Shown here: piece by piece, positions 1 to 64,000 of the stretch | How the letters are laid out: each line of letters opens with the position of its first letter | Numbering within the stretch: the first letter of the stretch is position 1 | From: a virus | Length of the DNA stretch: 64,000 nt | IMG/VR virus record: IMGVR_UViG_3300047562_003246 | Coordinates: 96,001 to 160,000 of that record | Direction: 5' to 3' (one strand) | Notes under the pieces: generated by a model | Told to the model about the DNA's origin: nothing | The model's database searches: none | Seen by the model: the letters and a program-made list of their open reading frames with translations, nothing else | Translations under genes and position numbers: made by a program

Positions 1-2
1 AA

Positions 3-515
3 TCTGCCAAGTTTGCAGGTGAAAAAGGTGTAGCCGGTGCTATGGCATTGCTTGAAGCTGCAGACATGGATGGCACCGGTGTTGATATGACGCAAATCGG
101 CGCTGCTCTACTTAGCGGTGCTGCCGACGAAGAACAAGCTGCGCTTGTTCGAGGTTATCGAGATCAATTACAAGAGCGACTGCACGGATTAGAAGGCGTT
201 CGATCTGGCATGACTACAGACGAGCTAGCTAGCGACACAGGACAGCAGCTTGAAGATGATATTGCTGTTACAAGAGCCGTCATTGAAAAAGTTGACGCAG
301 CCCTTAATTATGACGATAAGAAAACAGAGCAAGATGGCGGTGAAGGCGGCGAAGAAGGTGGCGATGTGTACGGTCCTGGAGGCGGAAAAGGATCAGGTAC
401 AATGACATTTAGTAATGTTACTATCGTGATTAACGATAATACGGCGGTTCAAAATGGTAGAGGTACGGGTTCTTACGGAGGTAAGACAGCTGTACCTACC
501 GGACAAAATGCATAA
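3..515 (+). CDS. 3' end of a gene truncated by the window edge; possibly tail tape-measure protein
   Basis: Frame is open from base 3; Ala/Gly-rich with a low-complexity C-terminus; lies directly upstream of baseplate genes. Product is inferred from position only. Confidence 0.4.
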   Translation, partial: SAKFAGEKGVAGAMALLEAADMDGTGVDMTQIGAALLSGAADEEQAALVRGYRDQLQERLHGLEGVRSGMTTDELASDTGQQLEDDIAVTRAVIEKVDAALNYDDKKTEQDGGEGGEEGGDVYGPGGGKGSGTMTFSNVTIVINDNTAVQNGRGTGSYGGKTAVPTGQNA

Positions 516-1372
516 TGCCAAGAAGTTTATTTCTAAACAGTAATGGTAAGAGCGTTGTAGCGCTTCCTGATCCGCATTTTGGTCCTAATGCGATCGGACT
601 CATTACGTTCACAGAACTGACCGACACATCTGCGGCGATAGTAATCACCAGCATGTCAGATAAAGTCAATCCTAGGTATCAAGTCACAGATACTCTGGGT
701 GAGCGTACGATTTTGAACACCTTTGGTCGCTCGATGGACACTCGACTATTAGAAGGTGTGTGCTACGAGGCGTTTTGCGCTCCCGAACGTAATCAAGATG
801 AGAGTGGTTTCGAGAAACTCATGCAATTCTTTGATAGTAATCACGCTGGGGCAAGAAATACTCCGGTGATTATTACTATCGGTAAAGCGTTTACTAGGAA
901 TTGTTATTTATTAGAAATGGAAGTAACGCTGGCTGACTCAACTGCAAGAGTATGGCAGTTTTCGGCAAAGCTAATTGTAGAACCAGAGCGTGACCAGAAT
1001 GATTTGAGAAGACAGGCTGTCCAACCTAGGAATGTTCCAGTTAATCCGGTTCCGCAGCCTGTACAACCGCAACAAGAACAGCCACTGCAATTTTTTCAAA
1101 CGCCGCAAGAAGCTAACAATATTATTTATTTGTCCCGAGCGTTTAATTCAAAAGATTTCACTACTTGGAATAGACAGCCAACTGTTTCGCCAGCAACTCA
1201 AAGCTCTTCTAATTTCTCAGGTGATACATTCTCGGCTGCATCAGGCTTGACAGTAAGAACAACTACAACATCGAACGTGACCCAAAGCGGTGATCCTGTA
1301 TCGTTGAGTAATAACGTAATCAGCAGAACCAATCGAGCAACTTCTGGGCTGAATCCATTTGTGGTGGCTTAA
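515..1372 (+). CDS. putative virion structural protein (tail/baseplate region)
   Basis: 285 aa ORF coupled by a TAATG overlap; context only. Confidence 0.45.
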   Translation: MPRSLFLNSNGKSVVALPDPHFGPNAIGLITFTELTDTSAAIVITSMSDKVNPRYQVTDTLGERTILNTFGRSMDTRLLEGVCYEAFCAPERNQDESGFEKLMQFFDSNHAGARNTPVIITIGKAFTRNCYLLEMEVTLADSTARVWQFSAKLIVEPERDQNDLRRQAVQPRNVPVNPVPQPVQPQQEQPLQFFQTPQEANNIIYLSRAFNSKDFTTWNRQPTVSPATQSSSNFSGDTFSAASGLTVRTTTTSNVTQSGDPVSLSNNVISRTNRATSGLNPFVVA

Positions 1373-1373
1373 C

Positions 1374-2117
1374 ATGCTAATGAACTTGTTGCACTGTGCA
1401 ATTGCTGATCCTGAGCTAGACGACAACGACTTGGATTATATTTGTCCGCAGTACAGCAGGACAAATATGACGCAAGACGAAATGAAGTTGCGGGCTATTC
1501 TCATTGGAGAGCGTAAACCAAGCAAAGAAGCAAAACTCTATACCAGTGTCACACTGAGACACGCCATAGGGGAAGGGCCATTTGCACACATTGGTAATCG
1601 TTTCGGGTTAGAAGAAGGCTACAGCCTTGAACAACTAAGGCAAAGTATTTTCAGTGCTTATAAGCCAAGGCTAGACGACCAAATATTCCTTTCTTCTGTG
1701 GCTACTTATCATAGGTTTCCGACTTATAAACAACACGCAATTAGTTGCCAAGTCTTGGGAAGCCAGGTGACAGTTCATCACGAGACGTACGGAAGCAATA
1801 CTGGCTTAGTTGATTCGCCTATCGCTATTGCTGGGTTTCCGCAGGCAGCGACAGTAACTGTTCAAGCAACAGACGGTGTGTATACCGGTTATTGGGCCAC
1901 TCAGCCTAGCATATCGATTGGCTCGATCGCTGAGACGCTTGCTGTTGAAGGTTTGTTGTTTCTCAATTCATTAGCAAATAGTCAGGGCCGCATTTTTTCT
2001 GATGAAACGCATATGCTCATTGAGTGCGTAAAAACCAGTCCAGTACCAATGGATAGGGTATGTGCCGCTTGCTTAATACTAGCTAATGCTGTGTTCGTGA
2101 GGCATGGATTTAATTAA
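1374..2117 (+). CDS. hypothetical protein (tail/baseplate region)
   Basis: ORF 1359..2117; the ATG at 1374 avoids overlap with the upstream gene; coupled to the next gene by TAATG. Confidence 0.5.
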   Translation: MLMNLLHCAIADPELDDNDLDYICPQYSRTNMTQDEMKLRAILIGERKPSKEAKLYTSVTLRHAIGEGPFAHIGNRFGLEEGYSLEQLRQSIFSAYKPRLDDQIFLSSVATYHRFPTYKQHAISCQVLGSQVTVHHETYGSNTGLVDSPIAIAGFPQAATVTVQATDGVYTGYWATQPSISIGSIAETLAVEGLLFLNSLANSQGRIFSDETHMLIECVKTSPVPMDRVCAACLILANAVFVRHGFN

Positions 2118-3802
2118 TGTCCGTATACAAGCAAAACATTCGAGCCTTCATGACTTATGGAGGCGATAATGCAGATGAGCGACGTGTAGAGATATCTTCT
2201 CTCAGTGTATCTTTTGGGGTTCAAGAATTACCTGTAGCGATTGTTCAAGTTGGTGTCGGCGCTGATACTTTTGACGGCAGGCTACAACCAGATATCGACG
2301 TGGATGTAGATCCGGACATTCCTGCGAAACTTTATGTGCGTTTGGAAGGTACTCGAAATGAGACAAACGAAGATTGGCCTGAAGAAGATTTACTGCTTTT
2401 TAGCGGTCACATAACTAATGCAGCGTCGACGAGACTATCCAACCAGTCATCTGGGAATATTACTATTCACCATGTGTTAGCTAAGCTAGCTTCTTCTAGT
2501 TTAATCGCTTCTTACGCTTTCCCTGGATCATCTGCTGAGCTGGTCTTACCTGCCTATCGTCGCTGGAAAAACCGTAGCGGTGCAAAGAACGGTTCTAATC
2601 CACCTGTCGGTGCTTTGCTTGGAATTCTTTCTGAAGATATTTTTTCTTTGAAAGACTTTAAGTTACGTAAACAAGATTTATGGGCAGATATTGCTAAGCC
2701 TTTTTTAATTCGAACAGCACTACAAAATCCGTTTTCAACTACGACGCAGTTTCCTTCTTGTTTTCCCGAAGCGGGTGGCAACAACGAAGAAGCTTTGAGT
2801 GCCCTAGCAACTATCGAAGGTGAGACAGAAGACGAGTACACTCTTGCACCTGATGCTTACGGCACACCCTTGTTACTTCCAGAAGATGTGCCGCAGTCTA
2901 TCGTTGCGGCAATCAAAAGCGATCTAACAAGTCCCAAAGTAAAAGATTTACTACAACACACAGCGTGGTCGTACATCGTGCAGAATTTGTGTGGCGCGTA
3001 TATGGCTGCAGTTATTCCAGGTATCGACAGATCAAGAGTCGTGCCTATCACGCCAACGCTTAATACGCCGTATAAAGAATTAACTGTCAATTCTATCCAG
3101 GTGTCTGATAGAAACCGACCAGTCTCTCACTCGCTGCTAGCTGTAACAATGTCAGCCGGTACATTGTCGACTTCAGGTGCCGCACCAGGAAGTATCGGTA
3201 ATCCGTTTGCTTTTGGTCCCTGTTATTCTCCAGAAGCAGCTTCTCCTAAGGGTAAAGTAAGAACCGTCAGCCCTCCTGTTTGGCTGAGGAAAATGCGATT
3301 TACTGCTTTTCGGGCTAAAGAATCAACAAAGTATTCTGGAGGCGTAGGCATGGGCTCTTACGCTGCAAATCCAGATGTCAAAACGACGGAAGATTTTGAA
3401 GACAATACCGATAGTGATCGAGACGCAGCAGGAGATCGCGAAGATATTCGTAATCATATTAATGACTATGGGCAACGTTACGTAAAAGCTGTATACGGAG
3501 CTGACGTTACAGGTACTCGTACGGTCAAACTTGTATCGCATCTACGAATGGACATAGGTCCAGGCTCTCAGTTAAAAGTGACAACCGATAACGAGATGCC
3601 CATATTCGGCAACGTTGTCTACGGTATGGTCGCTAGAGTTACAATTATCATTGACGTTAATAAGCCGTTTGCGGGTACGTCGATGTTGTTGTCTCATATA
3701 CGTAGTGAACAAGAAAATGCCTTGGAATATATCGGAACCTCGACTCATCCGCTCTTCCAAACCGCTTACAAAGGCGGACCCCTATCAACAATCTTTGAGT
3801 GA
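2117..3802 (+). CDS. putative baseplate hub-like protein
   Basis: 561 aa; beta-rich N-terminus (ISSLSVSFGV..VAIVQV) and C-terminal DIGPGSQLKV..VARVTI segment resemble hub proteins; lies upstream of gp25 and J. Confidence 0.4.
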   Translation: MSVYKQNIRAFMTYGGDNADERRVEISSLSVSFGVQELPVAIVQVGVGADTFDGRLQPDIDVDVDPDIPAKLYVRLEGTRNETNEDWPEEDLLLFSGHITNAASTRLSNQSSGNITIHHVLAKLASSSLIASYAFPGSSAELVLPAYRRWKNRSGAKNGSNPPVGALLGILSEDIFSLKDFKLRKQDLWADIAKPFLIRTALQNPFSTTTQFPSCFPEAGGNNEEALSALATIEGETEDEYTLAPDAYGTPLLLPEDVPQSIVAAIKSDLTSPKVKDLLQHTAWSYIVQNLCGAYMAAVIPGIDRSRVVPITPTLNTPYKELTVNSIQVSDRNRPVSHSLLAVTMSAGTLSTSGAAPGSIGNPFAFGPCYSPEAASPKGKVRTVSPPVWLRKMRFTAFRAKESTKYSGGVGMGSYAANPDVKTTEDFEDNTDSDRDAAGDREDIRNHINDYGQRYVKAVYGADVTGTRTVKLVSHLRMDIGPGSQLKVTTDNEMPIFGNVVYGMVARVTIIIDVNKPFAGTSMLLSHIRSEQENALEYIGTSTHPLFQTAYKGGPLSTIFE

Positions 3803-4511
3803 TCCGGTCGCCAACATCACTAACTGGCAGCAAGATCCTACTCCAGGTAACGCAAAGATCATGCTTGATTCTTTGCAGCCTTTTATCGTAGCGTCTACCA
3901 AAAGTTACCTACGTACAGACTCGCCGCTAGCGGTTGGTAAAGCAAAATCAGTCGTACTTCAGGCGATGAAAACGTATGATCCTACGAGATCACAGCCGCA
4001 AACATTTATCTCGCAACACGTTCAGGGGCTGCAAAGATGGCAAGCGGCTAAGAATAACGGACTTCGAGTTCCTAGTCGTGTTTCTTCTCAATCTTTGCTT
4101 TTGGACAAAGCAGAAGAAGATTTACTTGACGAGCTTGGGCGTGCTCCATCGACGGCAGAGTTAGCTAAACGAACTAACTTAACTGCTAGCGCCATCGAAA
4201 GAATACGCAGTTTTTCTAGACCAACAGTAGGCTCCCAAGAATCTCAAGGATCCGACGACGAAGACCTGTCTGTTGCAGAAGATCAGATTCTTAGACCGCA
4301 GGACGACAAAGCGTGGTTAGAGCTGGTTTACGACGACTTGCCTGATAACGATAAAGTCGTCATGGAACATACGATCGGAATGTTTGGTAAATCCAAACTT
4401 AGTACATCCGAGCTAGCGAAAAAACTAGGTGTGTCATCCGGAGCGATCAGCCAAAGACGTGCCAGAGTTCAAGCTTATATTGATCGAGCACTTGAGGTTA
4501 ATCCACTATGA
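3795..4511 (+). CDS. RNA polymerase sigma-70 family factor (phage-encoded, FliA/SigB-like size)
   Basis: Region 2 (AMKTYDPTRS..TFISQHV..LRVPSR), region 3 (ELGRAPSTAELA) and region 4 HTH (STSELAKKLGVSSGAISQRRARV). ORF is open from 3615; TTG at 3795 is the likely start. Confidence 0.85.
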   Translation: MSDPVANITNWQQDPTPGNAKIMLDSLQPFIVASTKSYLRTDSPLAVGKAKSVVLQAMKTYDPTRSQPQTFISQHVQGLQRWQAAKNNGLRVPSRVSSQSLLLDKAEEDLLDELGRAPSTAELAKRTNLTASAIERIRSFSRPTVGSQESQGSDDEDLSVAEDQILRPQDDKAWLELVYDDLPDNDKVVMEHTIGMFGKSKLSTSELAKKLGVSSGAISQRRARVQAYIDRALEVNPL

Positions 4512-4957
4512 CGACTGATCAACAAACTTTCGTGAAGTCAAAAGCTGTAATCGCTGAAGACTTTCTTAAGACAGTTAATTTTCTTGCAAGTAAAGCTGGC
4601 GCTCGCGTTGATGTGACTCTCGGCAGACAACCGCGTGAAATAACACAACTACAGGCTGATCACACAGACGTAACTAAAGTGCGAGAAGCTTTTAGCTTCA
4701 AAGAAATTGACGAACAATTAGAGAACATCGAAGGTGACGACGCAGAGGTAGGTACAGTTGGTGACATTGCTGTATTGGCTATTCAAAGCGATCTACAGGC
4801 CAAATGCATCAGAGCGTCTATGAGTCGTCACAGCTCCAGAGCCCAAAGAAAATTGGCCGCTGCTTACCGACTTAAAGGTCATGCGGCTAACGACGGCATG
4901 TGGAGGCAAATTTACGTAGACAAGTTGCAATCGATCCTGGGCGCGATGCAGAGTTAG
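4508..4957 (+). CDS. hypothetical protein
   Basis: 149 aa ORF, overlaps the sigma stop by 4 nt (ATGA-type coupling). Confidence 0.6.
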   Translation: MTTDQQTFVKSKAVIAEDFLKTVNFLASKAGARVDVTLGRQPREITQLQADHTDVTKVREAFSFKEIDEQLENIEGDDAEVGTVGDIAVLAIQSDLQAKCIRASMSRHSSRAQRKLAAAYRLKGHAANDGMWRQIYVDKLQSILGAMQS

Positions 4958-4958
4958 C

Positions 4959-5360
4959 ATGAGAAACATTTCCGTATTCTATACCGATCAGAGTAATAAC
5001 CCGTTGCGGTACTCTTTAGCTAAAGCTGTAGAGTCGACGGGTATACTACGTCTTAGTGAAAGAGTAATTTTTCGCCTGTTTACAGGTGCCGGAGCTGCTT
5101 ACGGTCAGCCAAGCTTCGGTAATAGTTTTATCGAGAACATACGCAAAGGACTTTACAGGACGACAACTTCGCTGCAACAAGGATTTTCTGTCGCGAGACT
5201 ACAGTTACTTAAACAAGCTGCGATCGATGAAGCTGACGATGAAACGACCATGGTGGATATTGAACTGCTAGCCGCAGCAATAGTAGCAGATACTGTTGAT
5301 CTCCGACTGAGAATTACCAGCAAATCCGGAGGTACGGCTGTTTTTGATGTAGAGGTTTAA
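4959..5360 (+). CDS. baseplate wedge protein, gp25/GPW-like
   Basis: 133 aa; LFTGAGAAYGQPSFGNSF and VDLRLRITSKSG pattern; immediately precedes baseplate J. Confidence 0.65.
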   Translation: MRNISVFYTDQSNNPLRYSLAKAVESTGILRLSERVIFRLFTGAGAAYGQPSFGNSFIENIRKGLYRTTTSLQQGFSVARLQLLKQAAIDEADDETTMVDIELLAAAIVADTVDLRLRITSKSGGTAVFDVEV

Positions 5361-5369
5361 AAGGTATTT

Positions 5370-6941
5370 ATGGCGACTAAGCAAGAAATCATCCTGGCTA
5401 CGTTGGCAAATATTGTTAACGAGTATGACCCAACGGTAGATACAGGACCAGGACCTGTCAGGAGTATGCTTCTTAGTCCTGCGACCAGACTAATCGAATA
5501 CATCGAAGACGCGGTATCTGCTGTCATAGAGCGATATGATCTATCGCAGTTAAGTCAGATAACAGACGAAGCTACGCTAATTGATATTGCCAATCGTTAT
5601 GGTGTTGTAAGAAATGTCGCTGGTATAGCATCCGGTGTAGTCACTGTTGTGCTCGATGCAAGTTTTCCAGTTGTTATACCTGCCGGTACGCTAATTACAA
5701 GTCAGGGCGGAGACTATGTTACTCCTACCTCTTATGTGTTTCGAACCAGCTTTAGTTCGGTCATTAATTCCAACGATCGATTGCTTATTCAAAACGCTGA
5801 TGGCACGTACTCGGCCAATATTACAGTCAACGCCGTACAACCGGGCTCTGTGGCTAATTTGACCAGAGGACAAACGCTGACTCTTGCCGATGCAATACCT
5901 CATGTTATCGATCTGTACGCCGCTCAGGATTTTACAGGGGGCGAAGATCTTGATACCGGTAGTTCTTTATTGGAAAAAATTTCTAACTCCCTAGTCAAAC
6001 CCGGTACTGAATCTGCCTTTTCAATCAAATCACTGATTCAACATAGTACTGCTTTTCCGGCTACGGTAGCTGTCAGTGTTGTTGGCGCTGTAGATCAAGA
6101 ACTCAGAAGAGATAAACTTAACGCACTCGGTGTTGGCGGTGGTATGGCCGATGTTTATGTGCGTACACGCAAAGGCCCATCGACAATACAAATTACAAAA
6201 ACAGCTACGCTAGTTAGTGAAATCAATGGAATCAAAACTTGGAAGGTCAAAATTTCCAAAGACGATTTCCCAGGCTGGTGGGACATCGTTGAAATCATAT
6301 CAGCTAATAATCAACAAGCAGATCTAATTAGTGAAACAAGGTATGTCGAGCTTTCACCTGAGCAGGGACAGCTAACTCCATACATTCCTGATCCATCGTT
6401 TGGCATCTATTCTGCGTTTCAAGTAGCAGATGTTGTTGTCGAAACATCGGACGCTGTGGTCTCAGACAGTTTTGTCCTCAGCCTTCGAGGTATGCCAGAC
6501 ATTGCCAATATTCAAAGATTACTTGGTAGTCGGGACTTCAGGGCGGTTGGCGGTGACTTGCTTGTTAAAGCTCCGATTCCGTGCTTTGTTTCTATTAACA
6601 TCGAAATTGAGCAAACATCCACATCTGCTGTGATACCTGCAGACGTTGATTTTATTACAAAAGTTGTAGACACCGTTAACTCAACTGGTTTTATCGGCAA
6701 GCTGTACGCCAGTAATATAGCCGAGGCTATCGCTGGCTTTGGTTATACAGTAACGAAAGTGACTATGTTGGGCACGACTTATTTGTCGGATGGGTCACAG
6801 CGTAAAAGTGTCAGTGAATTTTTTATAGAAGCGCCTGTAGTTTACCCTGCTCAAACAAGCTGGCGAACTGTGATATTTGTCACGTCACCTGACCAAGTCA
6901 GCATCACAAAACGAACTCCTACCGCTGCTAACTTACTGTGA
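5370..6941 (+). CDS. baseplate J-like wedge protein
   Basis: DTGPGPVRSML..LIDIANRYGVVR..ASGVVTV..VIPAGTLI..FTGGEDLDT, the typical baseplate-J signature; indicates a contractile tail. Confidence 0.8.
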   Translation: MATKQEIILATLANIVNEYDPTVDTGPGPVRSMLLSPATRLIEYIEDAVSAVIERYDLSQLSQITDEATLIDIANRYGVVRNVAGIASGVVTVVLDASFPVVIPAGTLITSQGGDYVTPTSYVFRTSFSSVINSNDRLLIQNADGTYSANITVNAVQPGSVANLTRGQTLTLADAIPHVIDLYAAQDFTGGEDLDTGSSLLEKISNSLVKPGTESAFSIKSLIQHSTAFPATVAVSVVGAVDQELRRDKLNALGVGGGMADVYVRTRKGPSTIQITKTATLVSEINGIKTWKVKISKDDFPGWWDIVEIISANNQQADLISETRYVELSPEQGQLTPYIPDPSFGIYSAFQVADVVVETSDAVVSDSFVLSLRGMPDIANIQRLLGSRDFRAVGGDLLVKAPIPCFVSINIEIEQTSTSAVIPADVDFITKVVDTVNSTGFIGKLYASNIAEAIAGFGYTVTKVTMLGTTYLSDGSQRKSVSEFFIEAPVVYPAQTSWRTVIFVTSPDQVSITKRTPTAANLL

Positions 6942-8227
6942 TTTCAAATATCGAACAACTTGATCTTTCAACAGGACTAGAATCTAGAAGAGCTACAGGA
7001 CTTCCTAAAGCTTTTCTGGATCGAGGTACGTACGGTATTCATGTAGGCATGTCGCAGTTACTTTATTCACTTCAACTAAGAAATAAAGAACTAGCAGACT
7101 GTCTGGCTGCTCGTATCACAAGTGATGACAAGTATTATCAGTGGTACCCTATCGATTTGTACTCCGATCAGATGCTGGCTGCGGACAATTGTGCTATTTG
7201 TCCAGACGGGTGTGATGATGCTTTTGGATACTTCCACCCAGCTCCTGTTGATTTGACTGGTTTCACTGTACTGCAATCATCAGTTGTATCTCCTGAATTT
7301 TCTTGGTCAAATGAAGTTCAAATAGTTACACACAAGTCACAAAGATTTTTTCAGTTTGCACTTAATCCTTTTTCGTTTGAAAACGTACCTTTCTCTGTCG
7401 TACGCAAATCCGGTAAAGAAATTAAAGTGCTTAGGCTTTGGGCATATCTAGCTAGGTTCGACGCGGACTATACATCAAAGTATTTGTCGCCACTAACAGG
7501 ACTACCGTCATCCGTACCTGCGGATGTACATATCAAATTGCTTGAATGTAAAAAGATTCCTAGCATATTAAACTTCAAAAAATTACTAGGAGCCATGACA
7601 GGTAGCCCAGTCAGCGAAGGTTACGGACAAGTAGAAGTAGTACTGCAGGCCGGAGAGTTTAGAACATTTACTGTGCTGAATGCCGGTAAAGCGTATCATG
7701 CCGGTAAATTTGTCATTCCAACTGTAAGCGCAGGATCCTACGTCATTCCTGGAGATAATTTATTCGATGGATTCGAGCTTGCAGAGCTATCGCATGAGAC
7801 ACCGTCATTCGAGTCTGATGTGATTATTCCAGGCGAGTACCTGCAAATTCCAGGCGTCGATAAGCTTGTGCTTTCAAATGACAACGTCGAGATAACTTAT
7901 CAAGATAGTAATCCACGTTTTGATCTGGGGCCGGATTCTGATGCTTACTGGGACTTTGTTTACACTAGGAATCCAGCGTTTACAGCCAAAGTTAAAGAGA
8001 TTATCAGCAACAAATACTCTGTCGTACCGTTTGAATTATTTCGAGAACATTACTTGCGATATGGTGCTGTTTATCTTCGCCTTCGCGGAGAGACCCTCGA
8101 ACACACAGCTCAAGCTGTACCTATCTTAAAATACCTACTGCCACCAAATAGACTGCTTTTGCTGACTATCACTGGCGAAGTACCTACGTACTTGAGAGAT
8201 AAGTTACCGTCTTGTTGCTTCCAATAA
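6938..8227 (+). CDS. putative baseplate/tail protein
   Basis: 429 aa, GTGA-coupled directly after baseplate J; context only. Confidence 0.45.
   Translation: MISNIEQLDLSTGLESRRATGLPKAFLDRGTYGIHVGMSQLLYSLQLRNKELADCLAARITSDDKYYQWYPIDLYSDQMLAADNCAICPDGCDDAFGYFHPAPVDLTGFTVLQSSVVSPEFSWSNEVQIVTHKSQRFFQFALNPFSFENVPFSVVRKSGKEIKVLRLWAYLARFDADYTSKYLSPLTGLPSSVPADVHIKLLECKKIPSILNFKKLLGAMTGSPVSEGYGQVEVVLQAGEFRTFTVLNAGKAYHAGKFVIPTVSAGSYVIPGDNLFDGFELAELSHETPSFESDVIIPGEYLQIPGVDKLVLSNDNVEITYQDSNPRFDLGPDSDAYWDFVYTRNPAFTAKVKEIISNKYSVVPFELFREHYLRYGAVYLRLRGETLEHTAQAVPILKYLLPPNRLLLLTITGEVPTYLRDKLPSCCFQ
7728..7741 (+). repeat. dispersed motif GCGCAGGATCCTAC, exact copy
   Basis: In CDS 6938..8227, read as S-A-G-S-Y. 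Confidence 0.9.
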
Positions 8228-8240
8228 TTCGATCGATAAA

Positions 8241-10079
8241 ATGACACAACTCAACGAATGCTTTGATCCTGAGTTTTCTCCTGTTACCTGTGCGGGAGTA
8301 GACCAGTTACAGCAACTAAACGAAGAGCTAGCAAGACTCTCAGGTAACGACTTGTTTTTAAAGGCTTTGTTTGAAATTACATTACAAGGCAAAGCTCTAT
8401 TTGTCTGTGACGCTGCCGTCACCGGTGTCAAAGTAGGTCAGCCTGTTTATTTCGATAGCGAGTCAGCATCGTTTAAACCGTCAAGAATTGTTATTTCTAA
8501 CGTCAACGGTGAGATTGTTTTAGGTCAATCATCCCAAGTTGACGGAATTATTTATAAACACGAAGAAGGAGCTGCGACAGCCACGGTACTACTTTACGGT
8601 TTAGCTGAACTAAACCTGCAAGAGTCCACCGGTTTTGCTTCTCCTCTCGGATTGTTTTATCTAACAAGAACAGCCGGAACGCTAGCAGCGACCGAAGACA
8701 TCGTAGTATCTGTGCCTGTTTTGCGTGCCTATGGAAATGGACAAGTTCTTTTTAGGCCGCAATGGTCAACAGCTAATTCGCTTTATCGTATTCGTTCGTT
8801 TGTGCTTAGTGCTTTACCTGCTGGCACTGCTATTACCGCTGCTGGCATTTCTCAAATTAGCGGGCAAGGAGATCCTGCAAAACGAGGATGGTTACCTGTA
8901 ACGTCGCCAGTGTTTTCAGGTAAAGTCATACCTGCCAACGCCAAATTTGGTTACAACCTGTCAGCACATTTTGATGTTGAAGAAATTTGGCCCCCGTCTC
9001 CGCTGTCCTTGACAAGATTAGAGTGGGAACCCGAAGGCGATGGTCGTCGGGGTGCTGGTGTCGTATCCAGTTCAATGTGCCAGCTTACCGATTCTGGTAT
9101 TTGGTGGATGCAAAACTGTGCCGACCAAGTTCCATGGAGCACGACAGGATCTGGATCATCTTGTGGTGTCAGGATTCCTGCCAGTATGCGACTTGTGTTT
9201 CCTGCTTTAATTGTTAACGACGCTGGCAGGGTGACTAGTTTAACAAGTAATAGTCCAGGGCTAAAGATATATCGAAATGGGACAACTGATGCAGCTACTT
9301 CTGGTGATCTAACAATTCAACAAAGTGCTGACTGGGCGCTAAGCGATGTTGTTAATGACTTGTCAGGTATTGCTGTTAAAGGAATTGATAATAGTGGATT
9401 ACTTACCAGAGGTCCTGTGGTTACTGGCATTCGGTCTGTGTCTAATGACTTGGTACTTGCAGGTGGAACAGAATTAACATCCGGCTATCGTAGTGGTCTA
9501 CTTGATATCAGTCTTGCTGGTCCACAAAAGTCCGAGTTATTGCCGCAAAGAGTAGCCTTAGACGGCGCTGCTACGGACGAAAGCTATGGAACGCACGTAG
9601 CAATAGGCTTACCACCGGCAAATAATTCTTCAATTCGAACACAGTATTTTGTTCCGTCTGAGAACACTAACAGTGATTTTTACATATTGCAGTTTGAATG
9701 CTGGTTAATGGCTGCGCAAGCAGGTATATTGCCCACACTTTCGCTAGTAGCAAGAGCCTACAATCGACCTGCCGCAGGAGAACCTCAAGCAAGTCCTCAA
9801 ATTGATGCAACTGTCGAGCTTGTAGTACCCAGCACAAGACTACTTATCAATCAGTACATCGAAGTAGTTTCTGCAGCTTTTGCAGTCAAAGCTGGTAGCA
9901 TGGTGATGATGCAGCTGGCCCGAAACGGTTTGAGTGGCGATAGATCTAGTATCGAAACTAGGCTTATCAAGCAAGTTCTTAGAATCGTTAGGCCCGCTAC
10001 AGAAGAAGACGAGGTCGATCCGGAGCAAAATCCGGATACTGGTATCTTCGATACAACGTTCTCTCCATTATTTGATTAG
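8241..10079 (+). CDS. putative virion structural (tail fibre/baseplate-associated) protein
   Basis: 612 aa, Gly/Ser-rich beta-type sequence with VTSLTS/VTGIRS segments; tail module context. Confidence 0.45.
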   Translation: MTQLNECFDPEFSPVTCAGVDQLQQLNEELARLSGNDLFLKALFEITLQGKALFVCDAAVTGVKVGQPVYFDSESASFKPSRIVISNVNGEIVLGQSSQVDGIIYKHEEGAATATVLLYGLAELNLQESTGFASPLGLFYLTRTAGTLAATEDIVVSVPVLRAYGNGQVLFRPQWSTANSLYRIRSFVLSALPAGTAITAAGISQISGQGDPAKRGWLPVTSPVFSGKVIPANAKFGYNLSAHFDVEEIWPPSPLSLTRLEWEPEGDGRRGAGVVSSSMCQLTDSGIWWMQNCADQVPWSTTGSGSSCGVRIPASMRLVFPALIVNDAGRVTSLTSNSPGLKIYRNGTTDAATSGDLTIQQSADWALSDVVNDLSGIAVKGIDNSGLLTRGPVVTGIRSVSNDLVLAGGTELTSGYRSGLLDISLAGPQKSELLPQRVALDGAATDESYGTHVAIGLPPANNSSIRTQYFVPSENTNSDFYILQFECWLMAAQAGILPTLSLVARAYNRPAAGEPQASPQIDATVELVVPSTRLLINQYIEVVSAAFAVKAGSMVMMQLARNGLSGDRSSIETRLIKQVLRIVRPATEEDEVDPEQNPDTGIFDTTFSPLFD

Positions 10080-10091
10080 CCGGGGTAGATC

Positions 10092-11090
10092 ATGCCAGGG
10101 GCACCACAAATTGCTAGAGTTCAATGGCCTAACCAAAATGCGTTAAGGCGATACCCTCTAGCAATCTCGGCTGATGGTGTTGCGATAGGTGAGAAGTTCC
10201 AAATACCTACGAGTACTTTCGTAGACGCTTTGATCGTTACCACCTTTGCTTCTAAATTACATTTCGCTGGATTTTTTATCAGCCAACTTACGATCGGGCG
10301 TGAAGCGTTTCAGTTGGCTATATCGCATGTTGACGAGGCTCTTCCTGTTGCGACAGTTTTTGGTCCAATGAATCTTACTGATGAAAATCAAGTACATACA
10401 CTCCGAGGAATTAACACACTATCAGGTACTAGAGGTTATTTAGTTACAGGCGACTTGAAACCTGTAGCTGAATTACCTCCTGGAACTTACAGCTTCACAC
10501 ACCAAAACGCAGCTTTTGATCCTGGAGTTATCTCTTGCGGCATCAGAGCTATACAAACTATTGGTGTTGAAGTTAGTGGTTCAAACGTTCAAGAGCTTAG
10601 CGGTAAAGTTGTGTTTCGGGCTGCAACCGGAACACAATTCAGAAAGATTGAAGAAGAGAATCGAACAGTTATCCTGTGGGACGCTATAGGTAACTCAGAT
10701 TTACAATCTGGGTGTGAGTGCGAAGACAGTGAATTAAATCCTATCTACACTGTTGGCGGATTACCGGGAGACGAAACCGGCGCGATTAATATTTTTGGAT
10801 CGAGATGCCTTGAAGTTCAATCCGAGTCAGCCGGTATTAATCTGACTAACTCTTGCTCGGAACCCTGCTGTGACTGTGCCGAAGATGACGGGTTGAACGA
10901 AAGATTGGACTTGCTTTATTCTCAGATTCTTACCATGGAAACACGCATCGCTACGCTAGAATCGAAGTACAGTCAAGTAGACGCACTTATCGAAGAAGCT
11001 AGTTGCGACGACGTACAGTGCCCTCCTTACGATCCAGAGACCGATGGGCCTTTGATCGACAGCTTCAAACTATCTGATCTAGTGGAATAA
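10092..11090 (+). CDS. Cys-rich tail-associated structural protein, paralogue 1
   Basis: N-terminal WPNQNALRRYPL; IYTVGG..G.INI segment; CSEPCCDC followed by a coiled coil. Confidence 0.5.
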   Translation: MPGAPQIARVQWPNQNALRRYPLAISADGVAIGEKFQIPTSTFVDALIVTTFASKLHFAGFFISQLTIGREAFQLAISHVDEALPVATVFGPMNLTDENQVHTLRGINTLSGTRGYLVTGDLKPVAELPPGTYSFTHQNAAFDPGVISCGIRAIQTIGVEVSGSNVQELSGKVVFRAATGTQFRKIEEENRTVILWDAIGNSDLQSGCECEDSELNPIYTVGGLPGDETGAINIFGSRCLEVQSESAGINLTNSCSEPCCDCAEDDGLNERLDLLYSQILTMETRIATLESKYSQVDALIEEASCDDVQCPPYDPETDGPLIDSFKLSDLVE

Positions 11091-12628
11091 TGAGTGGCTT
11101 ACGCTTTGGACCTGGCGCTGCAGATGGTTATCCGTTTTTATCTCGAAGTGACGCTGCTCAGGCTGCTTGCTTAGTTGATATCACAATCACATCTCGATAT
11201 CCGATTAACACCGGGTTTAGGCTCAACGCCATCGATCCGCTGCGGCGCAGGATCCTATTAACTTGCGAAGATCCAGACGTTCGTTTGGAGCTAGAAAACC
11301 CTGAAGTTAAACAACTAGGGGAATTGTTTTATTGGCAGTGGTACTTAGAAGACTACGCAATAGGCGTTGCTGTTGATCCTGGTAAGCCTAGTTTTGCAAA
11401 CGGTAGCCTAATGCTCGTAAGCCGCGTCATTAACTATCTGGGTGACGATGTTAATGAAATTGTTTTTGATACTGTCGACGGCGAAGTATCTTCGAATGAA
11501 AAGCCGTTAGTTTTGCGGCAAGGCTTTAATACTGAAATCAACGTAGATAATGAGCTAGTATCGATTGATGTAGCTCCTGGCCTTGGACAAGGAACAGTCA
11601 GTAACTGTTTTGATAACCAAACTAGAGTTATACGCAAGTTGGCTCAAGCCACCGCAAATACTTCAGGTAACGTTAATCTTCGCGGTGACGAATGCTTCCG
11701 CGTGCAACCTGAACTAATTAAGACAGGTAACGGATATACAGTAAGCCCTGGTCGATTCTACCTGCACGACGACTGCGAGCAATGTTGTAAGTGCGAAGAG
11801 AAAGCAGAAGTATGGCGATTCGCCAAACAAATGCAAGATCGACTTATTCCGCTTGTTGACAAATATCATGAACTTCGCGAAATATATCAAAACAAAGTCA
11901 AAAGTATCCAGGCTGGTAATGACTGTATCACTAGGCCGCTGCTTAATGCCGACTTGGTGCTGCAATCTAACAACGGTTTGTATCTTTACATTACAGTGTG
12001 TAACGGTGGGCTCGAAAGCCTAACCGATGTTGTTATATCTGTATCACCGCTGTACATCACGTCGCATCAATTTCGAAAAAAATATAAAGATGTAGACCCT
12101 GAGTTTTTCGAAGAAAATAAAGGCATCATTGAAATACCAGATGACAGCGTTGAATTCTTTAGTCTGCATGAACAAATCAGATACGCCCGTCATTTACAGA
12201 TGCTTGTGGGTCTTGGTAATTGTAAAGTAGGTCAAACCTATTCCGTAGGTAAAAAAGGGCACTTGAAGTTTCCTGGTGATGTGCTTTGTGTTGTTAGAGA
12301 TTTCGATCCGTTTAATTATGAGATAACAACTAAAGGCAAACAGTTTGAATTTTTTGCTGATGGCGGCATGGAGTTTAATTTTCACTGTATCGAGCCAGGA
12401 GATACACGGTATTTCACTGCACCTGTAGAATTCGCTATTCCTCTTATTGATATTTATAACAATGGAGAGCGATTAACAACAGGCGGAAAAATGACTCCTT
12501 TTGAACACAAAAAAATTGCTTTAATCGTGCATTCTCCGAGTCATCCTGAAATTAGCGTTTCTGTAAAAACTGCTACCGGAAGTTACATTCCGTGTATTCC
12601 CGATCCACTTGAAGAAGATAACGAATGA
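11090..12628 (+). CDS. Cys-rich tail-associated structural protein, paralogue 2
   Basis: N-terminal DGYPF..LVDITI; IRKL..GNVNL segment; CEQCCKC followed by a coiled coil. Confidence 0.5.
   Translation: MSGLRFGPGAADGYPFLSRSDAAQAACLVDITITSRYPINTGFRLNAIDPLRRRILLTCEDPDVRLELENPEVKQLGELFYWQWYLEDYAIGVAVDPGKPSFANGSLMLVSRVINYLGDDVNEIVFDTVDGEVSSNEKPLVLRQGFNTEINVDNELVSIDVAPGLGQGTVSNCFDNQTRVIRKLAQATANTSGNVNLRGDECFRVQPELIKTGNGYTVSPGRFYLHDDCEQCCKCEEKAEVWRFAKQMQDRLIPLVDKYHELREIYQNKVKSIQAGNDCITRPLLNADLVLQSNNGLYLYITVCNGGLESLTDVVISVSPLYITSHQFRKKYKDVDPEFFEENKGIIEIPDDSVEFFSLHEQIRYARHLQMLVGLGNCKVGQTYSVGKKGHLKFPGDVLCVVRDFDPFNYEITTKGKQFEFFADGGMEFNFHCIEPGDTRYFTAPVEFAIPLIDIYNNGERLTTGGKMTPFEHKKIALIVHSPSHPEISVSVKTATGSYIPCIPDPLEEDNE
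11245..11258 (+). repeat. dispersed motif, 13/14 variant GCGCAGGATCCTAT
   Basis: In CDS 11090..12628, read as R-R-I-L. Confidence 0.75.
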
Positions 12629-13479
12629 ATACTGGTATAACAAACGTACGTGGTTGGCAAAATGACCAGGAAAGTCAGATCTATCCTTTGTTGCGGGCTT
12701 ACGACGTACCAAGAGCTTTACTAACGGACTTGTCTATAGCTGCGGAAGACGAGAACATTTTCATCGATACGCTTTACTGTGGCGATGGTCAGGTCTCTTT
12801 AATCTTGAGTGACTCGTCGGGAGTCGCAGCAGCACTGACAGTAGAAAATCCAGTACGAGGCGAGGTATACACGGTTGTCGATACTCGTTGTATGTTCTCT
12901 GTTAGTTTTGGACAAGCTGCTATCGAAGGGACGTATCGTAATAAAGAAAAACTATTTGTTTCACCGCAGTGTATCCATGTAACTGTCAGAAGTAACTTCG
13001 CAGTTTTCAGACAGGGTGGCCTTCCTTTAAATTCCCCGTTAAAGCTGACAGGTTCAAACGATATTTCCGTACGGTTAGGCTTCATGGACGAAGCTCAGAC
13101 AGAGCAAGCGTTATTTTTGTCGCTAAATACACAAGATGCAGGTATAGACGTACACGATAAGTACTTAGGATCCTGCGACCGCAGACCTGTCAGTCAAAAT
13201 TGCGAAGGCAATCAACCTATCAAAACTTTAAGTGGTGTTCCAAGCGATTGCTGCAACACGATATACATCGAGCTTCAGGGTGTATCGATCGCGCCGCTTA
13301 ATAACTACTGCGGTATCGCCATAGAGTCCGAGTTTACGCTGAAAGAGTCATGCCCAGCTCGGACGTTGACTAGCATAGTAGAAAGATCCGAAGAAGATTG
13401 TGAAAAAACAGACGAAGACGAATCAGACGATGTCGAGCAAGACGGCGCACCTGAAGGCGAAGAACCATTAACCAGCTAA
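12625..13479 (+). CDS. Cys-rich tail-associated structural protein, paralogue 3
   Basis: N-terminal WQNDQESQIYPL..LLTDLSI; PIKTLSGV segment. Confidence 0.5.
   Translation: MNTGITNVRGWQNDQESQIYPLLRAYDVPRALLTDLSIAAEDENIFIDTLYCGDGQVSLILSDSSGVAAALTVENPVRGEVYTVVDTRCMFSVSFGQAAIEGTYRNKEKLFVSPQCIHVTVRSNFAVFRQGGLPLNSPLKLTGSNDISVRLGFMDEAQTEQALFLSLNTQDAGIDVHDKYLGSCDRRPVSQNCEGNQPIKTLSGVPSDCCNTIYIELQGVSIAPLNNYCGIAIESEFTLKESCPARTLTSIVERSEEDCEKTDEDESDDVEQDGAPEGEEPLTS
13165..13178 (-). repeat. dispersed motif, 12/14 variant
   Basis: Plus strand TTAGGATCCTGCGA, read as L-G-S-C-D. Confidence 0.65.
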
Positions 13480-13486
13480 TTCGGCC

Positions 13487-14284
13487 ATGCCACTTAATAC
13501 ATCTACCTTTGCATCGCCGCAGTGGCGAAATCAAAACGAATCCAGCAAGTATCCATTTACCGACGCTTCAAGTCTGACAATAGCTGGATTGTTCGACCTA
13601 CCGGTATCTGTCTTTGTTGATGCTAGGATATTTATCCCTGGATTAGTTGGCGTAGCTAGTTTACTTTCGGTCGACGTGAGCATTGATTATGTCACGCTGA
13701 CTGTAGGTAACCAATCAGACCCGAATATCATCGGCATTGCGACCATTCGAACTGATGATCCTGCAGAAGTCGTTTCACTTCGAACAGTTAGCGGTAATGT
13801 GTGCGGTACGTTGGTAGCGGGTGTTAGTAGATGGGCGGAATTAATCGCGTTACCTGTGGGTAACTATACGTTTATTGCTGGTACTGCAGATTTTCTTCCA
13901 GCAGTCACTGTGATGGTACCGCTAACGTCGGAAAAACTTTTAGGTCCAGGCGGTGAATCACTTGGAGACATAATTCGCTTGGTCGGAGAAAACGGAGTCA
14001 GACTCGATTGTCAGTCTGACGACAACAGTACGGTGATTCATGTTCATGCTGTGGGCGATCCGCTATATAGAATCACTGAGTGCAACGTAGAAGTAGCTAT
14101 CGCCAGTCGTGTTATTGAAAACGTAGTATTTCAAAGCGGCGATACAACCGTGCAATGCTCGCCGGATCAACTTGGCAGGATCTTTATACTACCTGCTACT
14201 TACTCACAGCAAGATGTTGCTTTGCGAGTTATTACCACAACAGGCGGTATACGCTTTGCATTGGCAGGAAAAACATTGAGGTAA
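13487..14284 (+). CDS. tail-associated structural protein, paralogue 4
   Basis: N-terminal WRNQNESSKYPF..VFVDARI. Confidence 0.5.
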   Translation: MPLNTSTFASPQWRNQNESSKYPFTDASSLTIAGLFDLPVSVFVDARIFIPGLVGVASLLSVDVSIDYVTLTVGNQSDPNIIGIATIRTDDPAEVVSLRTVSGNVCGTLVAGVSRWAELIALPVGNYTFIAGTADFLPAVTVMVPLTSEKLLGPGGESLGDIIRLVGENGVRLDCQSDDNSTVIHVHAVGDPLYRITECNVEVAIASRVIENVVFQSGDTTVQCSPDQLGRIFILPATYSQQDVALRVITTTGGIRFALAGKTLR

Positions 14285-14286
14285 TT

Positions 14287-15864
14287 ATGTTGTCTGCAGA
14301 TAACTTGGGTCGGGCTTATCCGTTTGTTTTTAATCCAACTATACCTTTACCTCCGGATAGCGCGATAGCCGACATAGACGCTATCGTTTACTCATCTAAA
14401 TTTGAACCGGCGATACATCCTATAATAGTTACGAGTATCTCGTTAACAAGATTAACTCTTGTTGTTCCGAGCCTTACAAACGAAACGATTACCTGCAACA
14501 TTGAAGACGGTATATGGGTTGTTACCTCCAATCAGTTGCTAAAAATAAGAGTGCTTGCAGGAAGAAGAGAGGCAAGACAGCAATTGTGGAATGGCCAAGC
14601 TGTTATTGAACCAGCAAGAATTGTCGTAATACCCGGCGCAAACCAAAGCATTGAAGTCTACAACAAGACCCGCACAAGAATGCCTGCTTTAGCTGGTTGT
14701 TTAGATTACGCTTTTGTAGACGATGTACAACCTACCTACGTCAAGCAATGCGATATTACAACGGGTGAAGTGGTACTTGCTGGTGGGTTTTCTAGTCGTG
14801 TTTTTCAGTACGACGCAAGCAACGAGTTAACCGTATTTGGTGACCCTGAAGGTGGAGAGGCTGGAAAGCCTTGTACCGGTCAAGTATCTTTATATTCTGG
14901 AGATGTGATTCCAGCTGGTAGAGACACACTAGACGGCGCACCACGATGTTCTGATGTTGTTAGAAGCATCAACGGTGTTAGTGTTGATAACTTTCAATTC
15001 GAAGCGGGTACAGGAGTCACTGTATTTGCACAGCCAGAAAAGAGCAGGGTTACTGTAAGACTTGACGGAGCTGGTTCGGCTATATGTCCTTTTCCTGAAA
15101 TACAGAGAGCACCATGTCCTCCCGGCCCAGACTATCCGTGTGGACCTGTTGTACCTACGGATTACTGTCCTGACGAGCCGGACGACCTAGCAAGTCTGCG
15201 AGTCAGAGGTACTATTCCTCCAATAGACTCGCTGCCTATCATCGGTCCTAGGGGAGGTACAAAAAATTTTACGGACAAATGCAAAGAGCTGCCTGAACAT
15301 CTAGAATTTCTAGCGCAAAGAGGCTGCGTCCCTGCTTTAGCTGTTTATGATTCGCAGGGTTGGAGGTTCACAAAACGTTGTCGATCTGCTTGCGATGCTA
15401 GCTTACCTACTGACAACGCAAAAATTGGCGATGAAAGAACCATACCGTGTGAATATGCTCCGCCTGACACAACAATAGGCGTGCGTAATAACCTGTTCAC
15501 AGGCTTCAAGTTTTGGGGTATAACAGGCTCGCCCGATATCATACAGTCTCACGCACAGCTTACTGCTGCCGATTTACCAGCTGTCAGAATTACTACCGGA
15601 CAAGCTGTTTATCAAACTCAAATATCTGTGGGGCATGATTCTGCACTCAGCTTTCGATTCATGGGTGAGCTTAGATTGTCTATTGTGGTTTTAGGTAAAC
15701 TGTGTGTAGACGTGTTACTCAACTCACCTTCAGGACCATCAGATTACGTTAGTGACTTTGTTGTGCCCGCTCATCGGGAAATAGCTATTCATTTCTCGGT
15801 AGAAGTCGGTAACAAATACGCTATCGTTTCTATGCCGTTCTTGGCTGCCATAGAATCACCATGA
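14287..15864 (+). CDS. Cys/Pro-rich tail-associated structural protein, paralogue 5
   Basis: ORF 14155..15864; ATG at 14287 follows the upstream stop; [15 protein letters not shown]; VRSINGV fibre-type motif. Confidence 0.5.
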
Positions 15865-18401
15865 ATAAGATTGTTTTGTTCGAAGCTAGCTGGGGTGCTG
15901 GCGGTGGAACAACTTGGAGCATCACTGACGGACTGAGCATCAAACTTGAGTTGCAACCGTTGCCGTTTGATCTCGGTGAAAACGGTTCTGGACCTAATGA
16001 AAACGGCGTATTCTGTGTCAAACTGAAAGGTAAATATCCTGTCTTAAATAATTTCGTAGAAAGATCTCTCGATATAGCTTGCCAGTTAGAAGGTCAGTCT
16101 ACGCTTGTTGAAAGTATTGTTAGCGTGCGAGCCTATAACTACGGCTTGCTTGCTATCGTCAATACACCAGCAACCAAAGCAGGATCTGTAAGGTCTGTTC
16201 GAATTGAAAGAATCAATTCTGCTGAATTTAAAATGTATTTTTATTTCAGCGTGTCTACTAGCTCGGAGGATACAGATGGTGATGAAGATCCGCCGATTGA
16301 TCCTCCGACTGATCCGGTCGAATGCTCGACAGTTATTCAACTAGGTAGACAGGATTGCGGTCAGATCGAAGTCTGTGACTTGGTGCAGATTGACTTTGGT
16401 AGTTGTTACCTTGAAGAGCCTCCCGTTAGACGCGAGACGTGTTCTGCTATTTTTCCTGTCGGTCCAATGTCGGCACCACCTCCGCCTCCTTCAGAACCTG
16501 GACCACCTGGACCGCCCGGTGATACTGGCCCTGCGGGTCCTGCTGGTCCTGCTGGTCCCGCTGGTCCTGCCGGTCCTGCTGGTCCTGCTGGTCCACAAGG
16601 CCCTGCCGGTCCTGCTGGTCCCGCTGGCCCTGCCGGTCCACAAGGTCCCGCTGGTCCTACTGGTCCGCAAGGTCCTCCAGGACCTGGAGGCTGTACGCCC
16701 TTTGTCTATGTGTTTGGTCAGGTTAGGCACGTTCAAGAGTGCCCTACTCCGCCTATAACAATTAATGTCTACCCGATTCCAGAATGTAATTGGATCATTG
16801 TTTACACTTATTACGTATGTCCCGGCGGATACGGTGGTGGAGGCTGTTGCGATCTAATCTGTTGTGACGGAATCTACATACCCTATAACACTACGACAGC
16901 CGTATCTTTAGCGACACAGAACGTAGCTAACGATAGTCGGTTTATAAAAGAAACGTATCCGACGATGCATGCGGATAGACCGGGTTCTTTATCAATGCCG
17001 TGGTTCATTGGGTTCAAGCAAAGACCCGATGATCCGTATAACTGCGACCCGTGCGATATCGCTAGTCCTGCATATAATCCTCGATACTGCATCGAATGCA
17101 AAGATCCAAATAATGCTCCGGATTACTGCCGAGAATGTGATCCTTGCTCGGGAGAACCTATAGACGATAGAACCTGCGGACCATGTAATCCAGAGTGGGA
17201 AGGTTATGAAGCGGAAAAGTGTTACCCAGGTAATCCGTTTGGTTATGTTTTCTTACTAACAACTGACTTTGACAATAGAGATACCACAAGTATTCCAATA
17301 GATTACAACGTTCGAATTGCGCAGGATCCTACGATTTATCCAGCTACGCTGACACCTGGGCAGTGCGATGCGATTACTAATCCTGATGATCTTGTCGCAG
17401 AGTGTTGTGATCCTGCCGGGTATTACGTCGATCTTTGCTGTGACACGCAAATTTATTACTCGCCAGAGCGATGTTACGATCCCTGTGCCGACGACCCTAC
17501 TTCTCCAGGATGCCCAGAAGAACCTGATCCTCCAGTGGATCCTTGCTTGGATGTCGGTACTATTTCGTGCACACAAGAAGGCCAAATGCTGACAATATGT
17601 GAATGCCCAGGTGAGTGCATCGGAGAATGCAGCTGGGCATCTGCACAAACTACAGAGTACGGCGAAACTGTGTTTTACTGGGTCAATTCTGATGATCCGT
17701 GTGCACAAGATTGTGATTGTCCTTATCCAGGAACAGCGCCGACAGGGCTCGGCCAGACGGCAACAACTATTTGCGGAGATACACCGCAGCCGTGCGACAT
17801 GGTTTGTGAGTGGGTGACCGAACTTAGTAACAACGAGCCTACATGGTCATTGCCTGTAGATCCGTGTGATCCTAGTTGTCCTTGTCCTGCTCCTCCGAGG
17901 TTACCTTCTTCTTCAGAAGCTGGTCTTGTGTATTACACAGACTGTGGTGGTACTCCAGAGATAGATTGTGTCAACGGTTATTGCCAATACGAAGCCAATG
18001 CTAGTTCGCAGTGGGAGCTTATTTATAGTTCTTGTGGTGCGCTATCTTGTCCGTGTGAAGAGCCGCTAAGTCCACCTAGCGGTCCTGGCGATACTGTTAC
18101 GACTAACTGCGGAACGGTATCCAGTGGTACTTGTTGTGACGGTGAGACACCTAATACGCCGTGCGATCCAAGTGACTCAGATATAGGTGTGATATGTCTC
18201 GACCCAGACACAAGCGAAAACTGTAACTGCACTTATACGTGCGAAAATGGTCAATGGGTAGTTGCGAATGCAGACTGTGGTGGAGGAGGTGGCCCAGGAC
18301 CGCTGTCTGTATACGACGACGTAGATACTTCACAGCCGTCTCCTTTTGTCGAGATGAATAGTCTATTTGAATCCGTGAAAGAAGAAATAAAAAACTTATA
18401 A
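15861..18401 (+). CDS. collagen-repeat, cysteine-rich putative tail fibre/adhesin
   Basis: 846 aa with about 21 uninterrupted Gly-X-Y triplets and repeated C-x-W..W..C..C-x-C-P..G..T-x-CG modules. Confidence 0.65.
16500..16688 (+). repeat. 9-bp tandem repeat encoding collagen (GPA/GPQ/GPP)n
   Basis: GGTCCTGCT/GGTCCCGCT/GGCCCTGCC units, read directly. Confidence 0.95.
17319..17332 (+). repeat. dispersed motif, exact copy
   Basis: In the collagen gene, read as A-Q-D-P-T. Confidence 0.9.
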
Positions 18402-18412
18402 AGGATGTTACC

Positions 18413-18790
18413 GTGCGATCTATTAGACTCACTTTCGACGTAGCCGAAGCGCCTTACACTAACGTTGACAGAGTTTTTCACAGGCTAACGTGTACAGCCA
18501 GCGAGGCGGTTAATATTCCTGCTGAAGTTTTTGTGGTGGATACTTCGTTAGTTGAAGGCAAAGAAATCTATATGTACCCGGCCACACCGGCTGATCTACA
18601 GAACATCGGTGTAGACAATCCTACAGCTGACGGTTTGCTCAGAGTACTGGCGATCTCGATAGACTTGGATAACATGAACCAAGTCGACGAGTTCAAGGCG
18701 TCAATTCAAGCCAGGGTAGCCCTGCTTATTGATACGCTCAATAGACTCGACGAAACTGATGAATCTTTTTCTGTTGTCATAGGTGAGTGA
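18413..18790 (+). CDS. hypothetical protein
   Basis: 125 aa ORF with GTG start, coupled to the next gene. Confidence 0.6.
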   Translation: MRSIRLTFDVAEAPYTNVDRVFHRLTCTASEAVNIPAEVFVVDTSLVEGKEIYMYPATPADLQNIGVDNPTADGLLRVLAISIDLDNMNQVDEFKASIQARVALLIDTLNRLDETDESFSVVIGE

Positions 18791-19095
18791 TGGCTACGTT
18801 CGTTTTGAGCAACGAAGAACTACTGCGAAAACTTGTTTACAATCCGAATGCTGTTTCCGCGTTTTCATTTTTAAAAACGCTTCAAGCCGCAGCACCACCT
18901 GCGGGGTGCCCAAGTTGTGTTCGTAAGAAGTACGAAGGCGGGTTTAGAAAAGCAGCGGAACAGACTAAGCTGCATATTGTAAACATGAGTCAAGACGATA
19001 TACTTCGACTCAAAGAATTTCTTGGTGTGTCAGCTGACACACAGGTTATCGTTTGGTATTTACATAACAACAAGACAGAAAAAAAGGTACTGTGA
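18787..19095 (+). CDS. hypothetical protein with CxxC
   Basis: 102 aa, GCPSC motif, GTGA overlaps at both ends. Confidence 0.6.
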   Translation: MMATFVLSNEELLRKLVYNPNAVSAFSFLKTLQAAAPPAGCPSCVRKKYEGGFRKAAEQTKLHIVNMSQDDILRLKEFLGVSADTQVIVWYLHNNKTEKKVL

Positions 19096-19520
19096 TGTTG
19101 CACGTTGAAAAATTTGACAAGCAGACCAATGCGTTGATCATCTTTAGCGATCTGCCGTCGCTAGAAGAACAAATGACCGAACTACGGTCGCCGGGTGTTC
19201 AAGACATTGCATATGACTACTGCAATAAAAACGGAATCAACATCGATGGCATTCGTGATACATCTGGACGCGACGTTAAATTTTTTGACAAACAAACAAT
19301 GCAGCCTATTCGATTGGTGCAGGCACTTAGCGCTGACGAAAAAAGAAAAGGCGCAGATTCTAATGTGATTGTTCGCAGATTGATTACACTAGCAGTCAGC
19401 TCAGTGGGTCCATCCTCACTGTCTCAGTTGCTAGGTAACAAGTACGGAACAACGACGAATGTTAAAGAACCAGTTCCCGCAGAAGTCGGCAGCACTAGGA
19501 AGACCAAATCCAAGAAGTGA
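19092..19520 (+). CDS. hypothetical protein
   Basis: 142 aa ORF with GTGA coupling. Confidence 0.6.
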   Translation: MMLHVEKFDKQTNALIIFSDLPSLEEQMTELRSPGVQDIAYDYCNKNGINIDGIRDTSGRDVKFFDKQTMQPIRLVQALSADEKRKGADSNVIVRRLITLAVSSVGPSSLSQLLGNKYGTTTNVKEPVPAEVGSTRKTKSKK

Positions 19521-20136
19521 TGTTTACGCTGCTTTAACAAATCCCGAGTCATACGGGATGACTCTTTTTACTGCTGTAGCACAGATCATTGATATCGGCG
19601 AATTGAGTCAAATGTCTTTCGACTCAATTCTGATGGAGATCGAAGACGAGGTTAAAGTAGACCTGAGCGATACACGCAACGGTCTACGCTTGCAAGCCGC
19701 AGTTAGCTTAATGTTTACGCCTTCGATGTTCTACGAAGACGTTACTGGTTTCGAGGATATCTGCAACGCGTTATCGTTTCAAGATATCGATCCGGATGTA
19801 TACGACCCAGCAGAGCCTGACGAAATGGCTTGGGCTATCGCTGAAGCAAAGATCATGGATCCACCTGATCCAAACGAAATGCGATGGTCAACGGATGTGC
19901 GGCTCTACATGGGAACAGCCCTATCGTACTTTGGCGTCCCAAGACCGCCGGTGGGTATGGACGCTGCAATTTACCCAGATCAGTCGGTAAACCCGGCTAT
20001 GCTACTTGCAGACGAACCGGATTTAGTGTCTGCTGTATACGAGCTGCAATCCTCTATTACGCAGCAGATCAATCAATCTGTGCAGGAGCAGCTTCGTGTG
20101 TTGTATTCTCAGTTACAGGTGTTTAGTAAGGAATAG
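19459..20136 (+). CDS. hypothetical acidic protein
   Basis: 225 aa ORF; start could be the ATG at 19558. Confidence 0.6.
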   Translation: MLKNQFPQKSAALGRPNPRSDVYAALTNPESYGMTLFTAVAQIIDIGELSQMSFDSILMEIEDEVKVDLSDTRNGLRLQAAVSLMFTPSMFYEDVTGFEDICNALSFQDIDPDVYDPAEPDEMAWAIAEAKIMDPPDPNEMRWSTDVRLYMGTALSYFGVPRPPVGMDAAIYPDQSVNPAMLLADEPDLVSAVYELQSSITQQINQSVQEQLRVLYSQLQVFSKE

Positions 20137-20139
20137 ACA

Positions 20140-20709
20140 ATGACTGAATCTGCGGTAGGTAATCAGTATGTCAATCTAGTTGGGCTTGGTGCTTCCATGG
20201 ACGAGAAGGCTAGAATCGAACTTTTGAGTGCGTCCACTTGTATGTACGATATTCTCAACCATAGAGAATATTCTCCGAGTATTCCTATTCTCGTTGATGG
20301 GCTGCAGGCGAGCTATCGAACGTTGTGCGATAAGCGAAATAAGTGGCATGATTTCAAACTACATTTCATGTTCACCGAGCGACGTATTGAGCTGGGTGCC
20401 CACACCGAAGTCTACTCCCACTTGCCTTATCAAGGGGCAGGAACGCAAGACGTAAAAGAAAGTGACGAAGAGCTGTTCGGATGTTTCCGTACAGGCTTAG
20501 TATCCTTGCTAAACTCGAACCAGTCGAACATGAAAGAAGCGTTCGAATTTTTGTGCAAGCATACCTATCCGGCTATGACTCGCTGGAGATTCAAGTACAG
20601 CAATCGTTATCGTGGTGTCCCGATATTCACGATAACAGCTAAAGACATCCGTGTCTTTGGATTTGAGACTAGGCGATACGACAAGCCGCTTGTAATCGCC
20701 GCTGCTTAA
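20140..20709 (+). CDS. hypothetical protein
   Basis: 189 aa ORF followed by an intrinsic terminator. Confidence 0.6.
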   Translation: MTESAVGNQYVNLVGLGASMDEKARIELLSASTCMYDILNHREYSPSIPILVDGLQASYRTLCDKRNKWHDFKLHFMFTERRIELGAHTEVYSHLPYQGAGTQDVKESDEELFGCFRTGLVSLLNSNQSNMKEAFEFLCKHTYPAMTRWRFKYSNRYRGVPIFTITAKDIRVFGFETRRYDKPLVIAAA

Positions 20710-20717
20710 TTCTTCAC

Positions 20718-21812
20718 CTAATCAACGGCATCGGAACCTAACGAGTCAATCAAAAGCGCCTGGAGGACAGTACTTCCAGGTGCTTTTTTCGTTTGCACCC
20801 TCGATTCTGATTTGTTATTGCTCTTGTCATCTTTTTTGCATGCGCAGGATCCTACAGAATTTTTGCACTTCTTGCAGGACTCCGGTTTCATATCTGCAGC
20901 TGCGGCTTTTTGCAGCTCAACCGGAATTTGATTCGCTTTCTTGGCAATCTCTTTGATGCGACTTGGGCCAAAGAAATTTTCAAGTTCGATGTACTGCAGG
21001 AACTTACCAGGAATGTTCGCAAACTCTGATTGCTTGTAGAACCCGCCTGCAAACGGATAGACCGGTTCGTCGTGCTGAATGATATCGTCCCACGGTGCTC
21101 CGTCAGGGCGAATCTGACAAGCAGCTTTAACGATTTCGGGTAAGCTTTCGTTAATCTCGATAAGATCTTCTTTGTCCAAGACAACTGTTGCAAACTTTTG
21201 TGTCATAAGCATTGTGGCGTTGTCGGTCTCGAAACCATCGAATACCAATCTTCCTCCGACGGCTCGGCTGAATCCTTCGAGATCAGATACGCCGCCGAAG
21301 CCTGCGATCTTGGTAATCCTTGGATCGGTTTCAGACTGTAACGTTGCGGTGATTCTCGTAGCTAGGTCGTGGGCATCGATAGCATCGATAGCCTTTGTCC
21401 CGGCTGCTTTAATTAACCACTGCTGCGCTGCGCGAGCTTCTTTAGCATTGCGAACGGGGTATTTTATGCTAGACGCTGCCGCTTTGTCCATAGCTTGCTT
21501 GTACTGCGAGATACTTGCAGTAAGATCATCTATGATACCGAAGTAACAGGCGCTTTTCATCAACCTATCTTTGACGGTAGGATTGGTACGGTTGTTTTCT
21601 TCCGCGTCCAAAGCGAAAGAAGCAAAACTCAACCAACACGCAGCTTTATTATGAGTTGGATAACGAAGCTGCGGTAATCGCTGCGCAAAGTATTGAGGCG
21701 ACAGCGAAGGGGGTGCCAAAGATTCGGGATCAGCTGTTTTGACGTACTCAGGTAATTCAAAAGCAGCCGCGATTTTGGTTAGGTTAGCTCCCGAAATTTC
21801 AGGCAGGATCAT
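20718..21812 (-). CDS. hypothetical protein (possibly head-associated)
   Basis: 364 aa minus-strand ORF with no competing long plus-strand ORF; C-terminal CKKC..CAC. Confidence 0.6.
   Translation of the reverse strand: MILPEISGANLTKIAAAFELPEYVKTADPESLAPPSLSPQYFAQRLPQLRYPTHNKAACWLSFASFALDAEENNRTNPTVKDRLMKSACYFGIIDDLTASISQYKQAMDKAAASSIKYPVRNAKEARAAQQWLIKAAGTKAIDAIDAHDLATRITATLQSETDPRITKIAGFGGVSDLEGFSRAVGGRLVFDGFETDNATMLMTQKFATVVLDKEDLIEINESLPEIVKAACQIRPDGAPWDDIIQHDEPVYPFAGGFYKQSEFANIPGKFLQYIELENFFGPSRIKEIAKKANQIPVELQKAAAADMKPESCKKCKNSVGSCACKKDDKSNNKSESRVQTKKAPGSTVLQALLIDSLGSDAVD
20752..20789 (+). terminator. rho-independent terminator
   Basis: AAAAGCGCCTGGA / TCCAGGTGCTTTT stem (one G.U pair) followed by a T run; ends the plus-strand block and overlaps the 3' end of the convergent minus-strand ORF. 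Confidence 0.75.
20842..20855 (+). repeat. dispersed motif, exact copy
   Basis: Inside minus-strand CDS 20718..21812, read as V-G-S-C-A. Confidence 0.9.
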
Positions 21813-21813
21813 T

Positions 21814-24366
21814 GTGATTTCTCTATTACGTGACTTAGATTTTCAAGCAATTGCTAGACACTTACAACTAAATATACAAAGATTTTCATTACCCACATCG
21901 TCCAATTGTCCTTTATGTCGTGTAGGTAAAGTCCGGTACCTTCAGGACATGTGTAGTGGAGGAGTAGTTTTTTGTTGCTCAAAATGCAATCAGTCTGGTG
22001 ACTTGATCGATCTACTGTCAAAGATCTGGAACAAAAACGACATGTCAGTTTGTTACGAGCTGCGTCGTTTGCAGCTCAGTCACATGGGTAACTTCGATCC
22101 GTTTAAAGTTGTCGAAGACAGAAGTAAGTTTAAGGCATTACTGCAGAAAAACGAAAGGGTACTGGCTACCATCATGAATCCTGGTTTGCGTGACAGTGGC
22201 GCAGCCCAGGTAGCTGTGCAGCGACTAGGTGTTCGCATCGTGCATTCTTACGTCGACACCAAGGATTACTGCCCAAATATTTTTGGTTGTGCGTCTAGAA
22301 GTCAAATCAAGGCGGCGGAACAAAAACTCTCGACCAAGAATATTAAGCACGATCTACGCAGCAGATCACAACGCCCAATGCTTGCTGTCCCTTTTAGAGA
22401 CCTACCTAACAGACTTGTTGGGTACACACTGATCGATCGAGACGAAGTAGAACTGCGACCTGATTCACTCAATTGCACGCTGAAGATTGGACAATACAGC
22501 GAAGACGGTGTAGCCTGTCATCCGTCTTTGTTCTTTGAGAATCGGGGTTCAATACTGATAACGACTAACGTGTTTATCGCCGTTCAGCTTTGGTCTAAAG
22601 CCGCGTTTCAAAACTACACTAAACTACCTTTGGTAGCTGCCAAAGAACAAACATCTTGTTGGCAATTGTTTGGCGACAAATTCAAAATAGTGTTAGCTTT
22701 TGGCAAAGCAGATCTATCGGCTATCAGGCTCGCAGTAAGACTAGACTGTCTGCTTTACGTCGCAGAGCTTAAAGGTACGTTTGAAAAGTGGATGCATAAC
22801 CTGCGTGTAAGCAGGTTACATAAAACAGCGCAGTCAGATAAAAAGCATTGGACGGAAGCTATCGCCAGCGTTGTTAATAAAATGCAACTCGACGAAGCGA
22901 GCGAGTACTTACTTAAACTTGGGCTGCAACCAGACGAACTTGATAGGCTCAAGCAAACTGGCAATACGAAGTTAATCAAAGCTATCAGATATTTTGGTAG
23001 CACGAACCATAATATTCGCTCAGTCAACTATCGTAGCGGCGTCATCGAACAATCTGCCGGTGCGTGGTACTTCTGCTACAAGAACAAAAAAGAGCAGATA
23101 TCTAATGCCATTATTACGCTCAAAGAGATAATCAATTACGGTAATCAGTCAATCGCCACTGTGATTATTCACTATCACGAAAAGGTTGTAGAGTTTCAAG
23201 TTGACTATGAAGAGTTTCAATCGAACACTTTTAAGATTATTCACAACCAGTGCTTGAAGAATCAGTTTACGTTTGTCGTACCTAAGCATTGGCAGTCAGC
23301 GTTGCATTCTGTGATGCTGCATTTCTACAAGCCTGACATTCGAGAAGGTGATGCTTTTGTTGGTTACGATCATGTGACGCGGAGCTGGACAACACCAACG
23401 CATACTGTTGTTAATAACAAAATTTATAAAAAGCCTCCGATGCCAGCTTGGATCGATATTCCTGGCAGTATGCGAGTTAAAAATGCAGGCTGGACAAAGC
23501 ATATACGTGGTAGTTCTCCTGTGGTTGTTGCGTCCATTATTGCTGCGGTCAAACAAGCAACATGTTCTGCTGTCGGGGCAGTCAAGCCTCCTCTATTTTT
23601 TACAGGGCACACTTCGCTTTTATGTATGCGAGAGTTGGCAGAAGCTTTGGGAGCTATGGTCGACGTTAAAGATGTACACGATTGGTTTGTTGTCAAAAAG
23701 TCGATCAACGAAAGTACGAAGCAACCATCTATTAAACAAATCGACCAGGCTTATATCGACTCTGCTTGGATGCTAGTTACCGATGCTCAAAGATGTTTCG
23801 GCGCATTTAACGGCGCGATGTCTTTACACGATGCAGGTAATGAATTATTTGTTCCACAAAACAACCATCGAGAATATCTAGCTACAGCGTTTCTGTATTT
23901 ACTTAAACATTGGCACGGAGAAACCGATATCGTTGATTACTGTTTAAAACGATTGGCGACTAGGAATATTCACTTCGTCAAGAAAAGCATTGAAGCATGT
24001 TTACACTTAGACGTAGATCCATGCACAGCGTTGGTAGCACTACTAAAGGAAATTCAAAGTCGCGGAACTTTACTCTATGGAACTGACGCCGAAGTCTCTA
24101 AGAAAACAAACGTCGTCCGCACCATGCCCGACAAGCGCACGGTCATTGTTCCGACCGCCGTGATCGAACGAGCAATTAATTCGATGTCGCTTGGCACCTA
24201 TGACTCCGTGAAAATTATTTACAGGTTGTCTAAGAGTCCAAGCTACAAAGGATTCGATAGGCTAAACGGCATGCAAGGTTGGCTTATAGATAAGTTGTTC
24301 TTTGACCAAGCAATAAACGATAAGCGTATCAAGGTTGACTCATTTCAGCTTAGAATCGTTGGCTAA
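21814..24366 (+). CDS. large Zn-finger primase-like / replication-associated protein
   Basis: ORF 21739..24366; GTG at 21814 avoids overlap. N-terminal CPLC..CSKC..GDLIDL resembles the CHC2 primase zinc finger; MLAVPF..LVGY segment; no clear catalytic TOPRIM acidic motif. Confidence 0.45.
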   Translation: MISLLRDLDFQAIARHLQLNIQRFSLPTSSNCPLCRVGKVRYLQDMCSGGVVFCCSKCNQSGDLIDLLSKIWNKNDMSVCYELRRLQLSHMGNFDPFKVVEDRSKFKALLQKNERVLATIMNPGLRDSGAAQVAVQRLGVRIVHSYVDTKDYCPNIFGCASRSQIKAAEQKLSTKNIKHDLRSRSQRPMLAVPFRDLPNRLVGYTLIDRDEVELRPDSLNCTLKIGQYSEDGVACHPSLFFENRGSILITTNVFIAVQLWSKAAFQNYTKLPLVAAKEQTSCWQLFGDKFKIVLAFGKADLSAIRLAVRLDCLLYVAELKGTFEKWMHNLRVSRLHKTAQSDKKHWTEAIASVVNKMQLDEASEYLLKLGLQPDELDRLKQTGNTKLIKAIRYFGSTNHNIRSVNYRSGVIEQSAGAWYFCYKNKKEQISNAIITLKEIINYGNQSIATVIIHYHEKVVEFQVDYEEFQSNTFKIIHNQCLKNQFTFVVPKHWQSALHSVMLHFYKPDIREGDAFVGYDHVTRSWTTPTHTVVNNKIYKKPPMPAWIDIPGSMRVKNAGWTKHIRGSSPVVVASIIAAVKQATCSAVGAVKPPLFFTGHTSLLCMRELAEALGAMVDVKDVHDWFVVKKSINESTKQPSIKQIDQAYIDSAWMLVTDAQRCFGAFNGAMSLHDAGNELFVPQNNHREYLATAFLYLLKHWHGETDIVDYCLKRLATRNIHFVKKSIEACLHLDVDPCTALVALLKEIQSRGTLLYGTDAEVSKKTNVVRTMPDKRTVIVPTAVIERAINSMSLGTYDSVKIIYRLSKSPSYKGFDRLNGMQGWLIDKLFFDQAINDKRIKVDSFQLRIVG

Positions 24367-24376
24367 ATTTTTAGCT

Positions 24377-24391
24377 ATTTTGCGCCATATA
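24377..24391. promoter_or_regulatory. intergenic 15-mer ATTTTGCGCCATATA (copy 1)
   Basis: Identical to 57947..57961; both copies sit just after a TAA stop and upstream of a hairpin. Confidence 0.5.
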
Positions 24392-24424
24392 TCTTTGCTT
24401 CACTATTAGCTAGTAACGCAGTCC

Positions 24425-24465
24425 AAAAAAAAAACATCAAATGAACTCCACTCATTTGATGTTTT
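24425..24465 (-). terminator. perfect 14-bp hairpin, probable minus-strand (or bidirectional) terminator
   Basis: AAAACATCAAATGA / TCATTTGATGTTTT with a 7-nt loop; the A run at 24425-24430 gives a U tract on the minus strand. Confidence 0.55.
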
Positions 24466-24523
24466 ATTTGCAGCATTACTTGCGATGGAGTCTTCCAATT
24501 TTTTTAACTACCAAAGGAATGCC

Positions 24524-25258
24524 ATGGGCAACGAACAGCAAAAACCCAAAGATCCGCAAAACCAACATGCAGAGGAGTTATCGCAGCTATACGCAAAACT
24601 GCAAGAGGTATCTCGGGCTATCCGAAAAATAGAATCTGAGCAGCATATTTATTTTGGAGAAGATGTTGCCAAAGAGATATGCGAGCAATCGTTCATAAAA
24701 GCAAACAACCAAGAAAAATTCAGAGTCGATCAAACTATCGAGCGTAATTTTTACACGGCAATGTCGTACTTAGTTCTCTCTGTTATGGAGGGAAAAATGA
24801 GTCACAGTTTAGCTCTTCGATGTATACCTACGCTTTTAGACAAAGCACTAACAGAACTGATGGCTACAAAAATGGCCTCAGTTCTTACGTCTTCGCTGCA
24901 GGAAAACTACCCAGCGATAGCTACACTTATCGAGTTTCGCGTTCCGTTTCCTTACTCAGAAACATCGACTTGTCCTGTGTTTGTGAGCGTGGCAGGTCCT
25001 CCTGAAAACAGATATCACTCTCTCGGCATTCTTGGAATATTAAACGGCATGCTGGCAGAGTCGCAAAAAGTTAACGACGTTCCCATCCCAAAGATATTAC
25101 TTGAAGCTGTCTACGGTGAATTCGAACACGCTGATGGACAAAAAGAAAGCGGTTTAATCGCATTTGCTATAAAGTCCATGACTCCGAAACAACAAGAGAC
25201 AACAGATGCTGTGCTCTTAGGAGACGAGGCTGAACCTTTAGACGATGCGATAAATTAA
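24524..25258 (+). CDS. hypothetical protein
   Basis: ORF 24485..25258; AAAGGA Shine-Dalgarno precedes the ATG at 24524. Confidence 0.65.
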   Translation: MGNEQQKPKDPQNQHAEELSQLYAKLQEVSRAIRKIESEQHIYFGEDVAKEICEQSFIKANNQEKFRVDQTIERNFYTAMSYLVLSVMEGKMSHSLALRCIPTLLDKALTELMATKMASVLTSSLQENYPAIATLIEFRVPFPYSETSTCPVFVSVAGPPENRYHSLGILGILNGMLAESQKVNDVPIPKILLEAVYGEFEHADGQKESGLIAFAIKSMTPKQQETTDAVLLGDEAEPLDDAIN

Positions 25259-27192
25259 ACACCAAGTGCTTCCCAAATTTCTTTAACGCGGCTGCTTAAA
25301 CTCTCAGAAAGAATGAAGCTTCCATCGTTTAACGCAGCTGCGTCTTGTGGTGTAAAGAAATCATCCAGCATCAGGTTGATATCCGGATAACCGAACTGGT
25401 GCCAAATTGCAACCGTCCCAAAGTTGACAGCATTTGCAAAATCATCACTAGTACCTACTAACTTTGTGATAATCGAGAACGAACCACCACCAGCTCTTTC
25501 TATCTGTTCTTGCTTAAGGTTAGTAAAGTCAGACAACAAGGCTCGTCCCATTGTTTGCAGCGTATCTTTTTCGTCACCCATGTACGGATTGAAGAATCGA
25601 ACCCTGCCAGCTTTGATAGCCTGAGCGAGTAATATCAAGCTTCTTGTTTTATCTAGTGTGTAATAAACACCTTCACCTGTTTCAGGATTGGATGCGTGTC
25701 TGCAAAATAATTCTTGTTTTAGGTTTGCGCCGTATCCAATACGAAAAATATTTGTATGTACAGAGGCTTGCATTTTCATAATCATTTCAGAAAAGTAACC
25801 GCCGTTACCTGTGTCGTAGGCAAGCCCATTACATCTGAATCGATTGAGTGTTTCAAGCACCATGCGAGTTTCTAATTGTCTGTCTAATGGGTTAGCGTTT
25901 TCCCAGCCCCATAAGACATCCACAGTACCGTGGTGCGATAGACCAAGCACAGCTATTTTTGTTCGAGAAAGCGGAGCAGGTCCTGCGTCATTTTTGTCTA
26001 GATACTTTAGCGAACCACCACCCCAGTCAATCGCCAACATGCGATAAGAATAATCTTGCACTAAATCTTTGGCGCGATTGACATTGTAGGGAATCCTCAA
26101 ATTAGCTGCTCGCTTGATATCCATTTCACCAAGCAGACCTGCCCCTGAGTCAAACGGTTCTCCGTAGACTTCGTTGTAAAGTCTGTACTTAGGTAACAAT
26201 GGATCTTTGACAAGCTGAATAATCTGCGCCCAGCGAGTTTGACTTTGATTGTGCCAAGGCATGATGGGTTGAGGAATATGGATACCTCGTTTTGTGAACC
26301 ATCGATCAGGATATCTAGATTGCCAGTGACCGTCTTGAACAAAGATAGGTTCTTTGCATTTAGCACAAATAATACCAGGACGCTCTGGACTGATGTCTGG
26401 TCGCCACGGACCAATCATTTTTTCAAGATCGTATTCAACGCTGCAAATGTTTTCTTTTTTGCACGTCTTGTTTCTACATGGAATTACCCATTCACTTTGG
26501 CTGCTTTCTTTCCACTTATGTTGCAGCGTACCATTAAGAGTGAGTGGTGTTCCGCTGTAAACTTCGTAGTTGCCATGCTCGCTACCGTCCATCGTACGCT
26601 GAATAACGTCAATCACATCTAGTAATGTCAGCTGGACTTCGTCAATACGAATCTTGCGAGCACTAAGACCACGAACACGGTTCGCATCGTTGTATGCGTA
26701 AGCTAAAACAATGGTTGACTTGTTTGGAAAAGATCTCTGCAAAACTTGGTTAGCAGCTTTACGATCTATCAGCATCTTTTTGACCGGTGAATCTTCGATC
26801 ATTGGCTGAATGTAAATCGAACTAAGACGCCGAATCATTTCAAAAAATGGCATCACGTAAAGTGTCTTGTAGTTATCGACCATCACAGACTCGATGATCA
26901 TTTCAAGCACGTTGTGAAACGTCTTACCAGTTTGCCGAGCGCACATTTTGACCATGAGCATAACCATGTCCATGTCAAAACAGACTTCAAACGGAAAGTG
27001 TTTCTCTAGTGTGACTTGCTTACCTTCGTATCGAAAAAGTAACGGCAGCAGAGGTGCATAATTTCGCTGATCGCCGCTAAGCTGGAATAATGTAACAAGC
27101 GGTATTAGATCTGGATTAGCGTCAGCAGCTTTCTTACACCAAAGCAGCGCTGGGTTTTCCGGATTGCTAAAGTCTACAGGTTGGATAGCCAT
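25255..27192 (-). CDS. terL: terminase large subunit (GpA-like)
   Basis: Walker A-like ARQTGKT, Walker B VRGLSARKIRIDEVQ, coupling motif YSGTP, Zn-binding Cys pairs, nuclease motifs LAIDWGG and DDFANA. Confidence 0.9.
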   Translation of the reverse strand: MAIQPVDFSNPENPALLWCKKAADANPDLIPLVTLFQLSGDQRNYAPLLPLLFRYEGKQVTLEKHFPFEVCFDMDMVMLMVKMCARQTGKTFHNVLEMIIESVMVDNYKTLYVMPFFEMIRRLSSIYIQPMIEDSPVKKMLIDRKAANQVLQRSFPNKSTIVLAYAYNDANRVRGLSARKIRIDEVQLTLLDVIDVIQRTMDGSEHGNYEVYSGTPLTLNGTLQHKWKESSQSEWVIPCRNKTCKKENICSVEYDLEKMIGPWRPDISPERPGIICAKCKEPIFVQDGHWQSRYPDRWFTKRGIHIPQPIMPWHNQSQTRWAQIIQLVKDPLLPKYRLYNEVYGEPFDSGAGLLGEMDIKRAANLRIPYNVNRAKDLVQDYSYRMLAIDWGGGSLKYLDKNDAGPAPLSRTKIAVLGLSHHGTVDVLWGWENANPLDRQLETRMVLETLNRFRCNGLAYDTGNGGYFSEMIMKMQASVHTNIFRIGYGANLKQELFCRHASNPETGEGVYYTLDKTRSLILLAQAIKAGRVRFFNPYMGDEKDTLQTMGRALLSDFTNLKQEQIERAGGGSFSIITKLVGTSDDFANAVNFGTVAIWHQFGYPDINLMLDDFFTPQDAAALNDGSFILSESLSSRVKEIWEALGV

Positions 27193-27209
27193 CAGTCATC
27201 AACGTGAAA

Positions 27210-27416
27210 GTAATGAACGAACCTAGATACAACACACAGACTGACACGATTATCAATCTTGGCGAACTCTATCCTAGCGGCAAACATGTCGGCGATAGAA
27301 CAAACCAAGAGCGTATCAAACAACTTATAGATTTACAAGATAAAGGTGTGATACTAACACCTGCCGCTAGGGAAGAAATAAAGCAGTATCTTAAAAACAG
27401 AGTATCCACAGAATAG
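27210..27416 (+). CDS. small hypothetical protein
   Basis: ORF 27204..27416 (GTG), with an ATG at 27210. Confidence 0.5.
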   Translation, partial: VMNEPRYNTQTDTIINLGELYPSGKHVGDRTNQERIKQLIDLQDKGVILTPAAREEIKQYLKNRVSTE

Positions 27417-27419
27417 TCC

Positions 27420-27746
27420 TTGCGTAACGGCATACACCGTGTAGTTGTATGCGACAGCCGCATGTCCTCTGCTGGAGAGAGTGTCGTGGGAAAGTATGCC
27501 AACGACAGAAAAGCCCTGGAAGATCGCTTGATTCAACCAGGCAACCCCGAGGTTTCAGAAGCAACGTATGTAACATGCGCTGCGATGATCGGATTGGGTT
27601 ATGTTTTTGGAAGTGGACTTCTTGCTATCGTTGGTCTCGGTGCGCTCGTAGCGCGCGTCATTGTTGAAAGTCAACATGACTTGAGACAACGAGCAGCGGC
27701 TCAATCTTCCAAAAATCAACATGACTCTAACAATCAGCAGCCTTGA
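27420..27746 (+). CDS. small membrane protein
   Basis: Hydrophobic stretch AAMIGLGYVFGSGLLAIVGLGALVA; start may be the ATG at 27462. Confidence 0.5.
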   Translation: MRNGIHRVVVCDSRMSSAGESVVGKYANDRKALEDRLIQPGNPEVSEATYVTCAAMIGLGYVFGSGLLAIVGLGALVARVIVESQHDLRQRAAAQSSKNQHDSNNQQP

Positions 27747-28092
27747 ACTTCTGATAGCGATCCTCGGCGTTTGTCAAATTCTCGAAGTTTGGCGGCACGG
27801 TTCTATCTGTGCAGAATTTAAAGCCAAACTAGAAGCGGGATATTACATGTCCCCAGATAGTTTTCTAGTCAGATTACTCATGTGTAATTTCTGTCTGAGC
27901 GTCTGGGTGACAGGAGTGGTCGTCTTACTATTAGTTCTTCGACCACTCTTTCATGAATACGTAGCAAACGTAATCACGTTTTTGATATTGGTAGCAGGGT
28001 TGACGCGGGCATCTAATTTGTTACATGATGTTACCCGTCCCTGGAGTCGTACACCAAACTCAAAAGCTGTTGAAGAGAACAGCAAAAAATAA
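27721..28092 (+). CDS. DUF1360-like membrane protein
   Basis: LLMCNFCLSVWV motif between predicted transmembrane segments. Confidence 0.55.
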   Translation: MTLTISSLELLIAILGVCQILEVWRHGSICAEFKAKLEAGYYMSPDSFLVRLLMCNFCLSVWVTGVVVLLLVLRPLFHEYVANVITFLILVAGLTRASNLLHDVTRPWSRTPNSKAVEENSKK

Positions 28093-28098
28093 GTGAGA

Positions 28099-28133
28099 AG
28101 AGCCGCACAAGGTCACCAGTCTTGTGCGGCTCT
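28099..28133. other. perfect 13-bp inverted repeat upstream of the HUH-like gene (terminator or nick-site hairpin)
   Basis: AGAGCCGCACAAG-gtcaccagt-CTTGTGCGGCTCT; no clean U tract on the plus strand. Confidence 0.7.
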
Positions 28134-28188
28134 GATTTTGACTTCAGGCTAATTTCCCAACCCCAAAGCCAAACCTCAATCAATCACT

Positions 28189-29229
28189 ATGAATGTACCC
28201 GACAGGAAGTCTCGGGTCAAGAGCGTTCTCTCGCGATCCGTCAAAGAATTCGAAGAAATACAAAAGATAACAGGAGCTAAAAACCTACCTAAGTTCGAAC
28301 TGCTGATGCAAAACAAAGCACGAATTGTCCAGCAAACCAAAGCTGTTCTAGAAGAATCTTGGAACAATAGACTAGATGCTATATACCGAGGCGACATAGC
28401 GGACTCCCGCATGTTTCCTATCAAAGAGTTTCACGACAGACTCAACGATGTGGAACGCTGCTGCACAGAGTACACACGTTATGGTCCTGTGTTTGCGTGC
28501 CAGCAAAGTCTCGCATGTCCCATCTGTAACAGCCACGCTGCGTACGCTTTTGCTTCTCAAAGAACAGCGATGCTTTTTGAACAACTTGGAAAAGTAGATT
28601 ACGTCAAAGTTTTCGAAATCGTAATTAACTTTGGCGATGTGTACATGAGTTTTGCTCCAGAACGATTCGACGAACTTAGCCAAGTGCGAACAGACATACG
28701 AGACTTCTTCGCTAAACGCGATAAAGCTTTTCTGCTACAGGGTTCGAAACGAGGCTATCCAAAAACGTATCGACTACTCGATATGTTCATTCACTCTGCA
28801 CCGTCAACAGTAAACACGCAAATGATCTTCCCGCATCTGCATGTTGTCGGCGTACCTGTATCCACAAGAACAACGCTAGATGATTTTGTCGACGCAGTAT
28901 ACGCCGCTTGCAAAAACTGGAATATTCAGGCTGGGGTAAATTTTTCACCTTCAGAAACTTTCTACGCGAAAAAAGCTTCAGGCAAAAAAACAAAAAACAC
29001 CAAAGACTTTTTCAGAAAGATGCACTACTTAGCGAGGTGTATTAAACCAAGTAGTCACAACGGTAATTCGTATCTGAGCACCGTGACAAGCGTACCTAGA
29101 ATCTTGCGGCAGCGAACAAGTAAATCAGGTACCACAGTGAGCGAGCAATACCGAAAAATTAAAGCTGCTGGTAACGCCAAAATAATCGCTAGGTTTGATA
29201 GCCAGGTTTCACAGTTCCGAATAGTGTAG
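28189..29229 (+). CDS. putative HUH endonuclease, rolling-circle Rep-like
   Basis: C..C-x5-CPIC zinc cluster, hydrophobic motif-I-like FEIVINF, HUH motif FPHLHVV (28834-28842), and downstream candidate catalytic Tyr in KMHYLARCIK (29026), in the order seen in Rep_1/IS91-type enzymes. Confidence 0.6.
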   Translation: MNVPDRKSRVKSVLSRSVKEFEEIQKITGAKNLPKFELLMQNKARIVQQTKAVLEESWNNRLDAIYRGDIADSRMFPIKEFHDRLNDVERCCTEYTRYGPVFACQQSLACPICNSHAAYAFASQRTAMLFEQLGKVDYVKVFEIVINFGDVYMSFAPERFDELSQVRTDIRDFFAKRDKAFLLQGSKRGYPKTYRLLDMFIHSAPSTVNTQMIFPHLHVVGVPVSTRTTLDDFVDAVYAACKNWNIQAGVNFSPSETFYAKKASGKKTKNTKDFFRKMHYLARCIKPSSHNGNSYLSTVTSVPRILRQRTSKSGTTVSEQYRKIKAAGNAKIIARFDSQVSQFRIV

Positions 29230-29239
29230 GATCCTGCGC
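29226..29239 (-). repeat. dispersed motif, exact copy
   Basis: Plus strand GTAGGATCCTGCGC; supplies the TAG stop of the HUH-like gene. Confidence 0.9.
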
Positions 29240-29447
29240 AGTCGCTTAGGTAACTCAAAATGCGGCAGTCCTACTACTAATGGAAACAATTCCTCTAGGC
29301 GCGAAAAGTTTTTATAAAACAAATCGCGAATTTTCAAAATTTCATTGGGTTTTTTGGAACTTGTTCAGCAATCCCCATCAGGAGTATCTACCCTTGTCCA
29401 CACAAACCTTCAGACACACGCACTCAAACCCACACATCACTGCAATT

Positions 29448-29714
29448 ATGAAAGTAATAACCTCTTGGTCCACTGTGAAACCCAACGACCGAATCATCTG
29501 CAAAGTATCCGTATTCGAACCGACTCTTATCCCTGATCAAAAACCCGGTAGTTGCTACTACCTCCGAATCACTTCAGTAAACCAAACCGATACTGACTTC
29601 GTCTTTGATACCCAGTACGAAAACCAAAACTTCGAACCTATTCCAGGCTTAACCAAACTACTCACCATCCCGCTTGGCGAAGATAACCGCTTCATAGTTC
29701 TTCGTAAGCCGTAA
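29448..29714 (+). CDS. small hypothetical protein
   Basis: ORF 29280..29714; protein-like from MKVITSW onward. Confidence 0.5.
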   Translation: MKVITSWSTVKPNDRIICKVSVFEPTLIPDQKPGSCYYLRITSVNQTDTDFVFDTQYENQNFEPIPGLTKLLTIPLGEDNRFIVLRKP

Positions 29715-29745
29715 TGCTTTTAACTCTCGCACACAAACTTGTAGC

Positions 29746-30020
29746 ATGCCAAAAGTAAACCAACCCAAATACGACATACCTACCGACCTACCAACCTACT
29801 GAATCTGCTTAAAGCAAACTGCTCTGTACACACAATCATCCAGTACAAAAACGGACGCATCTGGCTTTACTGCCACAACCATGCCTACGATCACAACGGC
29901 GTACTCGCCGATAACTACCTGCGACAACTAATAAACCAGTTGCCTCCAGGCTCACTTGCAGGTCACGACAATAGCCCAGCACTGTTCAACCTCAGAAACA
30001 GACACGGCAAACGAATTTAG
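29746..30020 (+). pseudogene. small ORF interrupted by a 1-nt frameshift near 29799
   Basis: ATG at 29746 reads MPKVNQPKYDIPTDLPTY then TGA at 29800; the -1 frame continues LNLLKANC..RHGKRI to TAG at 30018-30020 and has no ATG of its own. Confidence 0.35.
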
Positions 30021-30068
30021 CTCAGTAATCACTTTTTGTTCACTCCACTTAGTCCAGGATCAAACCAA

Positions 30069-31277
30069 ATGTCAACAACAACAAAAAGCAATCACCCACT
30101 CGCAGATCTGTGTCTACCAGTCGAACAACTCTACGCAGAAGACCACATCTACCAACTTGTATCCTCGCAAAAACTAATCCAAGCTATTCCGACTCTAGAA
30201 CACTACATACCGCAAGTGCTATTCATGCACTCGAACCAACCAGAACTAACCAATCTGTACCTGCAGGCAATGCTGCTAAAGCACCAAAACCAAAATCTAG
30301 ATTTAACTCAGCCACTTCAAAAACTTCACTTAACAGCCGAGCAGTTCAGCAAGCTCGATCAGTACATCGCCGTCATTCCTAAATGGGTCTACCCACCACA
30401 AACAAAAGCACTCAAAATGACAACGCCGCCTGATTGTCATCCAGTTGTCGAACCGATTTACCAGTTCGCGCAGCTTCTAGACATGCCTGCCTCGGGTACC
30501 TACGCCCAAGACTACATGGACGATCAGCAATACACGATATTTATGCAAAGTCAAAAACCTGAAACGAGTCAATTCAAAAAACATCTGGTGACCAGGATCT
30601 TCGAAACACTCCACAACCAGTACGCTACAAACAATCCGGTTTACAGCAAAAGATATTTCTTGCGAACAGAAACAGATCTGGCACTGTACTCTTTACAGGG
30701 CTCCTCACGTATTACTGAAACCCAATTAAACACAGTACAAGATTTGCTTTATGCAGAGAACGTACTGACCCGTAAAGAACATCTTATGGACTACCGGCCA
30801 CTGAAGTTCATTCGGTTTTTGCTTGCAAGCAGACGCTATTTCTGCTTTGAGTTTTATAGGGTTTCACTTCATCGTGTCTGGTCGAGTAACAATCCATCTT
30901 TGTTCAGCGAGATTGACTACTCGAAACCAGAGAAAATTACACAGCAGTTATTTCATAACCTCGATAACATGCGTCAAGACTTCGAACTTGAAGTCACTTA
31001 TGATCGTCAGAAATTTCATGAACTTACTACAGGAAAAATCACTGCACAGCAAGCTGCAGAGACAACCCTGTCGGCAGATCTAGATGCTTATCCGGCAAAT
31101 AATCTGACCGTGACTCTGCCGATGTGTACAGCCACAACCAACGCAGTAGCCTTGCTGTTTAGTTTGGCGTCTCAGTTGCCTAAGTACACCATGTACCATT
31201 CGTACTTGGCTAAAGACTTCAAAACCCTTCAGCAAAACCTGGAACAACCCACGATGACCGTAAGCTCCGTTTTGTAG
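30069..31277 (+). CDS. hypothetical protein
   Basis: ORF 30036..31277, ATG at 30069; its TAG stop lies inside a 20-bp palindrome. Confidence 0.65.
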   Translation: MSTTTKSNHPLADLCLPVEQLYAEDHIYQLVSSQKLIQAIPTLEHYIPQVLFMHSNQPELTNLYLQAMLLKHQNQNLDLTQPLQKLHLTAEQFSKLDQYIAVIPKWVYPPQTKALKMTTPPDCHPVVEPIYQFAQLLDMPASGTYAQDYMDDQQYTIFMQSQKPETSQFKKHLVTRIFETLHNQYATNNPVYSKRYFLRTETDLALYSLQGSSRITETQLNTVQDLLYAENVLTRKEHLMDYRPLKFIRFLLASRRYFCFEFYRVSLHRVWSSNNPSLFSEIDYSKPEKITQQLFHNLDNMRQDFELEVTYDRQKFHELTTGKITAQQAAETTLSADLDAYPANNLTVTLPMCTATTNAVALLFSLASQLPKYTMYHSYLAKDFKTLQQNLEQPTMTVSSVL

Positions 31278-31289
31278 GATCCTACAAAA
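31270..31289. repeat. perfect 20-bp palindrome TTTTGTAGGATCCTACAAAA (symmetric form of the dispersed motif)
   Basis: Read directly; core GTAGGATCCTAC at 31274..31285. Confidence 0.9.
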
Positions 31290-31334
31290 TAAAGCTCTTT
31301 AAAAGTTTACTTACACACACACGAGTTAAAACCC

Positions 31335-31568
31335 ATGACAAGAAAAACCTTTAGCGACCTGGACTTTATTAGCAACAAAGCAGCATGGCCAAACGGCGTA
31401 TGCTGCCTGCTCAAAGAAACTAGCTCAGGTCGCGAGTTTGGATTTCTACAAGCAAGCGACATCCAGCTCACTGTTAACCTGGGGATGATCTGGGAAGGAG
31501 GCACAGGCGAAACGAAAACCTATAACTCAGTAGAGGAGTTACTCTCTGACGGCTGGTTAGTAGACTAG
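31335..31568 (+). CDS. small hypothetical protein
   Basis: 77 aa ORF ending YNSVEELLSDGWLVD. Confidence 0.6.
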   Translation: MTRKTFSDLDFISNKAAWPNGVCCLLKETSSGREFGFLQASDIQLTVNLGMIWEGGTGETKTYNSVEELLSDGWLVD

Positions 31569-31606
31569 CGATAATAGACTAACCTAGCTAAATAGGCCCC
31601 AGCGTA

Positions 31607-32281
31607 ATGAGCAAAATAAAACGACTAAGAAAATCCTTAGTTAAATCTAACCAAGATATTAGTACTACTAGAACAATAAAAGATTTACTTCTTGCGCTAG
31701 GTTATTCTCAAGCACTGTTCGACGTGGTTGTAATCACGGACGGTAGTGGGTCAAGCTGGCCAAAACCTACAGGATCAGCTGCCCTTGTTGCTGTTAGACA
31801 TCAAGAAGAAATTTTATTACATAGTTCTAGTAGTGCAGGTACTAACCAGACCGCAGAACTTGATGCGGTCTGTCTTGCAATGAGATACCTTTTAAGTCAG
31901 AATCATCACAAACAAAAGAAAGGATGCCGAGTACTTGTAATCACTGATAGTTTGCTGGTAGAAAATACTCTTAAGGGTATTGCAGAAGATCCAATCAAGT
32001 TGTATAACAATGCGACTTATTGTGACGTAGTATCGGGACTGCTAGCTATGGCTAGAAGAGGGTTCCGATATAGTGTGCATAGGTTCAGCCGAAATATTTC
32101 TCCTATGCATGCCGCAGTCGACGCCGCCAGTCGAGCCGCCCGATTGCAACAAGACGTACGAAGTGCTTATGATGTAGCACTTCAAAAGACACCTCAATCA
32201 AATCGAAGGAAAAACAATGCCAAAGAAAGGCAGCACCAAAGCACCGAAGAAGCTCGATCCAAAAAGCGTAGAACCCAATAA
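31607..32281 (+). CDS. rnhA: ribonuclease H (RNase HI-like)
   Basis: VITDGSG, TNQTAEL, VITDS and AAVDAAS give the D-E-D-D catalytic set. Confidence 0.8.
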   Translation: MSKIKRLRKSLVKSNQDISTTRTIKDLLLALGYSQALFDVVVITDGSGSSWPKPTGSAALVAVRHQEEILLHSSSSAGTNQTAELDAVCLAMRYLLSQNHHKQKKGCRVLVITDSLLVENTLKGIAEDPIKLYNNATYCDVVSGLLAMARRGFRYSVHRFSRNISPMHAAVDAASRAARLQQDVRSAYDVALQKTPQSNRRKNNAKERQHQSTEEARSKKRRTQ

Positions 32282-33227
32282 GTACCTGTATTCTGTAGCG
32301 CAGGATCCTACGACTAAAAGACTACGTGTCAACGCGATTTACTTTCCAGAGATAGGCAATGGCCCTTGTGTACCTTGCGGGGTCGTACTTGTGCTCGACA
32401 AGTCCATGAGTAAGATCTCAAGGGCTGGGTTAGATCCGACTGTTCCGTTTGGTACCGTCAAGCTTTTGCCATTTGAGCAAAAAGAACCAGCAGCTGAAAC
32501 AATCATGCTGACGCTGAATAGTTTCAGTTGCGAAGTTTTCCCAGAAGGTGAAATCAATTTCTTGATGGCGGCATCGGCATACGGACTAATCGTTTCGGCT
32601 CCCGAGGCTCAGCCGGTGGCAGAAGCTAAGCCAGAAACCAAGAAGGGTAAGAAAGCCAAGGAAGAAGAAGTCGTCGAGGAAGAAGAGCTAACCGACGACG
32701 ATGACCTGCAGGAAGAAGAGTCAGAAGAATCCGACGATAGCGAAGATGCTGATGACGATGATGACTCGGATGATGATGACTCGGATGATGATGACTCGGA
32801 TGATGATGACGCAGACGATGATGACTCGGATGATGATGATGATTCAGATGATGATTCAGATGATGACTCGGATGATGACTCGGATGACGATGATGACTCA
32901 GACGATGATGATGAGTACGAAGAAGAGGATGATGACTCGGATGATGACTCAGATGATGATGACTCAGACGATGAAGATTCAGACGATGACGATTCAGATG
33001 ATGATGACGACGATGCTGATGCTGATGATGAGGACGAAGAGATTGTGGAGTTCACCCCAGCAGAACTTAAGAAGATGCTGAAGAAGGTTAAGAACGCCGC
33101 AACAGTTAAGGTCCTCGAAGACATCGCCGAAGAGTTGGGAGAGGAGCTTCCAGCCAACGTCAAGTTGCCGAAGGCAAAGAAGCTTTTGATCGCAGTGATT
33201 GAAGGCGAGTTAAGCGCTGAAGAGTAA
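32217..33227 (+). CDS. protein with a very long Asp-rich tract and a small helical C-terminal domain
   Basis: About 125 mostly D/E/S residues (32661-33042); C-terminus VKVLEDIAEELGEELPANVKLPKAKKLLIAVIE resembles helix-extended-helix/Rho-N-like modules. Confidence 0.65.
   Translation: MPKKGSTKAPKKLDPKSVEPNKYLYSVAQDPTTKRLRVNAIYFPEIGNGPCVPCGVVLVLDKSMSKISRAGLDPTVPFGTVKLLPFEQKEPAAETIMLTLNSFSCEVFPEGEINFLMAASAYGLIVSAPEAQPVAEAKPETKKGKKAKEEEVVEEEELTDDDDLQEEESEESDDSEDADDDDDSDDDDSDDDDSDDDDADDDDSDDDDDSDDDSDDDSDDDSDDDDDSDDDDEYEEEDDDSDDDSDDDDSDDEDSDDDDSDDDDDDADADDEDEEIVEFTPAELKKMLKKVKNAATVKVLEDIAEELGEELPANVKLPKAKKLLIAVIEGELSAEE
32298..32311 (+). repeat. dispersed motif, exact copy
   Basis: In CDS 32217..33227, read as A-Q-D-P-T. 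Confidence 0.9.
32750..33030 (+). repeat. degenerate tandem repeat GATGATGATGACTCG/A (DDDDS)n
   Basis: Read directly. Confidence 0.85.
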
Positions 33228-33271
33228 ATGCTGTTTCAGTAGGTTTTACGTTTAAAAGATTTATGATCTTT

Positions 33272-33310
33272 AAGGGCGGTCACTCGGAAGAGTAGCCGCC
33301 CTTTTTTTTT
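33272..33310 (+). terminator. rho-independent terminator
   Basis: AAGGGCGG..ACTC-ggaa-GAGT..CCGCCCTT followed by a T run. Confidence 0.85.
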
Positions 33311-33345
33311 CTCGCGCGTGAACCAGCGTTTTAGTTGAGGTCAGC

Positions 33346-33519
33346 ATGGAGAATCGTAACTCGGTAATACTTACCAAGGCACAGTACGATTACTTATTAC
33401 CTGCTATGCCAAATAAGTTGCTATGCAGGAGATTGAAGTATTTCGATGAGTATTATTTCATAGGTACCGCCGATGAAATTTTTGATATGCGACGGCGGTT
33501 AATCGGTTTATCTTGGTAG
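33346..33519 (+). CDS. small hypothetical protein (57 aa, absent from the ORF track)
   Basis: GAGG Shine-Dalgarno, ATG at 33346, reads MENRNSVILTKAQYDYLLP..LIGLSW to a TAG stop; fills the gap before sbcD. Confidence 0.55.
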   Translation: MENRNSVILTKAQYDYLLPAMPNKLLCRRLKYFDEYYFIGTADEIFDMRRRLIGLSW

Positions 33520-33530
33520 AGCTAAAAACT

Positions 33531-34706
33531 ATGTCAAACAAAAAACAATTCCTGGTACTGTCTGATTCACACTTAGACTTATTGATGTACCAGGACGATG
33601 AAGAACTCATCTATGATTCTTTCGTCGCTTTTGCTCAGTGTATCAGTATTGCCATAGAAAAAGAGTCGCACATTGTCGCCGGTGGAGACATCATTGAGTG
33701 CAACTATGCTGATTACCCGATGCCGATAGTGTTATCGTTTCTTGCTAAGCAATTAAAGCGACTAGAAGAAGCGAACTTGAAGTTTTACTACATCAACGGT
33801 CAGCATGATCGCAAACGTAATAATCTGAGCTTCCCAGAATCAATTAACAGTCGAGTAGCTGTTAATATTCATCTAAAAGAAGTCAACATATCTGGAATAA
33901 ACGTCGTAGGTATAGACTCGGTTAACTCGCATCATTTACCCGCACACCTTGAGGCAGCGGCGGACTTAACAAAAGATCCAAATTGTTTGCTGTTAACGCA
34001 TCAACGTTGGAAGCAGTTCTTGAATTTTAAAAATTCGTATGATGCATCTTTTGATATCGTGCCTCATAAGTTTCACACGATGATCACCGGCGACATGCAC
34101 ACAGCCAAGCTTGTGCGGTTTAATTCGACTAATGAAGAGAAAGCCAGAGCTGTGCCGCTGCGAGTGCTCAGTCCTGGTGCTACCTGTAGGCGTACTAGCC
34201 GCGAGCCTGATAAACATTACTGCTGGTTAGTTTCGCTAACTGGTAATAAGTTTGACTTCAAAAAGTTCAAGTTGTTCACCAGACTTGCAGAGCGTTTTGA
34301 ACTGAACGATATTGATGATTTTGATTTGTTGGTAGGCACTTACCAAAAGATTATTGAAAAGCTTAAACCTAAGATTGAAAAGTTACCGCCTAGAATTGCA
34401 AAGCCGGTGGCTTTCTTATCAGGCACAGCTACAGGTGATGTTTTTCGAGCAGCCAGTGAACTACTCTCTCCTTACTTTCATGTTAGAAGTACAGGCAGAG
34501 AGGTCAGAAACACCATTGATACACCGGAGCTGTTCGAAACAACCGAAAAAACATACAGTCCGTTATCTGTAGTATCGCTGGTCGATAAAGTAACTGACGA
34601 CAGTAAAGTTCAAAGTTTTATTCGTGGCGGATTACAGCACCGAAACTTTGATGACTTTTTAAATAGATGGGAAAAGAATGAGAATCAAAACCGCAACGCT
34701 AAGTAA
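33531..34706 (+). CDS. sbcD: SbcD/Mre11-like metallophosphoesterase nuclease
   Basis: LSDSH, GGDIIE, INGQHD, THQ, GDMH and SPG motifs; adjacent to the SbcC-like ATPase. Confidence 0.85.
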   Translation: MSNKKQFLVLSDSHLDLLMYQDDEELIYDSFVAFAQCISIAIEKESHIVAGGDIIECNYADYPMPIVLSFLAKQLKRLEEANLKFYYINGQHDRKRNNLSFPESINSRVAVNIHLKEVNISGINVVGIDSVNSHHLPAHLEAAADLTKDPNCLLLTHQRWKQFLNFKNSYDASFDIVPHKFHTMITGDMHTAKLVRFNSTNEEKARAVPLRVLSPGATCRRTSREPDKHYCWLVSLTGNKFDFKKFKLFTRLAERFELNDIDDFDLLVGTYQKIIEKLKPKIEKLPPRIAKPVAFLSGTATGDVFRAASELLSPYFHVRSTGREVRNTIDTPELFETTEKTYSPLSVVSLVDKVTDDSKVQSFIRGGLQHRNFDDFLNRWEKNENQNRNAK

Positions 34707-36804
34707 TTACTGTCAGCACAGATTGCGAGAGCTTAACTTCGAAGCAGGCGTAACTTTTATCACAGGGCTCATAGGTTCTGGTAAGAGTAACGCTTTTAGA
34801 GGTATTCGAGGAACGTTGACGGGCGATTTCGAATCCAGGAAAGTAGGAGGCAAACAGGAAGATATTACCTACGGGTTAGAGTCTGGTACAGACGGCTACG
34901 TCAAGACCGAGTGGGAGCTTGACAATAATATGATTGTTTCGATTAAACGAAATATCATTAATACGGGGTCAGCCGAGATTCATTTGATTGATCCAAAAAA
35001 TCACACAATAGCTGAGCATCATCGCGGTAAAGAAACAGAGGCAACCGATCACATCACTAGACTGACGGGGCTAAATAATCAAGTCATTCAAAATTGCATG
35101 TTTATTGGTCAACGTAAAACTGCTGAGATATTTTCGGCGACCCCCAGTCAACGTGTAGACACACTAATTCACTTAACTGATGCCATGCTTGCTAGGGAGT
35201 TTGCAGCAAGTATTCGCAAGAGGTTAACACGATTACAGATATTCGCGGAAGAATATGACGAGACAGCTGTAACGGTTACGAATCAAAATTACGTAGAGCT
35301 GCGAGACAAATACGAAGTAATCAGTAAAAAACTAAACAGTCTGAAGGAACAGCTGCTTGTACCCATTGTTAGGTCTCAGCTTGAACGAGTTGTTAGTCAG
35401 TATGAAACTCGGACAGCAGCCGAAAAAGCTGTAAAGATCGCAACAAGTAAGTCAGCCAAACTTAAAGTTGTTATCGAAAAGAAGCAAGCCAAGATAAGTA
35501 AGCTGGAAAAAGCAAAAGAAAAACTGACCAGACAACTAGCAAAAGCCAAAGAAGTCTACCAAGCTAGCCTAACTGTCTACAACAACCACAAACAGATTAA
35601 CGAGTCTGTCACCGCATATGAGGAAGCGCAGAAGATATTACAAGTACCGTCTCCAGAGCCTCCACAACCGGTAACTTACTCTAAGCACGTACTGAGCGAT
35701 TCTTCTGAGATCAAGAAAAGTATTCGAGATATTGTTAAGCAGATCGACGAGTGTACAAGCCTGCTCAATATGCACAAAGATAAAGTTTGTGTAACCTGCA
35801 AACGTCCATTCAAAATAACAGACGAGCAGGCTGATAAAGCTAGAGCGGATATTAACAAACTCAAGCCGCAGCTTAATGCCTTAAATGATATTGCTGATGA
35901 TTTTGAACAATTTAAGTTAGATACTGAATTATACAAAAGGGAGCTTAATACTTGGAAAACAAACAGGGACAAAGCCAAGCAGTTGGTTGCGAAGTATTCC
36001 ACTAAGCCGGAAAGGGTTAGCGTAGTTTCGCCAAGTAAGGACGAAGTTAACGAAATAGAACAAAAGCTGAAAGACCTTAACAAGAAGTTTGAACAAGGTA
36101 GAGATTCACTAGATAGTCTGATCGTCAGGTTGAACGAGCACATGACTACGATCAAGATTAAGAAAGAGACAGTAGCAAAAACAGATAATGTATCGAAATC
36201 AGCAGCAATCCAGGCTAAGAAAACACTGGAGTCGCAACAGCAAATAGCAACAGAAGTTGAAGAGCTTACAGAGACATATATCGATATGCGTAGTAAGCTT
36301 GCCGTTAGGGTTCAGTCTTTGCGAGCGGCGCTGGCTGCGAAACGAAAGTTCCAGAAAGTAGGGCCGAAGCTAGAGTTTTTATCAGTAGCCAATAAAGTTT
36401 GCTCAAAGTTACCAGAAAGGTCAGTAGCCGAGTTTGCTCGATTTATGGAGCCGTCAATCAATGCCAAGTTAGAACAGTTTGGTATGGATTTTCAGTTGTC
36501 AGTGGACGAGTCATTTGAGTTCAGTGTCACAAGGAATGGGCATACGTTTATGCACAAACGAATGTCAGGAGGGCAGTCGTGTGTATCAGGTTTGGCGTTT
36601 TGGTTGTCTGTAGCTGAGGTAGCTGGTATTGATTGCTTGTTTATGGACGAACCAATTGATGGTTTGGATCCAACGGCAAGAGCATTATTACCTTCGGTGT
36701 TCTCAAATATTGATTCGGCTTTCCGGCAACAAGGAAAGCAGTTAATCGTGGTGACGCACTATCCTCAGTTAGCAGTCGTCGGACAAAGGATTCATTTCAA
36801 TTAA
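34678..36804 (+). CDS. sbcC: SbcC/Rad50-like SMC ATPase
   Basis: Walker A GLIGSGKS, coiled coils with CVTC zinc hook, signature MSGGQ, Walker B FMDEP, H-loop VVTH. Confidence 0.92.
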   Translation: MRIKTATLSNYCQHRLRELNFEAGVTFITGLIGSGKSNAFRGIRGTLTGDFESRKVGGKQEDITYGLESGTDGYVKTEWELDNNMIVSIKRNIINTGSAEIHLIDPKNHTIAEHHRGKETEATDHITRLTGLNNQVIQNCMFIGQRKTAEIFSATPSQRVDTLIHLTDAMLAREFAASIRKRLTRLQIFAEEYDETAVTVTNQNYVELRDKYEVISKKLNSLKEQLLVPIVRSQLERVVSQYETRTAAEKAVKIATSKSAKLKVVIEKKQAKISKLEKAKEKLTRQLAKAKEVYQASLTVYNNHKQINESVTAYEEAQKILQVPSPEPPQPVTYSKHVLSDSSEIKKSIRDIVKQIDECTSLLNMHKDKVCVTCKRPFKITDEQADKARADINKLKPQLNALNDIADDFEQFKLDTELYKRELNTWKTNRDKAKQLVAKYSTKPERVSVVSPSKDEVNEIEQKLKDLNKKFEQGRDSLDSLIVRLNEHMTTIKIKKETVAKTDNVSKSAAIQAKKTLESQQQIATEVEELTETYIDMRSKLAVRVQSLRAALAAKRKFQKVGPKLEFLSVANKVCSKLPERSVAEFARFMEPSINAKLEQFGMDFQLSVDESFEFSVTRNGHTFMHKRMSGGQSCVSGLAFWLSVAEVAGIDCLFMDEPIDGLDPTARALLPSVFSNIDSAFRQQGKQLIVVTHYPQLAVVGQRIHFN

Positions 36805-36813
36805 GGAAAGATA

Positions 36814-37827
36814 ATGACTCGCGTGGGTTCTATTGTGATGAACCAAGGGTTTTCAACGTTTTTAGTATGGAGCGCGTACAACGATAAGAAAGTAGTTTGT
36901 GGCATGGAGGACGCCGTGTCGTTGTCGAAACAGGCGTTTGAAGATGGACTTGATGTGTGTTATACGTTTTCGCCTGCTTTACTTTATAGGTCCCTTGGAT
37001 CGAATTATTTCAACGGTGCGATCGCACTGGATATGGCGAGACAGTACGTTGCTAGTACATCTCGACATGAGACAGGAGAATTGTATAGCTCTTGTTGCGT
37101 TTCAAATACGGTTCCGAGCGTATTTGAAATTTTTGACATGATCAACAACAACAAAGATAAAAGGACAAAGATGTCGGACGATACATTACAGCTAGCTAAG
37201 TTTATTGCAAATTTCGACAGTAATGAACTTGCAAAAACTAATGATCTTGGCATATCACAACCAGATATCACTTCCAAAGCTTTTACAGCAAAAGAGTTGG
37301 TTGATACGATCAGGCCATTACTACCGGTTACAGCAGGACTGCTGGAGTTGGCACATAATACAAACTTGCAGATGGCTTTCTGTCGCGTGTGTCGTTACAT
37401 TTTTGACCCTCGCAGATTTATCGAGAGTCAGCTGCGATTGCACGAAATCAATACGCATACGCAGTCACTGCTTGATGATGCTATTGCTGCTACTAAACGT
37501 AGCGTGCATAACATCTATACAGATGCTTTGTTAGGTAAGAAACAAGATAAGGCTGTGTCCGCTAGTTGGTCGTTGCCTTTATCGTTTTTGACTAATAGTT
37601 TGGACTTGCTGATACACTCTGAGCTGATATACAATAGTCCATCTTTTGTGGATGGCGAGTTGACTGAAACGGCGAAACGAGTCGCAGTTATACCTTCGCT
37701 GATTGTTGCTGAGATAGCTGCAAACATTTGTACTCATGGTGAGATTTCACAGGAAGTTTTAAATGGGATTGACGCGACCTACAGGAAGGAATACCGACAA
37801 CGATACGTCGTTGTCCATCAGGTCTAA
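36814..37827 (+). CDS. hypothetical protein
   Basis: 337 aa ORF in the replication cluster. Confidence 0.6.
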   Translation: MTRVGSIVMNQGFSTFLVWSAYNDKKVVCGMEDAVSLSKQAFEDGLDVCYTFSPALLYRSLGSNYFNGAIALDMARQYVASTSRHETGELYSSCCVSNTVPSVFEIFDMINNNKDKRTKMSDDTLQLAKFIANFDSNELAKTNDLGISQPDITSKAFTAKELVDTIRPLLPVTAGLLELAHNTNLQMAFCRVCRYIFDPRRFIESQLRLHEINTHTQSLLDDAIAATKRSVHNIYTDALLGKKQDKAVSASWSLPLSFLTNSLDLLIHSELIYNSPSFVDGELTETAKRVAVIPSLIVAEIAANICTHGEISQEVLNGIDATYRKEYRQRYVVVHQV

Positions 37828-39475
37828 CGCAGTACCTGGAGGCCAGCATAAAAAGAAAGATGTTAAAAAGCAGAAGTTAACAGAGCATGAAAGGAAAAAG
37901 AAAAAGTATGACTTTGATGTGCCGAAAGATATAAAACGTTCCGGCACGATCAAAATTAATCGAGAGTACAACGTTCTTCGTATTCCGCCTATGGACATGG
38001 AAGTCACTAGCTGTGTACTTCGGTTGCTTTCTTTTAGGTTGATGTATTTTGATAATTCGCAGCAGTCGATGGACTTCGAGACCGTCGACTGCTACGCCGT
38101 AATAGACATAGGCGGCAAACCATTTATCATCTGTGCCGCAGGAATACTTACAGAACTAAAATCTCTGCTCAAAAAAATTGGCTACAAAGTTATTGTCCGA
38201 GATGTAACGAAGTATCCAGCCAATATTGAAAAGCGGCTTAGGATCAACGAAAAAGTTTTTGCGAATACTTTGGGTAATCCTAGAGACTGGCAGCTTGAAT
38301 GTTTAGAGATGATTCAAAAGTTTCGCTGTGGGCAGTTTCACGTTTCTACAGGAGCAGGTAAGACAACTTTTATTACCGCAGTTATTAAAGCGGCACAGAA
38401 CGCTAGGATTCTATACGCGACTAAAGGTCGACAAGCTTTGATGACTGCGTACAACGCAGCGGTTGAAGCCGGTGTGATCGGTGCGCAGATTTATAAGTCA
38501 AACCACAATGTACGAAACAGCCGTGTTGTCTACTGTACAACAGGCAAGCTAGAGAACCTGATATTGAAAGGCGAGACATTTGACATAGTGTTCATTGATG
38601 AGCAGCACGAAACATGTACCGAGTTTCAAATTTCTAAAATAATACCACTACGAACAGCGAAGATATTTGCATTCTCGGCACAGTGGAGAGACAGGTCAGA
38701 CAACGCAGATAGATGGTCAGACATTGTTTATGGTCCATTGCGGTTTTCGAAGGCTTATGTTAGTAACGTCAAAGACGGTAACATTGTTGATGCAAAAATC
38801 ATATGGCGAGATACATCACACATCAGAATCAAAGGACTGGATGGTTTAACTAACTACGAGTTTTTAAAAGAAGCGATTTGTCTTAATCAAAAACGTAATG
38901 AGTTGATCGCTGAAGATGCTTTAAGACATGCTGACAGTCAAGTTCTGATTATGGTGTCTAAGACGATACACGCATTGGCACTGAAAAAATTGTTACCTCA
39001 TGCGATACTCGCTCATTTACCTTTAAATCCTGCTCAGGTTGAGCTATTTACAGATTTAGATCTTTTGCCTAAAGGATACCCGTTGATTCACGGATCAACT
39101 GATATTTTAAGATCGTACCGTGATTTGTTTAGCGTTGGTGCTATTAAACTAGCGATCGCTACTTCGATATGGTATCAGGCGGTCGACTTCCGACAGTGCG
39201 AGGTAGTCATTAGGGCAGAGGCTCAGCAGACAAAAATTAAGACTGATCAAATCATAGGCCGAGGCAGTCGAATTTGCGAAGCTATCGATAAGAAAGAAAT
39301 GTTGGTGTACGAGTACAACGATGTTTTCAATAATCGTACAAGTCGATGGGCTGCTAGGCGACAAAAGCTATACGAGGAGCATGGCTTTTCACAGTTATCG
39401 TTTCAAGATTGGTTAGAACAACAGAACGTGGAGTATGCGAAAACTAAACTCAAAAGACGAAGAGGTGCTAAGTAG
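37763..39475 (+). CDS. superfamily 2 helicase (UvsW-like)
   Basis: Q motif RDWQ, STGAGKT, FIDEQH, FSA, QIIGRGSR. Confidence 0.88.
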   Translation: MGLTRPTGRNTDNDTSLSIRSNAVPGGQHKKKDVKKQKLTEHERKKKKYDFDVPKDIKRSGTIKINREYNVLRIPPMDMEVTSCVLRLLSFRLMYFDNSQQSMDFETVDCYAVIDIGGKPFIICAAGILTELKSLLKKIGYKVIVRDVTKYPANIEKRLRINEKVFANTLGNPRDWQLECLEMIQKFRCGQFHVSTGAGKTTFITAVIKAAQNARILYATKGRQALMTAYNAAVEAGVIGAQIYKSNHNVRNSRVVYCTTGKLENLILKGETFDIVFIDEQHETCTEFQISKIIPLRTAKIFAFSAQWRDRSDNADRWSDIVYGPLRFSKAYVSNVKDGNIVDAKIIWRDTSHIRIKGLDGLTNYEFLKEAICLNQKRNELIAEDALRHADSQVLIMVSKTIHALALKKLLPHAILAHLPLNPAQVELFTDLDLLPKGYPLIHGSTDILRSYRDLFSVGAIKLAIATSIWYQAVDFRQCEVVIRAEAQQTKIKTDQIIGRGSRICEAIDKKEMLVYEYNDVFNNRTSRWAARRQKLYEEHGFSQLSFQDWLEQQNVEYAKTKLKRRRGAK

Positions 39476-40046
39476 ATTACTATTACTAAGTTATGCTGCG
39501 GAACATACGAGGCACCAGACCATAAGTAGACGTAACGTTGTTCCAGAGGATCATTGGGACCAGCAACATTTCCTAGGGTTGTTGAAAACATCACAACGAT
39601 TCGGCGTTAATCCGTTTCATGTGATTCGCGTTGAGTTTGCTAGCAGGGAAATAGGGGAACATCCGCCTGGAATAAAAAGTTTGTTCGTAAGTGGGCACAA
39701 GGTTCTTTACGAAGAACTATCTCAGGGCTGGAGAACAATGCTGTCGGATGTGCTGGTTAGCGAATGGAAGTCGTTAGTGCATTCGTTAGATTCATTTGCG
39801 TTTTCACTCGGTGTTGATAAGTGTGTAGCTACCAACATTCTTATAAGGCAGGGTGGGTTGTCGCCTCTATTTGCCTACGCTATGCTCTATACTCACGGTG
39901 AGCAATTACCTTCTAAGATTTACAGCGATGCTATAAGGCTTTTTTGTTTATCTCCAAAAGCCTGCAAACGTGCGGCAGAGCAAGTAGATCTTTTGATTCC
40001 AAAAAGTATTTCAAAATATGGCAAAGCAATTAGCAAAGTCGAATAG
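39435..40046 (+). CDS. hypothetical protein
   Basis: 203 aa ORF between the two helicases. Confidence 0.6.
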   Translation: MRKLNSKDEEVLSRLLLLSYAAEHTRHQTISRRNVVPEDHWDQQHFLGLLKTSQRFGVNPFHVIRVEFASREIGEHPPGIKSLFVSGHKVLYEELSQGWRTMLSDVLVSEWKSLVHSLDSFAFSLGVDKCVATNILIRQGGLSPLFAYAMLYTHGEQLPSKIYSDAIRLFCLSPKACKRAAEQVDLLIPKSISKYGKAISKVE

Positions 40047-41613
40047 TCTCAAACTAATCGAAGTTAGATCTTTATTTGCGTCATTGATTAGGGATCAAAA
40101 ATTATTTTTGGTAGCTAAGTCTCGACTAGATTCGAACTCATTTGCAGAGAACCAAGAAGGCATCAAGATCATCTGGGAGCAGCTGATTAGTTTGTATTCC
40201 AAGTACAAAAAAATGCCAAAGGTCTCTCAACTGAGGGCAGCTATTATTGCCTTTGTAGACGAAACAGACAATGACGACGAAGACATGCAGGATGAAGTCG
40301 GTGAGATTCTAGATCTAGCTGAGTCCTTCGATCGTGTTGACTTAGCTTCGCAGCGAAATGAAAACCGTAGGATCCTGCGCATCTTTTTGGATATTGCGGT
40401 AGCCCGAGAACTCAGGGAAAACCTTGAGCTGCAGGTCAAGCCGACAAGTTTGATGCGAGACGCGATGAATCGTATCGCGGTTAATAAAAGCGTTGAAACT
40501 GGTGCGTTCAAAAACTGGTTTGGTTCTTTGGAAAGTGCGGTCTCGGAAGCCAAGGTTCGTATCTTTGTGACAGGGCAGGCTCTTGTCGATGAGCTGACCA
40601 ACGGCGGTCCACGAGGCGGCGAGTGTCTGCTACATATGGGAGCGATCAACAGCGGTAAAACAACGCTGGCGGTTGACGTGGCTGTGTCTCGGGCTTTCTA
40701 TGAATACTTCGCAGCGCAGAAAGAAAATCGTAAACCAGGAGTTGTTTCGTTTTATTCTTACGAAGAGTCAAGACAGGTCTTTGCTCAGGTATTAACCCGA
40801 GCATCGAACGTGAGTTTTAACTCCATCGATAAGTACATGGAGACCCAAGATATCTCTGTGCTTAGCTCTTCGAAGAGAAAAGATTACAAGGGTTACGAAA
40901 GAGCTTGGAGGAAGATAGGAGGTAAATCGTTTGATGGAGAAGAAGAACGACTCAAGAAAGCTTTTGAAATCCTAAAGGTCTGTTTCAACTTTGTGGCAAT
41001 GTCATCAGAGGATCCAAGTAACGGTGAATTGTCTGGTGAATACGTCGATGGTTTGGTACAACATTATGAGTCTTATCTAGCTGCGACAAAAGCAAAGCCT
41101 GACTTGATCGTTATAGATCACGCTTCAGCAATGGTCGAGCGGTATATGTTTGAGAACGGTAAAGGTAAAGATGAGCGACGGCACTTATTAAAAACACTGT
41201 CGATGCTGCTTAAAGATAAACTTGCCGCTCCGTATCAGGTTCCTATTTGGTGCTTGCATCAGCTTGGTTCCGAAGAAAATAGACGACCACCTGGAACTGT
41301 ACCAGAACCAGCCAGCGGATCTGAATGCCGCATGATGCACGAATTTTTTAGTTTCGCGCTACAAAGCAGTCGAGTTACTGAGCCAGATAAGATTGGCGTA
41401 GTGGCTCTTGGTAAAAAGCGACGTATGAAAGGTGCTGATCATATTGCTTTTCAAATCGACGGTGAGTTTAGTCGCTGGAAAGATGCAAGATCTACCCACG
41501 CAATCCAAGGCGGTAAAGTAAGAAGCATCGAAGACGCCAAGAGAATTGTTGACTCAGAGAGCGTTAACAGTGGTACAGCCGCGTTTACACCAAGGAGAAG
41601 GATGGTTAAATGA
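40018..41613 (+). CDS. dnaB: DnaB-like replicative helicase
   Basis: GAINSGKTT, FYSYEE, LIVIDH, LHQL, VALGKKR; followed by the primase gene. Confidence 0.8.
   Translation: MAKQLAKSNSLKLIEVRSLFASLIRDQKLFLVAKSRLDSNSFAENQEGIKIIWEQLISLYSKYKKMPKVSQLRAAIIAFVDETDNDDEDMQDEVGEILDLAESFDRVDLASQRNENRRILRIFLDIAVARELRENLELQVKPTSLMRDAMNRIAVNKSVETGAFKNWFGSLESAVSEAKVRIFVTGQALVDELTNGGPRGGECLLHMGAINSGKTTLAVDVAVSRAFYEYFAAQKENRKPGVVSFYSYEESRQVFAQVLTRASNVSFNSIDKYMETQDISVLSSSKRKDYKGYERAWRKIGGKSFDGEEERLKKAFEILKVCFNFVAMSSEDPSNGELSGEYVDGLVQHYESYLAATKAKPDLIVIDHASAMVERYMFENGKGKDERRHLLKTLSMLLKDKLAAPYQVPIWCLHQLGSEENRRPPGTVPEPASGSECRMMHEFFSFALQSSRVTEPDKIGVVALGKKRRMKGADHIAFQIDGEFSRWKDARSTHAIQGGKVRSIEDAKRIVDSESVNSGTAAFTPRRRMVK
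40367..40380 (-). repeat. dispersed motif, exact copy
   Basis: In dnaB, read as R-R-I-L-R. Confidence 0.9.
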
Positions 41614-42707
41614 TTAATCCAGGCTTGTACTTAGCGCTATGTGCTACGTTTGGAATCAAAAACGTCAAGCCAGTTAAGCAGGGAATGCGAGGTAAGTTTA
41701 AATTCGGCACGAAGCAAAGAGTGATCAAAGGAAAGCTCGAAGACTACAGAACCATTTGTAAGATCGGTGGCAAGAATAAATCTTTAGTGGGCGAGGAATT
41801 TAGAATCCCTTGCCCTTTTTGTCATGATCATTTGCCGCGACTTTACATTAATCACTTGTGGGGTACTAAAGACGTTGTCACAGGACACAGATATTTATGG
41901 ATGGCTAACTGTTACAACGAAAATTGCATGTCTGTATTTGAAAACAGAAAACGATTGTACGAAATGGTTTCGGATCGTATGGTCGGCGAGCAAAAATTAA
42001 ACAAAGGTTTCGACGTAGAAGTGCCAGACGTAGCGACTTGGCCCGGTGACGTGTGGAGTCTTTACGATGTGGCGAAAAGAGAACCAAGTCATCCGGCCAT
42101 AAAATTTTGCTTCGCGCGATTCTGGGACGCGGAGGTTCTTTCAAAGCAGTACGGTGTACGTGTGCTAATGTCTACGGACTATTGGCACAATGCTTTAAGA
42201 GATCGAATTGTTGTGCCTGTTTATGGTGCTGATAAGCAACTTAAGACATGGTCGGCTAGAAGAGTTCATGAGGAAGAGGGCGGAGCAAAATGGTTGCACT
42301 GCCCTTATATCGGAACTGGCAATGCTATTTACGGACTTAAAGTCGCAAAGACAGCTAAGGTAGGAATCATCGTCGAAGGTCCTGCAGACGTTTGGGCGTG
42401 GCAAGGAGCAGGTGCCGGTATTTTCGGTAAGCATTTGCAAGAGATCAAAGCCAAACGTATAGCTAAGTCTTTCAGCGAATGTACAGCTATCGGTATTTGT
42501 CTTGACCCTGAGCAAGACCTTGGTGAAAAGATTAATGGCAAAGAGCATCACATTGTGTCAGCCAGAAAAACTCTAGAAAAATATACCGACATACCGATAG
42601 TTGAAATATGGCTACCGCTTACAAAAGATCCAGATAAACTGGATCACGACATATTGCAATATCATCTAGAACGTAGTGCTGACGAACAAGAAATAAAACT
42701 ATGTTAG
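41610..42707 (+). CDS. dnaG: DNA primase (DnaG-like, Zn finger + TOPRIM)
   Basis: CPFCHDH..NCYNENC, RIVVPV, IIVEGPADV, CLDPEQD. Confidence 0.85.
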   Translation: MINPGLYLALCATFGIKNVKPVKQGMRGKFKFGTKQRVIKGKLEDYRTICKIGGKNKSLVGEEFRIPCPFCHDHLPRLYINHLWGTKDVVTGHRYLWMANCYNENCMSVFENRKRLYEMVSDRMVGEQKLNKGFDVEVPDVATWPGDVWSLYDVAKREPSHPAIKFCFARFWDAEVLSKQYGVRVLMSTDYWHNALRDRIVVPVYGADKQLKTWSARRVHEEEGGAKWLHCPYIGTGNAIYGLKVAKTAKVGIIVEGPADVWAWQGAGAGIFGKHLQEIKAKRIAKSFSECTAIGICLDPEQDLGEKINGKEHHIVSARKTLEKYTDIPIVEIWLPLTKDPDKLDHDILQYHLERSADEQEIKLC

Positions 42708-45700
42708 CGACAGAACAAAAAGTTTTCCCTTGCGACAAGCTTATCTTTCCACTACCACCGGCACTGTTACAAACTGCTAAGAAACTAAAAATAACACCGG
42801 AGGAACTTGTTCAAAAAGTTCTTTACGGTCGAGGAAAGTATTCTTTGCTAGTTGAAGTTGTTGACGGGATTTTTGAATCTAGGCAGTTTGTCCCAGGTCA
42901 TGTTTGGTCAGCTGAGCCTAAGAACCCTACACCGGGTCCAAGATATCGCAGCGATGTAATGATTATCGACAAGATGCTCGATAAGGAAGCGCTTGAAAAT
43001 AGGCGAATATTCAGCGGCGAGTCTGGAATGTTCTTGCATAAGCTTTTGAAGCGATCAGGGCATAAAGATCCAGCGAGTTACTACGTAACGACGATGCTGA
43101 AAACAACGCAGCCTGATCCGATTGCTACTTACAAAGCGTATTGGACGCAGTATCAACTGCATTTTGTGTTGCAAGAAATATTACTTGTTCGTCCTAAGTA
43201 CATGCTGCTAATGGGGGCCGATGTTGTAAAAGGCTTCTTCAAAAAGAACACCAAGATAGCTGACTTAGAAGGGCGAGTACATAAGTTAAAGTTCAAGCCT
43301 CCAGGCGAGAAATCTTTTACGGTTAAAGCAATCGTAACGATGCGACCAGAGGCTATGTTGTATTCTCGCAGTGGTTATCAGGAAAAGAAGTTCATCAAGC
43401 AGTTGTCGTTGTTCCAGGCACTTGTTGCAGGCAATAAGCTTGCTAATACAGATAAGCTTCCAGAAATGCCTGGACACAGGATTATCGACAACGAGTACGA
43501 TTTGCTGCAAGCGATTAAGCAGACCAAAAGAGACTCCAAGAAGTTCTCGAAAAAATTGATATGTATCGACTGTGAATGGCAAGGTGATCATCCACAGTCA
43601 CACGGAGCCTATCTGCGTTGTGCTCAGTTTTCAGGTAAAGCAGGTACAGCTTATTGTGCTGCGTTGACGTTTCCAGGTGGTGCGCCCAGATTTAAAGTTA
43701 GACGCGATCCTAAAAAACCTATTGAGCAGGCTCACGCAGAGAATGATTACACGACTGAAAACGCTTCGCAAGTCGTAGCAAGACATCTGGCGAAAATGCT
43801 CAACGGCTTTCGTATGTGTGGTCACCAGATAAAAGCTGACTTGGAGTGGCTGGAGGCTTATGGATTCGAACAACCTAATGTTTATGAATTTCCAGAAAAA
43901 CCAGAACAGTGCAAGGAATCAGGTCCGTTTGATACTTTGCTTGCAGCACATGCTTACGATGAGCAAGCGGATCTAGGTTTACGTGATCAGTTAGCCGTAC
44001 ATTTACCTCAGATACCAAATTACGACGCACACTTGGACGCGGGTATCAAGGAGTTCATAGCCAATAGCAGCAAGTATTCAAAGAAAGGAGATTTAAACGG
44101 TTACGGAGAGCTACCTGACGAAGTACTTTATCCGTACGCATTGTTCGACGCTGACGCTGGTTTACAACTAGCGTTGTTTTATTTAGACAGACTTGACAGA
44201 GACCAGAACGGATTATCTTGCTGGCCTGGATATTTCAGTAGCATCAGAGCGTTTCCTATAGCGCACGAAATTACCAAAGTCGGCATGCTGTTCGATAAAG
44301 ATCAGGCGGATAAGCTGACCTTCGCTTTTATGCGTAAACGTCAGGAGCTGCTATATCAACTGTACCAGCGAACTAACTGGTTCACGCTTAACATGGATTC
44401 GCCTTTTCATGTTCGCGAATTACTCTTTGGAGCGAAGTACAACGGCAGTAAAGACAAGAAAAGGATTAGACCACCTAAAGCACTGTCTTTGCTAGCTGAA
44501 CCTGTATTAAGTGCAGGCAAGTATCAAAAAGATTGGGAAGAGATTCGGGCAAAAGGACTCGAATACAAAACGAACGTATCTGCAGGCGCAAAGGTTATCG
44601 GACTGATGACGCTTAATGCAGAGCATACCGAAGTAAGAAGGAGGGATATCGACGGAACTTTTGTATCAGCTACGGTTGATGCATCAGCGATACTTAAGAA
44701 CATTAGAGAATTCAGGGCAGTTCACCAGCAGTTAAAGGGTCCATTACGACCACCGGTAGAGCCGCCAATGGATAGAGAAGACTGGCCAGAGGACGAAGCT
44801 TTTTATGAGAAAGGTATCCCAGGGTCAGTCTGTCTAGATAACAGAGTACGTACGAGTATTCTGCAGATTAAGGAAACTGGTAGATGGGCATCTATAAATC
44901 CGCCGCTGCAGAATCTAAGCAGTCAGGTTGAGAAGTTGCTGCAAAAGATATTTGGTAGTGACTATCCTGGTTCAGTTAAGAATGTGTTTGTCGCCGACAA
45001 AGATTATTTTTTCATACCTGTCGACTTAAAAGGTGCTGAACTTCGGATGTGTGCCGTGCAGAGTTTAGACCCTGCATTTATTACTGCTACCGAAAGAATT
45101 TCGTTACCTGAAGACCATCCAGACTTTTTGGATATACACGGGGAGATCGCAGTCGAAGCGTTTAATCTGCCGTGTGCACCAACGAAGCATGCTATCGAAG
45201 AGTACGGCAGAGATGATCTGAGAACAGGAGCGAAGACAGTTATTTTCGGTAAGTTCTATGGTCAGTCGATCGCAGCAGCAGTTATCGCTGTGCGTATGCG
45301 TGGAACCAATGCGACCATGGAGCAGCTGCAAAGGATCTCAGATACGATCGACGAAAAGTATCCAGGACTGGACTCTTTGTTCGATAAGTGTAGGAAGCGA
45401 GTCGAAAAGGGCTATCTGGTTACATGGAACGGTAGAATCAGACACTTCCCTAAAACGAATGACGAGCAGAAGTTTCGAGCGATGCAGCGAGAAGCTTTAA
45501 ACGCTCCGATTCAGGGCGGTGTTGCTGACTTTGTCGGCCTATTGTGCCATGAAGCGTTTCAGTATAGAAAAGAGACCGGCGCGGATTTCAAAGTCGTACT
45601 GCAAAAGCACGACGAGTTGATTTTCATGGTCCATAAAAGCTGGCTGAAACGGATTTGGCACGAAGCCATTCCTCACTGGTTTAACAAGCTTTTCTTCTGG

Positions 45701-45841
45701 CCTGCAGATCTAGAGGGTAGAAGAATTAAGGGACAACCAGATTTCAAGTTTTACTATGATCGCGAATTGATGAAAGTGTGGGGCAAACATTTACCAAAAG
45801 CAGAACAGGAGGAACTACTAGGTAAAGGCTTCAACCAATAA
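42701..45841 (+). CDS. polA: family A DNA polymerase with N-terminal uracil-DNA-glycosylase-like domain and 3'-5' exonuclease
   Basis: UDG-like FSGESG..LL, YVTTMLK and EILLVRPK..LLMG; exonuclease IDCE, HQIKADL, FDTLLA and YALFDAD; polymerase TGRWAS..PLQN, DLKGAELR, RTGAKTVIFGKFYG, NAPIQG and KHDELIF. Confidence 0.92.
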   Translation: MLATEQKVFPCDKLIFPLPPALLQTAKKLKITPEELVQKVLYGRGKYSLLVEVVDGIFESRQFVPGHVWSAEPKNPTPGPRYRSDVMIIDKMLDKEALENRRIFSGESGMFLHKLLKRSGHKDPASYYVTTMLKTTQPDPIATYKAYWTQYQLHFVLQEILLVRPKYMLLMGADVVKGFFKKNTKIADLEGRVHKLKFKPPGEKSFTVKAIVTMRPEAMLYSRSGYQEKKFIKQLSLFQALVAGNKLANTDKLPEMPGHRIIDNEYDLLQAIKQTKRDSKKFSKKLICIDCEWQGDHPQSHGAYLRCAQFSGKAGTAYCAALTFPGGAPRFKVRRDPKKPIEQAHAENDYTTENASQVVARHLAKMLNGFRMCGHQIKADLEWLEAYGFEQPNVYEFPEKPEQCKESGPFDTLLAAHAYDEQADLGLRDQLAVHLPQIPNYDAHLDAGIKEFIANSSKYSKKGDLNGYGELPDEVLYPYALFDADAGLQLALFYLDRLDRDQNGLSCWPGYFSSIRAFPIAHEITKVGMLFDKDQADKLTFAFMRKRQELLYQLYQRTNWFTLNMDSPFHVRELLFGAKYNGSKDKKRIRPPKALSLLAEPVLSAGKYQKDWEEIRAKGLEYKTNVSAGAKVIGLMTLNAEHTEVRRRDIDGTFVSATVDASAILKNIREFRAVHQQLKGPLRPPVEPPMDREDWPEDEAFYEKGIPGSVCLDNRVRTSILQIKETGRWASINPPLQNLSSQVEKLLQKIFGSDYPGSVKNVFVADKDYFFIPVDLKGAELRMCAVQSLDPAFITATERISLPEDHPDFLDIHGEIAVEAFNLPCAPTKHAIEEYGRDDLRTGAKTVIFGKFYGQSIAAAVIAVRMRGTNATMEQLQRISDTIDEKYPGLDSLFDKCRKRVEKGYLVTWNGRIRHFPKTNDEQKFRAMQREALNAPIQGGVADFVGLLCHEAFQYRKETGADFKVVLQKHDELIFMVHKSWLKRIWHEAIPHWFNKLFFWPADLEGRRIKGQPDFKFYYDRELMKVWGKHLPKAEQEELLGKGFNQ

Positions 45842-45883
45842 AGCGGTTTGATTTGTTAGTTAATTTCTTTTGGAGATAGTTTC

Positions 45884-47518
45884 ATGGGTTTGAGTAAACA
45901 GAAAGCCGCGTCGAACGCAGGCATGCGTGCGGGGCTTTCATCAGGCAGTAAGTACCTAGTGGAGTCGTCTAGATTCCGAGTTGTTGAAGCACAATGGGAC
46001 AAAGGTATACCGACTTGCGTACGAATTTTTCCAGAGTACGATCACGACAACAAACGGTTTCTACCTTATCGGTTCGGCTTCTCAAACGATAAGTCTACGC
46101 TGGGTAACTGGCGTATGCCGTTGCCGATCATCAAGTACGTCGGAACCGTAGGCAAGAAAGGAAAATTGAGCTGTATCCTGTACGATCCCGAAAGTGTTCG
46201 TAAAGGAAAGTACAACAAGGAGACGAATCCTTATATAGTTCTCAACGACGAATGCAAGGAAGCTGCAAACCTTGACGAAAACGTCATCAAAGTAGCTGGT
46301 AAGAAACTCGATACCGCAACTTGGCTGAAGTATTTCAAAGGTAAGCTTAGTCAGAAAGCATTTGCTGAGCCTCAGACAGCTTCGTTTATGCAGGTCGCCT
46401 TGTTTACCAGTCGCGGTAAGGTTGTGCTAAACGAAGATAACGTTCCTCGCGGTTTGGCAAAGGACGACAGCCCTCAGCTGTTATTGATGACAGAAAAAGC
46501 CGCTGATGGTCTGGAGGATTTGTTGAACGAAACGACCGATAGTTTTGATCCAACAAAGACTATTAACCAGAAGACTGAAAGGTTGCTATCGAAGTACTAT
46601 CAGTACGGAGATATCACTTCGATGACTAATGGTAAATTCTTAATCCTCTGCAACACAGACGCTGAGCACACGGTGTCTGCTTTGACAGGTGACGAGGAAG
46701 ACGACAAGATTTGGCTCGAAGGTACTGGCGATAACATCGCTTACAGTTTGGCTTTGGTTGACAGTATTAAAGTTAAGCCAAAGAAGAAACGAAGTGTGGT
46801 GTTCGAACAAGATATAAGTCAGTTCGAAGATCAAATGAGAAAGACTGCGGTCGATTGGTTCTCTGATGATTTGTTCAGAATCATGAGTGACGAAGAGTTA
46901 GCAGTTGAACTTGTTAAGTGCTATGCCAACAGAATTGAGTTGGTCGAGTACGGCTGGCGAGAAAAGTTGCCACACTTGCTTAAGCTTGATGAAGTTAAGA
47001 GCATCATGGCGAATCGCACTCAGGGATTTGTTCCAGGCGGTTCGGACGAAGATGACGACGATGAAGATATGGATGACGAAGACACCGACACCATCGGCGG
47101 CGACGATGATGACGATGATGATGACGGTGGTTCATCTAGAAAGAAGCGAAGCAATAAACTGAAGGGTAAAGGATCTTCAGTTTACGGTAAGGTTAAGGCT
47201 GAATATGGTAGCGGTAAGAAGCGTCGAAGAGGCGTCGAAGTCGATGATGACGATGACGATGACGACGATGATGATGCCGATACTAGTGATGAGGATGATG
47301 ATGACGTTGTCGACTTGTCAGGCTCAGACGTAGAGGATGACGATGATGACGACGATGATGACGACGATGCGGATGTTGATGCGGATGATGAGGAGGAAGA
47401 AGAACCTACTCCGCCTAAGCGTCGACCGAAGTCAAGTAAGAAACAGGTTAATCCTAAAACTAAAATTGCAAAGACTTCGTCGACAAAGAAATCTTCTAAG
47501 AAGAAGAAAAGAACGTAA
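45884..47518 (+). CDS. putative single-stranded DNA-binding protein with acidic tail
   Basis: Lies between polA and recA; aromatic/basic N-terminal domain, long acidic C-terminal region and basic tip; inferred from context and architecture. Confidence 0.45.
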   Translation: MGLSKQKAASNAGMRAGLSSGSKYLVESSRFRVVEAQWDKGIPTCVRIFPEYDHDNKRFLPYRFGFSNDKSTLGNWRMPLPIIKYVGTVGKKGKLSCILYDPESVRKGKYNKETNPYIVLNDECKEAANLDENVIKVAGKKLDTATWLKYFKGKLSQKAFAEPQTASFMQVALFTSRGKVVLNEDNVPRGLAKDDSPQLLLMTEKAADGLEDLLNETTDSFDPTKTINQKTERLLSKYYQYGDITSMTNGKFLILCNTDAEHTVSALTGDEEDDKIWLEGTGDNIAYSLALVDSIKVKPKKKRSVVFEQDISQFEDQMRKTAVDWFSDDLFRIMSDEELAVELVKCYANRIELVEYGWREKLPHLLKLDEVKSIMANRTQGFVPGGSDEDDDDEDMDDEDTDTIGGDDDDDDDDGGSSRKKRSNKLKGKGSSVYGKVKAEYGSGKKRRRGVEVDDDDDDDDDDDADTSDEDDDDVVDLSGSDVEDDDDDDDDDDDADVDADDEEEEEPTPPKRRPKSSKKQVNPKTKIAKTSSTKKSSKKKKRT

Positions 47519-47551
47519 GGTTACTTAGTAATTTTTAGTTGCGACACTTAT

Positions 47552-47585
47552 AAGACAGCCTCTAACTAAGGGGCTGTCTTTTTTT
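47552..47585 (+). terminator. rho-independent terminator
   Basis: AAGACAGCCTCT-aacta-AGGGGCTGTCTT followed by a T run. Confidence 0.85.
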
Positions 47586-47618
47586 ATTCTCGCGCGGTAA
47601 AACTATGAGGATTGAGTT

Positions 47619-49247
47619 GTGCCTAAGAAAATACTAAGGACCAGACTAATGCAGAAGAAGAAAAAAACCTTGGGTAGTTTGATTGCAGAAAATAATGCAG
47701 AGAAGCCGAAGGTGAAGCGTAAAAGAGGCTTGACAAGACCCGATAGAACTGTTGCAGAAGAGCCGAGAGAAGACTTCGTAGAGCAAGAAGAAGAAACTGA
47801 AGAGGTACCAGCGAGAAAGAAGAAGCGCGCAGGATCCTACGCAAAACCGATCGTAATGGATTTGGATGATATTAATAAAGCCAGCCTGTTGCCCGGCAAG
47901 TCGGATAAAAAACAGCCAGCTGCCTTGAAAAAGATTAAAGACAAGAACACCTATTTCTTGTACTTACAATCAAGCATGACATCTGCGTCTGAAAATTCGA
48001 TTGTGTCTGTTCGAGGTACAGCTTCGCGTGCGCACCTTGTGATGCCACTGCCGCTGCCGCTACAAATAACGATGCAGGTCAACGGTATACCGTATGGAAC
48101 TTTTATTGAAGTTGCCGGTGACAAGGGTTCGCTTAAATCATCGTTTGTGCTCGGGATGGCGAGAATATTCAACGGGTTTGATTACTCGTTACCTGACCAT
48201 ATAGGTTTTGCTGACTATGTTTCCAACGAGTCAAAATATCCCGATGGCCTAGTTAGTGCAATCTGTGGCTACGAGGATGAGCATTTGGCTTTGCGTCCAG
48301 ATAGCCTGTACGCCGTCAAGGCTCATCGCAGCGGATCGATGAACGAATGGCAAAAGATCATTCTTTCTCGACTTAAAGAGTACGAGAAGTTGGCTGACCC
48401 AAAACGCGGCTTGCCCTACTTGATCATTCTTGACAGTATTACTGCAAAATTGTTGGATTCGACAGCAAAAAAGATTGTCAAAGAAGGTATGGCGGATCGA
48501 GCGTTTTCGATTGAAGCAGATTCTATACGCCGGTTCATGGCAACTGTCATGAATAAGATCGAAGATTATCCGATCGTGTTTATGGGAGTTAATCACGTCA
48601 GGCGTGACAAAGAAATTGGTAAGTTTGCGGAAGTCAGGTCAAAACCAGGAGGACGCTACCTGAGTTATCAGGAGATTTTTGACCTAGACATGAAGCAGTT
48701 CAAGAAGCCCTGGAAGATTAACTCGCCAGATAACATTGATTATGCGTTTATTCATATGAACGCAACAAAGCTAACTGTGGAGAAAAGTTCTATCGGGCAG
48801 ACTTTTAATTCCTGCGTACTGTATTACTCGTATACGTACTCAAACTACTGTGAAATGCCAGATGGCTCTATTATCGCATTTAAGAGTAAAGATCCGCACG
48901 TCAAGCTCAGACAGCGAAGTAAATGGGAATGGGGCAGGTCGCTTTGTAATAAGATTGCTACGGCATCAAAAGATATTGTTGGAAAACAAAGAGCGAAACT
49001 CAACGATGTCTGTCGTGTAGACGCGGCTAATGAGCTTGTAGCTACGTGCAAGCAAATATCGAAAGTCGCGATGGATTCAGAGAAGCTAGGACGATTGATT
49101 ATGCAGGATGAGCGAATGTGTGAGAAGATCGCAGATATCTTTGCTGTGCAGCAATATCCGGTTTACGAACCAGGCACAGACTACTGCGGAATAAGAGGTA
49201 TCGAACGGAAAAAGAAAAGTGCTAAGGAGCTAAGCGATAGTGAGTAA
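47619..49247 (+). CDS. recA: RecA/UvsX-like recombinase
   Basis: NGIPYGTFIEVAGDKGSLKSS, LIILDSI, FMGVNH, KPGG; basic N-terminal extension. Confidence 0.85.
   Translation: MPKKILRTRLMQKKKKTLGSLIAENNAEKPKVKRKRGLTRPDRTVAEEPREDFVEQEEETEEVPARKKKRAGSYAKPIVMDLDDINKASLLPGKSDKKQPAALKKIKDKNTYFLYLQSSMTSASENSIVSVRGTASRAHLVMPLPLPLQITMQVNGIPYGTFIEVAGDKGSLKSSFVLGMARIFNGFDYSLPDHIGFADYVSNESKYPDGLVSAICGYEDEHLALRPDSLYAVKAHRSGSMNEWQKIILSRLKEYEKLADPKRGLPYLIILDSITAKLLDSTAKKIVKEGMADRAFSIEADSIRRFMATVMNKIEDYPIVFMGVNHVRRDKEIGKFAEVRSKPGGRYLSYQEIFDLDMKQFKKPWKINSPDNIDYAFIHMNATKLTVEKSSIGQTFNSCVLYYSYTYSNYCEMPDGSIIAFKSKDPHVKLRQRSKWEWGRSLCNKIATASKDIVGKQRAKLNDVCRVDAANELVATCKQISKVAMDSEKLGRLIMQDERMCEKIADIFAVQQYPVYEPGTDYCGIRGIERKKKSAKELSDSE
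47827..47840 (+). repeat. dispersed motif, exact copy
   Basis: In recA, read as R-A-G-S-Y. Confidence 0.9.
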
Positions 49248-49803
49248 CATGGACCCCATGCGATTTCTTGCGAAGAAAAAAGATCTCCGCAGGAAAAACT
49301 CAGCTGGTCTCGACGGCAAGGGTATCGCCGCCAGGATGAACGTCAACTTGGCAATCAAGCACATATTCCAAGGCGCTGAAAGGCCGGAGTTATTGAGAGC
49401 TTGTTGGCGTTATGCAGAGGACGCAGGAAGAGACTATTTGAAGTTTGAGGATATGGACCAGTTCTTAGGCACGTTTATGCGGTTCAAGCTTCTGACAGAG
49501 AATAAAGCCAGCACAGGTATCCTCAACGCAGTCGGACACTATCTGGACGGGTTCCCTAAGAAACTCATTAAGAATTACGAAGACTGGTACAAGGAATGTG
49601 AGGATACGACGCCAGAGGCGATACCCATTATTGTGCTCAAGCTACCTAACCTAAAGTGCCAAATGGGCGTTTTGAGGGAAGGTGCTTTGGGTACTGATAC
49701 TGCGGGTAGCAGTGGTATCGTGTACGTTAGCGAAGAAGCTAGCTATGTGCTGCAGTCGTGCAGGGCGTTTGGAGCAGAGATAGCGGGCTACTTGAATCAG
49801 TAG
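49240..49803 (+). CDS. hypothetical protein
   Basis: 187 aa ORF; its TAG stop is part of a motif copy. Confidence 0.6.
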   Translation: MSNMDPMRFLAKKKDLRRKNSAGLDGKGIAARMNVNLAIKHIFQGAERPELLRACWRYAEDAGRDYLKFEDMDQFLGTFMRFKLLTENKASTGILNAVGHYLDGFPKKLIKNYEDWYKECEDTTPEAIPIIVLKLPNLKCQMGVLREGALGTDTAGSSGIVYVSEEASYVLQSCRAFGAEIAGYLNQ

Positions 49804-49813
49804 GATCCTGCGC
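49800..49813 (-). repeat. dispersed motif, exact copy
   Basis: Supplies the TAG stop of CDS 49240..49803. Confidence 0.9.
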
Positions 49814-49827
49814 AGCGAAGATGGCAA

Positions 49828-50874
49828 ATGTTTGTTCCGGTAACCGTTCGAAGGTTTGTAGGCCCTAAATCGGCGGATGCGTTATCGGAACATTTAGCTA
49901 AGCAAAAGCAAAATACCAAGCTGGTTAAGATCATTAACCCAGCGATGATCAGACTAGCCAGCAACGGTAAGATAGCTGGCAAATTTCAGCTGACCACAGC
50001 AGCGGCTCGGGAGTTTGGTTCCCGTATCGCTCAGCATTTCGGATCGTCTCTAATCGATCTGTCGCAGTACGCCGTGAACGAAGCTTCTACGCAGAAAATT
50101 GTCGAGGCAGTCAATGATTTCTCTTCTTTGGCCTATTCAAAGTTTGAGGATTGGAAGCTGGTTATCGATGTTGAAGAGAAGCTAGTTGTCGGTTTGGTCG
50201 GTCCAAGGTATCGTGTGACTACGAACTTCGATTTCTGGTCAGGTATTCGTCGGACGTGTTTGCAACAGGCAGATATCCCTCGCTTGTTTACCGCTACGCT
50301 GAGTAATCGCAATTTGGACATAGTCATGGCAGGTAAGGACCACGTCTCTGCCGGATCGTCTATCTTTGTGCGAGGTATTTTGGCTCAGAACGCGGAAACG
50401 TCAGGAAGAGCTGTTCGAGCGTCCAACGTGTTGATTGCATGGGAGTCGGGAGAGTCGGGCCATGGAGAGTGGGCTTGCGACAATTTTTATACGGACACTA
50501 GAATTCCACACCTTAAAGGGAGGCGATTTGACTCGCGGATGACGAAAATATACGATCGTCTGCGAGCCAGAAGAATCAGCGATGCAACGATTAAAAAGGC
50601 ATGGGAAAGCGCGGCCAAAACTAGGCTGTTCGACACCTCCTTTTCAGCTGAAAAGCTAGTTGATAAGCTGACTGAATTGCTGCAGGCAAAGGGTCTGAGT
50701 AAGAAAGACGCCAAGTATGCTGCAAGCGGTACAGTGTTTCAAAGTCAACGACCTACTGTCGTTGATTTGTTCCGTGCCCTGAGTCGACAAGCAAAGGGTA
50801 GAAATGACGTAAACGCGATTAAATGTCGACAAGTCGCGTACAGTTTGTGTTTCATTAAAAAGGATTCACGGTAA
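49828..50874 (+). CDS. DUF932-like protein
   Basis: VGPRYRVTTNFDF and GILAQNAETSGRAVRAS..AC pattern. Confidence 0.45.
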   Translation: MFVPVTVRRFVGPKSADALSEHLAKQKQNTKLVKIINPAMIRLASNGKIAGKFQLTTAAAREFGSRIAQHFGSSLIDLSQYAVNEASTQKIVEAVNDFSSLAYSKFEDWKLVIDVEEKLVVGLVGPRYRVTTNFDFWSGIRRTCLQQADIPRLFTATLSNRNLDIVMAGKDHVSAGSSIFVRGILAQNAETSGRAVRASNVLIAWESGESGHGEWACDNFYTDTRIPHLKGRRFDSRMTKIYDRLRARRISDATIKKAWESAAKTRLFDTSFSAEKLVDKLTELLQAKGLSKKDAKYAASGTVFQSQRPTVVDLFRALSRQAKGRNDVNAIKCRQVAYSLCFIKKDSR

Positions 50875-52151
50875 TGACAAAGAAAGCTTCCAGTAAGAAA
50901 ACTACTGGGAAATCCAACGTTCCAAAAAAGACCGGTAAGACGGTGACGAAAGCCGCTGTCGATAAACCAGCAAAGACAACGAAGACCACGAAAGCAGTCA
51001 AGGCTGCTAAGTCCGAAAAGTCGGCTAAAGCAGGGAAAGAAACGACTAAGGCCGTTTCTCGTCGCAAGGTTAACAATCCCGAAGCATCTGAGAAGAAAGC
51101 AGATAAGTCGAAGAACAACGCTGCTCTATCGAAGATGCCGGGAACCGTTCGCAGCGTCATGACGACGATCGATACGTTTAACTCCGAGCAAAAGAAGTAC
51201 TACGAAACGATTCGTGATTTGTACTCGGAGTTCAGTCGCAAGAGTATTCTGATCGCTTATCAAATTGGTGAAAAGCTTTTGGAATGTCAGCGGAAATTCC
51301 CAAAGACAGACATCGCTGCGGCGATCTGTTCGGCGGCGAATATTAGCGACGCGCAGGGTCGGTACTTCCGTAAGTTTTCTGAGCGTCTGACCTTAAAAGA
51401 GGTCGAGATGTATGCGGAGCTGGAAAACCAGTACACTAAGTGGAAGATTCCAATCGACACTTTGTACAAGTTGACCCAGCGAGTTGAGAGTGCTACTCGT
51501 CGTAAGGCAATCGTCAAGATCGTCGTGGCGGAGCAGCTTGGCTGGAAGAGTCTGGAAAAAGACAGTGCTCGTTTTCCTGAGTTGGCTGCGACAGGCGAGG
51601 ACGGTGACGATGAAGCAGCACCAGAATTGCTGACAGTCGATGCAGCTAAGAAAAAGTTGATCGACACAATGAAGAAAGAGACAGCAGCTGTTAAGAAGCT
51701 GGTTAATGTCTTGCTTCAGATGAATGTCGAAGAAGAACTAGATACTGCCGTACAGTATCTGAAGGAAATTCGCCATGAAATGCAGCTTGGCGAGGTGCTT
51801 CGTCAAGGATTATTAATGTCTCTCAATAAGCTTACCGAAGCTATTGAAGAACAAGATAATGAAACTCTTATTTCGACGATGGTTCATCTTAAGGAGATTA
51901 TCGAAAAAGCTGAGGAAGCCGGAGACGAGGCAGAGGAATACGACGAGGACGAAGACGAAGAGTCAGACGACACTACCGAGGATGATAGTGATGACTCCGA
52001 CGACGATGACGACGACGATGATGATGACGAGTCAGATACTGATGAGTCAGACGATGATGAGGATTATGACGACGACGAGGAGTATGACGACGACGAGGAG
52101 TATGACGACGACGAAGAGTATGACGATGATGATGAAGAGGACGAAGACTGA
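50874..52151 (+). CDS. putative nucleoid-associated protein: histone-H1-like basic N-terminus, DUF3102-like core, acidic tail
   Basis: About 85 aa K/T/A-rich N-terminus; IAYQIGEKLLECQRKF..AQGRYFR core; about 75 aa D/E tail. Confidence 0.5.
   Translation: MTKKASSKKTTGKSNVPKKTGKTVTKAAVDKPAKTTKTTKAVKAAKSEKSAKAGKETTKAVSRRKVNNPEASEKKADKSKNNAALSKMPGTVRSVMTTIDTFNSEQKKYYETIRDLYSEFSRKSILIAYQIGEKLLECQRKFPKTDIAAAICSAANISDAQGRYFRKFSERLTLKEVEMYAELENQYTKWKIPIDTLYKLTQRVESATRRKAIVKIVVAEQLGWKSLEKDSARFPELAATGEDGDDEAAPELLTVDAAKKKLIDTMKKETAAVKKLVNVLLQMNVEEELDTAVQYLKEIRHEMQLGEVLRQGLLMSLNKLTEAIEEQDNETLISTMVHLKEIIEKAEEAGDEAEEYDEDEDEESDDTTEDDSDDSDDDDDDDDDDESDTDESDDDEDYDDDEEYDDDEEYDDDEEYDDDDEEDED
52065..52118 (+). 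repeat. three tandem 18-bp repeats TATGACGACGACGAGGAG (YDDDEE)
   Basis: Read directly; the third copy has one mismatch. Confidence 0.9.
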
Positions 52152-52156
52152 TCCTT

Positions 52157-52501
52157 ATGCAGGTCATCTTTAGTCATCACGACTTGGGAGGTATGGCGGA
52201 TATTAACGTAATCATCGTTGATACTCTTAACCGTACCTCCCAAGATCTTAAAATACTCAACAAGTTTGCAGTTGGTGACGGATTCGATAAACCAACGTTT
52301 AACACGGGATTAGGCGGTGCAAAGATTGCTGTCCCTGTGTTCAAACTCAACGGCAATAACGCTGTTAGTTTCGGTTTCTATTTAGCTTTGTGCATGATCG
52401 AGGTTAGGAATCAAAATCCTAATATCAATACGTGCGAAGTGTTTCTAGTCAAATCAGACGATGACGAGTTATCTTATGGAGCAATCTACTACGCCAAATA
52501 A
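52157..52501 (+). CDS. hypothetical protein
   Basis: 114 aa ORF. Confidence 0.55.
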   Translation: MQVIFSHHDLGGMADINVIIVDTLNRTSQDLKILNKFAVGDGFDKPTFNTGLGGAKIAVPVFKLNGNNAVSFGFYLALCMIEVRNQNPNINTCEVFLVKSDDDELSYGAIYYAK

Positions 52502-52934
52502 TACAGAAGCAGGGCTGGTAGTCGCTAGCAAGCCGAAGACAGATCCTCGATTTATCGATCTGGCTAAGAACGGTTTGAAAGTTAAACGAGTAAAGAAAGA
52601 TTTATATCTTGAGTTGTTCAGTAATGCACAGTTTGTAGGTTCTATTAGCGTAGGATCTTACAAAAACGTTGCAGAAGCTAGAGCAGCAGAGTGCTTAGCA
52701 GAACTAATCATCGCTACGATGATGGCGGCTATTCCTATTGATAGCATGCAGGAAGCTTTTGATAACATCAGAAATGGACTACAAGCTGCCAACATCGGTG
52801 TTCCTGTAGGTAACGAGCCCAGGACATTCAATCAGGATATTGATCCGACTTATTCGTTTTCTTACTACGATCAGCAGAAGGATGCCATCATCGCCGGTGA
52901 GGTAAACCTTTTCGCTGAAATTCACAGGGCTTAG
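52461..52934 (+). CDS. hypothetical protein
   Basis: 157 aa ORF. Confidence 0.55.
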   Translation: MTSYLMEQSTTPNNTEAGLVVASKPKTDPRFIDLAKNGLKVKRVKKDLYLELFSNAQFVGSISVGSYKNVAEARAAECLAELIIATMMAAIPIDSMQEAFDNIRNGLQAANIGVPVGNEPRTFNQDIDPTYSFSYYDQQKDAIIAGEVNLFAEIHRA

Positions 52935-52940
52935 TAACCC

Positions 52941-53720
52941 ATGAGGTTACAACAAAATCCAGACGTGCCACCTAGAAATCTTGCTCTAGGTGACACGCTG
53001 GAAATTGGTATGCATGTGCTGCTTGAATTAGAACAAGCAGGCATGTCAGACACGTCTAGTAGAAACTTTAGGGTAACGAAGCGACTGATCGATAATGTTA
53101 CTGCACTACTTAATGCGGAAAGAAGTGTAGTTAAGCTATATCTGATCAATCTTAAGAGTGTAGATGTTAGAGCGAGAGGTCCGTTAATTCGTACCGCAAT
53201 TCGTATTGCTGCACTGAAAGATTCGTTTCATAAAGGTTTGTGTCCTCCTGTATCGCCAGCGTCTAGCGTGCCCAATCATTGGGCTGGAGCCTACATAGCA
53301 GAGATACGCCCGTTTTTTGACAATGAAAGAAAAAAGAGAAAGGTAGAGATAACTTTTATTGTTGCTACAGGTCCAGCAACTGGACTTGCTGTATCTACGA
53401 TTTTTTCTGCTGGGTTCGTATTCGTAATGCGTGACGCGATAGGTGCCGTAATATCTGGTATCAAAAGGGGCGCAGACAATACAGAAAACATTAATTTGTT
53501 TGCTAACCTGAACTTTTGCAAGGTAGCAATTTTTATACAAATGCGTAATGATCTTGTTGCGTACAAAGTTTCTGCTACAACGTCTATGAAAACGTACAAC
53601 CGCAAGCTGGTACGTTCTAGGTTGCGGTGTTTGGTGGCTTGTCCATTCAAGGCTGAATTCGATTGCATTGAATGTTCTGCCACTATTTTGGAATGTAATA
53701 AATCTATTCATTTAGGGTGA
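52941..53720 (+). CDS. hypothetical protein
   Basis: 259 aa ORF with C-terminal Cys cluster (CLVAC..CIEC..C). Confidence 0.6.
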   Translation: MRLQQNPDVPPRNLALGDTLEIGMHVLLELEQAGMSDTSSRNFRVTKRLIDNVTALLNAERSVVKLYLINLKSVDVRARGPLIRTAIRIAALKDSFHKGLCPPVSPASSVPNHWAGAYIAEIRPFFDNERKKRKVEITFIVATGPATGLAVSTIFSAGFVFVMRDAIGAVISGIKRGADNTENINLFANLNFCKVAIFIQMRNDLVAYKVSATTSMKTYNRKLVRSRLRCLVACPFKAEFDCIECSATILECNKSIHLG

Positions 53721-53724
53721 CGAT

Positions 53725-54939
53725 ATGACAATGGTGACTTGTGTCCCGACCGAAGACTTTTTGAACATCATGCATCCGCAAACCGGAAACGGTTATTGGC
53801 TTATTCCGACTGTGCCCTGGCCGGATGCGGAGAAAATAACTCAATTGTTGTTTTCGTTAGCAGCAACATACGAGCGAACAACCGAACTTGAGAATAACCA
53901 AGAACTGCTACAGGTTATTCCGTATATTGCAATACAGACAGCCGATGACAAATTCCTGTACTATTACAGGAAAGGACAAGAGGGCCGTTTGCACGGCTCT
54001 TCGAGTATTGGTTTTGGCGGTCATGCTTTGCTAGATCTAACCAGCGAAAAAGATTTTGACGATTCTATATTGAGGGAGATGAAACGAGAAATCGAAGAAG
54101 AAGTAAGCAAGGAAATTGCGGATGAAGTTATTCAAAACGCTAACCTTGTCGCGGTTCTTTACAACCAAGAAAACGAAGTATCCCGAGTGCATTTAGGTCT
54201 GGCTTATGCATCTAAGCTAAATAAGACGGCTGACCAGTTAAAGGAGCTAGCGTCGATTGAATGCGGAAAGATTCATACAGGTACTGCTAAAGATATAGCG
54301 GCGACTGAAATGGAGCTTTGGACCGCGAGCTTGCTGGACGCAATACTATACAGAGAGCAGATCGACATCGTCATTAAATCTACCGGGCAAACTTTCACAG
54401 GCTTGCGTCGACCTAACACTGATGATGCATTTTTGTGTCCAGAGCGGGATATGGCAGCGCAAGCGTTCAGTATTCTTGATGACGTTATGATGGCGCACGA
54501 CCATAGAATGTGGCTGCAACTGTGGGATGCTTTGAGGCTAGCAGAATTGGATCCCGAGTGTATGGGAGACGCAGTTAGATGCGTATCTAAACTGCTTTCT
54601 CTAGCCGAGCAGCCAGAAGACAGCGAAACAGCTACGTATCTCGGTGCCTTAAAAGCTAGCGGGTTTTTCTCCTTACCGCATGAGCTTAGAGGGTATTTTT
54701 GTGCAATGCTGGGACTGAGTATCTTGTCACACATGTGGCTATCTGTTAGACAGTACAGTTATGCGTCTCACGATGTAGCTGAGCAGTACGCAAAAATGAA
54801 CGATAAAGCAGGGGATGCTTTACGTAGGCTACTAGGAAAAGAAGATGAAAAAACTTTTGTTGCCAACAATATCCTGCGATACGTCCGCGAAGGAAAAATT
54901 AGCAAAGCAGAGCTTATGCGTTTGGTTGAAGAAGCCTGA
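53725..54939 (+). CDS. NUDIX-family phosphoesterase domain fused to an unknown C-terminal domain
   Basis: LQVIPY..EGRLHG..SIGFGGH..REMKREIEEEV..VSRVHLG matches the COG4112-type NUDIX pattern. Confidence 0.7.
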   Translation: MTMVTCVPTEDFLNIMHPQTGNGYWLIPTVPWPDAEKITQLLFSLAATYERTTELENNQELLQVIPYIAIQTADDKFLYYYRKGQEGRLHGSSSIGFGGHALLDLTSEKDFDDSILREMKREIEEEVSKEIADEVIQNANLVAVLYNQENEVSRVHLGLAYASKLNKTADQLKELASIECGKIHTGTAKDIAATEMELWTASLLDAILYREQIDIVIKSTGQTFTGLRRPNTDDAFLCPERDMAAQAFSILDDVMMAHDHRMWLQLWDALRLAELDPECMGDAVRCVSKLLSLAEQPEDSETATYLGALKASGFFSLPHELRGYFCAMLGLSILSHMWLSVRQYSYASHDVAEQYAKMNDKAGDALRRLLGKEDEKTFVANNILRYVREGKISKAELMRLVEEA

Positions 54940-55594
54940 AGTATCCGCTGATTTTAAAAACGCACTAATACTTGCAGTCGATCCAGGTATAGATGGTTGG
55001 ATCGCATGTGTTACAGAACAGGGCGTACACGGTGTGCGCCCTGTTCCTATTTTTAAGATAGAGAAACTTGTAAGGAAAAAACTAAGTAAGAAAGAAGCAG
55101 CGATACAGAAAAAGAAAACTGGACTGAAAACTATTTCAGATAATTACTTGAGCTATCCGAAAATTGCCAGTTTTATAAGGCAGTTAAAGAAAAGAGCGAT
55201 CGAAGCCGGTTACTCTAGTTTAATTATTGTGCATGAAAATACTAACGTGATGCCGAGACAGCACGTTGTTAGTACAGTTAAGCAACACGTAGCCATAGCA
55301 GTCTGGCCGATCACGGCGGCATGTTTAAAAGTAGATTGCTACGAAGTCATGTCTTCGCAATGGAAACAAGCGTTAAATATATCGCTTGCTCCATCGGAGA
55401 AAAAAGTTAACGGCAAAAAATTAAATGCCAAACAACAGAAAGCGATTCTTAAAGACAAGTCAGTCAAGTTGTGTCAAGAGTTATGTCCTAAGTTAAAGTT
55501 GACTGGAAGTAATCGCGCAAACGCAGTACCGGTTCACGATTTGGCTGAAGCGGTTTTGATTGGTTACTATTTTTTAAACACACTGGGGAAATGA
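54845..55594 (+). CDS. ruvC: RuvC-like Holliday junction resolvase
   Basis: ILAVDPG, IVHE, SQWKQAL and HDLAEAVLIG motifs; true start is probably downstream of 54845. Confidence 0.75.
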   Translation: MKKLLLPTISCDTSAKEKLAKQSLCVWLKKPEVSADFKNALILAVDPGIDGWIACVTEQGVHGVRPVPIFKIEKLVRKKLSKKEAAIQKKKTGLKTISDNYLSYPKIASFIRQLKKRAIEAGYSSLIIVHENTNVMPRQHVVSTVKQHVAIAVWPITAACLKVDCYEVMSSQWKQALNISLAPSEKKVNGKKLNAKQQKAILKDKSVKLCQELCPKLKLTGSNRANAVPVHDLAEAVLIGYYFLNTLGK

Positions 55595-56487
55595 TGGAAA
55601 GTCAAAAGAAAAGAAAAACCTTGCAGCAGTTGGTAGATAAGAAGACAGCGGTGCGGAGAAAAAAGAAAAAGAAGTTGCGTGACACAACTAAGGTAGCGAG
55701 TGTAAAGTCAACGCAGAAGCCGTGGCCGCAAACAATTCAGACGTTTGATACGAAGACCGGAAAGGTGTTTAGCTTCAACAATCATATTGCCAAGGAAGGC
55801 AGTATGCTCGTTCGAGATAAGGCGAAAGCGGCAAATACAGGTCGTATGATTACTGACCTAGACTTGTTCGTTACCGCGTCCTACGAACTGAACGAGAACG
55901 TCAAGCTTGACGGCTTTGTTCCATTGTCTAAGAAAGTACCAAACGTGGAGTTTGTTCAATCAAACTTTGGTGACTTTCCATTGTTGGCTAATCCAGTGGT
56001 ATTGTTTGTGCGTATGTGCGAGCCTGGAGAATATCCAGTGTACGCGCACTTCGACTCCGTGAGCAAGAAGAACATTTATGAAGACTTGCTGGAGTTGGTA
56101 AACGCTTACTTGGACTTGCAGTACACAAGTTTTCACTCGATGTTCCGTTGTGCGTGGTATGGTCGACATGCTTCTTACAATCGTCATCAATTGCGATTGG
56201 CGGCTCACGATCAATCGATCGACATCATCAACATGATGCGTAAGTTAAGTTACAAGCAGGATGCCTACGAGCTGGACAAAGCTATCAACACAACTGGACT
56301 CAGTGACGTTGACGTGGCGGCAGCTACCTCGTACCTGTCCGGTGTTTTGGCCAATTTTCCTGATCGCTATGTTGGTGTGGAGATGTTGCAGTCAGTAAAA
56401 GCACCAAAAGAACTTGTCGATCTGGAGATGGCGGCACAAGTTATGATGGCTTTGGGCGCTTACGAGTCAACGAGCTTCACAGGGTAG
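55591..56487 (+). CDS. hypothetical protein
   Basis: 298 aa ORF with basic N-terminus. Confidence 0.6.
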   Translation: MMESQKKRKTLQQLVDKKTAVRRKKKKKLRDTTKVASVKSTQKPWPQTIQTFDTKTGKVFSFNNHIAKEGSMLVRDKAKAANTGRMITDLDLFVTASYELNENVKLDGFVPLSKKVPNVEFVQSNFGDFPLLANPVVLFVRMCEPGEYPVYAHFDSVSKKNIYEDLLELVNAYLDLQYTSFHSMFRCAWYGRHASYNRHQLRLAAHDQSIDIINMMRKLSYKQDAYELDKAINTTGLSDVDVAAATSYLSGVLANFPDRYVGVEMLQSVKAPKELVDLEMAAQVMMALGAYESTSFTG

Positions 56488-56489
56488 GG

Positions 56490-57218
56490 GTGATGGGTAT
56501 CAAAGGTACGCGGGTTATTAACCCAGGAGTGACTAGACAAGATTTTGAACTTAAAGGAAAGCTTGTTCTAGAGCCTGCAAAAAAATTAGCTCGCGTACCT
56601 TTGAGCCTTTTGGAGAAGCAGCACGGATTTGCGTTCGTGCTACCTCATCTACTTTACGATGAAGGAATCCATATTGACCCTGTCTCTGTGTTTCTATCGC
56701 AGAACAGGGTTGAGCTGCCTTGCTTGTATTGGGATGCTGATTATCCGTTAGTCACAGGGTTGAGACGTGATAATGTCAAAGCGATGTGCACTAGGATTTA
56801 TGCACTACATTTTCAAGACATGCTTGAAATACTGAACTGCGCTCAATCGAATGTGTTTTTTAACCCGATAACCAAAGCGGTGTCTAGGCTTGTATACACG
56901 AAGAAGCAATTACTAGACTTCAACGCGGTGAAATTAACTTCGCCAAAAAGTTTGGCTATTTCGGTTACGACGTGGAACGTACAGTATCCTTCTAATTTGG
57001 TTGAATTGATCGCAAACGAATCAGCACATGGAATAACGAAGTCGCTTAAGGTACTTCGCAAAAATACTAATGCGACGAATTTGAATTCTATTTTGAAGGT
57101 TTTTGAAGATGGGGAAAAAGACGCGACACAGCTCGTATCCAAAATTGACCAGGAAACAGAGCGATTCGACAGAACAGAATGCGAGCAAAACTATTTGGGT
57201 CAAGGCTCCGATCGTTGA
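56490..57218 (+). CDS. hypothetical protein
   Basis: 242 aa ORF; only a weak ParB-like LVTGLRR segment. Confidence 0.55.
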   Translation: MMGIKGTRVINPGVTRQDFELKGKLVLEPAKKLARVPLSLLEKQHGFAFVLPHLLYDEGIHIDPVSVFLSQNRVELPCLYWDADYPLVTGLRRDNVKAMCTRIYALHFQDMLEILNCAQSNVFFNPITKAVSRLVYTKKQLLDFNAVKLTSPKSLAISVTTWNVQYPSNLVELIANESAHGITKSLKVLRKNTNATNLNSILKVFEDGEKDATQLVSKIDQETERFDRTECEQNYLGQGSDR

Positions 57219-57537
57219 GACGATGATGATCGAAGCAAATTGGCAAACTGAACAAGGTCGCCAATATTACTGCCAAACGGTTCGCTCGTTTATGCTCAAT
57301 GTTCTTAAAAATGTTTTGCCATCTTCAGGTTATATCGATCAGGTCAGCACACCGAAGCAAGAAGTTCTTTATGTCGATCAGACAACTAAGAATATTTACT
57401 GTATGGTGACATTCACAGCCATCGTCTGCTTTCCAAAAACACTCCACAATATGCCTGAGGATTTAGAAGATGCCATCCGAGAAGCCAGCAACGAAGCGGC
57501 GAGCATTGACATCCAAGCAGACTTCCTCAAAGACTAG
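57103..57537 (+). CDS. hypothetical protein
   Basis: 144 aa ORF; start is probably the MMIEANW codons after the upstream stop. Confidence 0.5.
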   Translation: MKMGKKTRHSSYPKLTRKQSDSTEQNASKTIWVKAPIVETMMIEANWQTEQGRQYYCQTVRSFMLNVLKNVLPSSGYIDQVSTPKQEVLYVDQTTKNIYCMVTFTAIVCFPKTLHNMPEDLEDAIREASNEAASIDIQADFLKD

Positions 57538-57937
57538 GCCGACAAAGAAAAGAAAAGTACAGAAAGCAACCAAGCACAATTATTTTCTAGTGATGACAGT
57601 TGCGGGCGACTTCGTCACTATGTCGGCTAGCAGCCTAACTGAAATAGTTGCTCATATTTCAGAGCAGATGAAAAAGAACTACATGTTACCTATTCGTGTC
57701 CTCGTTTTTAAAGGAGACAAACTTAAATGTTTGACGGGCGGAACTAAGCTGAATCCGATTGTAGTTGTGCAGGATGCTGCAACTGGCGAAAGTATTTCTA
57801 CTTTAGATGCTGTGAAAAACAATCTAGTAGAAACCGAAGATGGGTTGTTGTTTACTTATGACGAGAAAGTAGCGACACAAGATAGTCAAAAAGATGACGG
57901 TGCTTCGGCATTCGAAGACTTCTTTGGTGGTGCTTAA
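57470..57937 (+). CDS. hypothetical protein
   Basis: 155 aa ORF. Confidence 0.55.
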   Translation: MPSEKPATKRRALTSKQTSSKTRPTKKRKVQKATKHNYFLVMTVAGDFVTMSASSLTEIVAHISEQMKKNYMLPIRVLVFKGDKLKCLTGGTKLNPIVVVQDAATGESISTLDAVKNNLVETEDGLLFTYDEKVATQDSQKDDGASAFEDFFGGA

Positions 57938-57946
57938 TTTAGGTCG

Positions 57947-57961
57947 ATTTTGCGCCATATA
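57947..57961. promoter_or_regulatory. intergenic 15-mer ATTTTGCGCCATATA (copy 2)
   Basis: Identical to 24377..24391. Confidence 0.5.
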
Positions 57962-57976
57962 CTATTGCGTATACGT

Positions 57977-57998
57977 AGCACCGAAAGGTGCTTTTTTT
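57977..57998 (+). terminator. rho-independent terminator
   Basis: AGCACC-gaaa-GGTGCT followed by a T run. Confidence 0.8.
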
Positions 57999-58026
57999 AT
58001 TTTGTTTACACGTAGGATTGAGTTTC

Positions 58027-59028
58027 ATGGAAAGCCAAAATTTGTACGGCACTGTAGTTGACGTTTTAGGTAAACACTTTTCGTTTGCAACGCTGCAAGT
58101 GAAGGAGAACAAGTTCGTCAATGTTGACGAGGCAGAATTCTCGGTGGTTGGTATAAACCACCAAGATAAGATAGTCGTCAAGCGAGGAGACCTGTACTTG
58201 ACAGAGGAGGGTACGCTGGCGTTTGATGAAACTGCCAGGGATCAACTGCCTGTCAAGGCGAGATCTAGACAACAGATCCAGGTCGTAACCGCAAGACCTG
58301 GGCAGAAATTATGGTCGCCAAGAGGCGGCACGTTGAAGATCAAGTCTCTAGACGGAGTTGTCAGTATATGTATTGGCAAGTTCAGGATTGGAGACTCTAC
58401 TTATGACGACGTGATCGCGTCGTTCAAAGAATCTGATATTCAAAAAATGAATCTAGTCAAATTCCGGTACACCGGATTTGACCAGGAATTCGGAGAAGTG
58501 TCTGAAGGTTCGATACTGCTTCAATTCAAAGACGCAGTTGAATTCAAGCTGGCGGACAGGGACGCCAAAGGCTATCCAGTAGTACAAGATGCTTCTGGGA
58601 TCGGCGACGATCCGGAGAAACATCAGTCTGTGTTACGTGAAATCCTTGCGTGCGCCGAGTTGGCAGTAGCTCCCACCGGAGCATCTGCCGCAATAAAAGT
58701 ATACGCCAAGGTTGATTCCGCAAAAGTGGAAGACTGGGCCAGGGATGCTTCGGAAGAAGCAATGGCACTCATGGAACAAGAACAAGTTGTTCTTGAGGAT
58801 ATGAATATATTGATACCACTGGACTATGTTAAACCACAGATCGCCAATAGCGTCGAGTGGTTCTTGGATTGCAGGGAATATGCAGTTCACGAAGGTCGAT
58901 TTGTTCTTCCAGCCCGTCAAACGCAGATGGGCAGATTAGACCTGGGAGCATTCCAGGTCTACATGGGTAGACAATTAAAAAAGAACAAATCAGCAGTTCG
59001 ACATGGAAGTCGAGTCGAGATCAGCTGA
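58027..59028 (+). CDS. hypothetical protein
   Basis: ORF 57988..59028; the ATG at 58027 lies downstream of the terminator. Confidence 0.65.
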   Translation: MESQNLYGTVVDVLGKHFSFATLQVKENKFVNVDEAEFSVVGINHQDKIVVKRGDLYLTEEGTLAFDETARDQLPVKARSRQQIQVVTARPGQKLWSPRGGTLKIKSLDGVVSICIGKFRIGDSTYDDVIASFKESDIQKMNLVKFRYTGFDQEFGEVSEGSILLQFKDAVEFKLADRDAKGYPVVQDASGIGDDPEKHQSVLREILACAELAVAPTGASAAIKVYAKVDSAKVEDWARDASEEAMALMEQEQVVLEDMNILIPLDYVKPQIANSVEWFLDCREYAVHEGRFVLPARQTQMGRLDLGAFQVYMGRQLKKNKSAVRHGSRVEIS

Positions 59029-59045
59029 GTTAGCTTCGATAGATT

Positions 59046-59116
59046 GCACAACCTAGTAGAAATTATTCTCTAGGTTGTGTAGGATAGCTGCCTGTGTTTA
59101 CACGGGCAGCTTTTTT
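59046..59116 (+). terminator. tandem hairpins; the second is an intrinsic terminator
   Basis: GCACAACCTAG..CTAGGTTGTGT (59046-59080), then AGCTGCCTGTG-ttta-CACGGGCAGCT followed by a T run (59086-59116). Confidence 0.8.
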
Positions 59117-59133
59117 CTTAGCATAGGTGACTT

Positions 59134-59925
59134 ATGGCTGTGGATATTCCAGAGGCTTTTCATTTGCAACTAACAGAATTCGACGCTTTTAACGAGGTCT
59201 CACAAGTTGGTCGAGAAGAAGTCAAAGCAAGTTTTCGGTTAGCGGAACAAGCATTAGGTCCCGCAAAACCACAACCCATGCCGTCCGTGTTTCCTGCGGA
59301 ACTTACACCTGAAGAAAGTAACGCTTGTTGGAAGCAAGCTAAAAAAGAGTTATTGTCGAAAGGTGTAGCAGATAAACACGCTATACAGAGAAGGGCTATT
59401 GAGCTTATTCAGCAAGCATCGTTTACAAAAGCAAGTAGGTTGGATCAGGAGGCTGCAAGAAAGCGAGACAAAGTTACTATGCCAAATCCCAAAAAGAAAA
59501 AGAAACGTATTCGTTTAACTCCAGAGGTAAGTAAGCCCGCAGAATCTGCGATGAAACGTCCGATTAAGCAGCGACCAATAAAACAGTCTGTCTCTAAAAT
59601 GCTTCGAGTCGACGAACCTGAACCGGTTAAGAAACGAAGCAGCATTAATGAGCCATACGAGATTAGCCTCACTTATAACGACATGACGGTTACTACGCGA
59701 GCTGTCCGTGTTATCGATGATCCCGATAATGTTGTGTTGATGCTTGCCTCGAAACGCAGAAAACAACTGCTGCACATCGTCGGCGCAAGAGATACTGAGT
59801 TCGGTGAGCTGATGATATCTTACAAAGGTCAGGCGAATTTCAGGAATGTTTTGATTCGCCCATTTCGTTTCCAAGACAACAATACTATTTACATTTTGTT
59901 TGTTGTCGTTCCAGATGGTGCTTAA
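59134..59925 (+). CDS. hypothetical basic protein
   Basis: 263 aa ORF. Confidence 0.6.
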   Translation: MAVDIPEAFHLQLTEFDAFNEVSQVGREEVKASFRLAEQALGPAKPQPMPSVFPAELTPEESNACWKQAKKELLSKGVADKHAIQRRAIELIQQASFTKASRLDQEAARKRDKVTMPNPKKKKKRIRLTPEVSKPAESAMKRPIKQRPIKQSVSKMLRVDEPEPVKKRSSINEPYEISLTYNDMTVTTRAVRVIDDPDNVVLMLASKRRKQLLHIVGARDTEFGELMISYKGQANFRNVLIRPFRFQDNNTIYILFVVVPDGA

Positions 59926-59927
59926 AA

Positions 59928-60071
59928 ATGGAAAAAACTGGCGAAGTTACAAAAGAGACTCCCGTAGGTACTAGCGACGTAGGTGCCGATATCAAGGATC
60001 CGGCTAAACTGGAGCAGGACTTCGATAAGCAAGCTAGTGACTTGGCAAAACAGCAGTTGAAAGAAAAATGA
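59928..60071 (+). CDS. small hypothetical protein (47 aa, absent from the ORF track)
   Basis: MEKTGEVTKETPVG..QQLKEK; its TGA overlaps the portal ATG (ATGA). Confidence 0.5.
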   Translation: MEKTGEVTKETPVGTSDVGADIKDPAKLEQDFDKQASDLAKQQLKEK

Positions 60072-61963
60072 AACACTTTGCGTGTCCAGATGACGTTTAC
60101 AGTGGATTCTCTCGAAGCAATTTTTCAAGGGCAAGAGGTAAGCATCCTTACCCGTTCTTGGATCCAGCAAGCCAGGCTAGTCCTCGGACTTGGCGAGAAA
60201 TCCACGAATGGGGATCACTCTGTATCGAACGCTCCCCTGAATTTGTTGACGCGCATAGAAAGCTTTATTCTTATTTCAACACTAGGCTTAAGTTTGCTTC
60301 ATCTACATCGGACGATCAGCAGCTCTCTAGCGATGAAGAGCGAAATTTGTCCGACATGTTCGAGAAGAAACTTAACTACAGTGCTAACGTACTGCAGCTA
60401 GGAATCAGTGTTGCAGCTTATGGTTCGCAGATAGTGACCATACAGCGAAAATGTCAGCGCAAGTTGGTTTGTCCGCATCCAGAATGTGGTGCGGTGATCG
60501 ACATGCTGACCGGTGCAAGAGAGATGAAGATTGATTTCAGGTATGACTACAATTCCTGTAAATTTCTTTATCGATGTCCTGCCGAAGGTTGCCCTAACAG
60601 ACGAGCCCTTGTCCCTGCGATCGTCAAAGATTGGTATCGCAAAGACATTGATTCGTTGACGATTAAGCAGTGGCCACCTGACGAAATGCTAATCGATTAT
60701 TACCTGTGGACAGACACGGATGACATCTATTGGCGTATACCTGAGTATTACAAGCAGGCGGTTCGCCGGGGACACCTGGAGACGTTAGCCGAAGCTGATC
60801 TAGATGTACTCAAAGCGATTCGCGGCAATAATCTGTTTAGGTTTTACCGCGATCGAGTTTTTCACGCTAAGGAAATGAGTATCGCTGGGTTAGGTTTGCG
60901 AGGAAGAGGATTACCGAGATCGCTTTTGCTTGGACCGCAAATCTACATGCTGCAGGTATTTAGGCATCAAAACCAAATACTTGGTATGGACTACCTTTTA
61001 CCTATGGGCATCTTTTCTCTGGATGATACGCCCAAAGGCGTTGAATATTCTGGTCCACAAAGTTCGCTTAATCTTGGGCAATTTTCTAATGATATTAATC
61101 GTGCTTTGGCGGCGCATCGAGAGGATCCTACGCAGCGGTTTGCGTTTCCCTACGCTCTTCGCTATCAGATTGTCGGCGGCGAAGCTAGTCAGTTGGCTCC
61201 CGTACAGTTAATTGAAAACAGCAAAGCAGACGTATATGAAGGTGCTGGTGTTCCGCTTGAGATGTGGCGAGGATCTCTATCGATTCAAGTGATGCCTGTA
61301 GCTGCGAGGCTTTATGAGGCGTCTCACAAGACGATACCAACTTTGTTCAATCGATTTGCTGGTTTTGTCGCTAAACGAGTGTCGGAAGATTTAGAACGAG
61401 ATCCGTTCGACGCTTATCACGAAGAAAGCACAATTGTTGCGGACATCCAGAAAATGGCTGTTGTTTCGCAAGGTGTGCAGCTTGGTCACACCAGTCGTGG
61501 GTTACTCTACGAAAGTTTCGGTATCGATTCGGATATCGAGCGAGATCGTCGTATCGACGAATTGCTTGCCGACGCAAGAGCGGAACAGAAGTTGCAGAAG
61601 AAGCTGGAAAGTGAGCAACTTACCTTACAAATGCAGGCCATGCCGCAACCAGTGGGCGCGCAGGATCCTACAGCCGCGCAACAAGGCGGACAAGCACCTG
61701 AGTCAGCGATGCCGCCAAACATGGCACCTTCTCAAGGTTTGGCTGTAGCCAACATGAGCATCCAGCAGCTAGGAGCCGAAGCGGAGCGTATAGCTGCTCA
61801 ATTGATTGACCCGTCTTTGCCGCAGGCTCAGGTTAATCAACAGTTGGCGATGGTGAAGTCACAAAGTCCAGAGCTTCATAGCTTGGTTCGTCAAGCAATG
61901 GATAAAATGAGACAACAGGCTGCAGCACAAGGGCAGCATGCCGTGTTATCTGGACAAGTATAG
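60068..61963 (+). CDS. probable portal protein
   Basis: 631 aa; PYPFLD N-terminus, FH..(x)n..GRGLP segment, helical core and Gln/Ala-rich disordered C-terminus as in large-phage portals; contains a Cys4 insertion. Confidence 0.55.
   Translation: MKHFACPDDVYSGFSRSNFSRARGKHPYPFLDPASQASPRTWREIHEWGSLCIERSPEFVDAHRKLYSYFNTRLKFASSTSDDQQLSSDEERNLSDMFEKKLNYSANVLQLGISVAAYGSQIVTIQRKCQRKLVCPHPECGAVIDMLTGAREMKIDFRYDYNSCKFLYRCPAEGCPNRRALVPAIVKDWYRKDIDSLTIKQWPPDEMLIDYYLWTDTDDIYWRIPEYYKQAVRRGHLETLAEADLDVLKAIRGNNLFRFYRDRVFHAKEMSIAGLGLRGRGLPRSLLLGPQIYMLQVFRHQNQILGMDYLLPMGIFSLDDTPKGVEYSGPQSSLNLGQFSNDINRALAAHREDPTQRFAFPYALRYQIVGGEASQLAPVQLIENSKADVYEGAGVPLEMWRGSLSIQVMPVAARLYEASHKTIPTLFNRFAGFVAKRVSEDLERDPFDAYHEESTIVADIQKMAVVSQGVQLGHTSRGLLYESFGIDSDIERDRRIDELLADARAEQKLQKKLESEQLTLQMQAMPQPVGAQDPTAAQQGGQAPESAMPPNMAPSQGLAVANMSIQQLGAEAERIAAQLIDPSLPQAQVNQQLAMVKSQSPELHSLVRQAMDKMRQQAAAQGQHAVLSGQV
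61122..61131 (+). repeat. dispersed motif, partial copy AGGATCCTAC
   Basis: In the portal gene, read as E-D-P-T. Confidence 0.5.
61658..61671 (+). repeat. dispersed motif, exact copy
   Basis: In the portal gene, read as A-Q-D-P-T. Confidence 0.9.
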
Positions 61964-61975
61964 CGAACGTTAGAT

Positions 61976-62767
61976 ATGTCAAAACCGAAAAACTACCTTG
62001 AAAGGCAGGTGCTTGTTAAGCAGGCAATATCCTTTCGACCTAGAGGATTAGGTAAGCGAATATCTAACTGGGCTTCTTCTGCGACCAAGAATCCAAAGGA
62101 AAAAGCTTACAACTTCGGTAAGCTTTTAGTGACAGGTAACGAGCTAGAGGGTGCTCTTGCCGGTGCGCAATTATTTACTGGCTACGCTCCAGGTCTTTTT
62201 ACGTCGTTAGGTTTAGGTGTTGGTTTTGACATCGCCAGACCTCACGTAAAAAAGCTTATTCAAGGTGCAGACAATAGACTGTTAAGTAGATGGGGAGACA
62301 CCGGTATTTACGGCGATATCCGTAAAAATTTAGGAAAAGGTTATGGCACGTTCAGGACGGCGTCTAAGCTCGCTCCGCTAGCTCAAGCAGCAGGCGGCGT
62401 GCAGCAAATGATGGTAGGTTTCAATCAGTTTGACCCTGCTATGTCAATTGAGATCGGCAAAGAACGTACAATGCAACAGTTAGCAAATTCACTAGGTTAT
62501 GAGGATATTGGCAGCCTCAAATATGATGTTGATCAGCTGCGACCAGCGATAAGCGGAGTGTCTGCGATAAGCGGCGGACTTGGGAATATTGTTAATCGTT
62601 TGAGATCACCAGCAATACAATCAAGATTATCACAATTAAGTGATGACGATATAGAACAATTAGCCGGTCAGGCTATTGGAACTTACGGTAGTGCCTTTTT
62701 GGACCGTAATAAATATGATCAGGCGGCGATGATTGATTTCTTTAATCGCCAAGCAAGGGGACTATGA
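61976..62767 (+). CDS. hypothetical protein (possibly virion-internal)
   Basis: 263 aa Gly/Ala-rich ORF after the portal. Confidence 0.55.
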   Translation: MSKPKNYLERQVLVKQAISFRPRGLGKRISNWASSATKNPKEKAYNFGKLLVTGNELEGALAGAQLFTGYAPGLFTSLGLGVGFDIARPHVKKLIQGADNRLLSRWGDTGIYGDIRKNLGKGYGTFRTASKLAPLAQAAGGVQQMMVGFNQFDPAMSIEIGKERTMQQLANSLGYEDIGSLKYDVDQLRPAISGVSAISGGLGNIVNRLRSPAIQSRLSQLSDDDIEQLAGQAIGTYGSAFLDRNKYDQAAMIDFFNRQARGL

Positions 62768-63081
62768 TGCTTGAAGCAACGATAATTGTCAGATTGTGTG
62801 GGTACACTCGGGGCTCTCAGTTCGAGCGAATTTTGCTCGATATCGAAGGACCAGGGGTTGCTTTGGCACCGATCGATGTCACAGACAAAATGGGTAAGAC
62901 TGTCAGCTTTCGCGTACCAGCCGACACTGTACTGGCTTACGGTATCAGGGTCGAACGGCCCAACGCAGGGGATATGTATTTCGCAAAAACCACGAACTTT
63001 GTGGTGAGTGGCCCCCAAGAGAAGCTACCGATTACCCAGTTCGTTCGCGATGCGATCTGCTCGGCAATCGTACAGAGGTAA
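62764..63081 (+). CDS. hypothetical protein
   Basis: 105 aa ORF. Confidence 0.55.
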   Translation: MMLEATIIVRLCGYTRGSQFERILLDIEGPGVALAPIDVTDKMGKTVSFRVPADTVLAYGIRVERPNAGDMYFAKTTNFVVSGPQEKLPITQFVRDAICSAIVQR

Positions 63082-63095
63082 GTATTTTCCGGTTA

Positions 63096-63171
63096 GTGTT
63101 GTTGCTTAATCTGCCAATTCCGTGCACAATCTTATCGCTGCAACAACGCGAAAAGAAGGAATTGGCAAGTG
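63096..63171 (+). promoter_or_regulatory. candidate RBS-sequestering pseudoknot or switch RNA in a 5' leader
   Basis: Two interleaved 10-bp helices: 63096-63105 with 63140-63149, and 63112-63121 with 63158-63167; the second covers the AAGGA Shine-Dalgarno before GTG 63169. Confidence 0.45.
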
Positions 63172-63906
63172 ACGATACGTTGGAAAGCCTGCGTCGTAGC
63201 TACGTCTACATCATCCAAACTGAACGAAGTAAGCATCGATCAGTTACAGCAGAGCGGCTGGGAAGATATTTTGGTCTATGCGCCCAGGGGTGCAAGACTT
63301 TCCGATAGACATGACGTTGCTCTATGTCGTTGTAACAACGTCAGCATTAAAGATCAGAATTGCGATTATCAGATGGTTTATACTGCACTTGATGCAGTGA
63401 TAACCGCTTCGATGCGAGATACAACGTTTATCGTTGTGGCAAAGCCAGGAGTATTCTGCTGGGAGCAATTACAGCATTATTGTGAGTCTCAGTTAGAGCC
63501 GAGCAGATTAGCTGTTTATTGTTTCAATACTCCAAATCTGTTATTTGACTCAGAACGATGTCGAAGACCTGAACCGTATAACGGCGATGGCTTTTATAGG
63601 ATTGCAGTCAAAGACAGACTTCTAGCTGCGGATTTCTTTGTACTGACACCAGCTACGGCAAAAGTTTTGCTAGCTATCTTGCCTAACGTCGAAAAGGAAG
63701 ACCACACCAAGGCAGAGGCATTTAATACGTTTGCACACGCACTTGGTAACGCAGCTTTTAATATGCGATCGCTTGAGCTTTACTATCACATGCGATCACT
63801 AGTAAGGACGCACGGCGCTCCGTGCGACGATTTTGTCGGTGTTAGTTACGTTATGCCGAACAAAGAACTAAACGAGATTAAAGATCTCAATGTTTGGAAG
63901 GCGTGA
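63169..63906 (+). CDS. hypothetical protein, possibly a degenerate GT-A glycosyltransferase-like fold
   Basis: 245 aa; weak pattern resemblance only (LQQSGW..YAP; TFIVV; LAADFFVLTPATA); no DxD motif. Confidence 0.3.
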   Translation: MTIRWKACVVATSTSSKLNEVSIDQLQQSGWEDILVYAPRGARLSDRHDVALCRCNNVSIKDQNCDYQMVYTALDAVITASMRDTTFIVVAKPGVFCWEQLQHYCESQLEPSRLAVYCFNTPNLLFDSERCRRPEPYNGDGFYRIAVKDRLLAADFFVLTPATAKVLLAILPNVEKEDHTKAEAFNTFAHALGNAAFNMRSLELYYHMRSLVRTHGAPCDDFVGVSYVMPNKELNEIKDLNVWKA

Positions 63907-63950
63907 TTAACAAGTGTTTTGTTGAATGGTTTCTCTAGAAAAGGAAAGGT

Positions 63951-64000
63951 ATGAGTTACATCGAAAGAAAGCAAGTTCAGGCTAATGACCCTGAAGTAGT
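63951..64000 (+). CDS. 5' end of a gene truncated by the window edge
   Basis: AAGGAAAGG Shine-Dalgarno followed by ATG (MSYIERKQVQANDPEV..). Confidence 0.6.
   Translation, partial: MSYIERKQVQANDPEV

Follow-up and report, generated by a model that had tools for sequence, protein, structure and literature searches.

A letter-perfect 14-bp word dispersed through a large phage genome is linked to a rare HUH-protein gene and may mark nick sites

The window analysed here is a 64-kb stretch of a 185,237-bp contig, about 88% complete, from an uncultured phage. It contains nine exact copies of the 14-bp word GCGCAGGATCCTAC, diverged forms of the word, and a gene whose product is the candidate cognate enzyme. 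The features, in window coordinates, are:

7728-7741, + strand: exact copy, inside ORF 6938-8227, frame 1
11245-11258, + strand: 13/14 variant, last C to T
13165-13178, - strand: 12/14 variant, both end bases changed
17319-17332, + strand: exact copy, frame 0 (AQDPT), in the tail-fibre-like ORF 15861-18401
20842-20855, + strand: exact copy, within the minus-strand ORF 20718-21812, in a segment missing from orthologues
28189-29229, + strand: HUH gene, single-copy, 346 aa, candidate cognate enzyme
29226-29239, - strand: exact copy, providing the TAG stop codon (29227-29229) of the HUH gene
29262-29274, + strand: GCGGCAGTCCTAC, degenerate inverted partner of the 29226 copy
31272-31285: symmetric variant GTAGGATCCTAC, at the end of ORF 30036-31277
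32298-32311, + strand: exact copy, frame 0, near the start of the acidic-repeat ORF 32217-33227
40367-40380, - strand: exact copy, antisense in the AAA/helicase-like ORF 40018-41613
47827-47840, + strand: exact copy, frame 1, in the UvsX-like recombinase ORF 47619-49247
49800-49813, - strand: exact copy, providing the TAG stop codon of ORF 49240-49803
52648-52661, + strand: 12/14 variant GCGtAGGATCtTAC
61120-61133, - strand: 11/14 variant, core only
61658-61671, + strand: exact copy, frame 0, in ORF 60068-61963

All nine exact copies were found at the positions and on the strands given by the original prediction, and the variants that it listed are real (11245, 13165, 52648, 61120 and the symmetric form at 31272-31285). 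Its gene labels are supported for the tail-fibre-like, UvsX-like recombinase and AAA/helicase-like products; its head and portal labels are unsupported by searches. The copy at 17319 sits in a 10-aa segment missing from the orthologue in the relative L063. The degenerate partner at 29262 and the 29226 copy pair in a single-strand DNA hairpin (z = -3.5), and 5′ of the HUH gene there is only an ordinary terminator hairpin (28099-28133).

The word had been described as scattered and non-random, and the pattern extends past the window: the contig contains 30 exact copies (20 on the plus strand and 10 on the minus strand), with about 0.001 expected by chance. Sequences with up to two mismatches number 13 in the window versus 0.25 expected from 100 dinucleotide shuffles. 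Genome-wide there are only two one-mismatch forms, and a reversed-word control gave no copies in the whole contig. The base following the word (+15) is a purine in 30/30 copies, and the base preceding it is a purine in only 12/30. Sub-words occur at chance level, as shown by GCGCAGG, which was observed eight times outside the copies (9.8 expected). The word is an imperfect palindrome whose symmetry is broken in 30/30 copies: GCGC occurs at just one end, one C/A mismatch is fixed, and the purine follows at +15. No excess hairpin potential was detected at the sites, where a 2-4 nt loop makes a stable hairpin impossible. Copies are spaced more regularly than random (CV 0.49, p=1e-5; plus-strand copies alone, p=0.0035), and the largest gap between them is 11.9 kb (p=5e-4).

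Peptides encoded over the window copies differ by frame and orientation (AQDPT, RRIL, AGSY, VGSCA or a stop), as had been claimed, but the placement has strong biases that the claim did not mention. Among same-sense in-gene copies, 11/15 are in frame 0 and read AQDPT, and 7-8 of the 10 reverse copies are located at gene ends, three of them supplying a TAG stop codon; several are found at stops or 7-15 nt ahead of a start. Relative to transcription, 19 copies are sense and 11 antisense. Of the 30 copies, 17-19 are deep inside ORFs, with unrelated flanks, and 19 lie wholly within called genes versus a mean of 0.3 (maximum 3) after synonymous-codon shuffling; the enrichment persists under a codon-preserving null. 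Because the 11 AQDPT peptides all use identical codons and shuffling yields 0.3 copies against 19, we conclude that the conserved and selected unit is DNA, neither peptide nor chance, in agreement with the earlier claim that it is not peptide. The argument that copies in both orientations speak against a polar signal is weaker than first put, since coding constraints have a strong influence on which way a copy points.

An origin of the word in adapters or assembly joins had been raised as an alternative. From the available assemblies we judge that the word is not such an artefact, because long ORFs continue uninterrupted through the copies, an 11.2-kb JGI contig that is 100% identical, and possibly from the same sample, has both expected copies, and independent assemblies of relatives carry related words.

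Conservation in relatives, which had been proposed as a check, was found in the form of dialects. The word of the studied phage recurs unchanged in L197 (68% identity in TerL, about 68% in DNA), and L063, L064/L198 and L073 have words of their own; the relatives' words GCGCAGATAATCTGCGC, GCGCAGGCGCGCCTG and GCGCAAGANTCTTGCGC all begin GCGCA(A/G). In 5/5 genomes with enough sequence, namely the studied phage and four relatives, the orthologous HUH gene has a word copy that overlaps its stop codon or directly adjoins it; these five genomes are diverged and have four different dialects among them. Further copies in relatives lie just downstream of the HUH gene, and the relatives' copies are clustered, mostly intergenic and located in an early-gene region; the L063 palindrome lies between genes and has TTT after it on the sense strand. 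Up to 10 kb from TerL, a repeated word is present in the genomes that have the HUH gene, and L066, L067 and L068 have neither the gene nor a repeated word. The HUH proteins of the studied phage and L197 are 30% identical, yet the word is the same, which weakens a simple co-evolution argument.

Three gene products had been named as candidates for reading the word. Those of 50874 and 56490 have no family match and no link to the word; the 28189 product, which is Rep_1-like and has the word at its stop codon, is retained. It contains a Zn-finger (C-x12-C-x5-C-x2-C), an HUH motif (PHLHVV) and a Tyr motif (MHYLARCIK), with the HUH and Tyr motifs in Rep_1 order and the Zn-binding cluster N-terminal. 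The protein family is very rare. Among six members, PH(L/V)H and the Cys4 cluster are invariant, and Y-x4-K (MHYLARCIK) is at the aligned position in five. Pfam gathering thresholds were not reached by Rep_1 (E 0.16; 11.8 bits vs 33.2) or REP_ORF2-G2P (E 0.055), each matched in one family member. An Atlas feature search returned values of 0.96-0.97 against clusters whose named family is Rep_1 (PF01446), which 17-41% of members carry in the three best matches, and an Atlas structure search gave TM 0.53-0.58 over about 250-266 residues, with Rep_1 on 97-100% of members in three of five rows. The structure model is of mid-confidence (pLDDT 61.5). Its best VIA fold match in the PDB, SIRV1 Rep ORF119, has a Z of 8.0 that is within the range of chance best matches; the RAYT 4er8 is also among the VIA matches (Z 6.2), and a Foldseek search of the PDB gave nothing under E 0.001. 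On the basis of its motifs and its language-model and structure look-alikes, the product resembles a Rep_1-like HUH endonuclease.

The order of the HUH and Tyr motifs and the N-terminal Zn cluster recall Rep_1 proteins (pC194/pUB110-type) and related HUH rolling-circle initiators (phiX174 A, P2 A and the SIRV1 ORF119 Rep). The studied protein also has a cognate-looking site at or in its own gene, much as the P2 ori lies within gene A, and relatives have extra copies beside the gene. The studied system differs in that the protein falls below Pfam thresholds and in that its replicon, a 185-kb phage, encodes a PolA, a helicase and RNase H as well as recombination proteins. Where those initiators have a single double-strand origin, it has thirty sites distributed over both strands.

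Localized single-strand interruptions occur in T5/BF23 at the consensus R/GCGCRGG, in phiKMV-like phages at CGACxxxxxCCTA/CTCCGG and in tf/LUZ24-like phages at WACT/RTGAC; in the cited literature up to 2025 their function is called unknown and no enzyme is named (PMC3517423, PMC11780129). The annotated major nicks of T5 are A/GCGCAGGG (three sites) and G/GCGCGGGC. Bases 1-7 of GCGCAGGATCCTAC, GCGCAGG, match the T5 nick consensus R/GCGCRGG, and at one T5 nick site GCGCAGG is followed by an 18-bp palindrome, which is the architecture of the studied word. The T5 record also states that its polymerase performs strand displacement from a nick. The nick motifs of T5, phiKMV and tf resemble the studied word in being short and recurrent through a lytic genome, including inside genes, and in being conserved across relatives with little nucleotide identity (here, words in L197, L063, L064 and L073). 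They differ in occupying one strand and often being concentrated in one genome half, whereas the studied word is distributed 20:10 and evenly spaced. The studied word is moreover longer (14-15 nt) and letter-perfect, and nicks at it are a prediction.

We favour the reading, at somewhat below an even chance, that GCGCAGGATCCTAC(R) is the cognate recognition site of the HUH enzyme and most likely a strand-specific nick site. The core of the original prediction, a site-specific DNA system, holds, and among the roles that it offered (organising, segregating, packaging, nicking or recombining the genome) nicking is now favoured, given the HUH stop codon within a copy and the T5 consensus head. The ancestral state, as in the relatives, would be an origin-like module, in which the stop codon of the HUH gene carries the word and is closely followed by a few further, mostly intergenic copies. 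In the studied phage the word would have been multiplied through point substitutions to 30 even copies on both strands, at tolerant spots such as indel-prone protein linkers, stop codons and short spacers. The HUH enzyme would bind the word and cut one strand at each site, and the 3′-OH ends may prime strand-displacement or recombination-dependent replication together with the phage PolA-type polymerase, UvsX-like recombinase and SbcCD-like nuclease, so that a large genome would gain many regularly spaced entry points. The wider proposal is more doubtful: that a large lytic phage has domesticated a rolling-circle HUH Rep as a nicking system for its whole genome, with some 30 strand-specific sites, spread evenly over both strands and through essential genes, acting as multiple replication and recombination entry points and with lineage-specific dialects that co-evolve with the enzyme.

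Site-specific nicks in T5, phiKMV-like and tf-like phages have long been known. Here a dispersed word with the T5 nick head is tied in five diverged genomes to one rare HUH gene, and the question becomes a direct bench test of one protein and one 15-mer. If the HUH nick reading is true, a large phage that possesses a full replisome can put a rolling-circle initiator to new use, protein sequence can be overwritten at about 20 places in a genome by selection on DNA, and site systems drift into dialects in the manner of promoter-polymerase pairs. Because the site family has the T5 GCGCRGG head, this would also be the first model to connect the localized nicks in phage genomes with an enzyme, and an HUH nickase specific for 14-15 nt would be a useful reagent for covalent DNA-protein tagging and nick-based methods.

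Several observations count against the HUH nick reading. The studied phage has a specific HUH candidate, whereas neither the HUH protein nor Rep_1 has a detectable counterpart in T5, and the seven-base identity may therefore be a coincidence or mark a different enzyme. Known phage nick motifs are on one strand only, and many HUH enzymes read hairpins, for which the sites have no excess potential. With several Rep nick sites in direct repeat, rolling-circle rounds should end too early. Finally, the clustered intergenic copies in relatives would also fit a regulatory role.

A binding site without cleavage, at which a DNA-organising, silencing or regulatory protein docks throughout the genome, is an unlikely but not negligible alternative. 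Docking could be by the Zn finger of the HUH protein or by a different factor, and would serve compaction, packaging or expression timing, by a logic like that of parS, NBS or SBS. A dispersed, evenly spaced near-palindrome of binding-site length is what such a protein would read, and the intergenic clusters in the early-gene region of relatives suit it. The analogies first drawn, to ParB/parS, Noc/NBS, SlmA/SBS and MatP/matS, are a poor fit, however: those systems have symmetric, degenerate sites read by dimers, whereas the studied word is strictly asymmetric, with 14-15 positions conserved in 30/30 copies and 30 exact copies versus two with one mismatch. The search for a cognate protein family covered ParB_N (PF02195), which had no match in the 185-kb contig (about 88% complete), and the sole linked gene has nuclease-type HUH and Tyr motifs.

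The lack of a detectable HUH-family homologue in T5, together with the match of the first seven bases to its nick consensus, would be accounted for if the sites were T5-type nick sites of another nickase reading GCGCRGG plus context, the HUH gene merely adjoining a site cluster such as a replication origin region. T5 nicks, like those of tf, are also ligatable 3′-OH/5′-P ends, not covalent HUH adducts (PMC3517423). We think this quite improbable: only the DNA polymerase is common with T5 at the BLAST level, leaving no candidate shared enzyme, and the sites are linked to the HUH stop codon in five diverged genomes with four dialects.

The word also has features of a miniature REP/RAYT-like system, in which selfish or domesticated repeats are spread by an HUH enzyme, as proposed for REPINs and RAYTs. 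E. coli TnpA-REP requires GTAG and a stem mismatch and cuts CC|TAC within CTAC (PMC3333891). As in REP/BIME and RAYT (REPtron) loci, an HUH gene adjoins dispersed imperfect palindromes with a GTAG head in the reversed word, a fixed mismatch, CC/TAC at the other end and an inverted doublet at the 3′ end of the gene; the relatives' copies are extragenic, and a RAYT is among the fold matches. The differences make this reading decidedly improbable. REPtron repeats are extragenic palindromes of 30-40 nt on both sides of the gene in a bacterial chromosome, whereas those studied here are 14 nt, exact, even, present in a phage, without a stable hairpin, inside ORFs in 19/30 cases, and on the 3′ side of the gene only (29226 and the degenerate 29262). 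A 14-nt insertion breaks the reading frame, yet 19 copies lie in open frames with unrelated flanks. PF01797 (Y1_Tnp) had no match in the genome at E<=1, the protein is Rep_1-like and not IS200/IS605, and even spacing and letter-perfect conservation indicate selection at the genome level, not transposition.

Also very unlikely is a self-marking or protective role comparable to that of Chi or DNA-uptake sequences, in which a translocating enzyme would recognise the word and either leave phage DNA undegraded by a nuclease of phage or host, or direct recombination. Letter-perfect, even copies with a maximum gap of 11.9 kb follow DUS/USS and Chi logic, and the phage encodes SbcCD-like and UvsX-like proteins; but signals of this kind are rarely as long as 14-15 nt, the matches listed included no bacterial contig with many copies of GCGCAGGATCCTAC, and the conserved link to the HUH stop codon would be left unexplained. 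A signal that acts in transcription or on RNA, such as a promoter, terminator or processing site, would suit the L063 palindrome with its TTT and the reverse copies just upstream of starts or at stops, but is scarcely credible for a word that can form no stable hairpin, lies deep inside ORFs in 17-19/30 cases and occurs in both orientations to transcription.

The 14-nt near-palindrome GCGCAGGATCCTAC (the word, also given as GCGCAGGATCCTACA) occurs in nine exact copies in the window, bases 96,001–160,000 of an IMG/VR phage contig, each at the place given in the original prediction. The observation is stronger than first reported: the whole contig (185,237 bp; G+C 44.7%) contains 30 exact copies, 20 on the plus strand and 10 on the minus strand, against a chance expectation of ∼0.0008 from base composition, and the reversed word used as a control is absent. 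The word is the most frequent 14-mer of the phage genome. Matches with up to two mismatches number 13 in the window compared with 0.25 in dinucleotide shuffles, and enrichment persists under a codon-preserving null, with 19 copies observed versus 0.3 after synonymous-codon shuffling within genes. Decayed forms amount to two one-mismatch copies in the contig, plus a handful of further decayed copies.

One-mismatch copies of the word
11245: 13/14 variant
Genome coordinate 79378: 13/14 variant

Fragments of the word outside the copies occur at chance frequency; partial words are neither avoided nor in excess, and avoidance of BamHI and GATC sites was also not found. In 30/30 copies a purine follows the word, which makes the effective unit 15 nt; the flanks are otherwise unrelated. 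Gaps between copies average 6.2 kb (range 0.7–11.9 kb) and vary much less than expected for randomly placed sites (CV 0.49, p=1e-5; largest gap, p=5e-4), as is also the case for the plus-strand copies alone (p=0.0035). Hairpin potential at the 30 sites does not differ from that of random windows. Taken together, these data establish that the word is a signal at the DNA level, with all 15 positions and the spacing held under strong purifying selection.

Genes were called as a crude set of longest ORFs; 198/211 of these lie on the plus strand, so that the phage is almost unidirectional. Sense-oriented copies lie mostly within ORFs, and 11 of 15 are read in frame 0, which encodes AQDPT. This peptide is spelled by the same codons everywhere in the proteome (n=11), with a Thr codon ending in a purine every time; the identical codons in 11/11 instances and the synonymous shuffle rule out a peptide motif. 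One reading frame of the reverse copies contains TAG. Of these ten copies, seven or eight are located at gene borders, and three provide the stop codon. The reverse orientation is difficult to accommodate in coding DNA, yet copies in both orientations persist, which suggests that both strands matter. Where orthologues were available, in-gene copies map to segments that are missing or unalignable in the orthologue, and the word therefore appears to have been written into tolerant spots. A mobile mini-element is ruled out by the unrelated flanks and by the 14-nt unit inside open frames. An adapter or assembly-join origin was likewise rejected: ORFs run through the copies, a second, identical contig (JGI 3300043420, possibly from the same sample as the phage contig) has both expected copies, and related words are present in other assemblies. 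The ORF at 32217–33227, which carries the copy at 32298, also contains a highly acidic tandem coding repeat at 32757–32950 (GATGATGACTCGGATGA, DDDSDD-type, at least five units). An ordinary coding tandem repeat, whose product is rich in Gly, Ser and Gln, is formed by six 21-nt units (GTCAAAGCACTGGTGGTGGCA) at genome positions 64540–64665, ∼31.4 kb before the window start.

Searches for the exact word returned 54 singletons in IMG/VR, singletons and one unrelated doublet (65% GC) among the matches listed for genome contigs, and, among those listed for metagenome contigs, singletons that are not homologous to the phage. No close named phage was found by megablast, the best match among named phages to the large terminase (TerL; 25255–27192, minus strand) was ∼25–28% identical, and a related-locus search was empty. 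Contigs of relatives were reached through metagenomic large-terminase homologues and cover ∼6–32 kb each, with a walk of ∼10 kb further made on two. The motif is retained in the relatives listed below, as the same word in one and as distinct dialects in three others.

Versions of the word in relatives (locus; TerL identity; word; copies)
L197; 68%; same word; one exact, one with one mismatch and one with a 1-nt insertion (GCGCAGGAATCCTAC); 5.9 kb
L063/L199; 60%; (AAA)GCGCAGATAATCTGCGC; five copies and one variant
L064/L198; 45%; GCGCAGGCGCGCCTG; six copies and one core-only copy
L073; GCGCAAGA-N-TCTTGCGC; three copies

All of these words start with GCGCA(A/G) and are near-palindromic. The copies in the relatives are mainly intergenic and clustered, and the ∼10 kb of extra structural or replication genes on two relatives contain few or none. 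A repeated word was not found in ∼20 kb of the more distant loci L066/L067 and L068 (TerL ∼37%). At the level of sequence comparison, these versions establish that the word evolves in lineage-specific forms. The structural region of one relative contains a gene of 601 aa (L064:13474–15279, minus strand) whose weak match to Cas12f1-like/TnpB proteins suggests an IS200/IS605-type or TnpB insertion; the syntenic place in the window lacks this gene.

The word is repeatedly positioned at the end of a gene for a candidate HUH protein, which is single-copy and syntenic beside the terminase.

Position of the word relative to the HUH gene
28189–29229, plus strand (this phage): stop codon is the TAG of the word copy at 29226
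L197 orthologue: stop is the TAG of its word copy
L063 orthologue: stop is a TAA within its palindrome
L064 orthologue: word begins 2 nt past the stop
L073 orthologue: word begins directly after the stop

More copies lie within a few kb downstream of the gene in every one of these genomes, and within the loci compared the presence of the HUH gene coincides with that of a repeated word without exception. The exact copy at 29226 is predicted to form a single-strand DNA hairpin (z = −3.5) with a degenerate inverted partner at 29262. From gene order and sequence, we regard it as established that the word is anchored to one HUH-type gene. Just past the ORF at 27721–28092, a perfect 13-bp stem-loop with a T-run (28099–28133) resembles a standard intrinsic terminator and does not belong to the motif system; the HUH gene begins 55 nt further on.

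The HUH family is very rare, with four representatives among 1.84 billion sequences, and its members share a Cys4 cluster and an invariant PHxH, with a Y-x4-K motif in 5/6. Between this phage and L197 the HUH protein is 30% identical compared with 68% for the terminase, and the same 14-mer has been kept despite this fast divergence. Pfam matches to Rep_1 and REP_ORF2-G2P are sub-threshold. In the Atlas, the protein matches clusters whose named family is Rep_1, by features (0.96–0.97) and by structure (TM 0.53–0.58 over ∼250–266 residues); among the three best feature matches only 17–41% of cluster members bear Rep_1, compared with 97–100% in three of five structure rows. An AF2 model (pLDDT 61.5, pTM 0.63) has a beta-alpha-beta core with HUH on a strand. 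Its best PDB fold match, SIRV1 Rep ORF119 (Z 8.0), is within the range of chance best matches, as are a RAYT and an IS200-type transposase (Z ∼6). No usable match came from the phage collection, PDB sequences or Foldseek PDB. We assign the product, with moderate confidence, as a Rep_1-like HUH endonuclease. The interpretation given in the original prediction is partly supported, its core of a DNA-level signal being upheld; two of the proteins it proposed as candidates, the products at 50874 and 56490, have no family match and no connection to the word.

The most economical reading, which we put forward tentatively, is that the HUH protein is a putative nickase with the word as its recognition and nicking site. 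Ancestrally, there would have been an origin-like cluster of the HUH gene and its sites, as may be represented in the L064 phage by such a cluster in a 4-kb non-coding stretch dense with other hairpin repeats; in the present phage the sites would have spread over the entire genome. The putative nicks could prime strand-displacement or recombination-dependent replication, a role that fits because the gene set comprises a PolA-type polymerase, helicases, RNase H, an SbcCD-like nuclease and a UvsX-like recombinase.

PolA-type replicative polymerase
42701–45841 (window)
L198:19941–20924

For the L064 relative, the polymerase annotation includes an N-terminal UDG-like domain.

One of the chief rivals is that the copies are binding sites without cleavage. 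Another is that they are sites of a different, T5-type nickase. In a comparison that bears on both nicking readings, the T5 major-nick consensus is R/GCGCRGG (PMC3517423, a paper on phage tf, which also gives phiKMV and tf consensus sequences), and both the word and the L064 dialect start with GCGCAGG; a 7-mer match at either word end is a ∼1-in-1000 coincidence. In the T5 record, three nicks read A/GCGCAGGG and a fourth reads G/GCGCGGGC. A perfect 18-bp palindrome, GCAGGGCAATTGCCCTGC, comes directly after the first annotated major nick (AY543070, 9720–9749, minus strand), which lies in the terminal repeat and inside the injection-stop region; such a palindrome is absent at the other three nick sites compared. 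T5 has no detectable HUH-family or Rep_1 member, an empty result that is weak evidence, whereas this phage has a word-linked HUH gene. The PolA-type polymerase alone is shared with T5 (26% identity over ∼230 aa, BLAST-level). As recently as 2025, a study named no enzyme for such nicks and described their function as unknown (PMC11780129). The third chief rival, a part of a REP/RAYT-like system, has a likeness that is real in detail, as E. coli TnpA-REP uses a GTAG head, an obligatory mismatch and CC|TAC cleavage (PMC3333891). However, the enzyme family is wrong, neither the unit length nor the in-frame location fits, and hairpin formation fails. By analogy, the word and its putative HUH nickase belong with known phage nick-motif systems and HUH enzyme-plus-site modules, as a variant, and the enzyme-site hypothesis is unusually concrete and testable.

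On the L198 contig (ENA ERZ18242361), a ∼4-kb stretch 3′ of the HUH orthologue (L198:3400–7300) has almost no called genes. A hairpin repeat of ∼35 nt (core CTCAGTGGTTTCATAACTGAG) is present there in ∼14–25 copies spaced 50–900 nt apart, with four copies of the L064-type GCGCAG word interspersed among them, and the stretch may represent an origin/iteron field or an array of small RNAs.

Follow-up and report, generated by a model that had tools for sequence, protein, structure and literature searches.

Plasmids, single-stranded DNA viruses and P2-like phages are familiar carriers of HUH initiators, and P2 illustrates that a tailed double-stranded DNA phage can depend on HUH-initiated rolling-circle replication. 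In very large tailed phages such initiators are, to our knowledge, rare. The families nearest to the gene described here, by language-model features and predicted structure, are Rep_1 (PF01446; pC194 RepA and pUB110 RepU) and the inovirus family REP_ORF2-G2P (PF23343), with proteins of about 330 aa. In Rep_1, a Cys cluster of the form C-x(n)-C-x4/5-C-P-x-C-N precedes the motif-1 strand, and the HUH motif with its hydrophobic residues is followed by a single Tyr on a later helix. P2 gpA and phiX174 gpA (Phage_GPA, PF05840) are HUH initiators of phage rolling-circle replication (PMC5714925); they have two Tyr (Y-x-x-x-Y), no Cys4 module, and the origin inside the gene. RAYT enzymes (TnpA-REP, IS200/IS605-type Y1 transposases) are HUH proteins of about 150 aa without Cys4, found between inverted, hairpin-forming, extragenic REP/BIME elements.

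We analysed a 64-kb window (64,000 nucleotides) from a phage of roughly 200 kb, with 185 kb of genome sequence. An open reading frame on its plus strand, at 28189..29229, encodes 346 aa, and we read it as a highly divergent Rep_1-like HUH endonuclease of the Rep class, resident in the phage and serving as a rolling-circle-type initiator, with a terminator hairpin upstream and a generic genome-wide word over its stop codon. We give this reading as a whole a probability of roughly 0.58. That the protein is a HUH Rep-class nuclease is highly probable and, granted this, a role in replication initiation is fairly likely. The first-pass annotation had reported the open reading frame, a Cys cluster, a PHLHVV motif and a downstream Tyr, all of which are borne out by the gene call and by conserved alignment columns. 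Its view of a HUH nuclease built more like a plasmid/IS91-type Rep than a short RAYT is also supported, the architecture (N-terminal Cys4, HUH, single Tyr, about 340 aa) being that of plasmid Rep_1/IS91-like initiators, and the rolling-circle initiator that it kept as a fallback is now the best reading of the protein.

A search of 1.8 billion representative proteins retrieved only three distant homologues, and identity among the four sequences (window protein included) is just 20–31%. At this distance, the four Cys (C91, C104, C110, and C113; the first is C91/C92 in the window protein) are invariant in 4/4 homologues, as are F200, H202, P215, H216, H218, V220, K269, T271, D273, Y280, and K286. 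The Cys4 cluster (28459..28527, plus strand) forms a putative zinc site on the N-terminal side of the catalytic core. The predicted metal site (28792..28848, plus strand) joins the strand carrying His202 to the Pro215-His216-Leu-His218-Val-Val strand of a beta-hairpin; the latter is the PHLHVV motif, residues 215–220 (28831–28848), and His202 may be the third metal ligand. Downstream, the putative nucleophile helix (29005..29046, plus strand) bears Tyr280 (29026–29028) and Lys286, preceded by K269, T271, and D273. Tyr280 is the one conserved Tyr across the four homologues and would be the catalytic residue; the motif of the family is Y-x5-K, without a Glu at Y-4. Purifying selection acts on the predicted catalytic residues, as the conserved columns show.

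This family lies beyond the curated models. Pfam, PHROGs, NCBIfam, PDB sequences, and tblastn/blastn against the phage collection returned nothing usable for the window protein, and Rep_1, REP_ORF2-G2P, and NCBIfam models gave it no score. None of the four homologues matched Pfam Rep_1 (PF01446; curated threshold, 33.2 bits) at E up to 10, nor did Y2_Tnp (PF04986) or Zn_Tnp_IS91 (PF14319) give a Pfam match at that limit; Y1_Tnp gave none either. The Rep_1 and REP_ORF2-G2P models were also run over all six reading frames of the genome, with no match. One homologue matches Pfam REP_ORF2-G2P weakly, in the right region (E 0.055).

Neighbours in the ESM Atlas, a profile-profile alignment and viral fold matches all lead to HUH initiators of the Rep_1 (pC194/pUB110) class. 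Half of the ESM Atlas feature neighbours (15/30, scores 0.96–0.97) were clusters with Rep_1 in 17–41% of members among the matches shown, and one Rep_1 neighbour cluster had Zn_Tnp_IS91 in 10%. The structural neighbours (TM 0.53–0.58 over 248–266 residues) were Rep_1 or REP_ORF2-G2P clusters, with a family share of 97–100% in four of five. Aligning the four-member family to Rep_1 profiles with hhalign gave P values of 5.5e-4 to 1.5e-3 at a probability of just 17–30%, against P 0.2–0.8 for three kinds of control profile. Rep_1 comparison sequences were drawn from plasmid and phage records; a sample of 201 genomes held none. The alignment is collinear through the Cys cluster, the motif-1 strand (FLTLT), and HUH, and places the window Cys4 on the invariant C86, C91, and C94 (C63 upstream) of pUB110-type Rep_1. 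In BFVD, Foldseek reached a best E of 3.6e-4, and its named matches were all HUH-type initiators of microvirus, parvovirus-type or rudivirus origin, or uncharacterised.

The first-pass annotation had proposed structure prediction and a fold search as a check of the HUH fold. The predicted topology fits the HUH core (beta-alpha-beta-beta-alpha-beta). Foldseek against the PDB returned nothing below E 1e-3 and gave M20-peptidase domains at E above 6e-3. The AF2 model was built on an alignment of four sequences only and has a mean pLDDT of 60, with 65–87 in the core: beta(138–147)-alpha-beta(194–205)-beta(212–223, HUH)-alpha-beta(251–261)-alpha(271–282, Tyr). The HUH motif falls on predicted strand 212–223, which pairs with strand 194–205 as a hairpin, and the Y280 helix (271–282) comes after strand 251–261, so that Tyr follows HUH as in the Rep class. 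A model of the core by itself was no better. The best solved match of the catalytic core by VIA-align was the SIRV1 ORF119 Rep (2x3g; Z 8.1, 116/116 residues, rmsd 4.9; Z 7.8 against the domain model), tied with generic ferredoxin-like domains. This Rep is a 119-aa dimer and lacks the N-terminal Cys4 and the helical region. With neither the whole model nor the domain model could VIA-align tell HUH proteins apart from generic ferredoxin-like folds.

Compared with Rep_1, the window protein has the same size class, the same cluster before motif 1 and the same order of HUH and single Tyr, but it stays under every curated HMM threshold. The Rep_1 Tyr motif, E-x-A-K-Y-x-x-K, differs from that of the window family, and on the strand before HUH Rep_1 has R-x-x-E where the window protein has His202. 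Rep_1 genes sit in small plasmids or single-stranded DNA phages, whereas this one belongs to a phage whose genome measures at least 185 kb and, unlike in Rep_1 plasmids, no recognisable double-strand origin was found by the gene. The single Tyr and the Cys4 also set it apart from the gpA proteins, and we saw no sequence or profile match to Phage_GPA. A Rep_1-type gene in another very large tailed phage is 'Protein Rep' of Listeria phage LIS04 (181.6 kb, Thornevirus). That protein is a clear Rep_1, 31% identical to pUB110 Rep and only 250 aa long; it neighbours dCMP deaminase and NucA/NucB, a different setting from that of the window gene, and has no BLAST-level homology to the window protein.

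The gene is part of a row that starts with the terminase, on the opposite strand; three small genes come next, then the window gene itself, followed by RNase H, Mre11/SbcCD-like genes and a helicase. A second phage contig, L184, has its homologue in the same slot and orientation; its terminase is 60% identical to that of the window phage, and the two HUH-gene products about 21%. Since the slot is common to both phages, we consider the gene a resident phage gene and not a transposon. It is single-copy in the genome and loci searched, without terminal repeats or hairpin ends. An IS91/ISCR transposon was rejected as a candidate, given no PF14319/PF04986 match, the single copy, the slot common to L184, and the one conserved Tyr. 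Scans with the terminase and SbcC turned up 31 relatives with more diverged terminases. Most share 40% identity or less, and L208, the one that reaches 60%, is just a fragment of 1.3 kb. The gene is missing from all of them and thus not essential across the wider group. In distant relatives the slot beside the terminase varies in content and is taken by unrelated genes. The window phage has its own large replication and recombination gene set.

Upstream of the gene, the first-pass annotation had noticed a perfect 13-bp stem-loop, which is there (plus strand, 28099–28133; arms 28099–28111 and 28121–28133, 15 pairs counting G-T) and is stable as RNA (−28.2 kcal/mol, z −4.4). Its suggested role as HUH substrate or origin partner is not supported, given its terminator form and position and the lack of conservation beside the homologues: no counterpart was found ahead of those in L183 and L184. 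The hairpin begins 6 nt past the stop codon (28090–28092) of the DUF1360 gene at 27721..28092, its G+C-rich stem is followed by the T-rich tail TGATTTTGA, and a terminator scan picked it up. It is one of 14 hairpins with T-rich tails on the plus (coding) strand of the genome. A repeated element was considered and rejected, since the arm of this hairpin recurs nowhere else in the genome. By form and position, it is probably the intrinsic terminator of the preceding gene.

At the other end, the TAG stop lies within GTAGGATCCTGCGCA (29226–29240), which contains a copy of the 14-bp word GTAGGATCCTGCGC (29226..29239, plus strand). The word is dispersed, as had been claimed: the 64-kb window holds 18 matches with up to 3 mismatches against 1.1 expected, and the 185-kb genome 30 exact copies (10 plus, 20 minus), inside genes and between. 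Exact-word scans of viral and genome collections gave single chance matches only. Most copies are inside genes, and about 11 of 32 (30 exact, 2 with one mismatch) are at or between gene ends. The TAG of the word also ends at least two further genes, 49240..49803 and, in genome coordinates, 181217..181558, and that of its symmetric variant ends 30036..31277. The copy at the stop codon is thus one of a genome-wide array and not specific to this gene.

An inverted doublet had also been described here. Its sequence is present, with TGCGGCAGTCCTAC at 29261–29274 (plus strand), but it does not go beyond chance: a partner with at most 3 edits within 80 nt occurs at 5% of random genome positions, only this copy of the 30 has one, and the doublet fold (−9.9 kcal/mol) is at about the 5th percentile of random 61-mers from the genome. 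The look-alike is probably not a feature. Nor does the bracketing of the gene by hairpin and motif hold, the two being unrelated in sequence and the TAG of the word ending other genes as well. The likeness to RAYT, a HUH enzyme beside a dispersed word starting GTAG, goes no further: the word has no stem beyond AGGATCCT and no hairpin of its own, it is on one side of the gene only, the array is mostly intragenic, and the protein, at 346 aa with a Cys4 module, is Rep_1-like. The proposed REP/RAYT pairing is not supported.

Could the protein be something other than a HUH nuclease, with H-x-H and Tyr incidental in a ferredoxin-like domain of another function? The silence of the curated HMMs, the shallow alignment behind the model, and the ferredoxin-like folds, M20-peptidase dimerisation domains among them, that equal or exceed HUH proteins in Z in PDB searches would allow it. 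We find this improbable, as the Cys4, His, HUH, and Tyr are all invariant at such low identity, and independent pointers converge on Rep_1/HUH initiators with clean negative controls. A different reading keeps the active HUH nuclease but takes away its role as replication initiator. The gene would then be a captured plasmid, single-stranded DNA phage or IS91-like gene that persists selfishly, or would have another DNA role, for instance in resolving concatemers or termini, in recombination, or in attacking the DNA of hosts or competitors. This fits a tiny family that evolves fast next to its terminase, its absence from all more distant terminase relatives with unrelated genes in the slot, the Zn_Tnp_IS91 share among Rep_1 neighbours, and a phage already well equipped for replication. 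Against it, position and orientation are kept in two diverged phages, the single-copy gene has no terminal repeats, hairpin ends or second conserved Tyr, Y2_Tnp and Zn_Tnp_IS91 find no match, and purifying selection acts on the predicted catalytic residues. We regard it as unlikely, though less so than a protein outside the HUH class.

A further reading takes up the main idea of the first-pass annotation: the HUH enzyme would act on the dispersed word, nicking its roughly 30 copies as in T5-like interrupted DNA, or spreading it. A copy abuts the stop codon of the window gene, and related words stand by the homologues: L184 has its own version, GCGCAAGA-N-TCTTGCGC, immediately past the stop, and L183 has GTAAGAATTC 13 nt past it. 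The co-occurrence of homologues and motif that had been proposed as a check was partly found, as both phages with the gene on long contigs (window phage and L184) have arrays. A second intergenic word site, ahead of RNase H, is also shared by the two, so the common position in L184 is explained by descent. No relative was found that separates gene from array; a 163-kb relative (G203) has no dispersed word, and its repeated 22-mer is a tandem array of 61-nt period. About a third of the copies lie at gene ends or in the gaps between them, so a copy next to any particular gene is nothing unusual. Read on its opposite strand, the word contains GCGCAGG, a match to the consensus R/GCGCRGG that PMC3517423 gives for major nicks of T5, but the base preceding GCGCAGG is not purine-biased. 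T5 and tf DNA is nicked on one strand, and the nicks shown for tf have ligatable 3'-OH/5'-P ends (PMC3517423), whereas the copies here lie on both strands. A HUH cut, unlike a ligatable nick, leaves a protein-linked 5' end, and HUH enzymes usually read hairpins, which the word does not form; nor are inverted partners over-represented beside its copies. An enzyme acting on the word is thus very improbable, and a Rep_1-like reader of the array that nicks or attaches at GTAGGATCCTGCGC slightly more so. If true, it would imply a T5-like interrupted genome or many entry points for replication or recombination, and it would give a phage site array of this kind its first known enzyme, and viruses their first HUH nickase with dozens of chromosomal targets.

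For the preferred reading, a divergent Rep_1-like initiator, a mechanism can be drawn by analogy with pC194/pUB110 Rep and P2 gpA. A divalent metal would be held by the His202/His216/His218 site, and Tyr280 would attack one strand of the phage DNA at a specific site, leaving the enzyme joined to the 5' end and a free 3'-OH. This 3'-OH may prime rolling-circle (sigma) synthesis and so yield concatemers for the neighbouring terminase, while the Cys4 module could aid DNA binding. As an initiator it would be like P2 gpA, a phage-encoded HUH nickase that starts sigma/rolling-circle replication by nicking its own DNA. In a search for the origin, the flanks of the four homologues shared no 8-mer or longer and had no pC194-type CTTGATA at a common position; the GC skew, positive throughout, is uninformative on the origin.

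A tblastn search with pUB110 Rep found a Rep_1 gene in a large tailed phage in only one of 50,697 phage records. The tempting link between the gene and the 14-bp array is left without support. The four-member orphan family described here would extend the Rep_1-like branch past the reach of curated models, and it suggests how replication might be initiated in an uncultured lineage of jumbo-type phages.

The ORF at 28189..29229 (+ strand) is open and encodes a protein of 346 amino acids. Every motif listed in the first-pass annotation was found in it: the Cys cluster (C91/C92, C104, C110, C113), PHLHVV at residues 215-220 (28831-28848), and a downstream Tyr, Tyr280 (29026-29028). None of Pfam, PHROGs, NCBIfam, or the PDB sequences recognises this protein. 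When 1.84 billion representative proteins were scanned in full with HMMER, only three homologues came up (E 4e-38, 1e-6, and 1e-4), and a profile search of a 5.8-billion-sequence set brought no more. The four proteins are 20-31% identical and all keep C91, P100, C104, C110, C113, F200, H202, P215, H216, H218, V220, K269, T271, D273, Y280, and K286. This conserved set comprises a Cys4 cluster, a His, the HUH motif, and a single Tyr close to a Lys.

At the structural level, AlphaFold2 gave a mean pLDDT of 60 (65-87 in the core) from the shallow four-sequence alignment. The model contains a strand (138-147), a helix, a strand with His202 (194-205), a strand with the HUH motif (212-223), helices, a strand (251-261), and a helix carrying Tyr280 (271-282). 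The predicted order of elements is that of the Rep-class HUH topology, and a domain-only model agrees with the full-length one. Foldseek against predicted viral structures reached a best E of 3.6e-4; its matches were the replication initiator of a microvirus, a non-structural protein of a densovirus, a rudivirus replication protein, and two uncharacterised proteins. Among solved structures, the top VIA-align match was SIRV1 Rep (2x3g, Z 8.1). We consider the PDB evidence no more than compatible with an HUH fold, because SIRV1 Rep tied with unrelated ferredoxin-like domains and the PDB holds no Rep_1 structure.

To place the protein among HUH families, we used the ESM Atlas and profile alignment. 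Half of the ESM Atlas feature neighbours (15/30, scores 0.96-0.97) fall in clusters carrying Pfam Rep_1, one of which also carries Zn_Tnp_IS91. The structural neighbours aligned with TM 0.53-0.58 over 248-266 residues, and four of the five listed had a family share of 97-100% Rep_1 or 100% REP_ORF2-G2P. One homologue had a weak REP_ORF2-G2P match (E 0.055) in a region spanning the HUH strand. Rep_1 profiles were seeded from pUB110 and pC194, with inovirus and large-phage Reps added later. Against them, hhalign scored the four-member family at P 0.0015, 0.0012, and 0.00055 (probability 17-30%), while the controls, a reversed Rep_1 profile and terminase and SbcC profiles, gave P 0.2-0.8. The alignment was collinear at three places: C-Q-x-S-L-x-C-P-I-C-N with Rep_1 C-K-S-R-L-C-P-M-C-N, the next strand with the FLTLT motif-1 strand, and PHLHVV with the Rep_1 HUH.

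Conserved motifs, predicted topology, ESM Atlas neighbours, and the remote kinship to Rep_1 suggested by profile alignment support one part of the first-pass interpretation, an HUH/Rep-like enzyme of plasmid type. We put the probability that the protein is a Rep_1-like HUH nuclease, one that the curated model misses, at about 0.85. Two features set it apart from Rep_1: its Tyr motif is Y-x5-K and lacks the Glu at Y-4, and on the strand preceding HUH a His takes the place of the R-x-x-E of Rep_1. On this reading the product is a new, very divergent member of a known enzyme kind. A clear Rep_1 'protein Rep' gene (L238:2908-3660) lies in Listeria phage LIS04 (OQ999172.1, a 181.6-kb tailed phage), adjoining a dCMP deaminase and a NucA/NucB nuclease; of the 24 phage records matching pUB110 Rep, no other came from a large tailed phage.

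The IMG/VR virus record, of which the window covers bases 96001-160000, is 185,237 bp long (G+C 44.7%, estimated completeness 88%), and its + strand holds 194 of 204 ORFs in a simple ORF call. A lambda-gpA-type terminase (25255..27192) is encoded on the strand opposite to the Rep-like gene, and three small genes lie between them, the last one coding for a DUF1360 membrane protein (27721..28092). Two unknowns follow the Rep-like gene, ahead of RNase H (31607..32281), and then come a very acidic protein, a weak metallophosphatase (Mre11-like), an SMC/SbcC-like protein, and a helicase. In the acidic protein (336 aa, 32217-33227), Asp, Ser, and Glu make up nearly all of a ~120-residue tract (DDDDSDDDD repeats). 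It resembles acidic proteins of the DNA-mimic or histone-like-binding kind. Across the terminase from the Rep-like gene, an 875-aa protein (21739-24366) is Cys-rich in an N-terminal segment and matches nothing in Pfam; it may act as a primase or an initiator-type protein, which would bear on how the phage begins replication.

In a syntenic relative, the 54.8-kb contig L184, gene order is as in the window and the homologue P0004 occupies the corresponding slot. The terminases are 60% identical and the Rep-like proteins ~21%. Because order and slot are equal, the gene is, judging from these sequences, inherited with the phage, although the low identity shows that it evolves fast. It is absent from 31 more distant terminase relatives, where the content of the slot varies. 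The contig bearing homologue P0002 (L183) also encodes a DUF1580 protein (L183:630-851). The DUF1580 family was described from Rhodopirellula.

The perfect 13-bp stem-loop reported upstream of the gene is present (28099-28111 / 28121-28133). It begins 6 nt past the DUF1360 stop codon; counting G-T brings the stem to 15 pairs, and TGATTTTGA follows it. A terminator scan detected it, its RNA fold is very stable (-28.2 kcal/mol, z -4.4), its arm sequence is unique in the genome, and 14 perfect-stem hairpins with T-rich tails occur on the coding strand genome-wide. Ahead of the homologues, L183 has no hairpin; in L184 the homologue starts 8 nt past the previous gene after a hairpin-free gap, with a strong terminator 3' of the gene instead; and in L185, the third contig, a hairpin is present, but its T-run is on the opposite strand. 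The economical reading is an intrinsic terminator, which may have a second role.

No other word is as over-represented in the genome as the 14-bp GTAGGATCCTGCGC (30 exact copies). Two one-mismatch variants bring the total to 32 copies, a density of roughly one per 6 kb, with 12 on the + strand and 20 on the - strand; 21 are inside genes in several frames, 7 intergenic, and 4 at gene edges. As first described, the stop codon of the Rep-like gene is the TAG inside GTAGGATCCTGCGCA (29226-29240). This position is a common placement of the word and no mark of this gene, since the TAG of the word also terminates genes 49240..49803 and genome 181217..181558, and a symmetric variant, the perfect 20-bp palindrome TTTTGTAGGATCCTACAAAA (31267-31292), provides the stop of ORF 30036..31277. 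At 47826-47843 there is a mirror-type variant, GCGTAGGATCCTGCGC. Several intergenic copies outside the window (genome 2113, 21797, and 74024) are directly 3' of a T run and have stable folds ahead of them (-10 to -14 kcal/mol), as though set right after intrinsic terminators.

The first-pass annotation had suggested that enzyme and word could be a RAYT/REP-like pair with an inverted doublet. The degenerate partner TGCGGCAGTCCTAC is indeed present at 29261-29274, but the doublet is not significant: 5% of random positions have a partner of ≤3 edits within 80 nt, as does 1 of 30 word copies. Against the genome background, the fold of the doublet (-9.9 kcal/mol) ranks at the 5th percentile. With a protein Rep-like of plasmid type and a word mostly inside genes, the RAYT/REP pair is not supported.

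That the enzyme reads the 14-bp array is very improbable. A version of the word directly after the homologue stop in L184, and GTAAGAATTC 13 nt past the stop in L183, are suggestive. However, a second intergenic copy, before RNase H (window 31274, L184 13164), is likewise shared in position, so common descent of these two intergenic sites explains the sharing. The reverse complement of the word begins GCGCAGG (32 of 39 genomic occurrences are within the word), fitting the T5 major-nick consensus R/GCGCRGG (PMC3517423). Against a T5-like reading, the base ahead of GCGCAGG has no purine bias, T or A being commoner than a purine-only rule predicts; copies are on both strands; and an HUH cut yields a protein-linked 5' end, not a ligatable nick.

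L184 has one GTAAGATCTTGCGC and three symmetric GCGCAAGA-N-TCTTGCGC sites, one of the three being the copy right behind the homologue's stop; the core is altered symmetrically with respect to GTAGGATCCTGCGC. Its word-related sites (2072-2085, 11000-11016, 11525-11541, 13164-13180, and 17061-17068) compare with window 29226, 31274, and 32298. The comparison is suggestive of co-evolution between the word and a putative reader, with some sites staying in place. Among the relatives, we found none with an array and without the Rep-like gene, or the reverse. A 163-kb terminase relative (IMG/VR class provirus) has 11 tandem CACCCGCAAGCGCGTGGAG repeats with a period of ~61 nt (L205:13738-L205:14355; G203:C1:133738-134355), which look like a CRISPR-type array rather than a dispersed word.

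For the Rep_1-like nuclease, Rep_1 plasmids and phage P2 gpA (reviewed in PMC5714925) offer models, and by analogy with them we infer its catalysis, metal ligands, role in replication, and a single origin; a search for the origin found none. The enzyme would bind phage DNA, probably with the aid of its Cys4 module, three His would hold the metal, and Tyr280 would cut one strand. The free 3'-OH would then prime rolling-circle synthesis, and the concatemers would pass to the terminase encoded alongside.
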